Assembly (NCBI GenBank): GCA_963804995.1
Contig: CAWDSK010000006.1
Coordinates: 736,001-800,000, forward strand
From: an uncultured Acidobacteriota bacterium
Lineage (GTDB): Bacteria > Acidobacteriota > Terriglobia > UBA7540
Length of the DNA stretch: 64,000 nt
Direction: 5' to 3'
Shown here: positions 1 through 64,000 of the stretch, piece after piece
Layout of the letters: each line of letters begins with the position of its first letter
Numbering within the stretch: position 1 is the first letter of the stretch
Made by a program: the position numbers and the translations under genes
Notes under the pieces: model-generated
Seen by the model: only the letters and a program-made list of their open reading frames with translations
What the model was told of the DNA's origin: nothing
Databases searched by the model: none

Positions 1-1269
1 CAGAAAGGTGCGCCGAAGCCCGCGGGCCCCGCGCCGGAGGATTGGGCGAAGCCCTACCCCCCCACGGCTGACACTTATCTCGAGGTCGCCGCGTGGTACC
101 GGACGCTCGGCGACTTGGCAGCCTCGAACGCAATTCTCGAATCTGCCCTTGCCCATCTGCCGGCGCAGGCGATAACGCCCGTGGTCTATTACTATCTGGC
201 GGCCAACGCGCGCGAAGAAGATAAGGACACGCAGGCTGAGGAGTTCTCCCGTCAGGGCCAGGCGGCGCGCCCTACCACGGTTTTCCCCAATCGCATGGAA
301 GACGCCAAGGTGATCGACGCGGAGCTGAACATCCATCCCCTGGACGCGCAGGCCTCTTATTTCCTTGGGAATTACCTTTTTGCGCATGGCCGTTCTGATG
401 ACGCGGCTCGCTATTGGCTGGGCGCCTTCGAACAGGGGTTTGAGTACTCGGTTCTGCAGCGCAATCTCGGCCTCTATGCGTGGCAGGTGAAGAATGATTT
501 GGAGGGCGCCGCAGGTTTTTATGAGAATGCGGTCAAGCTGGCTCCGGAAGACTACCGGCTCTACACGGACCTGGATGAGATTTACTTCCGCCTGGGGCAC
601 GCGGGGAGCCGGGAGAAGTTGTTTGCGGCGGCTCCGGAGGGCGTCCTGGATCGCGATTCGGTGCGGGTGCGGCGTGCCCTGTTGCTGACGCAGGAGCGGG
701 AGTATGACCACGCCGTCCAACTCCTCAAGACCCACCACTTCAATCCCTGGGAAGGTGGGGTGGGGGTGCGCGAAATCTACGTGCTGGACTACGTGCAGAA
801 GGGAAGGCGCGCCCTGGACGACGGGAAACCCCTGGATGCCGTCGTGGCCTTCCGCGAGGCGCTTGAGTATCCGGCCAACCTGGGCGTGGGCAAACCCGAT
901 AAGCCGCATGACGAGGAAGCGCTGTTCTGGCTGGGCGAAGCCCTGAAGGCCCTGGACAACCTGGATGCCGCGCGCGCCGCCTGGACGCAGGCCGCAGAGG
1001 AAGGCAAGCGTGGTTCGGAGATTGCAAACCTGTACCGAGGCATGGCCCTGCGTCGATTGGGTCAAGTCCAGGAGGCGGACAAGGTCCTGACCGCGCTAGA
1101 GGAGGTCAAACCCGGAGAAAAGCCCGGCGCGATGCAGTGGTACGCCATGGGCTTGCTCGACTTGTTTGAGAATCGCAACGATCGGGCAGAAGCGAAGTTC
1201 CTGGCAGCACTCCATGCTGACCCGGCTTACTGGCCCGCGCGCCTCGCGCTGGACCGGGTCGCGAGGTAG
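1..1269 (+). CDS. TPR-repeat protein, 5'-truncated by the window edge
   Basis: Frame is open from base 1 to TAG at 1269; multiple TPR-like helices (YFLGNYLF, LQRNLGLYAW, ALFWLGEAL). Confidence 0.8.
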   Translation, partial: QKGAPKPAGPAPEDWAKPYPPTADTYLEVAAWYRTLGDLAASNAILESALAHLPAQAITPVVYYYLAANAREEDKDTQAEEFSRQGQAARPTTVFPNRMEDAKVIDAELNIHPLDAQASYFLGNYLFAHGRSDDAARYWLGAFEQGFEYSVLQRNLGLYAWQVKNDLEGAAGFYENAVKLAPEDYRLYTDLDEIYFRLGHAGSREKLFAAAPEGVLDRDSVRVRRALLLTQEREYDHAVQLLKTHHFNPWEGGVGVREIYVLDYVQKGRRALDDGKPLDAVVAFREALEYPANLGVGKPDKPHDEEALFWLGEALKALDNLDAARAAWTQAAEEGKRGSEIANLYRGMALRRLGQVQEADKVLTALEEVKPGEKPGAMQWYAMGLLDLFENRNDRAEAKFLAALHADPAYWPARLALDRVAR

Positions 1270-1285
1270 CCCGGATTTCTTATCG

Positions 1286-1375
1286 AGGAGGGGAGTTTAA
1301 AGCGGAACTCCCCTCCTAATTTAGGAGGGGTGGCGCTCAGAGCGCCGGGGTGGTTACAGAGCGCCGGGGCGGTTT
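1286..1375. repeat. REP-like palindromic intergenic repeat (copy 1)
   Basis: gaggaggggagtt...aactcccctcctaatttaggaggggtggcgctcagagcgccggggtggtt; near-identical text at about 7451-7546; lies between convergent genes. Confidence 0.7.
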
Positions 1376-1434
1376 TCCGCAGTGTGGTGTTTCCCCGCAG
1401 CCTGTTCAGCCCTGCCGTGTCTGGACCTTCCCAA

Positions 1435-2433
1435 CTATTCCGTAGAAGAAACCGCGGCTAGGCCATGAGCTGTCGGCACAAGCCGTTCGAGGGCATCCTG
1501 CTGGGCAGGGATCAGTTCTTCCGCCAGGCTGACCAGCGCGTGCAAGTTTGTATTGCTGGTGTCATCCATGTCGTCATTCCCTTTATCCAGCCGTGGCTCA
1601 AATCGGTAATAGCGGCGCGTGGGTCCCGCAGCCGGCAGCATCTGGGTCATCTGGTAGTCGACGGTCACGCTGACGCCGTGGAAGACCACGCTCAGAATGG
1701 GTAACGCCCAGCCCGCCACGCCCCAGTCCTTCGCGTCCGCAAAGTGAATGGGGCGCGTCAGTTCGCCGGTCCCGAGCGAAACAACCAGATAATCATCGGC
1801 CTGCGGGAACGCTTTCTTGGCCTCGGCAAATGCACAGAGGGTAGGATTGTTGGCGTAAACTCCGCCATCGATCCAGGCGTGGTATGCGGGAGAACCATCC
1901 GAAGGATACTTGAGGGGCTCGAAATACGTGGGTGCGGCGGAGGTGGCTCGGGCCACTACCTTCATGGGGTAGTCGAAGTCAGGAAAGCGCCTGGCATTGC
2001 GACTCTTGAAGAACCAGGGAATGCGCCGCTCGATTTCGTAACTGGTGATGATCACTTCCTTCAGAGCTTCCTTGAGACGCGTCTCGGCAAAATATCTTTC
2101 CAACACATCTTCGATGCCTGTCGCCTGGTAACGTTCCTCAAGTAAATTCCCGATGGCGCGAATCCGGTGCCAGACGCTGCGGGAGAAGATCTCCTGGCCC
2201 TCGTTCTCGTAAAGTGCGACGAGTTGCTGCGCGCTGTACGCCGGCTTCCCCGCCCCGTCAGGCTTGGTCAGGGCCAAGGCCAGAATGCCGCCTGTAGAGG
2301 TGCCTGCAACCAGGTCAAAGAGATCCGCAATGGGCTTCTGGGTGCGCTTTTCGATTTCCGTGAGCAGCAAAGCGGGAATGATCCCGCGAATGCCACCACC
2401 ATCGATGGCAAGGACTTTGACGATTTGAGGCAT
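1435..2433 (-). CDS. Patatin-like phospholipase
   Basis: DGGGIRG oxyanion loop, GTSTG nucleophile, SAAPTYF and DGG motifs. Confidence 0.92.
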   Translation of the reverse strand: MPQIVKVLAIDGGGIRGIIPALLLTEIEKRTQKPIADLFDLVAGTSTGGILALALTKPDGAGKPAYSAQQLVALYENEGQEIFSRSVWHRIRAIGNLLEERYQATGIEDVLERYFAETRLKEALKEVIITSYEIERRIPWFFKSRNARRFPDFDYPMKVVARATSAAPTYFEPLKYPSDGSPAYHAWIDGGVYANNPTLCAFAEAKKAFPQADDYLVVSLGTGELTRPIHFADAKDWGVAGWALPILSVVFHGVSVTVDYQMTQMLPAAGPTRRYYRFEPRLDKGNDDMDDTSNTNLHALVSLAEELIPAQQDALERLVPTAHGLAAVSSTE

Positions 2434-3207
2434 GGAACCCTCCTGGAATCAGTTTATCCGAAAGTATAGTGCTTGACATGTTAATACTGCGAATCCCGGT
2501 CAAACGCAACAGGGTGGGTGGCACCCGCGCTGTTTAGCCCCAAGGGGGCGCAAAGGCAAAGTAGCGCAGGGCCCGCGGTTGTAGGTCCGCCAATCTTAAT
2601 GGCGGACGGCTTTTCCACAGTGCCGTGCTTTGGGCGGGACGGGTGAGGGGTTACTTCACCACCCGATGAGCGGACCCGCACCCAACTACGGAACTAGCAG
2701 CGCCTTTTCTAGTTTGGTTGCGGCCCGGCCGCAGTGCGATATTTACGCCGCGGCGCTTCGCCCCAGACAAGTTCTCGGACAATGGGTCGCTGGCCTTGCA
2801 TTTTGGGGCTACCGGTAGCCCGAAAGTGATTCTTGCCTATTGACTTCGCCAATAATTAAGAGCAAAATAAAGCTGAGGTTACAGGCAGCGTTTCGGTACG
2901 GAATTTTATTCGCCTGCCGTGGATCTTCCTGATGCCCTTAAACGAGCAGCGCAAGATGAGTCCGGCTATGCTGGCGCCGTTACCTATGTATCACACCCAC
3001 GTCCTGCTGAGTGCGAATGGCGGGGCGGTCCAGCCGTTCAGCCAAGATAGAGTTGGAACGACGCTGGCTGCTAGTCGGACAAGCGTAGGGCAGCCCTCCA
3101 AGGCTCGGGCGATACGTCTGACTTTTTGCCATTTACAGATTGTCAATTTGTCCGCTAAGATGAGGCCGGGATGCACAATTCAGAAAAACATCAAAATGAA
3201 GAGTGCT

Positions 3208-3460
3208 CCCAATAACATAATGAAAACAAAGGGTCGTAAAACGACACAATGTCGCCTACCCAATAACTCATGCAAAACAATAGGTTTATCGAATATGCCA
3301 ATAACTTACTGAAAATGCATGAGATATCATAGTTCAAGGGTCCCCAGATCACCCAAAAGCCGCTCAAACCCCCACTAGGCCAATAACTTTAAGAAAATAA
3401 ATAACTTGCACGTTGCAGCTCAAGGCGATGCCAATAAGTTTATGAAAAGGCTGGAGATAT
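3208..3460 (+). repeat. Array of five degenerate AT-rich direct repeats (CCAATAAC/G...AAAA)
   Basis: Copies start at about 3208, 3259, 3297, 3379 and 3430; a weaker copy at about 2848. Confidence 0.7.
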
Positions 3461-3905
3461 TAACAGGAAGGAAATGTCCACTCTCTGGACATGGGAAACC
3501 TTCGGCTAGGAGTGTGTCGGAAATAATAATTCGTCAACGAAGAATCAACAACTTACAGACACTCGAACCTCGCTAAGTTATTAATTCTACGTACAACGAA
3601 ATCTATCTCCGACGGGCTCCTAGGGCGCAATGATCGGTACGTTACAGGGGGTTCGCCGCACAGTCACCTCCACCGATTTGACCCGCCCGTGACACACCCC
3701 CCCACATCGGTTATCGGTGGATTTGAATACGGACATGAGCCCACAAATCAGGCGAAGGTTGACAATCACTCAATCGCCACATCACTCAATTCCTCGATGG
3801 TCCGCGAACCGGCCATCCTCCGCCTAACACTCGGCGAGGCACGGTTGTTCTGCTCTCGCTCCCTCAGACTTGGCTTCGGAGACAGCCTCTAAGGCGGCGG
3901 GAGTG

Positions 3906-5547
3906 CTAGTGATGCCCGCCACCTGGGCTGGCAGAATGCGAGCTACCCGAGGCGCTGGGGCCGGATGGCGGAGCGCTGTTCGATACGCTACCGCCACCTC
4001 CGCCACCGGCGTGCGTCATGCCACCCCCGCCACCGGGGTTCGAAGACGCTGAGGCCTGCCCATGGGGCAATATTGCGGGTCCCGCACCGCCTCCGCGCAG
4101 GGACTCCGGTCCTCGGGAGCCATTCATCCCTCGCGCCCCTACGCCCTTGAAGGCATCGCCCCGGAACTCACCCCCTGTGCCACCCACATTGAATCGGCCC
4201 CCCAGGGTTGTCCCCGTCTGGGCACGCAGTGGCTGATGACTGCTGTGACGAGCTTCGAGCACGCGCGCTTTCCTTCACCGGGTCGCCTCCCATCAGGATG
4301 GTAGTTGGAGCAAGAGTGTGCCCCACTGCCGCCAGTGAGATTCCCCCGCTGATGGACGACGCGCTCGCTGCCCGCGGACTTCCGGAGAGCGTCGCTCCCT
4401 CGCCGGCTTGGAAAGCCACTTGCCGCACCCTCGTCCCTGCATCGGGCCGTACGTGAGCCACAATTTGGGGGGTAATCAATTGCCCAGTCTGGATAGCGCT
4501 TCCGGGAACCGTGGTCACCAGATTCATACCCGGCCGGCCGTGGGTTCCATAGGGCGCCCAACCCACCCAGCCCGGCCCCAAATACCAGGAAACCAAAGCC
4601 GGCGACCAGGCGCCAAAGCTCCCCGGCATCCAGAACCAGCCAAAGGTGGGGTCAAAGTTCCACAGGCCGTAGTGATAAGGAAGCCAGCCCCAGGGGTCGC
4701 CGGAAATCCAGGTCATACCCATGCCGGAGTAGAAGTCCCACATCCCCATGCTGTAAGGTGACCAGCCCGCCTGCGCATAAGGCGCCCAGCCATTTCCGTA
4801 CCCGGGAATGTAGGCCCACTCGCCATAGGTGTTGAGATCACTCCAGCCATAAAGTGGTCCAGGGCTTGAAACGGCCTGATCCCGCAAGGACAGTTGGGCT
4901 TGCGTATCGCGGGCATCCGTCCATTTATCCCACGCGTCCTTGGTAATTCCATGCTGGACGTTCATGGCGACTTCCGGAGTGCTGGTCGAGTACTCCAGCA
5001 CTTTATCCTTGCCGAGTTTTTCGCTTCCGGAGGGTGCCACCACTTCAACCGAACCGTTGAACACTTCCACTCGAACCCGGCCCTCGCGGAGATCTGTCCG
5101 GAATTCCGTTTTGCCGTTGGGAGTCAAGGTGGCGTCCGCGATCTTGACGCTATAAGTGTCGCGATGTTCGGGCACGAAATGAAAAGTGGCGTACCCCGCA
5201 TCGAAGGTGAGGCGGTTCAACTTGTTGCCTTCTCCATCCAGGGCCAGTTCACTGAAACCCACCTTGGAGAGCGCGCCCAGCCGGGCTGTCGAACCATTCT
5301 CAAATTCCACCTCGGCAAAACTATTGTCGGAGGTCGACACCTCGAAGCCTTGCTGAATGGGCGTGTTCACGAGCGCCTTGGCCCATTCGGTCGAATCAGG
5401 CCGCCTTATTCCCACCGTGCCGCTTACGTAGCTTAGCCGCACCACACGCACGTGCGAGACGGCTTGTTGGGCCAAAAGGGCGGCGGGCAAAAGGAAGAGT
5501 CCCGCGACCATCGCGGGCAGACTGAAGCGTAAGGCGGGGCTTCTCAT
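3906..5547 (-). CDS. Secreted FecR-domain / DUF6600-like protein with Gly-rich tail; apparent frameshift near 4265
   Basis: Signal peptide, VRVVRLSYVSG...AEVEFENGS FecR-like region, GWLPYHYGLW aromatic repeats; ORF 3906-4262 supplies a plausible Gly-rich C-terminus in another frame. Confidence 0.7.
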
Positions 5548-6035
5548 GAATGGCCTCCTCAGAATTGCTGATAGTCATTATATGCCAAAAAAAAACCCGG
5601 GGTTGGATGATTAACCGTGAAGCTGGATTTTCGTGGCGAAACTTTCTTGCTGAGATAACACGATCTGACGGGTTTGCAATGCAGAGATTTGACAGGCCCT
5701 TTCTCTGCGTCTCAGCGCCTCTATTGAGACCGATGCAGGGATCACGGGGGTACGGCGAGACCGGTGTGGACGTCGCCACGGCGCGCGCCCGAATCCCGCT
5801 CTTGAACCTGGTGGGCGGCGACCCCCTGGCGATCGAGCGTCATTTCCAGTCGATGACCGGGGCTATTCATCCTTACCGGCCGATATGAGTACGTCGTATT
5901 GTGCGAATTCCGTTACGGGTCAACCCTTGATAGTCTTCTTCAGAAAGCTCGCTCATTGCGGAACACCAGCTTGCCATTCCTATCGATTCGTGGCAATCTT
6001 TTGGTCCGTGCGGCTTCGACGTTTCAAATTTGTTA

Positions 6036-7315
6036 ATGGAATCTGCAAAGCCAACTCGGATTCGCTGGCTGCTGGTGGGCTGGATCGCTTTGATGGGTGC
6101 GACCAGCTTTCTTGACCGCGTTAACCTCTCCATTGCCGGGCATTCGCTCGTGCAGGATTTTCAACTCACGAACGCGCAGCTCGGCCGGATCTTCAGCGCC
6201 TTCTACGTTGGGTATGCACTCTGTCAGATCGCCGGCGGCTGGGCGGCGGACCGCTGGGGCCCACGACAGGTGCTCGCCTTCGGAGCCACGTGGTGGGCCG
6301 TCTTCACGGCGCTTACCGCCAGCATCCCCGTCGGCATCCCGCGCGTGTTCCTTTTATTGTGGGCCGTACGCTTCCTGCTGGGCGTGGGCGAGTCCGTCAT
6401 GTACCCAAGCTCCAATCTGTGGGTGGCAAACTGGGTGCCCTCGGCGGAGCGCGGTCTCGCCAACGGATTGATCTTTGCCGGCGTGGGAGCAGGTTCCGCG
6501 TTCACACCTCCCATTATCGCTTCCCTGATGCTTCACTTCGGGTGGCGCACGGCCTTCTGGGTCTGCGCGGGATTGGGACTGGTAGTGGCCGTAGGATGGT
6601 TTGCCTTGGCGCGCGATCATCCCGACCATCATCCCTGGGTGAACGACCCGGAAAGAAAGTGGATTCGGGAGGGGCTTCCGCAACGCGACCAGGGGAGGGA
6701 CCCAGACTTTCCTGGGGCACGATCCTCGGCTGCCGGGAAGTCTGGACCATCACCTTCAGTTACTTCTGCTACGGGTACGTCGCCGTCATCTTTTTCACCT
6801 GGTTCTACATCTACCTTACCAAGGAGCGGGGACTGAACCTCCAGACCGGTAGCTACTACGGCATGTTGCCCTTCATCGCCATGGCGCTGGGTTCCGCCCT
6901 GGGCGGCTGGATTGCAGACGCGGTCAGCCGGCGCTTTGGCCGCTGGTGGGGACGGTGCGGAGTGGCGGCAATCGGAATGGCAGGCGCGGCAGTGTTCGTT
7001 GCCGCCGGCGCCGATGCCAAGAGTGCGGCCGCGGCCAGCGTGATTCTGGCGGGCGGGGCGGGCTCACTTTATATTTCCCAGAGCGCATTCTGGGCGCTCT
7101 CAGCGGATTTGGGCGGGCCCTCCTCCGGCTCACTTTCCGGCTTCATGAACATGGGAGGCCAAATCGGGGGCGCGGTGACAGCGGCTCTTACCCCTGTGCT
7201 CGCTGACCGTTTTGGCTGGACCACAGCGTTCCTCACCGCCGCTGGCTTGTGTGCCCTGGGCGCGGCAGTGTGGCTGACCGTCGATCCCAACAAAACCCTT
7301 ACGGCGCGAGATTAA
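6036..7315 (+). CDS. MFS transporter (ACS / sugar-acid type), split by a frameshift near 6680-6700
   Basis: FLDRVNLSIA, GWAADRWGPR, RFLLGVGES in ORF 6030-6836; C-terminal TM helices in ORF 6290-7315. Confidence 0.85.
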
Positions 7316-7320
7316 CCGAT

Positions 7321-7600
7321 CAGCACCACCGCCTTATCATGTCAGCACCACCCCGGCATTCCCTTTTCAGCACCACCCCGTCGCTCAGCCCCGATGATCA
7401 ATTTGGAAAAAACACGTTATCGGGGCACGGCGCGCCACCTCTCCTCATCTGAGGCGGGGAGTTCCGCAACAACTCCCCTCCTGATTTAGAGCCTGCCCTG
7501 AGCCTGTCGAAGGAGAGGGGTGGCGCTCCGAGCGACGGGGTGGTTACCTCGCCGGATGGCGGCGTCCCGATCGGATCGGGATGAATGCCGCCGCCTCTAC
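7321..7600. repeat. Cluster of REP-like palindromes (BIME-like)
   Basis: cagcaccacc x3; a copy of the 1286 repeat containing an extra gcctgccctgagcctgtcgaagg (7491-7513); GTAG-type hairpin at about 7556-7600. Confidence 0.65.
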
Positions 7601-7690
7601 ATCAAACCGCACCACTACCCGCGACCTGCCATTCTTTTCCGAATCCCCGATATGATATAGTTTGGCCGCCCGTTCCAGGGGGCGACCGGC

Positions 7691-9529
7691 ATGAAAATCT
7701 GCCCCACTTGCCAAGCAACTTATCCCGACAATATTTCATTCTGCGCTCGCGATGGCGCGGAGCTCAGAGCGAGAGGAACCTGGTCCGCGGGGACCGTGAT
7801 CCGCGGCCGCTATCGCATCCTAAACAAACTGGGTGAAGGTGGAATGGGCGCGGTCTACAAGGCAAAGCACACGGGGTTTGACGAGCTGCGTGCGGTCAAG
7901 GTGCTCAATCCCGACCTCCTGGGCGACGAGAAGCTTCGGCAGCGCTTCGAACGCGAAGCCTTCATCACGCGGAAGCTTCAGCACCCCAACGCCGTGCGCG
8001 TTGACGACATCGACGAGACAGAAGACGGCCGCCCCTTCATGGTCATGGAATACATCGAAGGCCTGAGCCTGCGGCAGGTCATGTCGCTGGGCCCGATTCC
8101 GGCGGCGCGGGTGTGCTCAATTGCCAAGCAAGTGGCTTCGGCTCTCGAAGCTGCACACCAACTCGGCATGGTTCATCGCGACATCAAGCCGGACAACATC
8201 GTGCTGGTCAGAACGCCCGAGGGGGAACAGGCCAAGGTGCTTGACTTCGGTATCGCCAAAATCCGCGAAGGTGGATTGCGAGATGAGCCAAAGGGAAAAG
8301 AACTGACCGGGGTGGGATTCGTGGTCGGGACTCCCCGGTACGTGTCGCCAGAGCAGGCCAAGGGCAAACGGGGTGACGACCTGGACGGGCGCTCAGACCT
8401 CTATTCGCTCGGCATCGTCATGTACGAAATGCTGACCGGGGACGTGCCTTTCAATGCTGACAACACCATGGACATCCTGATGGCACACATCCAGAAGTCG
8501 CCCGGCCCGGTTCACCAGGTTCGTCAGGACGTTGAGATTCCCGCGGCGCTCTCCAACCTGATCATGCGCACTCTCCAAAAGAAGCGGGAACTGCGCCCGC
8601 CCACCGCTACGGCGTTTATCGAAGAGTTAACTCGAATCGAAAAGGAGTTGCCGGCGCGCCTCCCAAGCGTTTCCCCGGGACTTGCCGGAAACTATTCACG
8701 GGGTCAATTCGGATTGGCCCCGGTTCCTGCCCCGGCTGTTCCGGCGCCGGTCGCGTCCGTGCCGAGCGAATCTGCAGGCCTTTCACCCGGTCTCAGGAAT
8801 GGGTTGATCGCCGTCCTGGCTGTCGGTCTATTGGGGGGGATTTGGTATTTCTCAAGACAACGCCCGGCGGAGCAAATCGCCCGGCATCGCGCGGCCGCGG
8901 CGGACTTTGAGAGCCAAAAGCTCTACCCACAGGCTGAGAAGGAATACCGCGCTGCCGCTGAGCTCGATTCGAACGACGCGACACTTCGCTCTGCGCTTGG
9001 AAACGTCCTGATTCAAGAAAAGAAATGGGACGAAGGCATCGCCACACTGCGTGAGGCCGTGAGCCTGCGACCGGAGGACGCGGTGGCGCACAACAACCTG
9101 GGTGTGGCCCTCCAAACTGTGGGCAATATTCCGGACGCTGTCACTGAATACCGGGAAGCTCTGCGCCTGAAGCCCGATTACGCTGAGGCCCACCAAAACC
9201 TGGGTGACGCCCTCCAGAAACAAAACGATCTGGCCGGGGCCATCGCCGAGTATCGCCTGGTGCTTCAGTCAAAACCTGACGACCCCGAGGCACACTTCCA
9301 CCTGGGGTTGGTACTCTATAAACAGGGCAATTCCGATGGCGCCGTGGATGAATATCGTGAGGCGATCCGGCTGAAACCCGGTTTCGCACTCGCGCATTTC
9401 GGTCTGGGTGGGGTCCTTTATAACCGGGGCGAACATGAGGCGGGCATCGAGGAGTTGCGCACCGCCTACTCCCTCTCCCCGGACGATCCCGAAATCCGGG
9501 CCTCCTACGAAAAATTGCTGCAGAGATAG
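7691..9529 (+). CDS. Hanks-type Ser/Thr protein kinase with TM segment and C-terminal TPRs
   Basis: LGEGGMGAVY, HRDIKPDN, DFG, GTPRYVSPE, DLYSLG; N-terminal CxxC; TPR repeats after the TM helix. Confidence 0.95.
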   Translation: MKICPTCQATYPDNISFCARDGAELRARGTWSAGTVIRGRYRILNKLGEGGMGAVYKAKHTGFDELRAVKVLNPDLLGDEKLRQRFEREAFITRKLQHPNAVRVDDIDETEDGRPFMVMEYIEGLSLRQVMSLGPIPAARVCSIAKQVASALEAAHQLGMVHRDIKPDNIVLVRTPEGEQAKVLDFGIAKIREGGLRDEPKGKELTGVGFVVGTPRYVSPEQAKGKRGDDLDGRSDLYSLGIVMYEMLTGDVPFNADNTMDILMAHIQKSPGPVHQVRQDVEIPAALSNLIMRTLQKKRELRPPTATAFIEELTRIEKELPARLPSVSPGLAGNYSRGQFGLAPVPAPAVPAPVASVPSESAGLSPGLRNGLIAVLAVGLLGGIWYFSRQRPAEQIARHRAAAADFESQKLYPQAEKEYRAAAELDSNDATLRSALGNVLIQEKKWDEGIATLREAVSLRPEDAVAHNNLGVALQTVGNIPDAVTEYREALRLKPDYAEAHQNLGDALQKQNDLAGAIAEYRLVLQSKPDDPEAHFHLGLVLYKQGNSDGAVDEYREAIRLKPGFALAHFGLGGVLYNRGEHEAGIEELRTAYSLSPDDPEIRASYEKLLQR

Positions 9530-9604
9530 CGGGGGTTCTCCATGAGGCGGCCTAAGCTGAGGCAAGACCCGGGTCGACAGGCCATTGGCATGTGCGGGGC
9601 GGCG

Positions 9605-10099
9605 CTAGTCGTGATGTACGGTCCGCCCTTGAATCAAATCCACCACGTGCGGCAGTAAATCCAACAGACTTCCCAGTGACTCACACGCGCCGCGCGGGCT
9701 GCCCGGCAGGTTGACGATGACCTTGCCTTTGCGCAACCCTACGACACCTCGCGATAGCGCGGCGCGCCGGGTCTTCTTCAAACCTTCGGCACGCATTAAT
9801 TCCGCTAAGCCGGGGATTTCTTTTTCGAGGATGGCCCGCGTGGCTTCCGGAGTGACATCACGCGCGCTTACGCCGGTGCCACCCGAGGTCACAATGGCAT
9901 CGCAGTCGTTGAGGTCGGTAAGGGCCTCAAGCCTGCGCCGAATGGTTTCGAGGTTGTCCGGAAGGATTTCAGCCGCAACAACCTCCCATCCTTGCGCTTG
10001 GAGCATTTCGCGCACCGCAGGCCCGGACTGATCCACACGCTCGCCGCGCGAAGCAGCGTCACTCAAAACGATAATTCTGGCACGGAGTTGAGAAGACAT
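9605..10099 (-). CDS. mogA: Molybdopterin adenylyltransferase, MogA/MoaB family
   Basis: SGGTGVSARDVTPEA, NLPGSP motifs. Confidence 0.88.
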   Translation of the reverse strand: MSSQLRARIIVLSDAASRGERVDQSGPAVREMLQAQGWEVVAAEILPDNLETIRRRLEALTDLNDCDAIVTSGGTGVSARDVTPEATRAILEKEIPGLAELMRAEGLKKTRRAALSRGVVGLRKGKVIVNLPGSPRGACESLGSLLDLLPHVVDLIQGRTVHHD

Positions 10100-10107
10100 C
10101 AGAGAAG

Positions 10108-10204
10108 AGGTGTCAGGTATCAGGTGTCAGGGCCACAATCGAAATCCGAATTTCGGGGCAGAGTTCGCGAGTTTCGAGTTTCGAATTTCGATTTTCGAGT
10201 TTCG
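10108..10204. repeat. Intergenic heptamer tandem repeats (aggtgtc)n and (tttcgag)n
   Basis: aggtgtcaggtatcaggtgtcagg; cgagtttcgagtttcgaatttcgattttcgagtttcg. Confidence 0.8.
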
Positions 10205-10225
10205 TCCTTCCCCAAGTCCCCAGCT

Positions 10226-10951
10226 CTACCCCGCATCCCGATTGGCTTCATCGAGGATGCGCAGGCCTTCCAACATCAGTCCCTGGGTAGACATGGTCGT
10301 GGTACGCTCGGGGGAGTTTTTCTGGAAATCCACCTCCCAGTCGCCGTCGGTCCAGGTTAGAACCCTGAAGACCACAGGGTCCCCTTTCAAACCGCCGCCC
10401 ACCGCATGGGTCACATTGCCGTCGGTGAAATACAACGTGTAGGTTTCGCTGCCCGAGCGCAGGATCAAGGCACAGGTTTTGTGACCCTGTTCGAGCGACT
10501 GCATCCAGTCAATCACGCTGATTTCCGCAAGGCGGCCCTTGATGCCCGCTCCCCCGCCCTCCTTTTCCATGCGCTGCTGGAGGATGCGGGCGGTGATGCG
10601 GCGCGCCTGCTGATAGAGGTCGCGCATGAAGAAAGGCTTGACGAAATAGTCTTCGACGCCATCGACGACCATGCGCAGGCGCTCATCAATCTCCTTTTGC
10701 GAGGCGAGAAAAACGAAGGGAATGTTCTGGGTTTCCTTCCGCGCCCGGAGCTTGTCAAAGAGCGCGCGGCCATCCATGACGGGCATGGAGTAATCCGAAA
10801 TAATCAGGTCGGGCTTGACCTCGATCGCGCGCATCAACGCATCCGCGCCGTCCGTGGCCGTGAGCAGCTCCCCACACTTTTCCAGGCTCTGACACACCAG
10901 CTTCAAAATGGTCGGATTGTCATCAACGACAAGGATCCTGAGAGTGGACAC
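10226..10951 (-). CDS. Response regulator: receiver domain + DUF4388 (PatA-N-like) domain
   Basis: ILVVDD, DLIISDYSMPVMDG, YFVKPF; C-terminal GRLAEISVIDWMQSLEQGHKT...LLEGLR-like signature. Confidence 0.85.
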   Translation of the reverse strand: MSTLRILVVDDNPTILKLVCQSLEKCGELLTATDGADALMRAIEVKPDLIISDYSMPVMDGRALFDKLRARKETQNIPFVFLASQKEIDERLRMVVDGVEDYFVKPFFMRDLYQQARRITARILQQRMEKEGGGAGIKGRLAEISVIDWMQSLEQGHKTCALILRSGSETYTLYFTDGNVTHAVGGGLKGDPVVFRVLTWTDGDWEVDFQKNSPERTTTMSTQGLMLEGLRILDEANRDAG

Positions 10952-10975
10952 TCGCTCAACCTTATCCGCTTGAAC

Positions 10976-11464
10976 TTACCTCGCCTGGCGGCGCCGCTGG
11001 GGCGCGCGATAGGGGCCGCTCTTGCCTCCGCTCTTCTCGAGCAGGCGGAGGGCGGAGATTTCCATGCCGCGATCAGCCGCTTTGCACATGTCGTAAATAG
11101 TCAGTGCCGCAACGGCCGCCGCGGTGAGCGCTTCCATCTCAACTCCCGTGGGGCCGGTCGAACGCACTGTTGAGGAAATCTCTACGCCATTCTTACAGAA
11201 ATTCGCCTGAACATCAATATGACTCAACATTAACGGGTGGCAAAGCGGAATCAGCTCGGCGGTCCGCTTGGCCGCCGCAATACCCGCTATGCGGGCAATC
11301 TCCAAAGGATCACCCTTGGGATTGCGCCGGGCAGCACGCCGGGCGGCAGGACTCATCTTGATGTGCACGCTCGCTACCGCCTCCCGCAGCGTGTCGGGCT
11401 TCGCCGACACATCCACCATGCGGATGCGGCCAGAGGAATCGTAATGGCTTAATTTCTTGACCAT
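10976..11464 (-). CDS. moaC: Cyclic pyranopterin monophosphate synthase
   Basis: MVDVSAK, LIPLCHPL, TGVEMEAL, IYDMCKA, KSGGKSG. Confidence 0.97.
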   Translation of the reverse strand: MVKKLSHYDSSGRIRMVDVSAKPDTLREAVASVHIKMSPAARRAARRNPKGDPLEIARIAGIAAAKRTAELIPLCHPLMLSHIDVQANFCKNGVEISSTVRSTGPTGVEMEALTAAAVAALTIYDMCKAADRGMEISALRLLEKSGGKSGPYRAPQRRRQAR

Positions 11465-11500
11465 GTCTTAATCGAGTGGCAAGCAATGGGCATCCGAAAG

Positions 11501-11583
11501 ACGAAATCGAAACTCGAAATTCGAAACTCGCCACGATTTTCGATTGTGCCCAATCGTCCATCGGCAATCGAAAATCGGCAATC
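11501..11583. repeat. Intergenic heptamer tandem repeats (cgaaact)n and (caatcgg)n with internal inverted pairing
   Basis: cgaaatcgaaactcgaaattcgaaactcg; gattttcgattg ... caatcgtccatcggcaatcgaaaatcggcaatc. Confidence 0.8.
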
Positions 11584-11590
11584 TTGCTTG

Positions 11591-12799
11591 TCACTGCCCT
11601 TTCGGCAAAACGTCCACCCAGTCGCCGGCATCGAGGTTCGTCTCGTGGGGATGCACGACTAGAAAGCAATTGGCCGCGGCCACTCCCACCAGATCTCCTG
11701 AACCCTGCCAGCCCACCGGACATACTACCGGGTCGCCGGCCCGGGGTTCGAGGCGGGCCGGTAAAAACGCCGTCAAACCAAGCTTCTGCTGGAAAGGGTG
11801 GGCCAGACGGGCGCGCAAGAAGACGGGCGGCTCAAAAATCGCACCCCCCAACGCTGCGACCGCCAGGCGTGCAAACAGCTCAAAGGTGACGTAAGTCGAA
11901 ACCGGGTTGCCGGGCAATCCGAAAAAAAACGTGCCGCCCACACGACCAAAGACCAGGGGCTTTCCAGGGCGCAAGGCCACTCCCTGGAAATAGAAAGTCG
12001 CGCCGAGATCGCCCAGCGCTTGCTCCACGAGATCGTACTTCCCCACCGACACGCCGCCGCTGAGCAATAGCAGGTCAGCACTCAAGCCTTCCTGAATCAT
12101 TTCGCGCAGGGTCTCCAGGCGGTCCGGCGCAACCCCCAAGCGGCGGGGAATACCCCCGGCAGCGGCCACCTGGGCGGAGAGCGCCAGGGCGTTGCTGTTG
12201 CGAATCTGAAACCATTCCGGCCGTTGCTCAACGGGGACAACTTCATCCCCGGTGGGAAGAATGGCCACCACCGGTCGCGTGAACACGCTGACGCGCGATT
12301 TCCCGACGGTGGCCAGCAGACCAATTTCCCCGGCGCCTAACCGCCTGCCCCGCACCAGGACTCTCGCGCCGGCGGAGGCTTCACTTCCCTGCCGAACCAC
12401 ATTCTCACCGGAGCGAACGGCCCTTTGAATGTTAATCCGCTCACCCTGGGGTTCCGTGTACTCGACCATCACCACCGCGTCGGCGCCGGCAGGCAAGGGC
12501 GCGCCGGTCATGATGGAAACGCACTCGCCCGCGGCCACGTTGCCCTCGAAATGATTCCCGGCGCGAACTTCGCCCAGCAATCGCAGCGTAACCGGCGGCG
12601 CACTGACGTCCACAGCGCGAACCGCAAATCCATCACGAATGGCGCGATGGAAGGGCGGGTAATCGCGGTCGGCAGCGATTTCCTCAGCCAGGATGCGGCC
12701 CCGGGCTTCGTCAAGAGGCACGACTTCCGTGTCGGGGCTTAAATCTGCCGCCGCCAGCTTCTCCTTGACGATACCGAGAGCCTGCTCGAAGGAAATCAT
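11591..12799 (-). CDS. moeA: Molybdopterin molybdotransferase
   Basis: PPFHRAIRDGFAV, IMTGAPLPAGADAVV, SGGVSVGKYD, PGKPL, GLPGNPVS; start placed at ATG 12799 (MISFEQAL). Confidence 0.95.
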   Translation of the reverse strand: MISFEQALGIVKEKLAAADLSPDTEVVPLDEARGRILAEEIAADRDYPPFHRAIRDGFAVRAVDVSAPPVTLRLLGEVRAGNHFEGNVAAGECVSIMTGAPLPAGADAVVMVEYTEPQGERINIQRAVRSGENVVRQGSEASAGARVLVRGRRLGAGEIGLLATVGKSRVSVFTRPVVAILPTGDEVVPVEQRPEWFQIRNSNALALSAQVAAAGGIPRRLGVAPDRLETLREMIQEGLSADLLLLSGGVSVGKYDLVEQALGDLGATFYFQGVALRPGKPLVFGRVGGTFFFGLPGNPVSTYVTFELFARLAVAALGGAIFEPPVFLRARLAHPFQQKLGLTAFLPARLEPRAGDPVVCPVGWQGSGDLVGVAAANCFLVVHPHETNLDAGDWVDVLPKGQ

Positions 12800-12879
12800 T
12801 TGATTTTGGATTTTGGATATTTTTGATTTTGGATTTAAGACGGAAATGTGGTGACGCAACGTCCCTAATCCAAAATCAA
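12800..12879. repeat. Inverted heptamer repeats (gattttg)n / (aatccaa)n at the purA-moeA junction
   Basis: tgattttggattttggatatttttgattttggattt ... aatccaaaatcaaa. Confidence 0.8.
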
Positions 12880-14177
12880 ATGCCCCGGACAGCAGTCTCA
12901 TCCATCCAAATGCATTGCTCCCGCTCCGGGCCGGTAGAAACCATGGCGATCTTTACGCCGACCTGCTCCGCAAGGAAGCGGAGATAATCCTGGGCACGCG
13001 CCGGCAGCCGTGAAAAATCGCGGGTACCAAAGGTGGGCTGTTGCCAGCCCGGAACCGTACGGTAATGAACCGTGGCATGCTCCAGGCTTTCGATTTCCGG
13101 GGGAAAGTCCTTGAAGCGCTTTCCCTTGTATTCGTATTCGACGCCCACGGGAATTTCCGCCAAGGGGTCGAGGATATCAAGCTTAGTAATGATCAGCGCG
13201 GCCAGGTTGTTCACGCGCGTGCTGTAACGTGCCGCCGGGACGTCGAACCAACCGCAGCGGCGCGGGCGCCCGGTAACGGCGCCATACTCGCCGCCGCGCT
13301 CACGAATCTTTTCGCCCTCCGGGCCGGTAGCTTCGGTGGGGAAAGGCCCGCTTCCCACGCGGGTGGCGTAAGCCTTCGACACACCCACCACCGCACCGAT
13401 GCGCGTCGGCCCCACGCCGGTCCCGGTGCAGGCTCCGCCGGCAGCGGCGCTGGAAGAAGTCACATAGGGGTAGGTACCCTGGTCAAGATCCAGCAAAGTC
13501 CCTTGCGCACCCTCGAAGAGCACGCGTTTACCCTTGTCCATCTCCGCATTAAGATACGCGGAAACATCGGCGAGGTAGGGCACCATGCCACTAGCGGATG
13601 CGAGGTATTGATCCGCCAGTTCTGCGGCGTTGAGCGGGCCCTTGTCAAACAGCGCTGAGGCGATGCGGTTCTTTTCCGCGACAACCGCCGCACATTTCTC
13701 GCGGAACTGCGCGGGGTCACGCAAGTCACAAGCCCGCAGACCACGGCGGCCGGCCTTATCCTCATAAGTGGGCCCGATGCCTTTGGCCGTGGTTCCAATC
13801 TTGCCCACGCCGCGAGCCTCCTCTGCAGCCACTTCGTGCGCGCGGTGGTAAGGCAAAATCAGGTGCGCGCGGTCGCTGACCAGGAGGCGTCGGCCGACGC
13901 TCACACCGTTTGCTTCGATCTTCTGAATCTCCCGCAGCAGCGCCTCCGGATCGATTACCACGCCGTTCCCGAGGGCGGCAACCTTCTCCGGGCGAAGGAT
14001 ACCCGTAGGGAGAAGTTGCAGAACAAATTTCTTTTCTCCGATTCTAACGGTGTGCCCGGCGTTGGCTCCCCCCTGATAGCGCGCCACGATATCAAAGTGC
14101 TCCGCCAAGGCATCCACAACTTTGCCCTTGCCTTCGTCACCCCACTGAACACCTACAACTACAACATTGGTTGGCAT
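12876..14177 (-). CDS. purA: Adenylosuccinate synthetase
   Basis: QWGDEGKGK, GGANAGHT, EGAQG, TRVGSGPFPTE, TGRPRRCGWFD. Confidence 0.98.
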   Translation of the reverse strand: MPTNVVVVGVQWGDEGKGKVVDALAEHFDIVARYQGGANAGHTVRIGEKKFVLQLLPTGILRPEKVAALGNGVVIDPEALLREIQKIEANGVSVGRRLLVSDRAHLILPYHRAHEVAAEEARGVGKIGTTAKGIGPTYEDKAGRRGLRACDLRDPAQFREKCAAVVAEKNRIASALFDKGPLNAAELADQYLASASGMVPYLADVSAYLNAEMDKGKRVLFEGAQGTLLDLDQGTYPYVTSSSAAAGGACTGTGVGPTRIGAVVGVSKAYATRVGSGPFPTEATGPEGEKIRERGGEYGAVTGRPRRCGWFDVPAARYSTRVNNLAALIITKLDILDPLAEIPVGVEYEYKGKRFKDFPPEIESLEHATVHYRTVPGWQQPTFGTRDFSRLPARAQDYLRFLAEQVGVKIAMVSTGPEREQCIWMDETAVRGI

Positions 14178-14417
14178 GCTGAGCCTGCTTTTTTCTGGGA
14201 CGCAACCGCGTCCGTTGATTCTGCCCCGGATGGTTTTAAAAATGCCAGGGGAGTATAAGGCTGCCGACGCGGCCGGAGGTTCATTCGTCTTAGTGGCGGC
14301 CCCCCGCCATCTGAAACCAGAATCACCGTCCCGACGAGTCTTTCAACAATCTGCTAGAGGTGCTTATCGAGTAATTTGCTGATCACGTCCTTCAACGTCG
14401 TCCCCACCAACCGAAGA

Positions 14418-15863
14418 TCAAGCTTTGGCCTTCTGCAAGGTCTGATAGATTTTGGCGTACGCCTTGGCGGAGCTGGCCCAGGAAGAATCCTTCTTCATTC
14501 CGTTGTGCATCAGCTTTTGCCAGGTCTTGGGGGCCGCATAAGCCTCGAGAGCCATCTGGATTGTGGCCAACAAGGCCTGCGGCGAGTATTCCAGGAATTT
14601 GAATCCCGTCCCGGTTTTGCCATCGAAAGGCTCGATCGTGTCATCAAGGCCCCCTGTCGCCCGCACTATGGGGACAGTGCCATACTTGAGGCTGTAAATC
14701 TGGTTGAGCCCGCACGGCTCATAACGAGAGGGCATCAGGAACATGTCCGCGCCGGCTTCGATCTGGTGGGCCAGGGTGTTGTCGTAAGCAATCTTCACCA
14801 GGAACTTCTCCGGATACTTCGCCGCCATGGTGCGGAACAACTCCTCGTGCGGAGGCTCACCCGTGCCCAGCGCCACAACGTAAAGGTCGAGCGCCGCCAG
14901 TTGCTCAGCGATGCTGGCGATCAGGTCAAATCCTTTTTGCGAGGCAAAGCGCGAAACAATGCCGATGACCGGCCGCCGCAATACCGGAGATTGCACTCCC
15001 ATTCTCTCGAGTAAAGCTTTCTTGCAGGCTTCCTTGCCCTTCAGGCTGGTGGGCGAGTAGTTGGCCGCGATCAGTTTGTCGGTAGCAGGATTCCAGGCCT
15101 CGTAGTCGACGCCATTCACAATTCCTTGCAGGTGGTCGGCACGCGAGCGGAGCACGCCCTCCAGGCCATAACCGAACTCAGGTGTTTGAATCTCCTCCGC
15201 GTACTTACGGCTTACGGTAGTGATGAAATCGGAAAAGATAATACCGCCCTTGAGCAGGTTCACCATTCCGTAATACTCCAGGCCGTCGACAGTAAAAAGG
15301 CCAGCGTGGAGCGAAATCTGGGGCAGCAGATGCGGAGGGAAAAGACCCTGATAGCCCAGGTTGTGAATGGTGAATACGACTGACGTGTTCTGAAAGTACC
15401 CGTCATCCTGATAGAGATTGCGCAGATAAATCGGAGCGAGCGCCGACTGCCAATCGTGGCAATGAATGATGTCAGGAGCAGCCGTGCTGTGCTTCAGAAA
15501 CTCCAGCGCCGCCAATGAAAAAGCAGCAAACCGGTGCGCATTGTCCGGATAATCTACACCCTTGTCCTGATAAAGGCCCTCGCGGTCGAAATACTCGGGG
15601 CAATCAACAAGGTAAGTCTGTACGCCGTTTGCCCGCCCGCCATCCTGGACGGACGCGAACTTGAATCCCGGACCGAGGGGCAAGGTAAGGCTCGCGGCTC
15701 CGGGCACGGTGGGTCCCGGCTTGGTCATGCGATAGCGAGGCAGAATGACTTCCAATTCGTGCCCCATCGCGGCGAGCGCTTTAGGCAGAGCGCCTACAAC
15801 GTCTGCCAGTCCGCCCGTTTTGGAATGCGGAACACCTTCGGATGCGACGAAGGCAACTTTCAC
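14418..15863 (-). CDS. glgA: Glycogen synthase
   Basis: KTGGLADV, HCHDWQ, TIHNLGYQG, PSRYEPCGLNQ; GTG start after AGGAGG. Confidence 0.96.
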   Translation of the reverse strand: MKVAFVASEGVPHSKTGGLADVVGALPKALAAMGHELEVILPRYRMTKPGPTVPGAASLTLPLGPGFKFASVQDGGRANGVQTYLVDCPEYFDREGLYQDKGVDYPDNAHRFAAFSLAALEFLKHSTAAPDIIHCHDWQSALAPIYLRNLYQDDGYFQNTSVVFTIHNLGYQGLFPPHLLPQISLHAGLFTVDGLEYYGMVNLLKGGIIFSDFITTVSRKYAEEIQTPEFGYGLEGVLRSRADHLQGIVNGVDYEAWNPATDKLIAANYSPTSLKGKEACKKALLERMGVQSPVLRRPVIGIVSRFASQKGFDLIASIAEQLAALDLYVVALGTGEPPHEELFRTMAAKYPEKFLVKIAYDNTLAHQIEAGADMFLMPSRYEPCGLNQIYSLKYGTVPIVRATGGLDDTIEPFDGKTGTGFKFLEYSPQALLATIQMALEAYAAPKTWQKLMHNGMKKDSSWASSAKAYAKIYQTLQKAKA

Positions 15864-16031
15864 GCCGCTCCTCCTTTTGGCGAGATCAAACCCCAAACTT
15901 CGTTACGTTAGAGGATGCCTCCAGCAAAGTCAAGGACTCTGCGGTCATGCTATGATGTGGCGCGGCCCTTGTAACGACGAGCCTCTCTGCCGGACCGGTG
16001 CGCGTTCACGCTATAGGGTCCTGCACCTCAC

Positions 16032-16841
16032 ATGCCCGCGAGCGAACGTCCCAAACTCGGACAACACTTCCTTCAGGATGAAGGCTATCGAAGAAAGATT
16101 CTCGATCATCTCCACCTTCCTGAGCATGGTCTGGTGATCGAAATCGGTCCGGGACGCGGGGCTATGACCGGGTTGCTGGCAGAACGCTTTCAGAAGGTTG
16201 TCGCGATCGAGATCGATTCCGCGCTCGCACGGAAACTCCAGGAGGCGTACGCCGAGGTACCTCGCGTTGCGATACTTCAGGCGGATGTGCTGACTGTGGA
16301 TTTTGCGGAAATGTGCCGGCAGCAAGGCGTCGCCGAGTGTTCGGTAATTGGAAACCTGCCCTATTACATTACCTCGCCCATCTTGCATCGCCTGTTCGCA
16401 TACCGGGATTGCATTCGCGCCATGGGCTTGCTCGTGCAACGCGAAGTCGCAGAGCGGGTGACGGCTGAACCCGGCACCCGCGATTACGGCTACCTTACGG
16501 TCTTGGCCCAACTCTACTCCCAGCCCCGGGTTGTGCTGGCCGTCCCACCCGGGGCCTTCTCACCTCCACCCAAAGTGCACTCGGCGCTGGTGACATTTCA
16601 AATGAGGCCCAGATTTCCAAAGTGGACAGGTGCGCAATGCGAGGAATTCCTGGAATTCGTGAAACGTTGTTTTGCTCAGAAGCGGAAGACCCTGCTCAAC
16701 AACCTGGCACTTGCATTTTCACGACCCCAAGTGGCGCAGGCGCTGGCTGGGGTGGGCAAGGCTCAGAATCTACGCGCAGAACAACTTTCTGTGGAAGAAC
16801 TCGCGGCGGTCTTCGAACACCTTGCCCGCGGCACCGTCTAG
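16032..16841 (+). CDS. rsmA: 16S rRNA m6,2A dimethyltransferase
   Basis: LGQHFL, EIGPGRG, GNLPYYITSPI, QREVAER, PPPKVHS, RAEQLS. Confidence 0.97.
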   Translation: MPASERPKLGQHFLQDEGYRRKILDHLHLPEHGLVIEIGPGRGAMTGLLAERFQKVVAIEIDSALARKLQEAYAEVPRVAILQADVLTVDFAEMCRQQGVAECSVIGNLPYYITSPILHRLFAYRDCIRAMGLLVQREVAERVTAEPGTRDYGYLTVLAQLYSQPRVVLAVPPGAFSPPPKVHSALVTFQMRPRFPKWTGAQCEEFLEFVKRCFAQKRKTLLNNLALAFSRPQVAQALAGVGKAQNLRAEQLSVEELAAVFEHLARGTV

Positions 16842-16850
16842 GCTAGATGT

Positions 16851-18228
16851 TCAGTGGCCCATCTTACCAACTATCTGGTTATAGATCGCGATGACCTGGG
16901 CGTTGTTCGGATCAAGCTGGTAAGCGAGGCGAATCTCCCCGAAACCCTCTGCAAAATTCCCTTTCAGGCACAGCAGCAGGCCAAGGTTGGCATGGGCCAC
17001 CGCAAACTTGGGATCCAAACGAACCGCCTCGCGGTACTCAGTCTCGGCACCGGCGCGGTCTCCCTGCTGGCCGAGCGCCAGACCGAGCATATTGTGGGCA
17101 ATGGCGTTTCCAGGGTTCGAGCCGCACCGTTTCACGGTATTCGTCCGCCGCCGCAGGCAGATTCTTTTGCTGGGCCAGAACCATTCCATGCACCAGGTGT
17201 GGATACGGGGTATTGGGGTTCACATGCATCGCGTACTGAACCTCCGCGTTCGCGCCATTCGTGTCACCCTTGGCGCCGAGGGCGTAGCCCAGATTGGAAT
17301 GGGCCACCACGGAGTCGGGCTGCAAACGCAGCGCTTCCCGATATTCGGCAATGGCGCCATCCCAATCTGCTTTGGCGGCGAGAGCGTTGGCGTAATCATT
17401 GTGCGGAAACCAGGTGTAAGGGTCCAGGTTGAGCGCTTGGCGAAACTCGCTGATGGCGCCATCCGTATCTCTCTTTTCGATGAGCAGAATCTGGGCGCTG
17501 GCGTAATGGCCCGCGGCGCTATCGGGAGCCATAGCGGCGGTCTTGTGCATCTCCGTCATCGCACCCGGCACGTCATGCACGTTATAGAATGAAGCTGCCA
17601 GGATATTCCTGGCTTGCAGGTCCTGAGGATTCAGTCGTAAAGCCTCACGCAACTCGGGGATCGCTGGGGCGGCGTCCCCCCGCAGGGCGAGAGCCAATCC
17701 GAGAGCAGCGTGAGCTTCCGCCGACCGGGGGTCTATCTGTATCGCATTACGATATTCCCCCAGAGCCTCATTCCATTTCTGTTGCTTACATAAGACGCGC
17801 CCTAGACCAACATGCAATGTGCTGTTTTGGGACTGTACGGCCAGCGCCGCGCGGTATTCCTGCTCGGCCTGGGGATAGGATTCCTGCTTTTCGAGTTCCA
17901 TCGCCCGGGCCAGATGCTGTTCCACCTGGAGATCCCCCGCCGGCCGCTGGACAGGAGTGGGATTGCTCCCGGCTCCCCCGGCCTCACGGAGTGCCCGGAG
18001 CAGATCATCCTTCCCTCCCGCGGCGCGCACTTTCCTGAGGTAATCCTCCGCTGGAGTGAAATCGATACCGTTCTCCCCCACCAGCATGGTCACGCGCGAG
18101 CTGGGGACATAATTATTCAGGAGATAGAGAATATCGTCACGGGTCAGTATCTTCTTGGGGGGGTGCGGAGAAGCGGCGATTGCCAGGCTGGCCACCCATA
18201 GAATGACGAAAGCCAAGGAAGTCTTCAC
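16851..18228 (-). CDS. Secreted TPR-repeat protein; apparent frameshift near 17110
   Basis: Signal peptide, repeated EYREALRLxP / AHxNLG TPRs; the last TPRs continue in ORF 16851-17189. Confidence 0.8.
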
Positions 18229-18747
18229 AGGTTGTACCTCCCAGGTTCTGGAAATGACTCTGCCTTGCCGCAAGGATACGACGGAAGAACCATCGACACA
18301 AGTCCGTGAGAAAGGCCTGAGAAAGCATGGCGGCGACCCTGGTGGCGGGGGGAATACGTTCGCCCTGAAGGATTAATCAGCCACCCCGCTAAGAGTAATC
18401 GCCAATTGCTTCGCGAGGCAATAACGAGGAGGGTTTGCGCAAGTAAAACAACCCGCATTTGCACGTATTTTCCTGTTGATTCTCCGCACCCGGAATGTGC
18501 TAACATTAAAGGCGCTTCAGGGGCCGACTGCCCATTCGTATCAGGACGAGACAAGCCGACCATGCTGCAAAGAATTTCCTAAGTACCGTCCTCTTGAAGG
18601 AGAGGATTGTTTCAGGTTGCTCACGCGGCTTCCGATAACTCCGCTCGCCGAAGCCGCGTGCGAGGCTGAATACAGAAGGTCCCGCGAATTGGCAGTTCCA
18701 GGGAAAGTTTGCTCCAACATCTCAAATACCAGCTCGGAGGGTAAGAA

Positions 18748-19761
18748 ATGAAACGTCTGCTGAAGGTCGCAGGAATGATACTCGTGGTTATTGCTCTTCT
18801 CTTAGTAGGGGCCATCACCATGACCATTGGCTGGCGGCCCTTCCTTGGACCGAAGGTGCGCCCCTTGACCGGAAGGAAATTCGAACGGACACCGGAAAGG
18901 TTGAAGCGCGGAGAGTACATGGTTGAGAACCTGGGGTGCTTTGATTGCCACGGCGAGCACGACTGGACGAAGCACCCGGCTCCCCTGACTGAGGGCACAC
19001 GCGGCGCTGGTTACGCTAACTTTCCCATGGCGGGGTTACCCGGCCGCATTGTTCCCTCCAATATCACTCCGGACCCTGAAACCGGCGCCGGCACTTGGAG
19101 CGACGACCAACTGGCGCGCGCTATCCGCGAAGGCATTGGCCACGACGGGCGAGCGCTCTTCCCCTTGATGCCCTACCAGGCCTTCGCTCACATGTCGGAT
19201 GAAGACCTGGCCTCGGTGATTGTTTATATCCGCTCCATTCCACCTGTGCATAAAGCGCTGCCCCCCACGGAGATTATCTTTCCGGTAAAATACCTCATTC
19301 GTAGCGCGCCGCAACCCATCACCGCACCCGTTCCCCCGCCGGATCTATCCACGCCTGTGAAGCGGGGCGAGTACCTTGTGGCTGTCGCAGCATGCGCCGA
19401 TTGCCACACCCCCCAAGTCAAAGGGCAGCCGGTACCCGGCATGGAATTCGCTGGAGGTTTTATTCTGGATGGACCCTGGGGGCGCGTTGCCAGTGCCAAC
19501 ATCACGCCGGATCCCTCCGGCATTTCCTATTACGACGAGGCCCTGTTTCTTGAGATGATTCGCACGGGATACGTCAAAGCGCGGAAGATTAACCAGATCA
19601 TGCCCTGTGACCATTACCGGAACCTCACCGAGGAAGATTTAAAGAGCATTTTCGCTTACTTGCGCACGCTGAAGCCCGTCAAGCACCGCGTGGACAATAC
19701 GGAGCGACCCGCCCTCTGCAAGATTTGCGGAAGTGTGCATGGGTTGGGAAGTCAGAACTGA
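18748..19761 (+). CDS. Membrane-anchored di-heme c-type cytochrome
   Basis: CFDCH and CADCH heme motifs, SNITPD repeats, N-terminal TM. Confidence 0.9.
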   Translation: MKRLLKVAGMILVVIALLLVGAITMTIGWRPFLGPKVRPLTGRKFERTPERLKRGEYMVENLGCFDCHGEHDWTKHPAPLTEGTRGAGYANFPMAGLPGRIVPSNITPDPETGAGTWSDDQLARAIREGIGHDGRALFPLMPYQAFAHMSDEDLASVIVYIRSIPPVHKALPPTEIIFPVKYLIRSAPQPITAPVPPPDLSTPVKRGEYLVAVAACADCHTPQVKGQPVPGMEFAGGFILDGPWGRVASANITPDPSGISYYDEALFLEMIRTGYVKARKINQIMPCDHYRNLTEEDLKSIFAYLRTLKPVKHRVDNTERPALCKICGSVHGLGSQN

Positions 19762-19878
19762 TCCGAGCTTCGCCTGACTCATGGTGCTTCTGCCGCAAAG
19801 CCCCCCGCTGGAGGTCTCCCCTGCGGCCGCACACCTTAAGATTGTGTGTTAGCATAGATCGACACACAGGAGGATCGC

Positions 19879-21552
<1,674 letters not shown>

Positions 21553-21559
21553 TCATAAC

Positions 21560-21592
21560 GGATTTTGGATTTTAGATTTTGGATTTTGGATT
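21560..21592. repeat. Heptamer repeat (ggatttt)n, left arm
   Basis: ggattttggattttagattttggattttggatt. Confidence 0.9.
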
Positions 21593-21642
21593 GAAGAATT
21601 TTGCTTGGGATTTGGGTTCTTATCCCTTCCGAACGCACTGCT

Positions 21643-21996
21643 ATGGACGAGCAAACATTTAAGAACAGGACCAAGCGGTTTGCTTTGGAAGTCATCCGAT
21701 TGCTTGAATCGCTCCCGCGTAACAGGACTACCGAAGTGATCGGACGGCAATTGTTGCGCGCGGGGACTTCGGTCGGAGCGAATTACCGTGCGGCGTGCCG
21801 AGGGAAATCGATTTCTGACGTCGTCGCCAAGCTCGGAATTGTCGAAGAGGAGGCGGACGAGTCAATCTATTGGATGGAATTACTAATTGACGCGGGGGTA
21901 ATTGCACCGAATCGCGTAGATGCCATCAAGAAAGAAGCCAATGAGCTACTCGCCATGACGGTTGCATCCATCAAGACCCTGCGCACCCGCAGATAG
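21643..21996 (+). CDS. Four-helix-bundle protein (23S rRNA IVP / Avd-like family)
   Basis: RTKRFALEVI...QLLRAGTSVGANYRAACR...KLGIVEEEADESIYWMELL signature. Confidence 0.9.
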   Translation: MDEQTFKNRTKRFALEVIRLLESLPRNRTTEVIGRQLLRAGTSVGANYRAACRGKSISDVVAKLGIVEEEADESIYWMELLIDAGVIAPNRVDAIKKEANELLAMTVASIKTLRTRR

Positions 21997-22017
21997 CGTC
22001 TAGAAGTGAGATCGATT

Positions 22018-22042
22018 AATCCAAAATCGAAAATCCAAAATC
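22018..22042. repeat. Heptamer repeat (aatccaa)n, right arm, inverted to 21560-21592
   Basis: aatccaaaatcgaaaatccaaaatc. Confidence 0.9.
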
Positions 22043-22051
22043 AGGTGCCCC

Positions 22052-22954
22052 ATGCCTCTATACCAAGCCATCGTTCTTGCCATCGTGCAAGGTCTGACAG
22101 AGTTCCTCCCGGTTTCGAGCACGGCGCACCTTTGGTTGGTTCCGTGGCTCCTGCAATGGAAAGATCCGGGCCTCACCTTTGACATCGCTCTGCACGCAGG
22201 GACGCTCGTCGCTGTACTCGGCTATTTCTGGCGCTATTGGCTCGAGATGGTCAAGATGGTGTTGGGAATCAGCGGGGGCAATACCCACACGGCGGCGGCG
22301 TCTGGCACAACGGCTGCTCTGAATCCAAAATCCAAAATCGAAAATCCAAAATCAGCGGCGGGCCCCATCGCATTGCTCGGGGAGAACCGCCAACTCTTCT
22401 GGTTCCTGGTCATTGCCACGATCCCTGCAGGGATTGCAGGATGGCTCTTTGAGCACGCCGCGGATGAGCAATTGCGCTCGCCGATCATCGTCGGCTCCGC
22501 GCTCATCATCGTGGGTCTGATAATGGGTGCAGGAGAGCGGGTCGGTCGCCGCGAGCACGACCTGGGTCACGTGGGACTGGTGGATTCCATCATCGTCGGC
22601 GTGGCGCAGGCATTTTCCGTGATCCCGGGCGTTTCGCGTTCGGGCTCGACCATGGCCGCGGGCCTGTTTCGCAACATGAAGCGCGAGACGGCGGCGCGCT
22701 TTTCCTTTCTGCTCTCCACCCCCATTATCGCGGGCGCGGCTCTCAAAAAAGGACTGGAGATTCACCATGCCGGCCTGCCCGCGGACATGCGCCTGCCCTT
22801 CCTGGTGGGCATTATGGTATCGGCAGTCGTCGGATATCTGGTCATTGCCGTACTCATTCGTTTCCTCGAGCGCCGGACCTTCACAGTTTTCGTTGTTTAC
22901 CGGATTGTATTAGGCGTGATAATATTGCTCCTTGGATGGGGATTGCGTCACTAA
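22052..22954 (+). CDS. uppP: Undecaprenyl-diphosphatase (BacA family) with a repeat-derived loop insertion
   Basis: QGLTEFLPVSSTAH, PGVSRSGST, AARFSFLLS. Confidence 0.95.
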   Translation: MPLYQAIVLAIVQGLTEFLPVSSTAHLWLVPWLLQWKDPGLTFDIALHAGTLVAVLGYFWRYWLEMVKMVLGISGGNTHTAAASGTTAALNPKSKIENPKSAAGPIALLGENRQLFWFLVIATIPAGIAGWLFEHAADEQLRSPIIVGSALIIVGLIMGAGERVGRREHDLGHVGLVDSIIVGVAQAFSVIPGVSRSGSTMAAGLFRNMKRETAARFSFLLSTPIIAGAALKKGLEIHHAGLPADMRLPFLVGIMVSAVVGYLVIAVLIRFLERRTFTVFVVYRIVLGVIILLLGWGLRH

Positions 22955-23068
22955 CTGGCAGGTTCCAGGGTTAGGTGTCGGGGTCAAGCGCCAGCTTTTT
23001 TCTGACACCACGCACCCGGGACCGTGCAGTTTATTCTACAGACGCCGGTTCATAAAGTGAGGCACCCC

Positions 23069-25456
23069 ATGGGAAGCCCAGTCCGGGCATCTTCCTCCAA
23101 GGCCAGAGAAACAAACTCCAAGAACCCGAAAACTCCCCTGCTGGACGCGCGGCGCCTTTCCGAACTTATGGGATTGCTCACCGCTGTGGCCGGCTTGCTG
23201 ATCCTGCTGAGTCTGGCTTCTTTCCTGCCTCAAGACCCATCGCTCGATACGGCGGTAGCCACCGGGAGCTTGCCGCATAACTGGATTGGCCCGGTGGGCG
23301 CGTTCGTTGCGGACGGACTGTTTCAGGGTTTTGGCTGGGTCGCCTATTTTGTTCCGCTGATCCTGCTGGTGATGGGCACACGCTGGCTGATGGGCCGTCC
23401 GTTCCATGCCCCGGGCACGAAGGCCTTGGGCGCGGGCATGCTCGTGGTGTCACTTGACGCCCTGCTCGAAATTTTTCCCTACACCCCGGCCATTCACGGG
23501 GCGGTGCGAGGCAGCGGCGTGCTGGGGTATCTCGGCGCGGCTGGGTTAATTCACACCTTCAACCGCGTAGGGGCGGGCATCGTGGCCGCGACAGTCTTCC
23601 TGACATCGCTGTTCTTGGTCACGCGATTCTCCTTCGGCTGGGCGGTGGAGTTCCTGAAGAACCGTTGGAGCGGTACGGTAGCCCCACTTAAAGCCCGCTG
23701 GGAGGTTTGGAAAAAAGCGCGAGCGGCCCGAGCCGCCGAGCGTCAGCGGAAACAAATGGAACGGCAACGCGTCATCGGTAAGCCGCCGGTCGTGCTGCAA
23801 AAGGTGGCGGGCGGACCGCCAGTCGCAGTTCGACCCACCACCCCACCGCCGGCAAGCACGCCTTTCATTGTTCCCTCGAGCAAGGGTGAGTCGGCGGAAA
23901 AACCCACGCTTGTGCCTATGGTCCGTACGCCCAAGGCTGCGCTGGGCATCACCCCGCCCAAGATTGTGGGACGCGGACTGCATGGCTACAAGTTGCCGAG
24001 CGCCACCCTGCTACGGCCTCCGGATGATGCGGAAGGAATTGATGAAGATGAATTGAAGGAACGCGCCGTCCGCCTGACCGAAAAGTTCCGCGAGTTCGGT
24101 GTCACCGGCAGCGTCACGCAGATTCATCCGGGGCCGGTAGTAACCACTTACGAATTCAAGCCGGAAGCCGGAATCAAGTACAGCCGCATTACGAACCTGG
24201 TGGACGATCTGTGCCTCGCCATGAAGGCCGAATCGATTCTCATTGACCGCATTCCGGGCAAATCCACGGTAGGCATCGAAGTCCCGAACCTCCATCGCGA
24301 GATCATTCACCTGCGCGAGCTCATTGAGTCGAGCGAGTTCGCGACCACGGCCTCCAAGCTCAGCGTAGGCCTGGGGAAAGACATCACCGGCAAGATCCGC
24401 ATCGGTGACCTGACCCAGATGCCGCACCTGCTGATCGCCGGCTCAACCGGGGCCGGCAAGAGCGTGGCGATCAACTCCATGGTGGTCTCCATCCTTTACA
24501 AGTCCACGCCGGACGAAGTGAAGCTGATTCTGATTGACCCCAAGCGCCTGGAGTTGAATCTCTATGACGGGGTTCCGCATCTGCTCACGCCCATCGTCAC
24601 CGAACCCAAGCAGGCGGCCAATGCCCTGCGCCGCGCCGTGATGGAAATGGACGAGCGGCTGAGAAAGCTGGCTGAGCACGGGGTGCGCAACATCGACCAA
24701 TACAACAAGATGTTTGAACCCGAGGCGACCCTGAACCTTTTTGACACTAACGGCGAGCGCGAGCGTCCCCTGCCCTACATCGTGATCGTCATCGATGAAC
24801 TCGCCGACTTGATGATGGTGGAGCCCCAAGGTGTGGAGGAATCCATTACCCGCCTGGCCCAGATGGCGCGCGCCGTGGGCATCCACCTGATCCTGGCCAC
24901 GCAGCGGCCGTCCGTGGATGTGATTACGGGCTTGATCAAAGCCAACATGCCATCGCGAATCTCTTTCCGCGTCGCCTCCAAGGTGGACTCCCGCACGATC
25001 CTGGATGCGAACGGCGCTGAAGCCCTGTTGGGGCGTGGCGATATGCTGTTCCTGCCGCCCGGCAGCGCCCGTCTGCAACGGCTGCATGGGGCGCTGATCA
25101 CCGAGCAGGAAATCGGCAAAGTGGTGGATTGGTGGAAGTCACAGTCGCAGCCACAATACAATGAGGAGTTCCTGGAACCGATTCGCGACAAGGATCAAGA
25201 AGACCTGCCGGAGGACGATGAGGAAGCCGCCGAATTGGATTCCGTCTATGAGGAGGCTGTGCGCATCGTGGTGGAATCCGGTAAAGCTTCCACCTCCCTG
25301 TTGCAACGCCGCCTGCGCCTGGGATATGGGCGCGCCGCGCGACTCATCGACATGATGCAAAAAGACGGCATTGTCAGCTCACCAGATGGCTCGCGTCCGC
25401 GCGAAGTCCTGAAGCGCCCGGATTGGGTGCGCGAGGTCGATGAGTCCATACGCTGA
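23069..25456 (+). CDS. ftsK: DNA translocase FtsK
   Basis: N-terminal TMs, PHLLIAGSTGAGKS, VIDELADLM, ATQRPSVDV, gamma domain LQRRLRLGYGRAAR. Confidence 0.97.
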   Translation: MGSPVRASSSKARETNSKNPKTPLLDARRLSELMGLLTAVAGLLILLSLASFLPQDPSLDTAVATGSLPHNWIGPVGAFVADGLFQGFGWVAYFVPLILLVMGTRWLMGRPFHAPGTKALGAGMLVVSLDALLEIFPYTPAIHGAVRGSGVLGYLGAAGLIHTFNRVGAGIVAATVFLTSLFLVTRFSFGWAVEFLKNRWSGTVAPLKARWEVWKKARAARAAERQRKQMERQRVIGKPPVVLQKVAGGPPVAVRPTTPPPASTPFIVPSSKGESAEKPTLVPMVRTPKAALGITPPKIVGRGLHGYKLPSATLLRPPDDAEGIDEDELKERAVRLTEKFREFGVTGSVTQIHPGPVVTTYEFKPEAGIKYSRITNLVDDLCLAMKAESILIDRIPGKSTVGIEVPNLHREIIHLRELIESSEFATTASKLSVGLGKDITGKIRIGDLTQMPHLLIAGSTGAGKSVAINSMVVSILYKSTPDEVKLILIDPKRLELNLYDGVPHLLTPIVTEPKQAANALRRAVMEMDERLRKLAEHGVRNIDQYNKMFEPEATLNLFDTNGERERPLPYIVIVIDELADLMMVEPQGVEESITRLAQMARAVGIHLILATQRPSVDVITGLIKANMPSRISFRVASKVDSRTILDANGAEALLGRGDMLFLPPGSARLQRLHGALITEQEIGKVVDWWKSQSQPQYNEEFLEPIRDKDQEDLPEDDEEAAELDSVYEEAVRIVVESGKASTSLLQRRLRLGYGRAARLIDMMQKDGIVSSPDGSRPREVLKRPDWVREVDESIR

Positions 25457-25642
25457 CGCCGTGGCCGTTGAATTACCAGTAGGTGTGCAAGTAGGCATCT
25501 ATCCCGCGCTTTGATACAGTTTAATCGAGATTTCCTCTTGAGCCGGGCGCCTTACCAATGGTATGAAAGTATTTGGTGAGATGGCCGCGCGTGCCAGGCG
25601 CGGCAACCTCCCTCCTGTTACTCCGCCGAAGAAGGAGTAGGC

Positions 25643-25990
25643 GTGCCCTCAGCCACTCAGCCCTATCCTCAACAGAGACGCTCCTCGCGACTCCTCTTCC
25701 GCTGCCACGTTGAGATCAGCGGATATGATCCTGAGGGCAATAAGTTCACCGAAAATAGTGTAACCGTCAGCATCGGGAAATTTGGGGCGTCACTCAAAAC
25801 CGCTCGTGAGTATTCTATGGGCCAGATCGTCACGGTTTTCACCAAAGAGTCGCGCCATGTCGGTCAGTTTCAGGTGGTGTGGATTGGCATGCCCGGCACC
25901 CGCGAGGCTGGGCAGATCGGGATTGAGCTGCTCGATGCCCGCCGCTTCTGGGGAATTGAGTTTCCCCCCGAAGACTGGGGAGCACGTTAG
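25643..25990 (+). CDS. PilZ-like domain protein
   Basis: QRRSSR (RxxxR) then SIGKFGA; SD aaggag before GTG. Confidence 0.65.
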   Translation: MPSATQPYPQQRRSSRLLFRCHVEISGYDPEGNKFTENSVTVSIGKFGASLKTAREYSMGQIVTVFTKESRHVGQFQVVWIGMPGTREAGQIGIELLDARRFWGIEFPPEDWGAR

Positions 25991-26197
25991 TGTGGTGTCC
26001 CGGTTAATATTTGACAAGGCTGTCCGACCCCCTCACCCCCCAGCCCCTCTCCCCCAAAGGGGCGAGGGGAGAGTTAATTCTCTTGCCCTCGCCCCTTTGG
26101 GGGAGAGGGTGGCTGGCCGAGGCGTTCTCATCAGCCGAGGCCAGACGGGTGAGGGGGTTCTACCCATTGTCAACTCTAGCACGGGACACCACACTAG
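25988..26197. mobile_element. MITE with 15-bp terminal inverted repeats enclosing a REP-like palindrome
   Basis: tagtgtggtgtcccg (25988-26002) / cgggacaccacacta (26182-26196); inner ttgacaa/ttgtcaa; ccctctcccccaaaggggcgaggg palindromes. Confidence 0.75.
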
Positions 26198-26256
26198 ATT
26201 CCCCGCTCCCGCCTTAATGTGTGGAGTCCCGCCCCTCACCCCTCAGAGTCAGATTC

Positions 26257-26285
26257 TTGACAGGAAACCAAATCCGTCTGAGAAT
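26257..26285 (+). promoter_or_regulatory. Putative sigma70 promoter for tRNA-Phe
   Basis: TTGACA-17 bp-GAGAAT. Confidence 0.45.
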
Positions 26286-26373
26286 GTTTGCTCAGACCTG
26301 AAGATGCCCTTCGAAGCGTCTGGCCAATAATCCAGCGTGCTCTCGAGCGCTTCAGTTAGTCCACGATTCGCGT

Positions 26374-26449
26374 GCCGCGGTAGCTCAGGTGGTAGAGCGC
26401 AGCCCTGAAAAGGCTGGCGTCGGCGGTTCAACTCCGTCCCGCGGCACCA
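26374..26449 (+). tRNA. tRNA-Phe (GAA)
   Basis: 76 nt cloverleaf: acceptor gccgcgg/ccgcggc, anticodon arm cagcc-ctGAAaa-ggctg, GGTTCAA T-loop, encoded CCA. Confidence 0.97.
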
Positions 26450-26506
26450 TATTTTCAAACACTTAGCAAGGCTCCACTTCCCATTTTGCTTCCAATTGCT
26501 TCCAAT

Positions 26507-27685
26507 TCAGTTCACCCTTTGCCCGATCTGACGTGTCTCACCTAGCTTTTCTACGACTCGCTTCTGCGACTCGGGAACGAACTGCTGGTAAATATCCAGT
26601 GTCGTGCTTGCCCGGGAGTGCCGCATCTGCGCCTGCGCGTCCTTCACGTCGGCTCCCGCTAACTTGAGCCAAGTCGCGTGGGAGGTTCGCAGACAGCGCC
26701 AGTTTACCCAAGGCAAACCCAGACTACGGGCAGCAGGCTTGAGGAACCGGCTCAGGATGTTGTTATCACGAATGGGCTTGCCATCCTTGACCGATTGAAA
26801 CAGTAAATCATCCGGGCCAGAAGATTTCACGACCCGGTATTTCCGTACCGCACGGCCTGCCCTCACCTCAACGGTCAGCAACTTGAGGCGGTGAATTCGC
26901 TCGATAACGCAACCTTTGACTCCGATCGTGGCATTGGAGGCTTCACTCTTCGGCGCCCCCCAATCACCACGGCAGTACCTTTCGTCAACGGTAATCGAAT
27001 CGGGGTGAACGTCGTTCCACCGCAGCCCCGCCAATTCACTCACCCGAAGCCCTGTGTAGATGGCAACAAAGACGATCGTCGCGTAAGGTTCCGGTATTTT
27101 CGCCAGCAGCGCTTCGAACTGCTCGAACGTGACCACCGGTTTCGAGTGGCGCTTGCCCCGCCGCTCGGGCGGCAGGCGTACACCCTCCACCGGGTTCTTA
27201 ACCAGTAATCCATACTGAACGGCTGAACCGAGAATGCTGGAGAGCACATCCCGGATTTTATCCTTCGACTCGTGGGACAACGATGAAGCCGCCAGGTTCG
27301 AGATATAGCGCTGGATGTTTAAGGTTGTGAGGTCCCGCAAACAGAGATCGCCGAATGCGGGTAGAAGATAGTTCCCGATGACGCCCTGATAGCGGTCCTG
27401 CGTGCTCTTGGCCATCAACGGCATCACCACCGGGATGTAGGTCTCGTCCACGTACATGGTGAAGTTCGTAGCCGAGCCAATGCTTTCAAGGCCCTGGTTG
27501 AGCGGCCGAAGCAGTTCGGCCGCAATTTTCTTGATTTCTCGTTCTCGCATGGATGATGCTGCCAGCTTTGCCCAAACCTTTTTGCGCTTGGGACTGCCAC
27601 CGCTGAGATCATCCCGCCAGTACTGAAGATACCACCACGCCCCGCGCCTGAAAGGCTTGGGGTTCTGAAATCTCCGGCGTGCCAT
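26507..27685 (-). CDS. Tyrosine recombinase / phage-type integrase
   Basis: TGLRVSELAGLRW, PKS, LRTSHATW, RHS...TLDIY; N-terminal arm-binding-like segment. Confidence 0.93.
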   Translation of the reverse strand: MARRRFQNPKPFRRGAWWYLQYWRDDLSGGSPKRKKVWAKLAASSMREREIKKIAAELLRPLNQGLESIGSATNFTMYVDETYIPVVMPLMAKSTQDRYQGVIGNYLLPAFGDLCLRDLTTLNIQRYISNLAASSLSHESKDKIRDVLSSILGSAVQYGLLVKNPVEGVRLPPERRGKRHSKPVVTFEQFEALLAKIPEPYATIVFVAIYTGLRVSELAGLRWNDVHPDSITVDERYCRGDWGAPKSEASNATIGVKGCVIERIHRLKLLTVEVRAGRAVRKYRVVKSSGPDDLLFQSVKDGKPIRDNNILSRFLKPAARSLGLPWVNWRCLRTSHATWLKLAGADVKDAQAQMRHSRASTTLDIYQQFVPESQKRVVEKLGETRQIGQRVN

Positions 27686-28625
27686 CCGCTCAAAGTCTCC
27701 TCTCAGCGGGACGCCGGTGTTTGCCTCGGATGGAACGATATCACACTCCTGTGGTTCGTCAAAACTCTGGCCGACTGCAAAATCAATAACATAGCTGCCG
27801 CCCTCCCGCCACGGTTCTGCTATAACTCCTGGCCATGTTTCGATTCATTGTCCTGTCCCTCGGAACGCTGGCTCGCCTCTTGCGGGCGCGTCGGAGCCTC
27901 CTCCTCGAGAATCTCGCGCTACGCCAACAACTCGCCGTGCTGAAGCCTCGGCATCCGAGGCCCAGAATAGGCCCGCTCGACAAGCTCTTCTGGGTCGCCG
28001 TCCGTTGGTTCTGGTCAGGATGGAAACAATCGCTGATCGTGGTTACACCTGAGACTGTAGTCCGGTGGCACCGAGCCGGTTTCCGCTTGTACTGGCGGGT
28101 GATCTCCAGGGTCAGGACGCAGATGGGGAGAAGACAGACGTCGCAGGAAGTTCGGGAATTGATCTTCCGGATGGTTGCTGAGAATCCGACTTGGGGAGCA
28201 CCGCGGATACATGGCGAACTCCTCATGCTCGGTTTTGATCTCTCCGAGAGAACGATCTCACGCTGGATGAAACGAGCTCCGAGGGATCCCGAACCAGTCA
28301 AGCGTTGGCTTGCCTTTCTTCGAAATCACAGGGAAGCCATCGTTGCGATGGATTTCTTCGCGGCCCCGACGATCACCTTCGGCATACTCTATGGCTTTTT
28401 CGTAATCAGCCATGACCGCCGGCGGATCCTGCACTTCAACGTCACGAAGCACCCGACGAGCAATTGGATCATCCAGCAGCTACGGGAAGCATTTCCCTTC
28501 GAGTCGGCGTCCAGATTTCTAATCTTCGACCGGGATGCGAAATACGGGTTGGAGGTCCCCGTGGCCGTTCGATCCCTGAAGATGAGCCCGGTGCGGACCT
28601 CCTTCGAGAGTCCCTGGCAAAAGGC

Positions 28626-30720
28626 TTATGCTTCATACTGCACCTCATTGGTATGATTCGAGGGGTCCTCGAAGAATCGCTGCCTGGCAGCGAGCTTCGT
28701 CCCTTGCATCTTGCGCGGCGGATCATCGCCGGGGTGTTCATATAAACACTCGTTTTTCTCGTTGTAGGCTTGAGCTCTTAACAGACCATGGTCCCGCCAG
28801 ACTTTCACCCACCCGGTGGAGATGCCGAGCAGCTTAGCCATCTCTTGCAGGGTCAACAGGCCGGCTCCGCGTAGGCGAGTGTAACCGCTCTTCAAGGCAT
28901 AGTTACGCCGTATGCGCGCGACGATGTGAGGGCTGAAGGGCCTGCCTTCGCCCGAGAGCCAGCCGCGTTCATTCAGCAGGCTAGCGATCTGCCGATCGGT
29001 ACGTTGATCCAGGAGCCGGTCGATCTCCGCCACCACCTCCGGCTTGGTGGTGCGCTGTTTCCAGGCATTGAGGGGGATGGGCAAATGCAGGGTCTTTGTA
29101 GCTCCCCCCTTGAAGCGGATCTGAAGCGTGATCTCATGGTTGCGGGTCAACGTAACGTCTTCCAATAGAAGGCGGACCATACGCTTCCGTTCTCGATGTG
29201 GCGTTTTCGCATCGCGCCACAGCCGAGGGAAGTCTGTGGCCAGGGCAAAAATCTGAGCGCGTTCCTCTTCCCGACACAACCCACGGTCGACCTGACGTTG
29301 ACGTTGATACTCTTGCTGAGCCTCTCCCAGAGCACGCAGCTTGTGGTTCCAGTCGGCCTCGAGCGAATCCGCCACGAGCCGGTTGTCGGGATCGCAACGC
29401 AAGTAGCGCCGCTCGGCCAGCTCCGCCTCATACCGGGCGCGCTCGACTTGGGTTTGGCGCAACCGATCCGCTTCTTCCCAACGAGACTGAAGTTCTTGCT
29501 GCACGCTCAGCGCCACCTCCAGGGCTAACGGAGTGACCACTTCGATCAGCAGTTCCCCGATGGCCTGGTCGATACCCGCTCCAGGAACCGTCTGGCAGAT
29601 GGTTTGAGCGTGTTCGATACCGTACCGCTGACACACATAATGGGGGGCCAGGCGTGACCGGTGAACATGATAACGCACGGTCATCCGATTCCCACAGCGG
29701 CCACAGATCACTAATCCCTGCAGAAGCGCTGGACCTTCCCGCGGAGGGCTTTGACGACGGTCGGGACCCCAAGCTTGCGCGGATTCCCGTAACCGCCGCT
29801 GATTGCTCTCATATTCTTCCCAGGAGAGGTAACCCGCATGGGCCCCAGGAAGGCAAGTGTCCCACTCCTCGCGAGGCAACCACTTCACCGTCACGCCACC
29901 CTCCAGCTTCTTGCGCGTCTGACTCCGGCCAAAGACGTAGGCCCCGGCATACCGAGGATTGTGCAAAACGCGCAGGACATGGCTGTGAACAAGTTCCACC
30001 CATACCAACTCTCCTTGGTGGGGCCCCGCCCGCAGGCGGCGGGGAAACAGCAGCCCCTGCTGGCGAAAGGCCTTCACCGTGGCCAGGGCGGATCCCGTAC
30101 GACGGAAGGTTTCAAACAAGAGTCGAAGGCCCTGTTGCACCTGCTGGTCCGGATCGAGAACGAGTTGCCCCGAGCCGTTATAGACCAAGCCGACCGGAGG
30201 TGGGATCTCCAACTCACCGCGCCGAGCTTTGCTGAGGATTCCGCCTCGCAACCGGGCTCGCAGCACGTGCAGTTCCGCCTCGCTCATCGTGCCTTTCAGC
30301 CCCAACAGCAGGCGGTCATTAAAGTGCGCCGGGTCGTAGATGCCATCTTCATCCAAAATGAGCGTGTCGGTGAGCGCGCAGATCTCCAGCAGTCGATGCC
30401 AGTCCGTGGAGTTGCGCGCCAGGCGCGACACCTTGAGAACCCAGAACGATCCCTGCTCGCCCCATCCCCACTTCACTCACCAACCTTTGAAATCCCTCTC
30501 GGTCTACCGCCGAAGCTCCCGACTGGCCTTGATCGTTGTCGATCACGATGATCCGTTCCAAAGGCCAGCCCAGGGCCACGGCCTGTTGGCGTAACGCGTA
30601 CTGGCGCTGGGTGCTCTCGGTATTCTCAAAGACCTGCCGAAGCGTGGACTGCCGGATATACAGGTAGGCGTCGCGTTTCAAATGGTGGGCTTGAACCTTC
30701 TGCGGCATTTCGGTTCTCAT
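28626..30720 (-). CDS. Large serine recombinase (resolvase + recombinase + Zn ribbon); apparent frameshift near 30440
   Basis: AYLYIRQST catalytic Ser motif, DQGQSGAS, VSRLARN, LHNPRYAG, CGRCG...YVC. Confidence 0.9.
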
Positions 30721-31022
30721 CCTCTCACCTCCGGCCGACTGTGAAGTACCATGCTCGCCAGAATCGTAACCACTTCCGTGTGCAGATCGAGAGGAACCCT
30801 CTCCTCAGGGCCGGACGGATTCTGGGGTTTCATCGGAATCCCACCCGGCAGGCAGTGGGACCAGGCTTCCATCCAGCCTTTCATCCCCTGGCGAATAAAC
30901 AGCGCCAGGCCCAAGGCTCCGCGCCTGCCGCCTAACTCACCCCGCACTTGTCGCCGGAGTTCCTCATATTGGTTTACGATCCCCTCCTGGGCCATCAGGG
31001 GAGCAACGGGAGGGTCGCTCAA
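30717..31022 (-). CDS. Small accessory protein of the recombinase element (101 aa)
   Basis: TTG start overlaps the upstream TGA; its stop overlaps the recombinase ATG; YEELRRQV...GLALFIRQGMKGWM. Confidence 0.65.
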   Translation of the reverse strand: MSDPPVAPLMAQEGIVNQYEELRRQVRGELGGRRGALGLALFIRQGMKGWMEAWSHCLPGGIPMKPQNPSGPEERVPLDLHTEVVTILASMVLHSRPEVRG

Positions 31023-31486
31023 CGTCGTTTTTTTTGCTGCTGCCGAAGCCGGCGCTCCAAGCTGCGAGGATGGACCCGTAGACGGAAGGCTTTCTTCACC
31101 CGGGCCGCCAGTTCCTCGCTCCGCAAGGAGGGTTCGGCAGCTCGGGCCTGCCGGACGAACTCCATTACCTCGGCCGTGAGCTTGTGGGCGTGCCGAGGTC
31201 CCCGTTTCTGGGGAATCAATCCTGCGAGTCCCCTGGCTACGAAGCCCGCCTGGGCGAGGTAGAAGGAGGGTCTGGAGAAACCAAAAGCCTCCGCCGCTTG
31301 GCTCACCGCTTGGTTTTCGACCCTCACTTGGCGCAGCATCTCGTACTTGACCTGCAGCAAGTCCCGGGGATCGAAGAAGTCGCTGTCCTGGAACAGGGCG
31401 TGGGCCACCTCCTGCGGGCGGGGATTCAAGGTACCTTGGGAGCGCAGGATATGGCGCTTGGCATCGTGGCGTGAGGAAGGGGACAT
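31019..31486 (-). CDS. Helix-turn-helix protein of the recombinase element
   Basis: FFDPRDLLQVKYEMLR...AAEAFGFSRPSFY HTH...GLIPQKRGP. Confidence 0.8.
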   Translation of the reverse strand: MSPSSRHDAKRHILRSQGTLNPRPQEVAHALFQDSDFFDPRDLLQVKYEMLRQVRVENQAVSQAAEAFGFSRPSFYLAQAGFVARGLAGLIPQKRGPRHAHKLTAEVMEFVRQARAAEPSLRSEELAARVKKAFRLRVHPRSLERRLRQQQKKRR

Positions 31487-31527
31487 GGGCTCCTCCGGAG
31501 CAAATCCGGCAAACGAGTGTAATGTTA

Positions 31528-31556
31528 ATTATATACATTCTCTTGCTCCCTGTCAA
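31528..31556 (-). promoter_or_regulatory. Perfect consensus sigma70 promoter
   Basis: TTGACA-17 bp-TATAAT on the minus strand, upstream of the HTH gene. Confidence 0.85.
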
Positions 31557-31706
31557 GCCTTTTCTATCCTCCGACCCGAATTTGTGTTGCACAATAAGCG
31601 GATATTGCACTCACACACCCACCGAAAACTCTGGACTTCGGCTCAAGCTCCGACATAATCCCTTTAACACAAACGGCGTAATTCCCTTTACAGACCTTCC
31701 GGGGCT

Positions 31707-31991
31707 TCAGGACCGTAAACCCTCCACCAAACGCACCAATTCAATCAGGTCCTCAACGCGAAAATACGAGCGGCCTCCCCCTATGACCACGAATGGGTCC
31801 TCCCCCACGACACTCGTCCACCGCGCCGGTAGCGAGGTCAACTGGCCTCCTTCGTCGTAGAAATACACTCGGTCCTCCCCCCAGTTCTGGCGGTAGTCCA
31901 CCCATTCGAATTCACGTTGGAACAGTGGATGGTAAGGGTGAGTTACTCGGAAACGTCGTTTTGAATAGTCTCTATGGTGTGTAGTTGACAA
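31707..31991 (-). CDS. DUF5372 (Y4bD/Y4pK-like) protein
   Basis: VTHPYHPL...RQNWGEDRV...LPARWT...DPF; TTG start 8 bp inside the element end. Confidence 0.7.
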   Translation of the reverse strand: MSTTHHRDYSKRRFRVTHPYHPLFQREFEWVDYRQNWGEDRVYFYDEGGQLTSLPARWTSVVGEDPFVVIGGGRSYFRVEDLIELVRLVEGLRS

Positions 31992-32680
31992 CCTGATCCA
32001 ACGGTGTGGCGGAGCGTTGGGTCGAAAGTTGCCGACGAGACTTACTGGATCATGTTATCGCGGTGAATGAACGCCATCTGAAACGGCTGCTCTCTGAATA
32101 CGTCCGCTACTACCACGAGGATCGCACGCATCTTGGACTCGGGAAGGGAACTCCGAACTGTAGAACTTGTTCCAGAGCCTCAGGTCGCGTCCTGTCTCAG
32201 GAGCGACTCGGCGGGTTGCATCATCGTTACGATCGGGCTGCCTGACCCGGACCAATTTTTCACCTGTCCCAAATAGTATACACACGCCGCATGCGCGCGC
32301 ACACTAGTTCCCACCCCGAGAGAACTTCGCGCACCTCCAAGCAAACCCTGGCCGAATTCAGGCTCTCTTTCAAGCTGAGCCGAGGACGAATCGCGCCAAG
32401 TTTCGTCGTGGATGAGATTTTGGCGAACAACACCCTCTCGCCGTCCTCATGTTTCTGTGGGTAAGACCGGGATCCCGGTTAAACTCGGGCTATTAAAGGA
32501 CCACAACCAGGATTTATCCATACAGGCCGCTCGGACCGACAAAGAGAAAGGCTGGGGGGTGCGTTGCGGGTTCGCCGAGCGGATTGAATCATGGCGACAG
32601 ACACGCTTCGATTCCAGCGACAAAAGGGCCTAAGAGTTTGGCACTGTCCAAACCTCTTCGAGTTCAGGTGGACTTCAAGG

Positions 32681-33136
32681 TTAACGCTCGTAGACATTCA
32701 GGAGGTGTAAGCTCGTTGCCCGAACCCGCTCCTCAATAACATGAACAAACCGCTTCAGGAGTTCGTAACCCAAGTCATGGTCGGTTTCGGCCTTCTCACG
32801 TAGGCATTTCCCATCCAAGGAAATCGCACGTGTGGTCTCGAGTGCGCGCGCCGTAAACTTCCAATGGTAGGGGGGAGAGAGCCACGACCAACCCAGAACG
32901 TCACCTTCCTCAAGGATCAAAATGGTAAGGGGACCACGTCGATCAGCAAATAGCTGCAAGGCCACCTTTCCGGTGCGAATAAGATAGAACTCGTTAGCTT
33001 TTTCGCCCTCACGGAAGATCACGTGTTCGCTTTCAAAGCGCACGTTGCGGGCACACCCGACGAGTATCTGGAGGTGGCGCTGTTCCATGCCATTGAAAAG
33101 GGGATGCTGAGCCAGAATGGGTTCGAGTGTTTCCAT
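32681..33136 (-). CDS. Stand-alone cyclic-nucleotide-binding domain protein
   Basis: IFREGEKANEFYLIRTGKV, GDVLGWS, FTARALE; no HTH. Confidence 0.85.
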   Translation of the reverse strand: METLEPILAQHPLFNGMEQRHLQILVGCARNVRFESEHVIFREGEKANEFYLIRTGKVALQLFADRRGPLTILILEEGDVLGWSWLSPPYHWKFTARALETTRAISLDGKCLREKAETDHDLGYELLKRFVHVIEERVRATSLHLLNVYER

Positions 33137-33853
33137 GGCGACCCTCCCTATCCAACGTGAAGATATTGTAACGCATTTCTCGCACACTCCAAATCTGCAG
33201 GGGGACATTATATCCCTCATGTAATTCCATCTTTACAAACAGCTTGACGACACCGTTTTCAAGAGATACATTCTGCGTGTCGGTTGGCTCCGACGTGAGA
33301 CGTGCTTCTTCGGGGCCTCTGACGGGGAGAACGAAAATGGCTCCCCCTGGGTTGATGGCACGCGAGGTTTGTTCCATCGGCAACCGAGCCGAATTGAACG
33401 TCTCACAAGTCAACTCGGATCACACCAGCAGGGTTCTTAAGCATTGCCCCCAAAAGAAAAAGGAGTTCCTTTCCAAGGAGAAACCTCGGCAGAAAAGCAT
33501 CCTCCAGGAAGCACACTGGAAGCACTTCCCTCATGTTCCGCTAGCTATCCCACCTTTTCAACTTCCTAAACAGATTTCGCGCAGAGCAGATCCCAGGCGA
33601 CCCTCCGTCGTCGACAAACTTTTCTCGCGCGCAATTGAGACGCGTGATTTGGAGAGACACGCCACTCCGAGAGGATGCCATTCTCATTCTCTAGAATTGA
33701 CGGTGTGGAGCAAACTGTGCCACGTCCCGCCCGCGCAACATGCTGCGCAGGCGCGGAGAAATACGCTTCTTTAGCGAACGCCGCTCACCTGTGACAAGCT
33801 CGATCGCACGCAGGGTGGGCGGTCGAAAACCCGTCTCACAAGGGAGGAGTGTC

Positions 33854-35167
33854 ATGGAAAATGAAGCCTTGAGTATCGTAGACAAGCGCACAGAAAAGAC
33901 CTATGAGATCCCGATCTACAAGGGAACCGTTCGAGCCATGGATTTGCGCCAGATCAAAACCGGCCCCGACGATTTTGGGTTAATGACTTATGATCCCGCT
34001 TTCATGAACACCGCATCGTGCCAGAGCTCCATCACCTTCATCGATGGCGACAAGGGTATCCTGCGGTATCGGGGGTATCCCATCGACCAACTGGCAGAGA
34101 AGTGCAGCTTTCTTGAAGTTGCCTATCTGGTGCTGAACGGCGAGCTGCCCACCGCGGCGGAATTGAAGGATTTCGTCAGCAACGTCACTCACCACACCAT
34201 GCTGCACGAGACGACCAAGAAATTCCTGGAGGGTTTTCGTTACGATGCCCATCCCATGGGTATGTTTATCAGCACCGTGGCGGCGCTCTCCACGGTGTAC
34301 CCGGAGGCCAGGAATGTGCATGACCCCGAGGTGCGCAAGCTTCAAATCTATCGCCTGATTGGCAAAGTGCCCACCATCGCCGCCTACACCTATCGCCACA
34401 GCCTCGGCTACCCGTACGTTTATCCGGACAACGAACTCAGCTATACCGAGAATTTCATGAACATGCTGTGGAAGATGGCCGAGCCCAAATACCAAGCCAA
34501 TAGCACCCTGGCGCGCGCTCTCGATATCCTGTTTATCCTGCACGCCGATCACGAACAAAACTGCAGCGCCAACGCCATGCGGGCGGTGGGTAGCTCGCAG
34601 GCGGACCCGTTTGTGGCAACGGCCGCCGCGGCCGCCGCGCTCTCCGGCCCGCTGCACGGCGGCGCCAACGAAGAAGTCCTGAAGATGCTCGATGAGATTG
34701 GCTCCACGGATCACATCCCCGCCTACATCGAGCGCGTGAAGACCGGGCAGGTCAAGCTGATGGGCTTCGGCCACCGGATCTACAAGAATTATGACCCCCG
34801 CGCCCGGATCATCAAGTGGGCGGCCGATCAAGTCTTCCAGGTCACGGGCAGGAACCGGAGGCTCGACATCGCTTTGGAACTGGAGCGGATCGCGCTGCAA
34901 GATGAGTACTTCATCAAGCGAAAGCTCTACCCCAATGTGGATTTCTATTCGGGCATCATCTACCAGGCGATGGGGTTCAAGCCGGAAATCTTCACGGTGT
35001 TGTTCGCCATTCCGCGCACCGCGGGGTGGCTGGCCCAATGGCAGGAAATGCTGCAGGACCCCGAACAGAAGATTGCACGTCCACGACAGATCTTCACTGG
35101 TCACGACGTGCGAGATTTCGTCCCGATAGAGAAGCGCGGGGCCAAGGAATTCCCTGCGGCCGCATAG
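33854..35167 (+). CDS. gltA: Citrate synthase
   Basis: YRGYPI, LHADHEQN, GPLHGGANE, GFGHRIYKNYDPR, YPNVDFYSG. Confidence 0.96.
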   Translation: MENEALSIVDKRTEKTYEIPIYKGTVRAMDLRQIKTGPDDFGLMTYDPAFMNTASCQSSITFIDGDKGILRYRGYPIDQLAEKCSFLEVAYLVLNGELPTAAELKDFVSNVTHHTMLHETTKKFLEGFRYDAHPMGMFISTVAALSTVYPEARNVHDPEVRKLQIYRLIGKVPTIAAYTYRHSLGYPYVYPDNELSYTENFMNMLWKMAEPKYQANSTLARALDILFILHADHEQNCSANAMRAVGSSQADPFVATAAAAAALSGPLHGGANEEVLKMLDEIGSTDHIPAYIERVKTGQVKLMGFGHRIYKNYDPRARIIKWAADQVFQVTGRNRRLDIALELERIALQDEYFIKRKLYPNVDFYSGIIYQAMGFKPEIFTVLFAIPRTAGWLAQWQEMLQDPEQKIARPRQIFTGHDVRDFVPIEKRGAKEFPAAA

Positions 35168-35183
35168 GCTGCACTTCCACTCT

Positions 35184-35229
35184 GGCATGACAACCCCTCC
35201 GCGGGCCCGTCCGCGGAGGGGTGCATGCC
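35184..35229. other. Strong intergenic hairpin between gltA and icd
   Basis: ggcatg...cccctccgcgg-gcccgt-ccgcggagggg...catgcc; no U-tract. Confidence 0.55.
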
Positions 35230-35289
35230 TTGGAGCAACGCTGATTGCCTAGCTCAGACCGGCAAGGAAGTTCGTTCTTGGAGGTGAGC

Positions 35290-37506
<2,217 letters not shown>

Positions 37507-37772
37507 GTGGCTGGGCGGTTCTAGCCTCGGTGTCGCTGGAGCCTTTTTACTGGATCTGGAGTCAAGAGCCGGAGTGTGGGGTTTGCCCAGAAGAGCATGC
37601 GTTACAAAGGCTTATAGTTGTTGATACTGCTTTACTGGCGCGAAAAACATCATTTTCTGCTGATCAACCGGTCAAAATGGCCGGGAGAATGCTAGAAATG
37701 CTGTGGGGCGCTCCAAGTCGGACAATTTGCCCTCGAAGATTCGGAAAATGACGCTCTGCTGTCGAGGTTCAA

Positions 37773-37924
37773 ATGCCTGAAGCTCCCGCAGCATCGAAAG
37801 CCAGAAAGTTCCGCGGTCAAGTCTTTATTGACTGGACCCGTTGCAAAGGCTGCGGCTTCTGCATCGATTTCTGCCCGCCGAAAATCCTGGCTTTATCGGA
37901 GGAGTTCAACAGCCATGGGTACCC
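37773..37924 (+). pseudogene. Truncated 4Fe-4S ferredoxin (2-oxoacid:ferredoxin oxidoreductase delta-like)
   Basis: CKGCGFCIDFCP...FNSHGYP, cut by an IS end at 37925; second Cys cluster absent. Confidence 0.75.
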
Positions 37925-39270
37925 TGTCCACTCGAAAAACCTTAAAGCCACAGATTCCTTGATGAGCGTTGCGGTACTGCAACGGTGGATGAACAAGAAT
38001 CTCTCACATGCACTGTCCTTCGGTAGTGACTCTCGTCTTCGCAGCGTTATTGTGATTGTGCGATCCCTAAGAAGATTATGCTGCCACCCGGATGTAACGG
38101 TGATGCAGGCCGCCTACAACTGGAACGGAAACAAGCCTGCTCGGCTCTGTGACGGGCTCAGGCTCATTGGTGCGAAAGGGCGTCTCGCCGTCCAAACCAT
38201 AATGCGGCCTGGCGATGTGATAATACTCTTTGATGTATTCCCTCAGCAGTCGTTTTAGGTGTTCTTCACTGAGAATCATGACGTGATCCAACAGCTCCCG
38301 CCGCAGGGTGCCGCCATACCTTTCGACGAATGGATTTTGCCAGGGACAGCGAAAGGCAGTTCTAACTTCTTCGATGCCCGTTCCCTTTAGGAATCGACCC
38401 ACCTCATCTCCATAAACTGCGTCATTATCCCGGAATAGGTAAGTGGGCTGGATGCCAAAGGGCATCGCCTCGCGCAGCTGCTGGATCACCCAAGCCATCG
38501 TGGGACGAGCCGTCACAGCTACGTGTACCACCTGACGACGGGCATGATTGAGGATCACGAAGACATAAAGGATTTGGAATCGAATGGTGGGCACAGTGAA
38601 AAAGTCCATTCCCCAGCTGACGTCCGTATGATTGCGCAGGAAGGTCAGCCAGTTCTGGGACTTCTCCATCCCTCCTTTAGGCTTGACCATGTACTTGCGA
38701 ATCGTATCCGGGCAGGGAGGATCGAAACCGAGAAGCAGCAAATGCCCATGAATCCTTTCGGCACTCCACAGCACGTTTTCGCCACTGAGTTGTCGGATCA
38801 GAACGCGCATTTCCTGGCTGATTAGGGGGCGCCCTCCCACGCCCCGCGATTTCCAGCGCCACCACAGGCGAAAACCTCTCGTATGCCATTTGAGAACAGT
38901 CTTTGGCTGCATCAAGTCTGCGACAGGTTTCCACCCCCTCCAAACCACGGACAACAGCACCCACAGCAGACGAAAAGCCGGGGTGAACCGGGGTCGGGTC
39001 TGTTTCTTTTGCCGGATACTTTCTTTGTAAAAGCTGAGCTGACTTCGAATGGCCACCAACTCACATCCCAGTGAGGCGCGGCTGCGGAAGAAGGCCGAGA
39101 CAAAGATCAGTGCATAATGGATGACCTCTTGCCCGAATCGCAGAAACGAGAGGGGCTGCCGACAGAGATTCTGGATTGTTTTCATGCTCAAAGATGGTAA
39201 TCGTTAGGCAGGCTTTGCAACCTTTCTAATTCCTTGGACCTAAAGGGATATGAAGTATTTCGGGTAGACA
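37925..39270 (-). mobile_element. TGT...ACA-ended DDE IS, apparently intact
   Basis: TIRs tgtccactcgaaaaac / gtatttcgggtagaca. Confidence 0.85.
38076..39191 (-). CDS. Integrase-core transposase
   Basis: WSAERIHG, MDFFTVPT, RDNDAVY, PWQNPFVER, GGLHHRY. Confidence 0.9.
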   Translation of the reverse strand: MSMKTIQNLCRQPLSFLRFGQEVIHYALIFVSAFFRSRASLGCELVAIRSQLSFYKESIRQKKQTRPRFTPAFRLLWVLLSVVWRGWKPVADLMQPKTVLKWHTRGFRLWWRWKSRGVGGRPLISQEMRVLIRQLSGENVLWSAERIHGHLLLLGFDPPCPDTIRKYMVKPKGGMEKSQNWLTFLRNHTDVSWGMDFFTVPTIRFQILYVFVILNHARRQVVHVAVTARPTMAWVIQQLREAMPFGIQPTYLFRDNDAVYGDEVGRFLKGTGIEEVRTAFRCPWQNPFVERYGGTLRRELLDHVMILSEEHLKRLLREYIKEYYHIARPHYGLDGETPFRTNEPEPVTEPSRLVSVPVVGGLHHRYIRVAA

Positions 39271-39567
39271 CCCCCTGCTGGCCTCCCCACAGTCAGCTTT
39301 ATGCTTTCCATAGATTTCTTTTGTTGGCTTCCCTTGGATTACTAATGGTACTATGGTCTCAACGTATGTTAGAGCACACCCAAACTCGCACTTCTCGTTC
39401 CATTCCGCCGTCTCTCGCTCTTTCGATTACCATCCTCATTATTGGGGTCGTGGTGTCTCGCCCCGTCTGATAGCTTTCGAAGTTAAGTTTAGAGGCCATC
39501 AGCGGGGAAAGACAAACCGCCTGATGGCTTTTTTCGTTTTGGTTCATGTTTTGAGGAGGAGAAGCCG

Positions 39568-41694
39568 ATGCCGAATATGAGGACAGGTGCAGAAATCCTC
39601 TTGGAGTGTTTGGCCCGAGAAGGGGTGAAGGACATCTTCGGCTTTCCGGGGGGCGCCACCTTGCCGCTCTACGATGCTCTTTACGACCACGGCATCCGCC
39701 ATGTGTTGATGCGGCACGAGGAGAACGCCTGCTTTGCCGCTGAAGGGTATGCGCGCGCTTCCGGTAAAGTTGGCGTGTGCTGCGCCACATCCGGCCCGGG
39801 CGCCACTAACCTGGTGACCGGCCTGGCGGACGCTTATTTGGATTCCATCCCCATCGTCGCCATCACCGGCCAGGTCTCAACAAAAGTCCTGGGGACCACG
39901 GCCTTCCAGGAAGCGGATACCTTCAGCATCTCACTCCCCTGCACCAAGCACAATTACCAGGTTCGGAAGATTGAGGACTTGCCCCGCGTAATACATGAAG
40001 CGTTCCACATTGCCTCAACGGGACGTCCAGGTCCTGTCCTCATTGACATCCCCAAGGACGTTCAACAGTCGAAAGCTCAGTTCGTCCCCTGCGATGAGCT
40101 CGACCTTCCGGGGTACAAAGTCCCAGCGGACGGCAATCCCGCGTACATCCAACAGGCTGGTCAGTTGATCTGGGCGTCCGAGCGCCCCATCGTCTACGCC
40201 GGAGGCGGAATTGTTTCGGCCGGAGCGGCTGCGGAGTTACAAGAGTTCGTCGGGTTCCTTGATGCCCCCACGGTTTGCACCCTCATGGGCCTGGGGGGAT
40301 TACCCGCCGACGATCCGAATTTCGTGAGTATGCCCGGCATGCACGGGAGTTACGCTGCCAACATGGGCCTGACTCATGCCGACCTGCTGATTGCCCTCGG
40401 GGTGCGCTTTGACGATCGCGTGACCGGAAAGCTTTCCACTTTTGCTCCACATTCCAAGGTCATTCATGTGGATATCGACGCCTCCGAACTCGGTAAAAAC
40501 CGCAGCGCGGATATCTCGATCACAGGGGACGTAAAATGCGTGCTACGACAGTTGAACCATTACCTCAGGGAAACGAAGTCCCAGTATGCTGAGGAATGTG
40601 CCCGTGAGCGTAAGGCCTGGCGTGTTCAAGTGCGAGGTTGGAAGGCCCAGTATCCGCTGAGCACCCCGGCGTCCGACGAGGTGATCAAGCCGCAACACCT
40701 GATGGCGGAAATCGACAGGGTGTCTGCGGGCGCCGCGCTGGTCTGTTCTGATGTGGGGCAGCACCAAATGTGGGCCGCACAACTGATCCGCTTCAATGAG
40801 CCGCGCCTGTGGCTCAACTCCGGGGGCCTGGGATCCATGGGTTTTGGTTTGCCCGCCGCCATCGGAGCGCAGATTGCCTGTCCGGATAAGCCGGTATTTG
40901 CCCTGGTTGGTGATGGCGGCTTCCAGATGTCCATCCCGGAACTAGCCACTGTGGCTAATTACGCCTTGCCCATCAAGATCGTGGTCATGAATAACGGCCA
41001 CCTGGGAATGGTGCGCCAGTGGCAAGAACTGTTCCATCACAACCGGCTGAGCGCCGTTAAGCTCAACACCTTCCCGGATGCACCGAAACTCGCCGAGGCC
41101 TATGGCCTGCGGGGATTCAATATCGACAGCCCCTCGATGCTGACCCAAGTCCTGCGGGACGCCGCCAGCGCGCCCGGCCCGTGCCTTCTCAATGTAAAAG
41201 TAGCGCCTTTCGAAAACGTCTACCCCATGGTGCCCTCGGGCGCGGGAATCCACGAGATGGTCTTGGGACCAGAAGAACGGAGCGGTGAGCTTACCTCGCC
41301 AGCAGCCGCGGCCTTACCCCAGGGGCAGCGTGATGAGGCTGCTCTGCCCGCGCAAAAGTCCTTTGCCCTGCTGGTGGAAAACCTCCCCGGAGCCCTGCAA
41401 AGAATCCTTACCATCATCACGACCCAGGGCTGCGCTGTCCGGAGCCTCTTCGCCGTTCCGACGGGGGTATCGGACCATTTAAAGGTTACCATCGCGCTCC
41501 AAGGTGATGAGATAGCATTGTCGCGAGTGGCCAAAAGAGTAAGTCAACTGGTTAACGTCCTGGAATTGTTGGAACCGCCGCTAGAAGTTTTGCCCAGCCA
41601 GGTGGAGGCGTTGGACCTGCAACTTCGAGGGGAGAGCAAGAAACCCCAATCCACCGCAAGAAAGGATTGCGATAGTGGCGTAAGCGCTGCCTGA
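39568..41694 (+). CDS. ilvB: Acetolactate synthase large subunit fused to a C-terminal ACT domain
   Basis: RHEE, TSGPGATN, RFDDRVTG, DVGQHQMW, GDGGFQM, LGMVRQWQ; tail LVENLPGALQRI...VSQLVNV. Confidence 0.9.
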   Translation: MPNMRTGAEILLECLAREGVKDIFGFPGGATLPLYDALYDHGIRHVLMRHEENACFAAEGYARASGKVGVCCATSGPGATNLVTGLADAYLDSIPIVAITGQVSTKVLGTTAFQEADTFSISLPCTKHNYQVRKIEDLPRVIHEAFHIASTGRPGPVLIDIPKDVQQSKAQFVPCDELDLPGYKVPADGNPAYIQQAGQLIWASERPIVYAGGGIVSAGAAAELQEFVGFLDAPTVCTLMGLGGLPADDPNFVSMPGMHGSYAANMGLTHADLLIALGVRFDDRVTGKLSTFAPHSKVIHVDIDASELGKNRSADISITGDVKCVLRQLNHYLRETKSQYAEECARERKAWRVQVRGWKAQYPLSTPASDEVIKPQHLMAEIDRVSAGAALVCSDVGQHQMWAAQLIRFNEPRLWLNSGGLGSMGFGLPAAIGAQIACPDKPVFALVGDGGFQMSIPELATVANYALPIKIVVMNNGHLGMVRQWQELFHHNRLSAVKLNTFPDAPKLAEAYGLRGFNIDSPSMLTQVLRDAASAPGPCLLNVKVAPFENVYPMVPSGAGIHEMVLGPEERSGELTSPAAAALPQGQRDEAALPAQKSFALLVENLPGALQRILTIITTQGCAVRSLFAVPTGVSDHLKVTIALQGDEIALSRVAKRVSQLVNVLELLEPPLEVLPSQVEALDLQLRGESKKPQSTARKDCDSGVSAA

Positions 41695-41738
41695 CGAATC
41701 GGGAAGCAGTTCGACCCATTCCCACCGCGGGGTAGACC

Positions 41739-43052
41739 TGTCCCTGCCAAAAACTCGATCGACCGCAAAGAGCGGCTAATTCGCAGCGTGTCAAAGGGTC
41801 GAGGGAGTTGCTGGGCGGACGCGGCCTCCAGATTTCATGGCGGTGCGAGTGCGGGGAAGGTTCTGTTCCCAGCGGGAGGGAGGCTTCACCGGTCTCGGCC
41901 GACTCCAGTGGGAACACACCCCTCTTGAGTCTGTGAACAATTCTTCAAGCCGCCCGCCGTTCGTAGCGGTGATGCAGTCCACCCACTTCCCGCAGTTCAA
42001 CGACGGACCCCAGCTCCGGCGGTTGAACCGGTCTGCTCTCCGGTGCATCTTTATCCAACGACAAGTGAGTGCGGGCCCGGTGGTAGTAAGCGAAATACAA
42101 CTTGAGCCTCTGGCGCAGAGACTCCTCGTTGAGTACGATGAGGTGATCCAGGCACTCCCGTCGAACGGATCCGATCAGGCGCTCCACATAGGGACTCTGC
42201 CATGGCGACCTCGGGGCCGTCATGACTTCGCGAATCGCCATCCCTCGGACTCTTTGCCGGAAGACGTCGCCATGGATGCTATCGCGATCACGGAGCAGAT
42301 AGCGTGGGGCCGTATCCCAAGGGAAGGCCTCGACAACCTGTTGCGCCGTCCATTCCGAGGTGGGATGGGCAGTAACGTTGAAATGAATCACGCGGCGCCG
42401 CTGATGGGCCAAGACCACAAAGACAAAGAGGATTCGAAAGTTCACCGTCGGCACGACGAAGAAATCCGTGGAGACCAATTGCTTCAGGTGAATATCGAGG
42501 AACGTACGCCACGTCTGGGAGGGTGGTCTTCGGTGACGCTCCATGTACTTGGCAGCGGTGGCTTGAGATAATTCAATTCCGAGCTTCAGGAGCTCGCCAT
42601 GGATGCTTGGTGCTCCCCAGCGCGGATTCGCCAGGCTCATCTTCCGGATGAGGTCCCGAACCTCACGAGACACTTCAGGCCTTCCCGGCCTACCCGGTCT
42701 ACTCTTCCATGTCCAATACAGGCGGAATCCCCGGCGATGCCAGGCAATAACCGTTTCCGGCTTGACGATGATGAGCGCAGAACGCCAGCCGGGCCAGAGG
42801 TACAGCAGCCATGTCCACAAGAGGCGGTCCACCTCCGTGAGTCGAACGCGCCCACGCTGCGACCTTCGGAGCACGTTTATCTGGTGGCGGAGGGGCAAGA
42901 ATCTCCAACTGCAAGGCCGCCCGGGTTTGGAAGCAGGAGCGGAGAGTGCCCAGGAAGGAAAAGAATAGGGTAAACATGGGAGCGGGAAGCTTAGCAGTGG
43001 GAGCCAACCAACATCAATGATTTCAATCCGGACGGAGTTTTTGGCAGGTACA
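41739..43052 (-). mobile_element. TGT...ACA-ended DDE IS
   Basis: TIRs tgtccctgccaaaaactc / gagtttttggcaggtaca. Confidence 0.88.
41945..42977 (-). CDS. Integrase-core transposase; frameshift near 42895
   Basis: MFTLFFSF...LEILA / LRHQINVL, WGAPSIHGEL, DFFVVPT, SPWQSPYVER, GGLHHRY. Confidence 0.85.
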
Positions 43053-44247
43053 GGTTACGCCGAGCAGTTCGACGATTTCCGCTCGCGTCGTCTCCCGCCG
43101 CCGTGCTCGCTGAGCGCAAGCACGATCCTGCTCTCCTGGGGCGAAAGAGACCGGGTTGTGAAAGCCGTGTCATTCTCCGTTGCAAAGCCCCCCGAAAGAG
43201 GGGGTTTTGATGAACCTTATAGCAATGCTCATGCCTCTGTCATGCAGCTTTAGTCGCCGTCCTGAGTGGGGCATATGCGATGAACATTGCTCAATTTCTT
43301 TTGCAGAGCGTCTCGGGAAAGTGAGTGGCTTTGGCTGCATTAGACTGTACGCGCCTGCTCTCGCACGGTCGCACATTAGGTAAGATAATCTCCATGAAGG
43401 CACCATGAACAGGCCCAATCCGCTCGTGGGGATATCCAGCTGAAATCGGCGATGAGATAGGGGGCTCCGTAAAACCTCTGGTGGTTCAAGCTCTCCGGCC
43501 TTCGAGATGTCGACGGTGCGTGCAAGTGGCGCCGTTTGCCGGGTCCTTCGGGCGAAATGGTGTATTGACGCGGAGATTGCCAAAGTTACACACGGGACTG
43601 CGGGCCTGACAACTGAATCGAAACCGTTATTTCCTCCTGGACACCATTTGGGGCGACGAGGAGTGTATCAGATGGGATTCTGTTGAGATTTCTAGAAATT
43701 GGCAGCTACAAAATCGACTACGGTAGGTCCTCCCCGAGCCAAAGAACAGCCAGGAAACGCTTGATCCTACAAGTGTTCTGCTGCAACCCAGCCCATAGGC
43801 CAACGGTTTCCCAAACCGTTTATCTAGGCTGAGAACGTTCCATGCATGCTGCTGCCTGTTTGCCACCAAAATTCCGTGCCACCTAAGAATTAGCGCCAGA
43901 CTCTCCGTCGATCGAATCAAGGCCCGATTCTTTTTTTGTGTTTGATTGAGACCGCGAAGCCTATTGAAGTCCACGCAAACGGAGTTTTTGATAGGAACAG
44001 GAACTCAGGGCGGCAAGAACGGAAACAGATAGCGCGAACATAGGAACGGGAGCTTACCAGTCGCGGCGGGACAAGATCAATTGATTCAATGCGGACGAAG
44101 TTTTTGGTAACCACGACTTGACGTTAGCCCGAATATTGAGCGGCGTGCGAATTCCCCACTCGATCGGCTTGGACGCAGCTTTGAGGATATAAGCTCAAGA
44201 CGCGAGCAGCTAGTGTACAATAGATAAGTACAGTTCATACTCCATAT

Positions 44248-44356
44248 GGTGGTGTCTCAGTTTGCTGTAGCGGCGCTCTATGAGCGCCGGAACTCATTGA
44301 AGAAGAACCGGCGGTCATAGACCGCCGCTACAAAAAAATCAAACTGAGACACTACC
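44248..44356. mobile_element. MITE carrying a GTAG-type REP doublet
   Basis: TIRs ggtggtgtctcagtttg / caaactgagacactacc; flanking tccatat repeated; inner gtagcggcgctctatgagcgccg / cggcggtcatagaccgccgctac. Confidence 0.8.
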
Positions 44357-44557
44357 TTCCATATGTGTCGTGCGACCGGCGAGCATTGCCACCCTCAGCG
44401 TTAAGACCATAAAGAGCAGTGTCACCCATCGTAAACCGTGGTTGAGTTCCACGAATTGTCGTTTTGGTCCTTCGATAGGAGCGTCCACGGCCTCTTCGCG
44501 GTAAGGGGCTTAGGAAACGGAAGGCTGATTTCAGCCGTCCGTTCAGGGGAGAAACCT

Positions 44558-46273
44558 TTGTCGCTTGTGCTTCAGAAAGAGGATGACCGGGTCCGCAACC
44601 TCATCAACTTGGGCAAGGAACGCGGCTATGTCTCTTATGACAAGGTCATCGACATCCTGCCAAGCGAGACGCGCACACCGGCGGAGATCGACAGCCGGTT
44701 CTCCGAATTCGAGCGCCACAACGTCCACGTCTACGAAGACGCTTCGGTGGCCAAGGCTGCTTCCGGTCCGCTCGGGAATACTGAACCCGTGGAATTCGAA
44801 ATGCCGGAAAATCCCGCCCGCGGTGAAGATGCTGAGATCGACGAGACCGCACCCCTTGTGGACAAGGCCAACGATCTGGTGGGGCTATATCTCCGCGAGA
44901 TGGGCAGCGTACCGCTGTTAAAGCGGGAAGATGAGGTGGCTATCGCCAAACGCATGGAGCGTGGCCACGGGTTGGTGCTCAAAACAATTTCCCGTTCTCC
45001 CCTTGTGCTCAAAGAGCTCATCGGAATGGGCAAGGAGATCCGCAACGGTACGCGTTCGATTCGAGAGGTTGTCCAGTTTGATGACGAAGACTTGAGGGTG
45101 GAGAAAATCGCGAAGAAGACCCACCTCACGCTGCGGATCATCGATAAGATTGAAAAGGTCTACGCTGCGGGGCTTGAGCAGGCGGCTTGGCTAAATAACC
45201 TTCCGAGGTCAAGCCTATCTGCTCACCTGCGGGCTCGTCGCCGGTTGTCGCGGACGCGGGTTGAGCTGTCGCGACTGGCTTGCTCGATTGGGCTCCACCC
45301 GCTCGAAAAGAAGCGCCTGATTGACAAGTTGCGGCACACGGTCGAGCGGATTGATTCGTTGGGGCGTGAGTCCACCCGCCTTGAACGGCGCGCCGGCTCA
45401 ACTGGCGGGAAGGTCGCCGCATTGCGCAAGGATGTGCGCTCGCGCCGCTCGCAGCTAAAAGCGATCGAGGAATCGAGCGAGGTCGGGCTCACCGCCCTGA
45501 AACGTTCGCTCGTTCTGATCCGGCGCGGCGAGGCTGACGCCGAAGGAGCGAAGAAGGAACTGACCGAGGCAAACCTTCGCCTCGTGGTGTCCATCGCCAA
45601 GAAGTACGCGAACCGGGGCCTGGAGTTTCTCGACCTGATCCAGGAAGGGAATATCGGCCTGATGAGGGGAGCTGACAAATTCGACTGGCGTCGCGGGTAC
45701 AAATTCTCCACCTATGCCACAGGGTGGATTCATCAGGCGGTCTTGCGGGCGATCGCCGATAAGGCGCGCACGATTCGAGTGCCTGTACACATGTTCACGG
45801 CGATCAATAAGCAGATTCGCACCAGCCGGCAACTCGTACAGGAACTAGGCCGCGAGCCCACGTCCGAAGAGATCGCCCAGCGCTTGGAGGTACCTGTTGA
45901 AAAGGTGTGCAGCACCAAGAAAGTTTCGCAGCTGCCCGTGTCTTTGGGGACGCCCATTGGGAAGGACGGAGAGTCGGCCCTGGGTGACTTAATCGAGGAT
46001 AAGGCTTCGGTATCGCCGTCGGATGCGGTCATCCAGCTCAACCTGAAGGAACGGGTGGCATCCATGCTGAAGACGCTCACGGCTCGCGAGGAAGCAATTA
46101 TCCGCATGCGGTTTGGCCTGGACAATGACAGCGAGTGCACTCTTGAGGAAGTCGGGCGGACCTTCACCGTTACTCGCGAGCGCATCCGCCAGATCGAAGC
46201 CAAGGCGCTGCGAAAACTCCGCCATCCGTCGCGGTCGGGCCCTTTCCGGCTCTTTGTCCAAACCTCTTTGTAA
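44558..46273 (+). CDS. RpoD-like sigma70 factor, divergent paralog
   Basis: Region 1.1 ([10 protein letters not shown]), 1.2 (YLREMG), 2 ([23 protein letters not shown]), 4.2 (TLEEVG...[21 protein letters not shown]); TTG start after GGGGAG. Confidence 0.9.
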
Positions 46274-46348
46274 GACAAACCTGGAGGCGGCAGCGCCAGT
46301 GCTCGAGATTGTGCGCCTCCGGAGATGTAGGGTAGTCAAGGGGAAAAA

Positions 46349-46702
46349 ATGAAAAACCTCTTTGTTGGCAATCTGAGGTTCCAAACGACGGAAAGCGATT
46401 TGACCGAGCTGTTCAAGGCGTTCGGGCAGGTTACGCGGGTCCACGTAGCGATGGATCGGGAGACTGGCCGAGCCCGCGGTTTTGCCTTCGTGGAAATGCC
46501 CAATGATGAAGAAGCGGCCAAGGCGATTGCGGGCCTTGATGGAAAAGAGATCGGGGGCCGCGCGCTTAAGGTGAACGAAGCACGTCCCAAGACGGAGCGG
46601 ACCGCACCGCGTAGCAGTGGGGGTGGAGGGCGAAGAATGGGCGGATTCTCAAACGAAGATTACCGCGAAGCCCCGCGCCAGCCGCGTGAACCTCGCTGGT
46701 AG
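46349..46702 (+). CDS. RRM RNA-binding protein
   Basis: RNP2 LFVGNL, RNP1 RGFAFVEM, LKVNEARP, Gly/Arg tail. Confidence 0.95.
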   Translation: MKNLFVGNLRFQTTESDLTELFKAFGQVTRVHVAMDRETGRARGFAFVEMPNDEEAAKAIAGLDGKEIGGRALKVNEARPKTERTAPRSSGGGGRRMGGFSNEDYREAPRQPREPRW

Positions 46703-46759
46703 TCCCAAACGAAACGTTTGGGGTATTGCCAGCTTACATTCGGATTTGAAGGAGACCCG

Positions 46760-46912
46760 CTGGCCACTACGTTCCTGAAACGTCAGAAGGAAATGAAGAG
46801 ATTGGAAAAGCAGCGCGAGAAGGCCGCACGCCGCGCACAGAAGAAACTTGCCAGGGGCACGCAAAGCGAACTTCCGGCCGAAAACATAAGTCCTGCCGAC
46901 AATGAAGCCTAG
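46760..46912 (+). CDS. Small basic protein (50 aa), probable CTG start
   Basis: aaggag SD 5 nt before CTG; TFLKRQKEMKRLEKQREKAARRAQKK. Confidence 0.55.
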   Translation: MATTFLKRQKEMKRLEKQREKAARRAQKKLARGTQSELPAENISPADNEA

Positions 46913-46978
46913 AGAGCAAACATAGCCGTTCCCTCCGAGTCGGAGCCGCAAAACTGATCCCGGGGGTTTGGCGCAGCC

Positions 46979-47484
46979 TGTCCGTCGCCAAAACTCAATC
47001 GTTTCGGGGAATCAGTGAGTTAGGGTAACGCCGGGTCGAATACGAACACGTGTAAAATCGTGCCATGGTCAGACTTGCCGTGCGTTTCTTGTGGTGGCTC
47101 AGTGCCTTTGTGCGCACTCGTAACAGCCTCGAGCTCGAAATCGTGGCGCTTCGGCACCAGGTCAGCGTCCTCAAGTGCAAGAATCCTAGGCCGCAGGGAA
47201 GCAGGTCAATGCAAAGTCATGGCTATCCCCCGCGTGGGCGGGGTACACCATCGGTACATGTGGACCCGGACTGCCTGAAAGAGCTTCTCGACGAGACCTT
47301 AGCTGACTCGCTTTTCCGAGCAGTGTCTCAGCGCAACAGACAAGAAGCAGAAGGGCGCCGAAACGGGGGCTAAGTAGTGGCACTCGAGCAGAAGGATTCA
47401 TCACCTATACCGAAGCATCCGATGAGACTGAGCAGTGCGCTCCTCCACCTCCTGGAAGCGCAGATTCATTTTTCGGTGAATACG
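46979..47484 (+). mobile_element. Internally deleted miniature of the DDE IS family
   Basis: Left end tgtccgtcgccaaaactc; N-terminal LELEIVALRHQ joined almost directly to PRVGGVHHRY; degenerate right end. Confidence 0.7.
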
Positions 47485-48068
47485 ATTATGGCTAGCCACA
47501 GCTAGTAAACAAATACCCCCAAATCAGGACACAATCCAAGTCGCACCTCGCTTGACTTAGGGTCTGAACGGTGGGAGACTATTGCCATAGGAGGACGGAA
47601 AGTTGGATTCTAGGAAGCTTTGCGAGCCGAAGGCTTCCCTGTTGACGGGTGATTCTAGTGAGTGGTGGTTTTTTCTTCCTGCTTTGCCCTCCGCGAGTTT
47701 GAGGTTTGCACACCTTTCTCCTACCCTTGCTCCATTCCTTAAGCCCGCCTAAACGGCTCGCCGGGCGCAGAACCCCGAGACTCAGTTGTCCACTCAATAA
47801 GCGGTCGTAAGAAGTGTCCGTCGGGGAGTTGCACGTTACCGTATCAAAGAGTCCAATGCGCCCTGTATCGCCATCCGTGGCGGTAAGCACGCGGACCTTG
47901 ACGAAGAAATCCTCGCGTACCAGGCCGGTCCATTTCCTCGGCCTCGCCTCCTTTTAGGGTGGAATTTGTTGTCCGATGTTGGCCGGGGTAAAAGTCCGGC
48001 AGCCGTTCTGCGCAAGTGTTTTTGCGCGCGATGGTAATGCCAAATAACTTAGATCTTGGAGGGGGCGT

Positions 48069-48371
48069 ATGATCGGAATGAATTTTCGGGCGTTACTGAT
48101 CTTGTTCGTCGCGGCCTTAATTGCGGCTTGGATACTCCACTACGTGATTCGCTATCGCTTCCTGGAGGGGTTCGATGGTTTCGTGGGGAAGTGTATCGCG
48201 GGTTGGGTAGGAGCCTGGCTAGGGTCACCGGTGCTGGGTCACTGGTTTGAGCGGGCCAAGCTTGACAACGTCTATCTGATTCCAGCCCTACTTGGGGCGT
48301 TTGTAGGCGCCTTTGTTGTTGCCGCCACCGGGAAAACGCTGGCGAAGGCGTTCTCGACCAAACCGAGCTGA
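48069..48371 (+). CDS. Small Gly-rich membrane protein (GlsB/YeaQ/YmgE-like)
   Basis: AGWVGAWLGS...LIPALLGAF, three hydrophobic segments. Confidence 0.65.
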   Translation: MIGMNFRALLILFVAALIAAWILHYVIRYRFLEGFDGFVGKCIAGWVGAWLGSPVLGHWFERAKLDNVYLIPALLGAFVGAFVVAATGKTLAKAFSTKPS

Positions 48372-48837
48372 GGCGTGTGAGGCCAAGAGGCCAGCAGAAA
48401 GCTCGTCAGGAAAAGTCTGGGTTCTGGTGGGAGGGGAGGTGTGTGCCTCGTCATCCTGAAATCCTGCGAACCCATGAGGTGGAGGATGGTTGGACAAGTG
48501 ATTGGCGTTGTCCTGTGTCTGCTTCCCTGGCTTGCAAGGCGTTATGTGATATCAAAATACCAGATTAGATACGAAATCGCTCGAGAGCGTCGATGGGCCT
48601 GGAAGCGCGGGACGCCTGATTGGATCACTAGAATCACGCCGTGGCTGGGATTTCTGGGCTGGGTAGCGTTGCTTGGCTTCATCGCTTGGGTGGTACTCCG
48701 TGCCGTTCCGGTGATAGGTGCCTCGGTGCTCGTGACGTGCTTTTCCCCTCACGCATTTCCTGGGTTCTCGAGGCTTCGCTGACTACCCGACTTTGGAGCA
48801 TAGAGACCGGCTGCACAAAGTTATCTGAGGAGGGATC

Positions 48838-49068
48838 ATGAGAGCGTATATCTTCATTAAGGTAAAACCCCGCAAAGCCCGCGCAGCGGCCGGCAAAATT
48901 GCCGAAATTGCGGGAGTGAAAGCCGCGCGTCCTTGCTGGGATCTGCCGGACCTGATTGCCCAAGTCGAAGTGGAAGACAAGACGGCCTTGGAAAACGTCG
49001 TCCTCGGGCAGATTCAGGCAGTCGAAGGCGTGACTGAAACCGACACCCACATCCCAATCGGGGGCTAA
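48838..49068 (+). CDS. Lrp/AsnC ligand-binding-domain protein
   Basis: RAYIFIKVKP...DLIAQVE...IQAVEGVTETDT. Confidence 0.8.
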   Translation: MRAYIFIKVKPRKARAAAGKIAEIAGVKAARPCWDLPDLIAQVEVEDKTALENVVLGQIQAVEGVTETDTHIPIGG

Positions 49069-49472
49069 GAGGCAGAGCTGGATGGTGAAAGGCCGGAAGG
49101 GCGGGGTATACCCCAGCAAGAATCTGAGCAAGTACGCGCTGAGCACGATCGCAGGACGAGCCAGATCTTCGGCGAGGGGAGGCGTGATTTTAGCCGCTTA
49201 GAAGTGGGAATGCGCGGGCACACTAGCCGAAGAAGGCAAACAGCAAAAGGAGAAGGACCATATTGATTTTGCGGGGTTCAAACTCACCATTCCTTGCTTT
49301 ATACCGCACTCCTGCTGGTCCCCGGAGCGTGGGAGGACGAGGAGGAAAAGTAGGTAGGGGAAGAACAGGAAGAACGCAAGCGTAAGAAGAAAAGGGTGCA
49401 TAAGGGCTCGTGGCAGGTCGCGGGGTGCATCGACCAGGCGCAGAATCGCTACCTGCAAGGGGGGGGCAAAGC

Positions 49473-49808
49473 ATGCGAACGGAGGAACTCAGAAGTTACA
49501 AACGAATATTGATCGCTCGGCGTAATGAGCTTCACATGCACGAACGGTCTACCCTGGCTACGGATCCTAGCATTCGCGATCCGACGGACTTGGGCGATGT
49601 AGCTAGGAACTCCCAGGACACTGAATTTGCTATGCGACTCTGTCAGAGCAACTCCCATTTGCTGCGGGCCATTGACGACGCCTTGGAGAGGATAAGACAC
49701 GGAACGTACGCCGTATGCACGCACTGCGGCCGCCCCATCGGGCGCCTCCGTCTGCGGGCGGTCCCCTGGACGCAGCAGTGCCGCAATTGCAAGGAGCGCC
49801 GGGCCTAG
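49473..49808 (+). CDS. DksA/TraR-family C4 zinc-finger protein
   Basis: DLGDVA coiled-coil tip, IDDALERI..GTY, CTHC...RLRAVPW...CRNC. Confidence 0.88.
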   Translation: MRTEELRSYKRILIARRNELHMHERSTLATDPSIRDPTDLGDVARNSQDTEFAMRLCQSNSHLLRAIDDALERIRHGTYAVCTHCGRPIGRLRLRAVPWTQQCRNCKERRA

Positions 49809-49860
49809 AATGGTCATAGCGGCGTCATTATTATGAGAGGCGCGTCTGGCGATTATGAAA

Positions 49861-50262
49861 ATGCCCCACCCACCGCAGCGCAAGGTCCTCATCATCGAAG
49901 AGGACCCCTCTGTGCGTAACGCTCTTTTGACATTGCTCGCCGGCTTAGGTTGCGAGGCTGACGTAGCTTACAGTGGCAAGCAGGCTATCGACATAATCCG
50001 GAGCGAGAAGTTCGACGCAGTGTTGCTTGACCTTCGCTGTGCTCATGCTCAGGCCGAGGAAGTCATGCCCAGCATCCAGTCGCTCCGTCCCAGCCTTCTC
50101 GCGAACGTGTTGGTAATCACCGGCGACGTGGCAGACGCCAAGACGCTGGATTTAATCGAACGGTACTTCCTGCTCCAAGTTCCCGGCAATCGACCGGTCC
50201 AGGATATGGCAGCGACTCTGCGGGTGCTGTTGCACTTACCCCCAGTCCTGAACAACGCGTAA
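49861..50262 (+). CDS. Single-domain response regulator receiver
   Basis: VLIIEED, DAVLLDL, VLVITG. Confidence 0.75.
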   Translation: MPHPPQRKVLIIEEDPSVRNALLTLLAGLGCEADVAYSGKQAIDIIRSEKFDAVLLDLRCAHAQAEEVMPSIQSLRPSLLANVLVITGDVADAKTLDLIERYFLLQVPGNRPVQDMAATLRVLLHLPPVLNNA

Positions 50263-50573
50263 AGATACCATGCAATTGGGCCCAAATGATCCCCGACAGA
50301 GGCACCCTCTTGAGGGTAATGCGGGCCTGGTCGTGCTCGTGGCAGAGTAGGTGGTTAAACCGCATGCATCAGTTCGGCGCTGCTGTTTTTTCTCACTCCA
50401 TTCCCTTTCCGCGAGAAGAGGCAGGCGGTTGCCCCGCACGCTCCTGGCCTCCGATGTCCTGGCTGTATCAAAGGGTCGCGCAGGGTGCGTCTGTATCCAT
50501 TTGATTCTTCATGACGGCTGACAACTTGTTTTTGCTGTCCCAAAGGATGTGGTTTGGTGCGTTCCTTGACGAC

Positions 50574-50920
50574 TCAGATGCGCTTCTTTTCGATTTGAAC
50601 TAGCCCTTCGAGCCCAAGGTCACGAAGCGCCTGGCACAGGTCTGATTCAACATGGCTAAGGTCATTCGTGGCCACATCATGCGAGGCCTCGACGGTGAGG
50701 GAGAGCCCCTGTCCTGAGGTGCGTAACTTGGGTATGAGCTTTGTCCCGAGCTTGTTCCATTGCTCAGGGGGGATGGCCCAGCGTAAGAACAGACGCACTA
50801 TCTGCTCAGTTGCCGGCGTCACCGATGGCGCGGGAGGTGCGACCGGCGGCCCCAGGACCAGTTCTGTTGGTTGCTCGGTTGGGGCTGGCATGCTCTTCGG
50901 CGGCGGTCCGGCTTACCTCA
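50574..50920 (-). pseudogene. C-terminal remnant of a larger protein, resembling DUF499 ATPase tails
   Basis: Pro-rich linker then IPPEQWNKLGTKLIPKLR...LCQALRDLGL; recognised from memory only. Confidence 0.35.
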
Positions 50921-51622
50921 GCTGATTTGGCTGGGTCCTCGTGGTTGTGGCTCGCGGTGTTTTCGGATTGGCCGTTGGGGGTAGAGCCGTTACAAGACCC
51001 CCTCGTAGTATTCTCCAGTGTGCCCGCTTCTCATTCCCGCTCTGGAGATTTGACTGGCCGCCAATCGGGAACGGGACGCCTTTCGCCCGGTTCATGACGC
51101 CGGGCTAGCCGGCCAGTGTCGAGTCACGGCGATTCTAACAAACAATCTGGTCATGCGCCAGACATGCGGCGTAGTACAAACGGGAATGCCTTCTTCCGGC
51201 GCAACAAGAGCCTTTCTACTGATTTGAGCGTTTCGCCTTCTCACGCGGGGGCCATGTAGCAGGCCAGCCGTTAACAACAATGCGCCCGCACTTCTCGCAC
51301 ACAAGATGTATGCCGTTTAACGACTGAGTGAGCCGCATTTCATTGCAATATGGGCATGCCTTCAGCTCTGGATTTGTCGGCGGCCAAAATTCCTTGTCAG
51401 GTTTTCGCTTTCGTCTCAACGTTTCTCCCTTAGGTTCCTTTCACCAGAGAGTCCAATCAACCCTGAGTGCGTCTTCCAGGATGAAGGCTGCAATCATGCC
51501 AAAGGCCACTTGGGGATGGCGGCGTCAATCGCGGCCATGAAGCGGATGGTTTCGCTCAAGGCCGTAACGACTTTGCAGTAATGCTCCAGGCCTTCATTTC
51601 AGATTGCCCTTGTCGAAAGACT

Positions 51623-52891
51623 CTATTGGTCGTGGTTCAAAATGTCAAAGACCAATGAGGTGTTGTTCAGGCTGAGCGGGATCACGTAGCTCGTGTAAAG
51701 ATTCGCCCACGAGCTACTGAGAGAGCGGATTTGGTAATTGAGTGCTCGGGAAGATCCAAGCGCGTCCATGTCGAACTGCGCGAGGTTGATGCCGGGGTCC
51801 GGGAAGGTCAGTTTGCTGTTGGCTTGAACCGGCGTCCATGTCCAGTCATGGCCGCTGCCTGTATATCGATAAAGATGAGCAGCGCTGCCGCCGGGCAGCT
51901 CCAGCAGGTAATCCGCGCCTATGGTCACGCCGGAGTCATGATAACCGGTGCCCGGGTTCTGGTCCGTATCCATGAAGATTTGCCACCTCGAGCCATTGAC
52001 CGCCCGCCACCGAAAGGCCAGGCGACCCTTGAAGTGCGTGCCGCTGCCGTCACTGCTGTCGGGCCAAAAGGTGGCGAACGGGGCCTGGACGCCCTGTCCG
52101 GTAATCGTCGCTGCCTCAGTGGTGAAGTAGCTTGGAACATCATCATAAGGGTTGCCGTCCGGACCGTCGTCAGTAACGTAGATCCAGCCGGCACCGCGCT
52201 GGCGTGCGAGCGCCACTGCCACTTGCATGTCTTGCGCCGAGCCCGCCAAATAGATGATGTGCCAGAAGCGGTCCGGAGGATATTTGTGCGTCCAGGCGTA
52301 ATCAACGTACTCCTGCTGATAGTTCTGGAGCCCTGCACCCTCAAAATTCATCAGGATATTCGTAATGCCCATCCAGCAGTCCTGAGGCGTTTGCGTGCCG
52401 GGATTCAGCACCGTGATCCGCGCTCCAACGTCTTTCTTGCGGACGTAGTTGGTAAGCTCCTGGTAATACTCAAAGGCCGTTGAGTGATATGAATTCGCGG
52501 CGCCGCAGTCGGTAGGAGCCTCGTCAAAGAAGATTCCATCGATAAGATAGTTCTGGTAGACAGCGTCGATCTTTGAGCGGACGATGTTCGGATCACGGCT
52601 GCCATATCCGGTATACGTATAGCCCAGGACGAAGATGCCGGACTTACGCGCGTTGCGGATAGCCGCATCGACCGAAGGATAATATGTCGTGTTGTCGCCG
52701 TTATTCAGATTGACGATCATGATGCCGACGGCGGAAGGCCCTTGGGCCGCCCACGCGTCCCATTGCGATGTGCCCGGCTCTTGATAGCTCGGAATGCCAA
52801 TGCGGTTCTGGGGGCGCGCCGGCGTAGCCGCCGTGGCGACGGCGATCATAAGGAGAATGGGGAATTTTACAAAACTCGAATCAATCTTCAC
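51623..52891 (-). CDS. Secreted spherulin-4 / GH135-like protein with an extra C-terminal domain
   Basis: Signal peptide, VLGYTYTGYG, DGIFFDE, VLNPG, MNFEG, FWHIIY, GWIYVTDD, NPYD. Confidence 0.8.
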   Translation of the reverse strand: MKIDSSFVKFPILLMIAVATAATPARPQNRIGIPSYQEPGTSQWDAWAAQGPSAVGIMIVNLNNGDNTTYYPSVDAAIRNARKSGIFVLGYTYTGYGSRDPNIVRSKIDAVYQNYLIDGIFFDEAPTDCGAANSYHSTAFEYYQELTNYVRKKDVGARITVLNPGTQTPQDCWMGITNILMNFEGAGLQNYQQEYVDYAWTHKYPPDRFWHIIYLAGSAQDMQVAVALARQRGAGWIYVTDDGPDGNPYDDVPSYFTTEAATITGQGVQAPFATFWPDSSDGSGTHFKGRLAFRWRAVNGSRWQIFMDTDQNPGTGYHDSGVTIGADYLLELPGGSAAHLYRYTGSGHDWTWTPVQANSKLTFPDPGINLAQFDMDALGSSRALNYQIRSLSSSWANLYTSYVIPLSLNNTSLVFDILNHDQ

Positions 52892-53405
52892 TTATGTTCC
52901 CCTCCTCCGAATAATCTCGCCAAATCGGCCGCACGCGCCTAGCCGGTGCATACGCCCATCCGGTCGGTGAATCCAAAGGCAAGTATCCGAACAACTCCAT
53001 GCCCTCGGTTGAGGACCGTCCGAAGACGCCGGCAGAATATCACCTTTTCTCCTCGGTTCGTACCGCGATGCATAGGGAATAGGCAACGAGGCGGCAAACG
53101 TCCTCCCTACCAGGGTCTGGTCGATTCGTCCTCGGGCACCGGAAAGTGTTCTGTTCAATGATGGCTGGGGGCAGCAGCTCGAAAATTAAGGAAAACAATG
53201 TTCACTTTCCGGAAAAGCTCTTTTGCGATTCAACCGGAAATTCCGTTTTCAGTTTTCGCCCGACCGATAACATACGTCTGACTGCCTCTGAATGCAGTCA
53301 GACGTATGTTATCGGTCGGTTGAGATTTGAAAACGGAAATGTTGGCTCAACTGTTTCTGAGATCGGCCCACCCCGCGTAACTCCGTGCATCGAGGCGAAA
53401 GGCAA

Positions 53406-54977
53406 ATGAATATTCTTCTCTACAATCCGGACAACGAAATCACCAACAATTTCATGCCGCATCTTTGGATGTTCCTCCTGAAATCGCTCACGCCCCCGGG
53501 TCACGTGGTGTTTCTCATCGACGGAAACGCACGGCGTTTGACCAGGGAGGAGCTCGTCGAGTACGTCCGGGAGAATCACATCGGCCTAGTGGGGATTGGC
53601 GCCATGACGCGCATGATCCGGAAGGCCTACCATATGGCGGATGCCGTGCGCGCGGCGGGTGTGCCGGTGGTGATGGGAGGTCCGCATGTCACCGAGGTGC
53701 CGGACGAACCGCTGGGACGTGACGGCGAGCCTCGCCACGCTGACGCGGTGGCTCTGGGCGAGGCTGACCAGACCTGGCCGGCCATCATCGCCGACGCCGA
53801 ACGCGGAGAGCTGAAAGAAATCTATGCCCCGCTGAATACGGAGGGCAAAGAGGTCAAGCCCTCTCTCGACGACTACCCGGTGATTCCCTGGCACCGCATG
53901 GACCTTGAGCAGTTCAACCTGATCAAGCATTTTCCCAAGATGGCGCGGCGCCTGCTCTCCCTGGTCGGCATGACCTGGCAGACCTTCCAAATGATTCCCA
54001 TTGAGTCCGGCCGTGGCTGCCCCTATGGGTGCGAGTTCTGCACGGTGACGGGCTTCTTCGGTGACTCGATTCGCTTCCGGTCGAATGAGAGCGTGGTGAA
54101 TGAACTGCTGATGCTGAAGGCGCTCGAGAAGCGTCAAAAAGGGAAGATCGGGGTATTCTTTATCGACGACAACTTCGCAATCAATCCCCGGCGCACCAAG
54201 TCCTTGCTGCGCGAAATTATCGCCCGCGGGGCGCAGGTGCCCTGGGTGGCGCAAATCAGCATGAACCTGCTGCGCGACGAGGAATTAGTCTCCCTAATTG
54301 CCCAAAGCGGCGGCAGGTGGATCTTCATGGGCCTCGAGTCCATTGACCCGGAGAACCTTAAGAGTGTCAGCAAAGGATTCAACAAGCCGGACGAATATAA
54401 GGCCATTCTGGAGCGCCTCGCTCGCCACAACCTCTATGCCATCACGTCCTTCATCTTTGGGATGGACAGCGACAAGCCGGGTGTGGCCGAGCGCACTCTT
54501 GAGGTGATTCGCTCCTGGCCGCCGGGGCTGCCTGTATTCGGGTTGCTGACGCCCTACCCGGCGACTCCGCTCTATGACCGGTTAGTTGCAACCGGCCGGC
54601 TCACCCGGCCGAAACACTGGTTGGAGTTCAAACCTTTCACCATGGACTTTTCACCTCTGGAGATTACCACCGACCAAGCGGAGGCGGAGATTTGGCAGGC
54701 CTGGGCGTGGTCTTACAGTCCCAAGACAATCGCCTCCGCCATAGGATGGTTGGAATCGAGGTCTTTTGCTGACCGCCTGATTCATCTGCTCGGCCGTCTG
54801 GCCTTCCGGGGAATTTATTTCCCGCAGATGAAGCGGCGGGAATGGGTGCAGGTCCTTTTTCAAAACCGAGGTCCCATCCTCCGCCTGCTCGCCCAGGCAC
54901 TGGAACTCAAATTCAAGCCGCGGCCGCGCGAGCCCTTCTCTCTCGATCCCCAGCTGCCGGCCGAGCGCACAGCCTGA
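53406..54977 (+). CDS. B12-binding radical SAM protein
   Basis: VVMGGPHVT, GEAD, GRGCPYGCEFC, FIDDNF, GLES. Confidence 0.9.
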   Translation: MNILLYNPDNEITNNFMPHLWMFLLKSLTPPGHVVFLIDGNARRLTREELVEYVRENHIGLVGIGAMTRMIRKAYHMADAVRAAGVPVVMGGPHVTEVPDEPLGRDGEPRHADAVALGEADQTWPAIIADAERGELKEIYAPLNTEGKEVKPSLDDYPVIPWHRMDLEQFNLIKHFPKMARRLLSLVGMTWQTFQMIPIESGRGCPYGCEFCTVTGFFGDSIRFRSNESVVNELLMLKALEKRQKGKIGVFFIDDNFAINPRRTKSLLREIIARGAQVPWVAQISMNLLRDEELVSLIAQSGGRWIFMGLESIDPENLKSVSKGFNKPDEYKAILERLARHNLYAITSFIFGMDSDKPGVAERTLEVIRSWPPGLPVFGLLTPYPATPLYDRLVATGRLTRPKHWLEFKPFTMDFSPLEITTDQAEAEIWQAWAWSYSPKTIASAIGWLESRSFADRLIHLLGRLAFRGIYFPQMKRREWVQVLFQNRGPILRLLAQALELKFKPRPREPFSLDPQLPAERTA

Positions 54978-55149
54978 GCATCTGACGAGACAGGCTGCAT
55001 ACCGGCGCGGACGGAGCCGCCCCGCAGGCGTCGATCTCCCGACCAGCCTGGTCGGAAACCTCATCCTAAATCAGTCGTGACCAGCTATGCTGGTCAGCAC
55101 CGCAGTAAGGATTTGGACACGGAACGGGACCAGAGTGCTGTGGGTTTTG

Positions 55150-55947
55150 CTATGCGGCACGCGCCTGCGCTTCTCGGCGGCTCAGAACGCTCTCGATGGC
55201 GCAGCGCAAGACGTGGGTGAGTTGATACCCGGTGAGAGGAGCAACGATAAAGTCAAACGCGCCCCCGGTGATCGTTTGCAGGTAGAGCCCGACGTCAGCC
55301 AGGCGCGCCACGACGATGACGTTCACGGGCTTGGGGGCCTTCATCGCCAGGCTCACCACGTCTGCCCAGATGCCGTCCGGGAGTTTGGGCTGGGTGAAGA
55401 TCAGGTGCGGTGGGTTCGGTCCCGTCAGCAGAGGCAGAGCTTCCTGGAGACTCCGCAAGGAGCGCACCTTCACAGACTGACCTTCTAGGGCCGATTTCAG
55501 CGCCTCCAGAGATTCTCCGAGTTCGTGCAGCAGCAGTGTCGAGACTTCTTCGGAGGCAGGATGTGCTGGGGGCCCCAAGGGCCAATACGCGCGGTTCTGA
55601 AAATGCTTGTCGGGCGGTGGTGATTCATGGGAAATGCCCGCTGCCCTGTCAGTTGCGGCCGGAGGCTTTTTGTGTGGGTAATGCCGTGCCCGGTATTCCC
55701 GGACGTCCTGCTCTTCGATACACAGATCGGCTTCCGCGCGCGACTCTTGTGTCTCTCCCTTCAATTCCCGCTGCAACCGGGCAGAACTGATGCCGGGTCC
55801 ATCCTGGAATTTCAAGCGGTCCACCCTGAACTCCTCGGACCGGACTTTGACCGTAAAATCGCGGGCCTCCCGGGGTGGGTTGATGACATGAAAACTATAT
55901 ATGCGAGAACTGGCAGAATTATCTACCCCGACATACTGTATGTACAT
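55150..55947 (-). CDS. Unknown N-terminal domain fused to an atypical receiver domain
   Basis: C-terminal PHLIFTQPKLPDG...GAFDFIVAP receiver fold lacking canonical D/K. Confidence 0.65.
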   Translation of the reverse strand: MYIQYVGVDNSASSRIYSFHVINPPREARDFTVKVRSEEFRVDRLKFQDGPGISSARLQRELKGETQESRAEADLCIEEQDVREYRARHYPHKKPPAATDRAAGISHESPPPDKHFQNRAYWPLGPPAHPASEEVSTLLLHELGESLEALKSALEGQSVKVRSLRSLQEALPLLTGPNPPHLIFTQPKLPDGIWADVVSLAMKAPKPVNVIVVARLADVGLYLQTITGGAFDFIVAPLTGYQLTHVLRCAIESVLSRREAQARAA

Positions 55948-56129
55948 ACCAGCCTCCATTCGTAATCTCGGAGAGCGTGGAACAATTGTATCCCTTCTGA
56001 GCAATCTGTGTGAAGGCTTCGCGCTTGCGACCTCGAGTCGCGCTCAGGGAGGGCGCAGCCTGGATGGCGGTGTTTAATCGGCGTGCGACGCAGCTTGACC
56101 AGGGCTCGTCGTTAACCCGGGCACGGCCA

Positions 56130-56312
56130 TCAGCCTCCGCGTCTCTTCATGGCGACTTGATCCTCCACCACTTCAAAGACAGCCTCAGAGACCGTCAGCT
56201 TCCTCACCCCCACGCTGCAAAAATATACCGTCGTATGATGGCGTTGGCACTTCAGGATCGTCCCCCATCCGTATTTGGAATGGCGAACGTATTGCCCACC
56301 CTTCAATTTCAT
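56130..56312 (-). CDS. Stand-alone PcrA/UvrD C-terminal Tudor-like domain
   Basis: GQYVRHSKYGWGTI...TTVYF.SVGVRKL. Confidence 0.6.
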   Translation of the reverse strand: MKLKGGQYVRHSKYGWGTILKCQRHHTTVYFCSVGVRKLTVSEAVFEVVEDQVAMKRRGG

Positions 56313-56327
56313 TACTGGCCCCGCATT

Positions 56328-56651
56328 CTAGTAACGCCTACCGCGATCGAAGCGGCCGTGGGAATCCCTGCCGCCGCCTTGGGATCGGCCAAATCCGGTG
56401 CGCTGGGGCTGCGCCTCATTCACGGTTAACATGCGGCCATCGAGAGACTGGCCATTCAATCCCGCGATGGCCCGCTGAAGGTCTTCACCTTCTCCCAGCT
56501 CGACGAAGCCGCATCCCCGCGGCGTCCCCGTCAACTTGTCGCGGATCACCACCGCCGAGGCCACTTGAAAGCCGGCGTTGATCACGAGTTCGCTGAGTTG
56601 GACGTCGGTAACCCTATAGGATAGATTCCCTACGAAGAGTTTAGAAGCCAT
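56328..56651 (-). CDS. RRM RNA-binding protein (second)
   Basis: LFVGNL, RGCGFVEL, LTVNEAQP, Gly/Arg tail. Confidence 0.92.
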   Translation of the reverse strand: MASKLFVGNLSYRVTDVQLSELVINAGFQVASAVVIRDKLTGTPRGCGFVELGEGEDLQRAIAGLNGQSLDGRMLTVNEAQPQRTGFGRSQGGGRDSHGRFDRGRRY

Positions 56652-56753
56652 TCGATCCTCCAATTGATGGCAGTAAGGTGAGTATCCGCCGGGTTAAGTT
56701 TACTGATAAAGCTTGCCTGCGCAGGATGCCGCGGTCAGGGCTGCCTTTTCGTG

Positions 56754-57581
56754 CTAGGGGCGAAAGTTCAGTTTGTTCGCCAGCCTGGCCTTCTCTTGCT
56801 CGGCCCGGTTCGCCTCGTCCTGTTTCTTCTGACGTTCGATTTCTTTCTGGGGGGCCTCCTGCTCATCCAGGCGGATCGCTTCGGCGATAGCCGCCTGAGC
56901 CAGGGGATCGAGCCGTTTCGAATAGACGAGCATTCCAAAAGTCGGCTGGTAGGAGGAACGGAAAAGATTGAACGAGTACTGCGAGTCCTCCCAACGTGCT
57001 ATGACCTTTTCGCTGTCGTTATAGACCTGCAACGAAGAGAAGAGGACAACCTTCGTATCCGGCCTGGACGCCGTTCCGTACTCCGCCGAAATGGCTTCGA
57101 CCATGTCCTCGTTGGTCAGCCCTTCGGTCCTTTGCCGATCATAATTGACCACCATTCGAAAGAGCTCCCCGTTGTAAAAGCTGAAGAGGATGGTCCTAAC
57201 CGCGTCCGCTTGGGGTGGAGATCTGTAGGAGAGCCACGGTTGCCATGTCAGTTCTTGAATCACTGCCGGACGTTGATGGATCACCTTTGCCTCAGACGGT
57301 TCAATAGCTGCCTGTTTCGCTACCGCGGGCAGGTTCATTCCAAATTGAAACCCCCGGTACCTGGAAAGATCTGGCGCGTCAACCAATGGCGCCGATACCG
57401 GGTCAGCTCGAAGCGAAGCGCTAAGAAAGCGTTGCGGTTGCAACGACAGTTCTTGGATCAGTGACGGCGTCTGCATTATCAACCTTGCCGAAGTCGGTTT
57501 CACATCCTGTGCGCAAATCAAGGGCGCGGCTGAAAGCACGGCCCAAGAGATTGAGATTGCGATGCTGCGCATGCTGATCAT
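56754..57581 (-). CDS. Hypothetical secreted protein
   Basis: Signal peptide, SD ggagga, YRGFQFGM domain and coiled-coil tail ending FRP. Confidence 0.7.
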   Translation of the reverse strand: MISMRSIAISISWAVLSAAPLICAQDVKPTSARLIMQTPSLIQELSLQPQRFLSASLRADPVSAPLVDAPDLSRYRGFQFGMNLPAVAKQAAIEPSEAKVIHQRPAVIQELTWQPWLSYRSPPQADAVRTILFSFYNGELFRMVVNYDRQRTEGLTNEDMVEAISAEYGTASRPDTKVVLFSSLQVYNDSEKVIARWEDSQYSFNLFRSSYQPTFGMLVYSKRLDPLAQAAIAEAIRLDEQEAPQKEIERQKKQDEANRAEQEKARLANKLNFRP

Positions 57582-57816
57582 GGGAGTCCTCCTTCAGGGG
57601 ACTTGATGCTTTACGAATGCCAGGTACGTCGAACTCGACCGAGGTCAGCCTTACTGACGCTAGCCAATCGGCATGAGGGTCAGCGACATGATACGGTCTA
57701 ACGCGGACGCGGCAAGGGTTGTCCTGGTTGCATTGCTTTTTAGCTTCTTCCTAAACTCGCCAATCCTCATACGAAGGAGAATCTTGCGCTTTCGTAGTCG
57801 GCCAAATCGGGCCTGG

Positions 57817-59585
57817 GAACGTGTGAAGAAATGTGTTTTGAGAATCGCGGGATAGGGATAAGTCGGGATGCACGATGATTTCACTTTCGTGGTGCGGGTA
57901 ATCGCGGCTGGGGGTGAGGTTGCCAGGTGAGCACCGGCGGCAGCATGATTTCTTCCTCATCCTCGTGTGGCGCTTTGGCGCTCTTCACTTACGCCGGCGC
58001 CAGGGCGGCATCGGTCAGGGTGGGCCGTCGCTGCAGGGCGAACCATCGGGTCAGGTTATAACTCAGCGCCGCCCACGTTGCCTCCAGGGTTGCTTTCAGG
58101 CGGCCGCGACAGCGGAACTGGCGCAGGCCGCAGCGTTCTTTAATCCAGGCGTGGGGGAACTCGGCGATACGCGACCGTTGACCGTAAATCCGCTGCGCTT
58201 CTTCCGTGGCCATCTTGGCCTTGAAGGCCAGGGTCGCCGCGGGTTCCTCCAGGCGCGTAATCGATCGGACCCATTGGGAGCGCGCTTTTTGCGGGGCGCA
58301 CTGGCTGCGTAACGTACACGTACGACAAGCCTCCCGCGGCGCGCGATAGACGTGGACGCGGACCCCGTGCCCGCGATTCTGTATCGCACGGTGAGTCAGG
58401 ATTTCTCCCGCCGGGCAAGTGAAGCTGTCGTGCTCGGCACGATAGTGGAAGGCGCTGGCCAGAAACGCGGCGCGGCGGCCTTGGGCGTCGCGTTCGCCGG
58501 GCTTCCAACTCGCCTGCCACGATCCATAAAAATCCACTCCGCAGTTCGCCGCCGCCGCGACCGAGGCGTGATTGGTGTAGTCGCCATCGGCAACGATCTG
58601 CCGGGGATGGCGTCCCAGCGTTTGCGCGCAGCGGTCGAGGGCCGGTTCCAGTTGGCGATGATCGATGGCATCGGTGGTCGCCTCCACATTCACGATCAGC
58701 CCGTGCGTGGTGTCCGTCAGCAGTTGCACGTTGTAGCTCGGAACCGTGCCGCCCTCGCCATTTCTCATGACGTGGGCTTCCGGGTCGGTGCTGGAGGCGC
58801 GGGCCACAAAACTGTCGCGATCGTCCTTTTTCTCGCGCTGTAAGCGCTCGACCTCGCGTACGGCAGCCTCCAAACGGCTCCGGCGTTGCCGTGCGGCCCG
58901 CTGCCGCGCCGCCACCTGCCGCCTGGCCATCTGCTCTTCTTCCGCCGCTTGTTCCTCCATCAGCCGCACTTGTTCGCGGGCCAATTGCAGGTGAGCTTCG
59001 AGCGTCGGCTGGCGCCGGAACGTATTGCCGCCGGCATTGGCCTTGATCTTCGTGCCGTCCAGCGTCACGCGCTCCAGAGTGATCAGACCCTCGGCGCTCA
59101 GCATCCCCAGCACCTGCACGAAGAGATCGTCCAGCGCCGCCTTTTGACTGGAACGAAACCCGGACAGCGTGCGGTGACTGATCGGCTCCAGCCCGCACAG
59201 CCACTGAAAGGCCGGTTCATATTCGCACCGCCGCGCCATCTCGCGCGCCGAACTGATCCCGCGGCTGTAGGCATACAGCCAGAGACTGATCAAAACCTGC
59301 GGATCGGTGTGCTCCCTCCCCGCCCGCCCCTCCACGGCGGCGATGCCGGCATAATACCGACTCAGATCCAGCCGCCCTACCAACTCCCAAATCGAGCGCG
59401 CGGGGTGATCTTCCTCAATCAGTCGCTCCACATCAATCGCCCGCATCACCATCTGGCACCGATTCACCGCAGTCAAACGAGGTCGAGTAACCGGAGGCTT
59501 GGTCGTCATGCCCGCAGTGTACCCGACCTACCACTTTCCACCTAGGCATTCTTGTTGGTTTTCAGGCTAATTTCTTCACACGTTC
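57817..59585 (-). mobile_element. IS1182-family element
   Basis: Perfect 16-bp TIRs gaacgtgtgaagaaat / atttcttcacacgttc; tgg on both flanks. Confidence 0.9.
57989..59509 (-). CDS. IS1182-family transposase
   Basis: LWLYAYSRGISSAR, LDGTKIKANA, STDPEA, SYNVQ, ADGDY, CPAG, QFRCRG. Confidence 0.93.
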   Translation of the reverse strand: MTTKPPVTRPRLTAVNRCQMVMRAIDVERLIEEDHPARSIWELVGRLDLSRYYAGIAAVEGRAGREHTDPQVLISLWLYAYSRGISSAREMARRCEYEPAFQWLCGLEPISHRTLSGFRSSQKAALDDLFVQVLGMLSAEGLITLERVTLDGTKIKANAGGNTFRRQPTLEAHLQLAREQVRLMEEQAAEEEQMARRQVAARQRAARQRRSRLEAAVREVERLQREKKDDRDSFVARASSTDPEAHVMRNGEGGTVPSYNVQLLTDTTHGLIVNVEATTDAIDHRQLEPALDRCAQTLGRHPRQIVADGDYTNHASVAAAANCGVDFYGSWQASWKPGERDAQGRRAAFLASAFHYRAEHDSFTCPAGEILTHRAIQNRGHGVRVHVYRAPREACRTCTLRSQCAPQKARSQWVRSITRLEEPAATLAFKAKMATEEAQRIYGQRSRIAEFPHAWIKERCGLRQFRCRGRLKATLEATWAALSYNLTRWFALQRRPTLTDAALAPA

Positions 59586-59641
59586 TGGACACCATTTCTT
59601 CCCGACACAACTTGCTCCTTCGCGCCCCCTGGGCTTCGGTA

Positions 59642-60070
59642 TCAGGCGACAGCTAGTTTGACTTGGGCCCAGTCCGCAAGGCGTCTGCTGTGGAATAGAA
59701 AGATACTTTCCTGGATATGTCGCGGGTGGGCGGAGACCGTCACGGAGGGTATCCCCAGGAAGCGCTTCGCGGCCACTTGCTCGATCTCCAAGCAGTTCAA
59801 TTTCTCCGATTTCATGCCCGCGATGACACTCTTGACTGCCCTGCGTGTCGTCTTTTCTATGTCAGAACCGACGGCGGTCGCTTTGACCTCACCAGCCATA
59901 AAGAAAAAGGTCCATCCTACTCCGCAGAGTTTTCGATCCATTCCGGAGCTGTCAAGGTTCTTGACCAGTCTCCAGCCCTTCAAATACGGCTCGCTTTCTA
60001 ACTGCAAGCTTTCGGGCATAACCGTGCCTTCCTTGATCAGGATGGTGCCCGTATTGATTTTGTCTGCCAT
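59642..60070 (-). CDS. Hypothetical protein (142 aa)
   Basis: SD ggggag, globular composition, co-oriented with neighbours. Confidence 0.65.
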   Translation of the reverse strand: MADKINTGTILIKEGTVMPESLQLESEPYLKGWRLVKNLDSSGMDRKLCGVGWTFFFMAGEVKATAVGSDIEKTTRRAVKSVIAGMKSEKLNCLEIEQVAAKRFLGIPSVTVSAHPRHIQESIFLFHSRRLADWAQVKLAVA

Positions 60071-60165
60071 TAGCTTCTCCCCGCTGTTTGCGCTGGGGAT
60101 CAAGTCGACAACGCCCACAGGCTTACAGTGACTCGCTTCCCAGACTGCAATCTGTTAAGGACGTC

Positions 60166-60606
60166 CTAAAGTGTGGCAACCCTTTCCTCTGCAGCGCGGC
60201 TGACGTTAGTGGCGGCGCTGTGGAGGCCTCTCATCCAGGTGCCAGCTTCCGTGCGTTCACCTGCAGTGGGCGGATAGATCAGAACCAGGCCATCACGGCA
60301 AGCATCGGCTCGACACGTGAACTGATCCTGATTCATAAGGATGAAGTCAAGGGTCTGGGCCAACCGCTCAGAATGGTATCTGTTACTGAAACGTACCCCA
60401 CTTGGATGGGCCGAAGATGTCCACATCCAGTAGTCGCACACGAGGGCCTGGTAACCCCCGGCTCTAACCGCCCAGACGCTCAGATAATCCAAGGAGGTTC
60501 CAGGTTCACATAGGTATTCAACCCGTACTGAGCATGGGTTGGCAACTTTCATCAAATCTTCCCAGGCTGAAATCACTGCAAATTGAAAGACCTTGTCTAA
60601 TTCCAT
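60166..60606 (-). CDS. Hypothetical protein (146 aa)
   Basis: SD gaggagg, co-oriented, Trp/Cys-containing globular sequence. Confidence 0.6.
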   Translation of the reverse strand: MELDKVFQFAVISAWEDLMKVANPCSVRVEYLCEPGTSLDYLSVWAVRAGGYQALVCDYWMWTSSAHPSGVRFSNRYHSERLAQTLDFILMNQDQFTCRADACRDGLVLIYPPTAGERTEAGTWMRGLHSAATNVSRAAEERVATL

Positions 60607-60734
60607 GTGGAGTCCTCCTCACGAACAAATCGCATCGATGAACTTGGACCACACGGTGCCGACGAGATCCGTCCAGGTATATGGTTAAAGGCTTGTTTGG
60701 GCCGACGACCCGGCAGCAACGAGTTCGCTGAAGC

Positions 60735-60938
60735 TTAATTCTCATATTTCACCTTGCGCGGAACCGTCACGTAGCCGGCCTCCATAAAGTACTTACCCGC
60801 GCTGCTCGCCTGGACGTCCCAGATCGCCCCCATACAAACCGCGAATCCCAGCAGGATGTAGTAACCCACGGGCGAGGGCCACCACAGCGCCAGGAGCAAC
60901 ATCGGAATGAAACCCCGCTTCATCATTCTCGTAAGCAT
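60735..60938 (-). CDS. Small membrane protein, shortened paralog of 61116-61466
   Basis: MLTRMMK...QASSAGKYF aligns by eye with MFTKIMK...QAFRTGKYF. Confidence 0.5.
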   Translation of the reverse strand: MLTRMMKRGFIPMLLLALWWPSPVGYYILLGFAVCMGAIWDVQASSAGKYFMEAGYVTVPRKVKYEN

Positions 60939-61115
60939 TGGACACCTCGTTTCTTCTTGTGCAGGGACCCTCTCGACCGGACAAGAGATAGAGGGCGATC
61001 TTGCCGCTCCCACCGAACGAAAGGCCTCTTGACTTCAGGCTACGAGGCGAGGGGTGATCGTGTGAAAGGTCAAATCGAAGACCCTTCAGCGTACAAGCCA
61101 CCAGGACTACGGCCC

Positions 61116-61466
61116 TCACAGCGATTCGCTACCCGGAGTCCGATCTGTTATCGAAGGCACTGAGAGTATTGGTTTCCACTGCAATACTGCCAGAGAGGCC
61201 AGAAACGCCGCGATGCAAACCAGATCCAACACGAGGAACCCCCCGTGAGAAAATGCAATGGGTACGGCGGGATTGAAGAGAACCGCGATGGCTACAAATC
61301 CCATCCCCCAGAAGTACTTGCCGGTGCGAAAAGCCTGTGCAGCGACAACGGCAGCGGCTACACAGACGACCAGTTCCAGGGCGATTCGGTAGCTCACCGA
61401 GGAGCTCAAAAACACGCCGAGAAGCAATGCCATGATGGAAAGCCACTTCATGATTTTCGTGAACAT
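61116..61466 (-). CDS. Membrane protein, DUF6804-like
   Basis: Four TM segments, Y..LELVVC, IAVLFNP.VP signature. Confidence 0.65.
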   Translation of the reverse strand: MFTKIMKWLSIMALLLGVFLSSSVSYRIALELVVCVAAAVVAAQAFRTGKYFWGMGFVAIAVLFNPAVPIAFSHGGFLVLDLVCIAAFLASLAVLQWKPILSVPSITDRTPGSESL

Positions 61467-61560
61467 TGGAGGCCTTGTTTCATCTTGTGCCCAGATTCCT
61501 CTTTGCCGGACTACCGAGACGGCGGACCAGCCGCCCCCGCTGAACGGAGGGATTCTTGTA

Positions 61561-61881
61561 TCAGCCTACGGCGCGGGCGGCGATCACGTGGAAGGTTGAG
61601 TTGGCAACCTCGTATGTTTGAACCCGAGGCGTTCCCTCAACCACGTCCGCCAGGGCCTTCAGTACTTTCGGATACGTTCCGCGATTGTAAGCATCCGCAT
61701 CCTCCCTCTGATCCCACAGGCTGATCCCCAGCGCTTCCAATCCGCCCGAGGCAACGAACGTAATTTCGCCCTGGAAGCCTTTCTGTTTTCGAAGCAGGGG
61801 AATGATTTCCTGGTCCATCGTGCGGGTGAACTCCGTAACACGGTTGGGCTTCAGGTGTATGGAGACATTTTGGGCAATCAT
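61561..61881 (-). CDS. ABM-like (dimeric alpha/beta barrel) protein
   Basis: IIPLLRKQKGF...ISLWDQREDADAY...TYEV; SD ggagg. Confidence 0.65.
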   Translation of the reverse strand: MIAQNVSIHLKPNRVTEFTRTMDQEIIPLLRKQKGFQGEITFVASGGLEALGISLWDQREDADAYNRGTYPKVLKALADVVEGTPRVQTYEVANSTFHVIAARAVG

Positions 61882-61980
61882 GGCAACCTCCGTGGCTCGT
61901 CTAACAGGTGCGAGTGCAGATAACCTGATTCGGTTCAGACCATCTGGAGGGTGAGGGCGGAAGCGCTCGTCGCCTTAACC

Positions 61981-62009
61981 ATAATAAGTGAATTCACTTG
62001 ATTTGTCAA
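61981..62009 (-). promoter_or_regulatory. Near-consensus sigma70 promoter with palindromic operator
   Basis: TTGACA-17 bp-TATTAT; perfect palindrome aagtgaattcactt at 61986-61999. Confidence 0.75.
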
Positions 62010-62063
62010 GTAAAATCTGAGACCTTATCGAACGTTTAACTTTTTCTGGTTAATTTCAGGAGG

Positions 62064-62780
62064 TGTGTGTCCTCAAAATCGAGCTGACTCTCAAAATCAG
62101 CGACTTGCAGACAGTTGGCTTCTGGTTGAATCAGTCGTGTAGACTGTTTCGGTGACACGGCTTCTCCCGGCTCTCTTCTCTTGGTTCGGTGCGTTCTTCC
62201 GCTCTCGGCGCGACCTCGGACTTGAGCTTGCCGCTTTGCGGCAGCAGATGGGCATTCTCAAACGCAAGAACCCTCAACCCAAGTTGAGCCGGTGGGATCG
62301 CCTGTTCTGGCTAGCACTCCGGCGCCTGTGGCCAAAATGGTCGAGCGTCCTGCTGATCGTAGAGCTGGAGACGGTCGTGCGCTGGCATCGCGCCGGGTTC
62401 CGGTGGTACTGGCGCTTGCTTTGTCGCCACCGCCCCGGCCGGCCGAAAATCACCTCCGAACTTCAGAAACTCATCCGGTCCATGGCAGCGGAGAATCCGA
62501 CTTGGGGGGCGCGCAGGATCCACGGCGAGTTTTTGAAATTGGGATTCGAAATCTCTGAATGCACGGTCTCTCGGTATCTTGCTCAAATCGACCGTCGTAG
62601 AGACTCAGGCAGGGGCTGGTCAGCCTTTCTCAAGAACCATCGCGACGCAATTGCCGCGATGGATTTCTTTACCGTGCCCACGGCAACCTTCCGGGTGCTG
62701 TACTGCTTCTTCATGATCAGCCACAGCCGGCGGAGAATCCTGCACTTCAATGCCACGGAACAACCCATCAGTCAGTGAAT
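62064..62780 (+). pseudogene. Truncated DDE IS (transposase 62152-62778), cut by IS1595
   Basis: Left end tgtgtgtcctcaaaatc; ETVVRWHRAGF, WGARRIHGE, MDFFTVPT; stops at the junction. Confidence 0.85.
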
Positions 62781-62839
62781 GGCGACAAATCACATGACAA
62801 ACAATGGCAGTAGAAGTTGGGTGTTCCGGTCCGCATTAA

Positions 62840-63004
62840 CTAACTGGCCTTCCGGTTGGCACGTCTCTGCTCACGGCCCTGCTTGAGTCGAGCATCAAGC
62901 TCTTCTTTGCCCACCGAAAGCAAGCGCCTGAGCCCCGCCTTAAACTTACGCGGCGATATTTTGACTTTTTCTTCGACGCCAGTTTGTCCCGTGTCTTTAT
63001 ACAT
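62840..63004 (-). CDS. Small passenger ORF of IS1595 (54 aa)
   Basis: MYKDTG...FKAGLRRLLSVGKEELDARL; overlaps the transposase stop, SD ggtgagg; below the ORF-track cutoff. Confidence 0.55.
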   Translation of the reverse strand: MYKDTGQTGVEEKVKISPRKFKAGLRRLLSVGKEELDARLKQGREQRRANRKAS

Positions 63005-63950
63005 CCTCACCTTCTTTTCCGGTCAATTCGTTGTACGTCACTCTCCGACCGTCTGCCTGTTTTAAGGCCGTCTGGAATCTCTCTCCGTCTGTCATCGTGC
63101 GAGTATTGAATCGGAAGGTAGCACTATCGAGATAGCGGTCAAGGTGAAAAGCGTCAACGGAATGATGCGTCCCGTAAATTGTCCGCTTGAACAGGCTCCA
63201 GAAGTTCTCAAGGCCGTTCGTGTGAACACGGCCCCGGACAAATTCTTCGGCGTGATTGATGACTTCGTGAATGTAATTCTGCTCTTCGATTCCGTCATAG
63301 GACTTCAATGCGTCAGAGTAGATGACGGAGCCGGGAGCAACGTTGCGGCTGATTTGTGCTTGAAGCTCTCCCTTGCGCACAGTCCGTACCTTTTTGGCGC
63401 GAATCGTACCATGCCGCTTGAGAAGTCCCATGACCGCGCACTTGCCGATTGACCCACGGCCAAGATGCTGCCTTTTGCTCGCGTGCTTGAAGCGCTCTTT
63501 TCCGCCGATGAAAGTTTCGTCAACTTCGACTTCGCCAGACAGCGGGTCGCGATCTCCGTTTTCGCGCATCGTGAGCCGGATTCGGTGAAGCATGAACCAT
63601 GCGGTCCTTTGCGTCACATTGAGCGCCCGGCCAAGCTGATAGGAACTCACATCTTTTTTCGATGACATCTCAAGCCAGAAGGCGGGAAGCCATTTATCCA
63701 AGCCAAGCGGGGAGTCCTCGAAAATCGTTCCGACCTTGACCGTGAACTGCTTTCGGCAAGTCTTGCAGCGCCAGATGATTCCACGTGTCTTGCTATTGAT
63801 CGTCCAGACCTCTGTCCCGCCGCAATCCGCACGCGGGCAAGTGACCTTACCATTGGGCCACCGGACATCTGCAAGAGCCTGATGGCATACTTCCGGGTCG
63901 GAGTAGTATCGAACTGCTTCAAGCAACGTTTCTGGTATGTTGTTAATCAT
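62997..63950 (-). CDS. IS1595-family transposase
   Basis: RWP..CP..C zinc ribbon, FTVKVGTIFEDS, AWFMLHRIR, EVDETF, YSDAL, HTNGLENFW, FRFN. Confidence 0.94.
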   Translation of the reverse strand: MINNIPETLLEAVRYYSDPEVCHQALADVRWPNGKVTCPRADCGGTEVWTINSKTRGIIWRCKTCRKQFTVKVGTIFEDSPLGLDKWLPAFWLEMSSKKDVSSYQLGRALNVTQRTAWFMLHRIRLTMRENGDRDPLSGEVEVDETFIGGKERFKHASKRQHLGRGSIGKCAVMGLLKRHGTIRAKKVRTVRKGELQAQISRNVAPGSVIYSDALKSYDGIEEQNYIHEVINHAEEFVRGRVHTNGLENFWSLFKRTIYGTHHSVDAFHLDRYLDSATFRFNTRTMTDGERFQTALKQADGRRVTYNELTGKEGEDV

Positions 63951-64000
63951 GAGTACAGTTTACGCCACTAATAGTTGTTTGTCAAGTACAAAATGAAATT

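Follow-up and report, generated by a model that had tools for sequence, protein, structure and literature searches.

A four-gene serine-recombinase element at a conserved codon of transposase genes in an uncultured Acidobacteriota bacterium

Described systems related to the element

The closest described relative of the element is a four-gene repeat of plasmid pNGR234a of Sinorhizobium fredii NGR234 (NC_000914.2:33989-37258, 3,320 bp), which we take to be the one named y4bA-D / NGRIS-4 within NGRRS-1 (Perret 1997). Both have the gene order DUF5372, helix-turn-helix (HTH) gene, small ORF and recombinase, an AA/TT core and the same ends; the recombinases are 54.6% identical, and the repeat has inserted at the corresponding codon in two transposases, one IS1202-like and the other IS21-like. 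Its public annotation is gene by gene only, and it represents the same family as our element, not a separate system. The original prediction of a possibly new integrase tool was overstated in that the element type was already annotated on pNGR234a; the target rule of the family had no description that we could find in the literature (most subscription journals and ISfinder being outside the search).

Several classes of mobile DNA were considered and rejected. The IS607 family uses a small serine recombinase with an N-terminal HTH, usually together with TnpB; the enzyme studied here has 697 aa with its catalytic domain first, and there is no TnpB among the element ORFs. Classical DDE insertion sequences (IS) combine a DDE transposase and terminal inverted repeats with target duplication; no product of the element has a DDE domain, and AA is the only duplicated sequence. 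IS110 bridge-RNA elements pair a DEDD recombinase with a guide RNA produced at the junction of the circle; the element has no DEDD domain, and among the known RNA families of Rfam no match near threshold was obtained, the only hit being a chance-level one within the host gene.

Phage serine integrases (Bxb1, phiC31, SPbeta and LI), as presented in the available part of PMC3783163, have in common with the element a domain set, a fold, a 2-bp crossover without duplication and a symmetric attP with inner and outer motifs. The element differs from them in that it carries no phage genes and has many degenerate targets, a recombinase longer by about 125 residues at the C-terminus and no known directionality factor, any control of direction being putative. 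Multi-targeting large serine recombinases (LSRs) of the TndX/TnpX-like type resemble it in using a serine recombinase as transposase, many related sites and a TT/AA core (PMC10083194, available part). Unlike theirs, as far as that text goes, the element's targets share a single codon position in other transposases. The same part of the paper reports DUF4368 in 63% of the multi-targeting clade (Durrant et al., PMC10083194), and our recombinase gave no such Pfam match at E up to 1; for site-specific LSRs it gives targets without transposase enrichment (6/1069 vs 2/908, FDR 0.37).

Two other systems are similar in their choice of target, judging from the available parts of their descriptions. The group II intron RmInt1 also resides inside an IS transposase gene, that of ISRm2011-2, blocking its expression (PMC4238363), although it relies on RNA-guided retrohoming into one IS, whereas the element would use DNA recombination and enters at least five transposase types. 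The IS1202 subgroup at xrs sites likewise homes in on a feature conserved in other mobile DNA, but has DDE chemistry and a target beside XerCD sites (bioRxiv 10.1101/2022.12.17.520857), and IS1202-like genes are themselves among the element's victims.

Boundaries, genes and copies of the element

In the window (the whole 64-kb stretch analysed), removal of 28623-32001 (3,379 bp) leaves a single 343-aa frame across PWQNGVAERW, in line with the predicted restoration of PWQNGVA, and the empty joint 28620->32000 is present in 2/4 DNA runs. The cut placement may slip 1-2 bases left, as AA stands at both 28621-28622 and 32000-32001; one further base of sliding, either way, breaks the match, so that only AA is common to the junctions and nothing longer is duplicated, as had been proposed. 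A 2-bp crossover without target duplication is as expected of serine integrases. The 12/21 inverted-repeat match of the 21-bp end arms was also correctly noted (binomial p ~0.002 at 26% chance); among 39 distinct relatives the mean is 10.5/21, and positions 1, 2, 5, 8, 15-17, 19, 21 and 22 are conserved. In its occupied state the host frame continues into element DNA and terminates at 28656, ahead of the catalytic Glu codon. No direct repeat was seen flanking the host insertion sequence. The features of the locus are collected in Table 1.

Table 1. Positions of the element, its genes and its host insertion sequence in the window
Feature	Position	Strand	Basis
Host insertion sequence, left end (TGT..., imperfect inverted repeat)	27750..27772	+	sister IS similarity begins there
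Host DDE transposase gene, 5' part (rve_3 / IS481-IS3-like), last residues ...ESPWQ	27835..28620	+	
AA crossover dinucleotide, left junction; first two bases of Asn codon	28621..28622	+	junction comparison, other copies, empty site in runs
Element end, one predicted attP arm; includes recombinase stop codon (28626-28628, minus)	28623..28644	.	
Large serine recombinase gene, 697 aa in three intact copies, frameshifted near 30438 here	28626..30720	-	
Shine-Dalgarno-like GAGGTG (28641-28646) and ATG (28634-28636), in DUF5372 frame only with ends joined	28634..28646	-	
orf3, ~100 aa, without known family; stop overlaps recombinase start; -1 frame of HTH gene	30717..31035	-	
HTH protein, 155 aa, HTH_32/29/28, resembling IS630/IS481 transposase N-terminus	31019..31486	-	
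Eight-A run at HTH gene end, probable -1 frameshift site joining HTH to orf3	31028..31035	-	
Promoter-like site ahead of HTH gene: perfect sigma-70 consensus, 12/12, 17-bp spacer	31528..31556	-	
DUF5372 frame, open up to element end; predicted SH3/KOW-like barrel	31707..32000	-	
Element end, second predicted attP arm	31978..31999	.	
AA crossover dinucleotide, right junction	32000..32001	+	junction comparison, empty site in runs
Host transposase gene, 3' part (GVAERWVESC...), catalytic Glu codon 32012-32014	32002..32245	+	
Host insertion sequence, right end (...ACA)	32410..32432	+	sister IS comparison

The recombinase consists of a catalytic domain (PF00239, E 1.7e-18, at 18-169), a recombinase domain and a zinc ribbon with a coiled coil (matches to PF07508 and PF13408; coiled-coil helices 397-441 and 447-479), followed by the extra C-terminal residues, which form a second winged helix and a MerR-like HTH and extend beyond the part aligning to solved integrases. 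Y21, R23, Q24 and S25 of the Ser nucleophile region and the zinc-ribbon residues C339, C342, C363 and C375 are invariant in 43 sequences, and Foldseek matches the protein to a serine integrase complex (E 3e-16). The frameshift of the window copy is due to one extra base, absent from the three other copies of this genome and from contigs of 4/4 runs, which is either a private mutation or an assembly error. Since these three copies encode an intact enzyme, the frame-corrected recombinase once thought necessary is not needed. One of these intact copies occupies C6:882541-885918 of the source genome.

The A-run is kept in 33/39 relatives, and one relative (L205) has a natural in-frame HTH-orf3 fusion, so a fusion of HTH to orf3 by -1 frameshift is probable; the Atlas search with orf3 gave no matches. 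The promoter-like site follows the strict pattern in only 3/39 relatives. In 32/39 distinct relatives (strict test), joining of the ends supplies the DUF5372 start. Fold searches with DUF5372 returned generic SH3/KOW barrels only (best Z 5.0, rmsd 1.8, 45 aligned), Foldseek no match at E 0.001, and the Atlas its own family only.

The source genome has four copies of the element, 99.85-99.88% alike, all at PWQ|N codons in the same orientation. Occupancy is 4/13 for sister transposase genes with AA vs 0/6 for non-AA sisters (p 0.26, not significant). The element family is represented by 512 candidate stretches in GTDB and 448 plasmid records. The joined-end (circle) pattern had 0 matches in viral and metagenome contigs, which drop rare forms, and no circle joint is among those listed for the four DNA runs; the element end motif had 0 matches in viral contigs.

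The target codon and its DNA motif

In relatives, the insertion point is the Asn or Lys codon that precedes the catalytic Glu by four residues, both codons serving as target, and the occupied genes belong to at least five transposase types: IS3, IS481, IS21, IS1202-like and rve_3-type. Among the GTDB relatives, the upstream flank matches an IS model and terminates in the homologous column in 40/52 cases (for full matches, IS3 313, IS481 227-228, IS21 224-225 and ISNCY_2 235). For metagenome ends chosen by the end motif only, 62/73 reach this column by profile, with zero reverse-strand control matches; the ends in transposases number 62 strictly and 71 by eye (~85-97%), and 2/73 are unassigned. 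A PDB search with single transposase-piece sequences gave no matches, while the flank profile aligns to IstA through Gln227 with one position remaining, placing the junction at residue 229 ahead of the catalytic Glu233. The original prediction of a four-gene serine-recombinase element with a conserved transposase motif as attB is borne out by 4/4 copies, and the flanks of its homologues are repeatedly transposase codons. Its restriction to PWQNG of one IS family has to be abandoned: from these alignments, the target is the homologous Asn/Lys codon at Glu minus 4.

Identical or nearly identical elements occupy different transposase families (0 differences between L033 and L034, 1 between L063 and L065, 100% identity for the NGR234 pair); on a 37-row element tree built by a quick method the target-family labels change 12 times against a minimum possible of 4 and 18.2 after shuffling, so they are still clustered. 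In the source genome, two copies lie in PWQNP genes whose similarity to the host in the window is no more than ~75-82%, and the nearest tree relatives (L004 and L078) also occupy PWQN-type genes. The 13-mer expected unoccupied in a sister transposase does exist at 38335-38347 (minus), but its carrier is no close sister: it belongs to another subfamily (PWQNPF) with 28/52 bases alike around the core, and we rejected this site as "the" attB, being a mere motif match. Closer empty sisters lie outside the window (G000:C6 near 364423, 41/52 bases; G000 is the source genome). The same genome has an element-free chimeric transposase at G000:C1:67710, with its break at the AA and an upstream half from a different subfamily, and this hybrid points to precise excision and a possible shuffling of transposases.

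The target motif comprises CC at -9/-8, AA, G at +2 and +8, and GAR at +11 to +13, the latter in 43-44/45 sites; it is absent from the downstream flanks of L005 and L040. A matrix built from the attP arms alone told target arms apart both from non-target AA sites (AUC 0.77, 0.80) and from 586 further Asn/Lys codons within these flanks (AUC 0.72, 0.79), p values being overstated since the sites are related. This prediction of target arms by the element's own ends supports a direct DNA readout, as judged by sequence comparison. The attP zinc-ribbon motif sought 5 bp inward in attB gave AUC 0.61 (left) and 0.44 (right) in the same orientation, and 0.76 (right) when reversed, a single peak among ~80 comparisons. 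When the family of the host is excluded, the four occupied sites come at ranks 329-1273 among 827,142 AA sites in the genome; a looser test ranks them 176-355, and most of its 30 top listed genome sites read as ordinary genes. Wider position matrices (to 36 bp per side) leave the cross-family motif still insufficient (ranks 98-1038). The directly readable attP/attB pair was therefore overstated, as attB is degenerate with hundreds of equally scoring genome sites, and selection or a cofactor must add to the motif.

A proposed mechanism and its significance

We consider it likely that this element, 3.3-3.4 kb in size, is autonomous and of the pNGR234a type, and that it targets transposase codons mainly by direct motif reading plus selection. 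The recombinase would cut at the two AA cores and release the element in circular form, which makes the host frame whole again, and the joined ends would constitute attP and complete the DUF5372 gene. The circle would then be integrated by the recombinase, always antisense, at the AA opening the Asn/Lys codon of RNase H-fold DDE transposases, severing the protein before its catalytic Glu. Recognition may depend mainly on a degenerate DNA motif consisting of first and second codon positions, which in the transposase are not free to vary, and selection, to an extent that we can only infer, would clear most insertions from ordinary genes. Exchange between copies followed by excision may produce in-frame hybrid transposases.

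Guidance by a cofactor seems unlikely as the main explanation. According to it, the motif is merely permissive, and DUF5372, the HTH/orf3 product or the recombinase C-terminal extras steer the element to transposase genes, for example through contact with the transposase, with an intermediate of transposition or with a more extended DNA shape. This would suit the prevalence of transposases among informative ends despite hundreds of other equally scoring sites, the DUF5372 start that arises only in the integration substrate, and the recombinase residues past the part aligned to solved integrases. However, in non-transposase landings with an unrelated gene on both sides G+2 and GAR are kept in 3/3 cases, the attB arms are mirrored by the attP arms, and a few-site position matrix underestimates true specificity; the target proteins are so diverse (16% mean column identity) that a single protein contact is hard to envisage.

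It is still less probable that survival is the principal filter, a loose TndX-like recombinase leaving insertions that dominate in IS as harmless and copied with the host IS. The motif alone does allow hundreds to ~1000 sites, one genome has landings outside transposases (L030, L031 and probably L027), and several copies within near-identical IS3 hosts of one genome (L054-L057, L059-L061) could be hitch-hiking. Yet the motif is itself the codon pattern of the catalytic helix and is thus tuned to transposases; insertions should be tolerated in many spacers and non-essential genes as well, yet almost no metagenome ends are unassigned; and young near-identical copies are already in transposases only. 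Very improbable, and largely refuted at the family level, is a site-specific integrase with attB in the PWQNG stretch of one IS family: a preference of this lineage for PWQN-type genes may exist, but the PWQNP hosts, the use of two families by identical elements elsewhere and the foreign upstream half of the hybrid contradict it.

Returning to direct motif reading, we tentatively suggest that it might be combined with a dedicated factor (circle-only DUF5372 or the recombinase C-terminal extras) into a finder of the transposase class. If true, this would be a broad reversible off-switch for IS3, IS481, IS21 and IS1202-like elements, swapping transposase halves at the catalytic helix to yield new hybrid IS.

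The element appears to hide in, disable and sometimes reshuffle other mobile DNA, as a widespread parasite of mobile elements whose landing rule tracks a protein catalytic motif across IS families with little DNA sequence in common. It provides a direct test case of how a serine integrase attains useful specificity on a degenerate site, and its tool value would be that of a multi-site integrase for dispensable IS genes rather than a clean landing-pad enzyme. Many interrupted "transposase pseudogenes" of soil bacteria and of rhizobial plasmids would be accounted for by such insertions, which may also influence IS load and the way transposases evolve.

Element boundaries and gene content

Removal of the 3,379-bp element (Table) restores a single 343-aa frame reading PWQNGVAERW in its host, the rve_3-type transposase gene that it interrupts, so that the boundaries of the original prediction are correct to the base. 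In the window copy, AA is present at the left and right junctions with no longer repeat. The empty joint (28620->32000, where the two letters fit either side) occurs in contigs from two of the four public DNA runs, which represent related IS copies at ≥88% and not the source strain. The proposed inverted-repeat match between the element's arms (the sequences beside the AA core) at 12 of 21 positions is borne out (p ~0.002), and the symmetric arm positions recur across 39 distinct relatives. The element with its boundaries, core and arms is real and family-wide, and by its domains and predicted crossover it is a member of the large serine recombinase (LSR) family. An unoccupied 13-mer target, previously ascribed to a sister transposase, is present, but in a gene of another subfamily, with 28 of 52 bases alike; an empty sister closer in sequence to the host (41 of 52) is found at a different place on the contig.

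Features of the element, its host and related loci (window coordinates, or contigs C1, C5 and C6 of the same genome, G000)
Feature	Position	Strand	Remark
tRNA-Phe, then tyrosine integrase gene	26374-27685	minus (integrase)	host IS just upstream of integrase gene
Element	28623-32001
DUF5372 frame		minus	open to element end
Sigma-70-like site, perfect		minus	strict pattern in only 3/39 relatives
HTH protein		minus	155 aa
orf3, unnamed		minus
Large serine recombinase		minus
13-mer target	38335-38347		unoccupied
Further rve_3-type transposases	38076-39191, 41945-42898		empty AA site (PWQN) in one, Ser for Asn and no AA core in the other
Element-free chimeric transposase	C1:67278-68600	minus	in frame; breakpoint at crossover AA, C1:67710
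Second recombinase element, three copies	C1:123019-125633, C5:1173760-1174996, C6:840352-841153		broken or partial

The genome carries four copies, 99.85-99.88% alike, three of which encode an intact 697-aa recombinase; an extra base near 30438 is private to the window copy among them and is missing from all four runs. Solved serine integrases match the predicted recombinase model (pLDDT 76, pTM 0.43) up to about residue 541, beyond which come a second, weak winged helix of recombinase type and an HTH resembling MerR. For DUF5372, the ribosome site and start codon are found at the opposite element end, where they overlap the recombinase stop, and only joining of the ends brings them into frame; among 39 distinct elements, 32 pass a strict test for this arrangement, in four the start falls one codon further on, and the other three are broken. 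In 33 of 39 relatives the HTH gene finishes in an A-run and orf3 is open in the -1 frame, and in an S. medicae copy the two genes are fused in frame. We infer -1 frameshifting at this A-run, which together with the joined-end start makes up a pair of conserved, putatively regulatory features.

Since tRNA-Phe and a tyrosine integrase gene adjoin the host IS, the nest is probably situated in an island edge. No direct repeat was seen flanking the host IS (27750 and 32432) or its sisters within the flanks displayed.

A target column common to several transposase families

All four copies of G000 lie antisense at PWQ|N; the interrupted gene is of the PWQNG kind in two cases and of the PWQNP kind in the other two. 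Among the best 80 of 512 related GTDB stretches, right ends were located in 73 and an open upstream frame of at least 20 aa in 63, which left 52 flanks for scanning after omission of 11 same-genome repeats. An IS model matched 40 of these and a GGDEF gene one; of the 11 flanks with no match, four resemble the window transposase (tblastn), four have transposase-like motifs by eye and three have no assignment. The full-match flanks end at a single column (IS3 313, IS481 227-228, IS21 224-225, ISNCY_2 235). Profiles built from this set placed 62 of 73 independent metagenome flanks at the same column (rve_3 type 23, IS3 18, IS1202-like 17, IS21 4), nine more being at the column by eye and two having no assignment; these 73 remained from 80 listed of at least 120 end-motif matches after seven too-short flanks were dropped. 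Aligned to IS21 IstA, the flank profile reaches Gln227 with a single position remaining, and the junction codon is therefore 229, four residues before the catalytic Glu233 (PMC10122671).

In five complete plasmid records, the downstream flank was resolved in 12 of the 13 closest copies, all transposase by eye; one copy is displaced by two codons, and in another the upstream flank is unrelated. The flanks of one relative, L215, join the first to the second Lys codon of an IS21 KAKVE-like motif with two codons missing, which suggests either that another AA can also be used or that this is a hybrid.

Elements with 0 differences between them (L033 and L034), or with 1 (L063 and L065), sit in different transposase families, and two identical NGR234 copies occupy an IS21-like and an IS1202-like gene. 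A quick recombinase tree (37 of 43 aligned sequences, six unlabelled ones left out) needs 12 changes of target label, although the labels still cluster. Judged from these sequences, several transposase families are served by one enzyme. The original prediction was right in taking a conserved transposase motif as attB but too narrow in scope, because PWQN is not the sole target and the family-wide rule extends to the homologous column of IS3, IS481, IS21 and IS1202-like genes.

Three copies from one Thermoleophilia genome (L027, L030 and L031) occupy sites without a transposase reading, one of them in a GGDEF gene; two retain the downstream motif, and they possibly form a relaxed sub-lineage. 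The second recombinase element of G000, 35% identical, is likewise inserted in transposase genes of this type but at a different conserved site, namely the YY(H/N) codons some 35 codons downstream. Distant recombinases (35-40%) of rhizobial plasmids (L223-L239) belong to 2.6-2.7-kb multi-copy elements on the same plasmids.

Recognition of the site

Serine recombinases require a match of the 2-bp core. Asn and Lys codons both serve as target, and in G000 four of 13 AA-bearing sites are occupied versus none of six non-AA sisters, a difference that is not significant. The targets have in common CC at positions -9/-8, a G at both +2 and +8, and GAR from +11 to +13 relative to the core. These bases could reflect mere protein conservation, which is why the element's own ends were used as an independent predictor, in the form of a matrix of positions 1-9 of attP (the predicted joined ends). 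For 89 left and 45 right target arms, this matrix gave AUC values of 0.77 and 0.80 against genome AA sites, and of 0.72 and 0.79 against 586 other Asn/Lys codons of the same flanks. G+2 and GAR are retained in three landings outside transposases and absent from two downstream flanks paired with IS3 upstream halves.

In the published model (PMC3783163), attP and attB contain a common inner motif to which the recombinase domain binds; the prediction of target arms from attP fits this model. The expected inward shift of the zinc-domain motif had no clear match in the target arms. Excluding the host's family places the true sites at ranks 329-1273 of 827,142, so that the shared motif enriches about a thousandfold yet leaves hundreds of competing sites, and the remaining specificity must come from selection, finer readout or a cofactor. 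We consider direct DNA readout combined with selection to be the probable explanation.

A hybrid transposase and known systems

In the element-free chimeric gene of C1, the 433 bases from AA to the IS end are identical to window 32000-32432, whereas in the upstream half a different subfamily is matched at 84.5% identity and the window host at 35%. As AA is all that the halves have in common, the gene is not accounted for by homologous recombination or misassembly on their own. We propose from this one case that two element copies would exchange and then excise precisely, leaving the hybrid. Mixed flanks around elements still in place (L053, L076, L221 and others), some from draft assemblies, agree with this exchange.

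The four-gene repeat of pNGR234a is the same unit (recombinase identity 54.6%), which we take to be that published as y4bA-D, NGRIS-4 within NGRRS-1 (Perret 1997). The multi-targeting clade of Durrant has DUF4368, unlike our recombinase, and no transposase-target class was found in the text passages and supplementary files of that work consulted (PMC10083194). Nesting is treated in general terms only in the consulted parts of PMC8989519 and PMC5994717, and the literature searched, with partial coverage, yielded no description of this target rule. What appears new is a test of DNA readout derived from attP, together with the measured specificity gap and the hybrid transposase. RmInt1 (PMC4238363) is the ecological precedent for the element, which would function in the manner of a phage serine integrase turned to transposition.

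Follow-up and report, generated by a model that had tools for sequence, protein, structure and literature searches.

Probable patchwork of RNA-chaperone cluster pieces, a secondary sigma gene and passengers on a tRNA-Phe island of a Terriglobia bacterium

We analysed a 64,000-nt stretch of DNA (the window, to which coordinates below refer unless a contig is named) from the host genome G000 (Terriglobia, Acidobacteriota; C-numbers denote contigs). The 17-kb span at 44558–62009 is best read, at a probability of roughly 0.65, as a patchwork of two RNA-chaperone cluster pieces, a redundant decaying sigma gene and passengers on a tRNA-Phe island. Gene neighbourhoods in relatives show both cluster pieces and the unrelated passengers. 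The recurring cluster of RNA-handling genes is apparently undescribed so far, and what merits further study is this wider cluster, which includes a free Tudor and domain X; the 17-kb combination is incidental.

The tRNA-Phe island

26374–26449, +: tRNA-Phe, the integration site; 3′ end repeated downstream
26507–27685, −: island tyrosine integrase, adjoining tRNA-Phe

All of the listed genes are carried by a tyrosine-integrase island of ~53 kb at tRNA-Phe, in which the span is accreted cargo. The 3′ 50–53 bp of the tRNA gene are found again 53, 81 and 124 kb downstream (G000:C6:815591, 843299 and 886824), marking three tandem elements, the first of which (~53 kb) contains the span. The same tRNA site in G018 holds an integrase of 95% identity with different cargo. 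Thus, the span is island-borne, as the earlier note had claimed: the integrase beside tRNA-Phe, the att direct repeats, the tandem array and a site variable among congeners are those of tRNA-integrated islands. It differs from them in its heavily IS-shuffled cargo and in that its ORF lists, and Pfam scans of part of it, revealed no recognisable transfer genes. The GC profile (0.55–0.60 in most 1-kb bins against about 0.58) does not mark the island.

Two cluster pieces: blocks A and B

44180–44221, +: predicted block A promoter, a conserved upstream element with a TACAAT −10-like hexamer (44216–44221)
44248–44356, no strand: MITE, 109 bp, with terminal inverted repeats and a target duplication of ~8 bp, behind the predicted promoter
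44558–46273, +: secondary RpoD, 571 aa, TTG start, with sigma-70 regions 1.1, 1.2, 2, 3 and 4
46349–46702, +: RRM protein 1 (RRM1, Rbp-type; Pfam RRM_1), with a conserved C-terminal tail
46760–46912, +: small basic protein, CTG start, no Pfam family
47065–47373, +: IS transposase remnant closing block A

Made up of the promoter, a leader of ~330 nt, the secondary RpoD, RRM and basic protein, block A is a cassette of ~2.7 kb that moves among congeners, and its flanks differ between nearly all of them. The upstream motif, a putative promoter, is present in 13/20 related loci. The window sigma is 52% identical to the primary RpoD (C6:1068778–1070475), which lies in a separate clade, and 79% identical to the sigma of an intact block A copy on C3, behind a DEAD-box gene. 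It scores 563 against the curated RpoD model PRK05658 (cut-off 555) and 347 against TIGR02393 (cut-off 354); the C3 copy exceeds both cut-offs. The earlier note's group-1-like sigma is right in its complete set of regions, but this is not the housekeeping copy and the first Trp of the W-dyad is missing. The change, W389G (W433-equivalent, base 45722), leaves GW instead of WW. Trp-Trp is retained in 116/116 readable relatives, and base 45722 is T in every relative contig aligned there. No sequencing runs matched this genome (none with half of the query words), so the change could be a sequencing error. In PMC4593229, W433A slows promoter opening ~7-fold at 25 °C, and sigma-70 with W433A still binds core enzyme and promoters. 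The W-to-G substitution would be predicted to hamper the melting of promoters, above all at low temperature.

Two further lesions are private to the island block. The MITE, with eight two-ended copies in G000, is missing from related sequences, whose joints skip over the insertion point, and the basic gene starts with CTG where 13/13 readable relatives have ATG. Decay of the sigma itself is unproven, since its frame is open with regions 2.1–2.2 and 4.2 intact, its four private changes at otherwise invariant sites lie within the 0–4 range of most congeners' copies, and pairwise dN/dS is below 1 for every gene compared. The sigma dS is 0.20 to G007 and 0.33 to G023, against 0.80 and 2.2, respectively, for an rpoB segment. 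Judged from sequence, island block A was acquired from a related species, and horizontal movement among congeners is supported. In-genome duplication of the C3 copy was considered as a source and rejected, as the window sigma is not sister to that copy.

RRM1 passes the Rbp_regulator model NF058537 (115; cut-off 100), and the basic protein matches only hypothetical proteins in the Atlas. No structure is claimed for the leader RNA (RNAalifold covariation term +1.28; two-sided change in 4/27 pairs), and Rfam gave no match anywhere within the span. Metatranscriptome contigs of relatives bridge leader and sigma, sigma and RRM1, and RRM1 and basic gene; they come from other organisms, may reflect DNA carry-over and are not counted as evidence.

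Block B lies on the opposite strand:

61981–62009, −: operon B promoter, close to the sigma-70 consensus (11 of 12)
59642–61881, −: operon B front, with an ABM-like gene, two DUF6804 genes and two unknown ORFs
57816–59598, −: IS element (DUF772/DDE transposase, IS1182-like) within operon B
56754–57581, −: 275-aa unknown protein, conserved operon B member
56328–56663, −: RRM protein 2 (RRM2), passing Pfam RRM_1
56130–56312, −: stand-alone PcrA/UvrD-type Tudor, 60 aa
55150–55947, −: domain X (55660–55947) fused to a pseudo-receiver

Block B forms one operon, running from the promoter at 62009 through RRM2, the Tudor and the X–pseudo-receiver fusion. The IS1182-like element has four further near-identical copies in G000. 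Relatives have an XRE gene diverging from the operon promoter; the window has an IS remnant in that place. The block B genes keep open frames with dN/dS of 0.12–0.49, and the tail order is preserved in G007 and G015.

The free Tudor scores below the gathering cut-off of Pfam PF21196 (19.3 versus 23.9 bits), yet the earlier note's assignment is borne out by its alignment to UvrD/PcrA C-terminal domains (E 2.9e-6 to 7EGS_B) and by its predicted model, the top seven fold matches of which are all such domains (TM 0.66–0.72). The binding-face residues tested in PcrA, H681, W684, K712 and L714 (PMC5397179), correspond by alignment to H11, Y14, R37/K38 and L39; a second Tudor subfamily has Phe at the Leu position. 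The protein thus resembles the PcrA/UvrD C-terminal Tudor (PDB 5DMA, 7EGS and 7EGT; also a DinX fusion) in fold, sequence and binding face, and differs in being a free 60-aa protein rather than a helicase or polymerase tail. We collected 76 homologs, most of 60 aa, and a literature search found no stand-alone PcrA-type Tudor. According to PMC8318588, PcrA-type Tudors bind the SI1 motif type and not the CarD/Mfd β1 site; host RpoB carries the PcrA-binding SI1 motif of that paper at residue 365. A complex prediction for the Tudor and the host RpoB lobe scored 0.00, which counts neither for nor against binding. A PcrA-type Tudor that is free by nature would offer a ready-made probe of how PcrA is recruited to RNA polymerase, or a regulator of this recruitment.

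Domain X has ~97 aa and is modelled as β-β-β-α. It has no Pfam family, no PDB sequence match and no Foldseek match at E 0.001, and its Atlas matches are only hypothetical proteins. Its best fold match among the model comparisons is DUF1488 (PDB 2GPI; Z 6.0, rmsd 2.5, 72 aligned), at 10% identity and with Z in the range of common arrangements; we know of no function for DUF1488. In many loci, domain X lies directly upstream of sigma. The pseudo-receiver, below the Pfam cut-off, has Gln at the phospho-Asp position, as in its closest relatives.

Passengers and neighbourhoods in relatives

48069–48782, +: GlsB/transglycosylase-associated-like protein and a 113-aa ORF; closest copy G001:C417
48838–49068, +: stand-alone Lrp/AsnC ligand domain, passenger
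49473–49808, +: DksA/TraR-family protein, 111 aa, passenger
49855–50262, +: receiver on its own, keeping the phospho-Asp, passenger; its one close copy is alone in G005
50574–50891, −: DUF499 C-terminal remnant of a ~924-aa protein
51216–51419, −: small basic Zn-ribbon ORF; a 73% paralog stands alone on C5
51623–52891, −: spherulin-4 family protein, passenger
53406–54977, +: B12-binding radical SAM protein

The DksA/TraR protein is like its family in its C4 finger, coiled coil and DxxDxA, which we take to be the tip motif, all of them intact. It differs in falling below the NCBIfam DksA cut-offs (66.9 versus 115.5; 59.2 versus 105), in being one of six paralogs in G000 (1–9 copies in each of 24 congeners) and in being unlinked to sigma elsewhere. 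The receiver at 49855–50262 has the Asp after β3, and the conserved β5 Lys is not evident; both are taken here as the receiver consensus. Domain matches confirm the sigma-70, DksA/TraR, AsnC ligand and two RRM proteins of the earlier note. Only one of its two orphan receivers is intact, the other being the domain X fusion without a phospho-Asp. The second of its two small basic proteins, listed without coordinates, would be the Zn-ribbon ORF. It reported no kinase or classic DNA-binding regulator, and neither a kinase nor any DNA-binding regulator was found in the span; related clusters, however, have XRE and Crp where the window copy is truncated, Crp lying directly upstream of the B12 radical SAM gene in relatives. 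About half of the span's ORFs were missing from its gene list (B12 radical SAM, spherulin-4, GlsB-like, two DUF6804, ABM-like, three unknowns, the DUF499 remnant and IS1182).

We counted neighbours in 20 sigma loci from relatives, 80 wider sigma loci and an independent draw of 20 basic-protein loci, the related genomes being non-independent samples. RRM1 and the basic protein each stand beside sigma in 18/20 of the first set. The 80 loci contain RRM1 in 35, basic protein in 34, domain X in 26, DEAD-box in 21, XRE in 16 and CspA in 8; at G000 copy density, fewer than one of each is expected by chance (CspA left out). In 25 of these 80, the neighbourhood is fixed and lacks chaperone genes. The basic-protein loci hold RRM (18), X (8), CspA (5), Tudor (3) and sigma (2), with CspA–Tudor–X–RRM–basic operons in three genomes. 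Across Terriglobia, the order of block A and B genes is shuffled, and CspA, a DEAD-box helicase and an XRE regulator accompany them; the linkage of RRM, Tudor and domain X recurs. The constant core is RRM plus basic protein, with sigma present only in some lineages. DksA, AsnC and GlsB occur in 0/20, 0/80 and 0/20 loci of the three sets. The intact receiver is beside sigma in none of the 80 and turns up once in the three sets, where it is a partial and distant paralog located 9 kb away from a sigma. The earlier note's mobile module survives as recurring sigma–RRM–basic and RRM–Tudor–X linkages and as horizontal movement among congeners, not as one module with three RNA polymerase binders: sigma, DksA, AsnC, receiver and Tudor do not recur together, and DksA, AsnC, GlsB and the receiver largely look like arrivals on unrelated IS-bounded fragments. 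The blocks differ from one another in where their paralogs lie in G000 and in which relative is closest. Blocks A and B may have an island history in common, because G007 has the two within 10 kb and RRM2–X–XRE adjoins sigma in G018, G016 and G002.

Proposed role and competing explanations

In intact clusters, RRM/CspA proteins and the DEAD-box helicase would keep mRNAs translatable under cold or similar stress, the secondary RpoD would sustain or shift initiation at RpoD-type promoters, and XRE/Crp would govern expression. The free Tudor would probably sit on the PcrA-binding motif of RpoB or UvrB. In G000, the C3 copy would be the one that works, with island block A a redundant decaying extra; as for block B, it may still function as a constitutively read chaperone operon that has lost XRE. 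The cluster is probably a cold-stress one, judging from what is known of its gene families. Terriglobia are abundant and mostly uncultured in soil and peat and their regulation is little known; the cluster, with its RNA chaperones, second RpoD and two small factors that are uncharacterised, offers testable candidates for cold handling.

A bolder and less likely proposal is an undescribed stress module exchanged horizontally among Terriglobia, in which mRNA chaperoning (RRM, CspA, DEAD-box, basic peptide, domain X) is coupled to transcription through the second RpoD and a free Tudor blocking PcrA/UvrB at RpoB SI1, the window holding a rearranged, partly damaged copy. On this proposal, domain X might be a new factor that binds sigma or RNA. 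Neutral accumulation, with the island a sink for IS-shuffled chromosomal duplicates of which no copy matters, is unlikely. It would suit the many IS remnants, split isocitrate dehydrogenase and truncated genes of the island, a paralog elsewhere in G000 for nearly every island gene and the three block A lesions; the open frames, near-consensus promoter, dN/dS and conserved tail order of block B argue against it. Quite improbable is a co-selected mobile toolkit in which sigma, DksA and Tudor act jointly on three RNA polymerase surfaces. All parts do share one island, the DksA motifs are intact, blocks A and B are neighbours in G007, and short separate contigs of G001, possibly from one island, carry close copies of block A and of the GlsB–DksA block (beside XRE). 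However, DksA and AsnC are absent from all three locus sets, DksA matches in 40 genomes share a contig with the secondary sigma only in G008, 275 kb away, a search of 24 congeners found no AsnC, and the block junctions are marked by mobile-element or broken-gene remnants (IS, DUF499). A dampening function of the W-to-G sigma, in which it binds core and promoters, melts the latter poorly and titrates RNA polymerase in dormancy, would fit its open frame, intact regions and the W433A binding behaviour, but is very improbable for a change seen in no other sequence examined, accompanied by two other private lesions and possibly a sequencing error.

Returning to the patchwork reading, its components have known counterparts. 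Non-essential RpoD paralogs are the group 2 sigma-70 factors, such as RpoS and cyanobacterial SigB–E. Like them, the window sigma is a second RpoD-like sigma that accompanies a primary one; the two are near-identical in DNA-binding regions 2 and 4. It differs in keeping region 1.1 and the non-conserved region, in its own Acidobacteriota clade, in the linkage of the secondary RpoD to RNA-chaperone genes, in the loss of the first W-dyad Trp from the window copy and, in the host genus, in a G/A E458-equivalent and a less acidic sigma finger. No description of the cluster was found in the literature searched (main texts, with few subscription papers; PMC6511836 and PMC13323075 included). The supplements of PMC13323075 list MGE-borne sigma genes, which may bear on cluster novelty. 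RRM1 shares the single-RRM build of cyanobacterial Rbp proteins, among which Rbp1 matters in cold stress (PMC12232666), and CspA and DEAD-box genes of the cold-shock type adjoin the cluster in relatives; here, in contrast, a sigma, a basic peptide, domain X and a free Tudor belong to the same cluster as such genes.

Composition of the 17-kb span

The span 44558–62009 carries parts of a recurring Terriglobia gene cluster with a free Tudor protein and a domain X. This cluster is real and apparently undescribed, its roles are putative, and the literature searched contains no named system matching it. The span can be likened to a cold-shock/RNA-chaperone locus plus a group-2-type sigma; the window sigma is not a primary RpoD. 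Positions refer to the window (C6:736001–800000 of the source genome, G000) or, where marked, to contigs of G000.

44558–46273 (+), secondary RpoD, the sigma of block A
46349–46702 (+), RRM1, block A
46760–46912 (+), small basic protein, block A
Between the blocks: passenger genes (GlsB-like, AsnC domain, DksA/TraR, intact receiver, spherulin-4), a Zn-ribbon ORF and a radical SAM gene
62009 down to 55150 (−), block B operon: ABM, DUF6804, DUF6804, two unknowns, IS, 275-aa gene, RRM2, Tudor, domain X/pseudo-receiver (55150–55947)
C6:762,374–886,873, one tRNA-Phe followed by three elements in tandem (~124 kb), with the same 50–53 bp att repeat at the end of each

The sigma, both RRMs, the AsnC domain, the DksA finger and one receiver all pass Pfam in the window, as the earlier note had them; the scores of the Tudor and of the second receiver fall short of the cut-off. 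Despite this score the stand-alone Tudor is, by sequence and predicted fold, a genuine UvrD/PcrA-type domain, since it has 76 homologs (most exactly 60 aa), its profile matches UvrD C-terminal domains, and the best fold matches of its predicted model are UvrD/PcrA domains. The host pcrA/uvrD gene, with its own C-terminal Tudor, lies at C5:438300–440899, where the assembly breaks it into two reading frames. The cluster's Crp-type regulator has at least nine close paralogs across G000, a genome that also carries six DksA-like and five RRM genes.

A patchwork island at tRNA-Phe

The span is island-borne, as previously proposed: in the window, tRNA-Phe is followed by a tyrosine integrase, and the 50–53 bp 3′ end of the tRNA gene is repeated at C6:815591, 843299 and 886824. 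The 17-kb span is therefore part of the first (~53 kb) of the three tandem elements. Downstream of this site the contents differ in all five congeners (same-genus genomes) compared. In G018 a 95% identical integrase comes with different cargo, G005 lacks the integrase but shows the cNMP-gltA-mdh block, and the remaining three carry unrelated genes.

The island is a patchwork. Within G000 each block has its own paralog: sigma-RRM-basic on C3 (82% DNA identity), the radical SAM-to-RRM2 segment on C5, GlsB-AsnC on C1 and the 275-aa gene on C3. At the junctions lie an IS remnant, a remnant of the C-terminal end of a DUF499 protein, one full IS and one MITE. In 40 genomes a single close relative of DksA turned up (82%, G001:C417). 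For the intact receiver, too, there is a single close relative (83%, G005), and the other span genes are absent within about 9 kb of that copy. A search of 24 congeners gave no AsnC domain.

Several further features were noted. A large serine-recombinase element (27745–32427), its recombinase split over two frames, has near-identical copies, two on C6 and one on C1. The stretch 32681–37800 encodes a cNMP-domain protein, citrate synthase, isocitrate dehydrogenase (broken into two frames) and malate dehydrogenase, as well as a ferredoxin-type protein whose gene is interrupted by an IS; this block also follows tRNA-Phe in G005. An IS-flanked 5.9-kb unit (37923–43819), 99% identical to C1:53112–59007, encodes an acetolactate synthase with a fused ACT domain at its C terminus. 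Two palindromic repeat families occur at 26020–26200 (more than 100 matches in G000, many in congeners) and 53241–53338, and 120 bp at 50436–50555 are 82% like C1:27207–27325, just past a reverse-transcriptase-like ORF. At the far end of the island (C6:803035–809839), two large ORFs, the second with GH94 and glycoamylase domains, suggest a split cyclic beta-glucan synthase-like gene.

The cluster in related genomes

Of the 24 congeners, 19 have a secondary RpoD with 60% identity or more, be it whole, split or partial. Among the best 20 matches, two of them from another family, 18 have RRM1 downstream and 18 have the basic gene. DksA, AsnC and GlsB are absent from all 20, and the receiver is represented at one locus by a distant, partial paralog 9 kb from sigma. 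A DEAD-box helicase lies immediately upstream of sigma on C3 and in G029 and G037. Because block A similarity has near-identical start and end points across many genomes while the flanks vary, block A is a floating cassette.

A motif scan for sigma gave at least 117 loci, of which 80 have flanks (12 kb or more in 59; two shared with the congener set); named relatives are mostly Acidobacteriota/Terriglobia. Among the matches listed, the 80 flanked loci carry RRM1 (35), basic (34), domain X (26), DEAD-box (21), XRE (16), CspA (8), ABM (8) and Tudor (7), and none carries DksA, AsnC, receiver or GlsB. By chance, given the copy density in G000, fewer than one locus each would be expected with RRM, X, XRE or DEAD-box and about one with DksA, so DksA is not enriched near sigma. 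CspA and DEAD-box proteins are RNA chaperones, often in cold; 25 of these 80 loci lie in two fixed neighbourhoods that have no chaperone genes. There the secondary sigma has settled alone (L086, L104 and like loci), near proS/glyA (16 loci) or between a two-component pair and an ECF sigma (9 loci).

An independent draw found the basic protein in 33 of 151 class genomes, a tally that takes in the unpublished G098. The 20 loci fetched from these contain RRM (18), X (8), CspA (5), Tudor (3) and sigma (2), with DksA and AsnC at none; three genomes of one family have CspA-Tudor-X-RRM-basic operons. From these counts, the invariant core of the cluster is the RNA-chaperone pair of RRM and basic protein, to which certain lineages add sigma. 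Related genomes are not independent samples in any of these cluster counts, though the linkage spans several well-supported clades. A unit of sigma, DksA and Tudor acting on three RNAP surfaces, as the earlier note had it, is not supported.

A quick tree of 96 rows (the 80 flanked loci minus those below 480 aa, nine of the secondary copies from the RpoD screen above, two G000 copies and 12 primary-type) places 84 secondary sigmas apart from the 12 primary-type (SH-aLRT 98), and the C3 copy is not sister to the window sigma. Sigma and rpoB dS are similar in most congener pairs, a noisy estimate, whereas the window sigma gives 0.20 to G007 and 0.33 to G023 against 0.80 and 2.2 for a 256-codon rpoB segment. 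Sigma dS lying so far under the rpoB value indicates that the window sigma was transferred from a related species. Two further RpoD-like copies, ∼67–68% identical to the G000 primary, were noted (G033:C10:10991–12694 and G034:C4:719119); one forms a separate branch next to the primaries, and the other has an RRM gene directly upstream.

Block B starts at a near-consensus promoter (62009), and its sub-sets keep their order in G007, G015, G006, G003, G029 and G037. An XRE gene is divergent from the ABM gene in four of these six, and a Crp gene precedes radical SAM at six fetched loci and on C5. The span does lack a classic DNA-binding regulator, as had been remarked, but relatives' clusters carry them; block B similarity stops at about 62020–62040, where an IS remnant starts, so the regulators are missing through truncation. 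A second XRE/X-receiver/Tudor set near CspA-X (C6:1152839–1160439) is conserved in G005 and G008. Domain X is present in 24/24 congeners and has 663 representatives; its predicted fold is confident (pLDDT 87.6), and that model bears only a loose structural resemblance to DUF1488.

State of the window copy and putative roles

Three private lesions mark block A:

MITE, 109 bp, 26 bp past a conserved −10-like hexamer; skipped by contigs from two sequencing runs
TGG to GGG in sigma, removing the first Trp of the W-dyad; WW is kept in 116/116 readable relatives
CTG start of the basic gene; ATG in 13/13 readable relatives

In E. coli, W433A is reported to slow isomerisation 2–3-fold at 37°C, an effect that reaches ∼7-fold at 25°C (PMC4593229), a numbering carried to the window sigma by motif. 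Against decay count the open reading frame of sigma, its four private changes, a number equalled in some other congeners' copies, and pairwise dN/dS below 1 for every gene compared (maximum 0.70 for DksA, 0.67 for GlsB). Four congeners have a split or prematurely stopped secondary RpoD, for some possibly by assembly error.

RRM proteins include examples with cold-linked RNA chaperoning (PMC12232666), and under stress intact clusters may tie a secondary sigma to RNA chaperoning; in G000 the C3 copy would likely perform the sigma's work. For the PcrA Tudor, the described target is a motif present in both RpoB SI1 and UvrB, distinct from the site that CarD/Mfd use (PMC8318588). The free Tudor might act as a PcrA competitor, and the host RpoB contains the PcrA-Tudor target motif.
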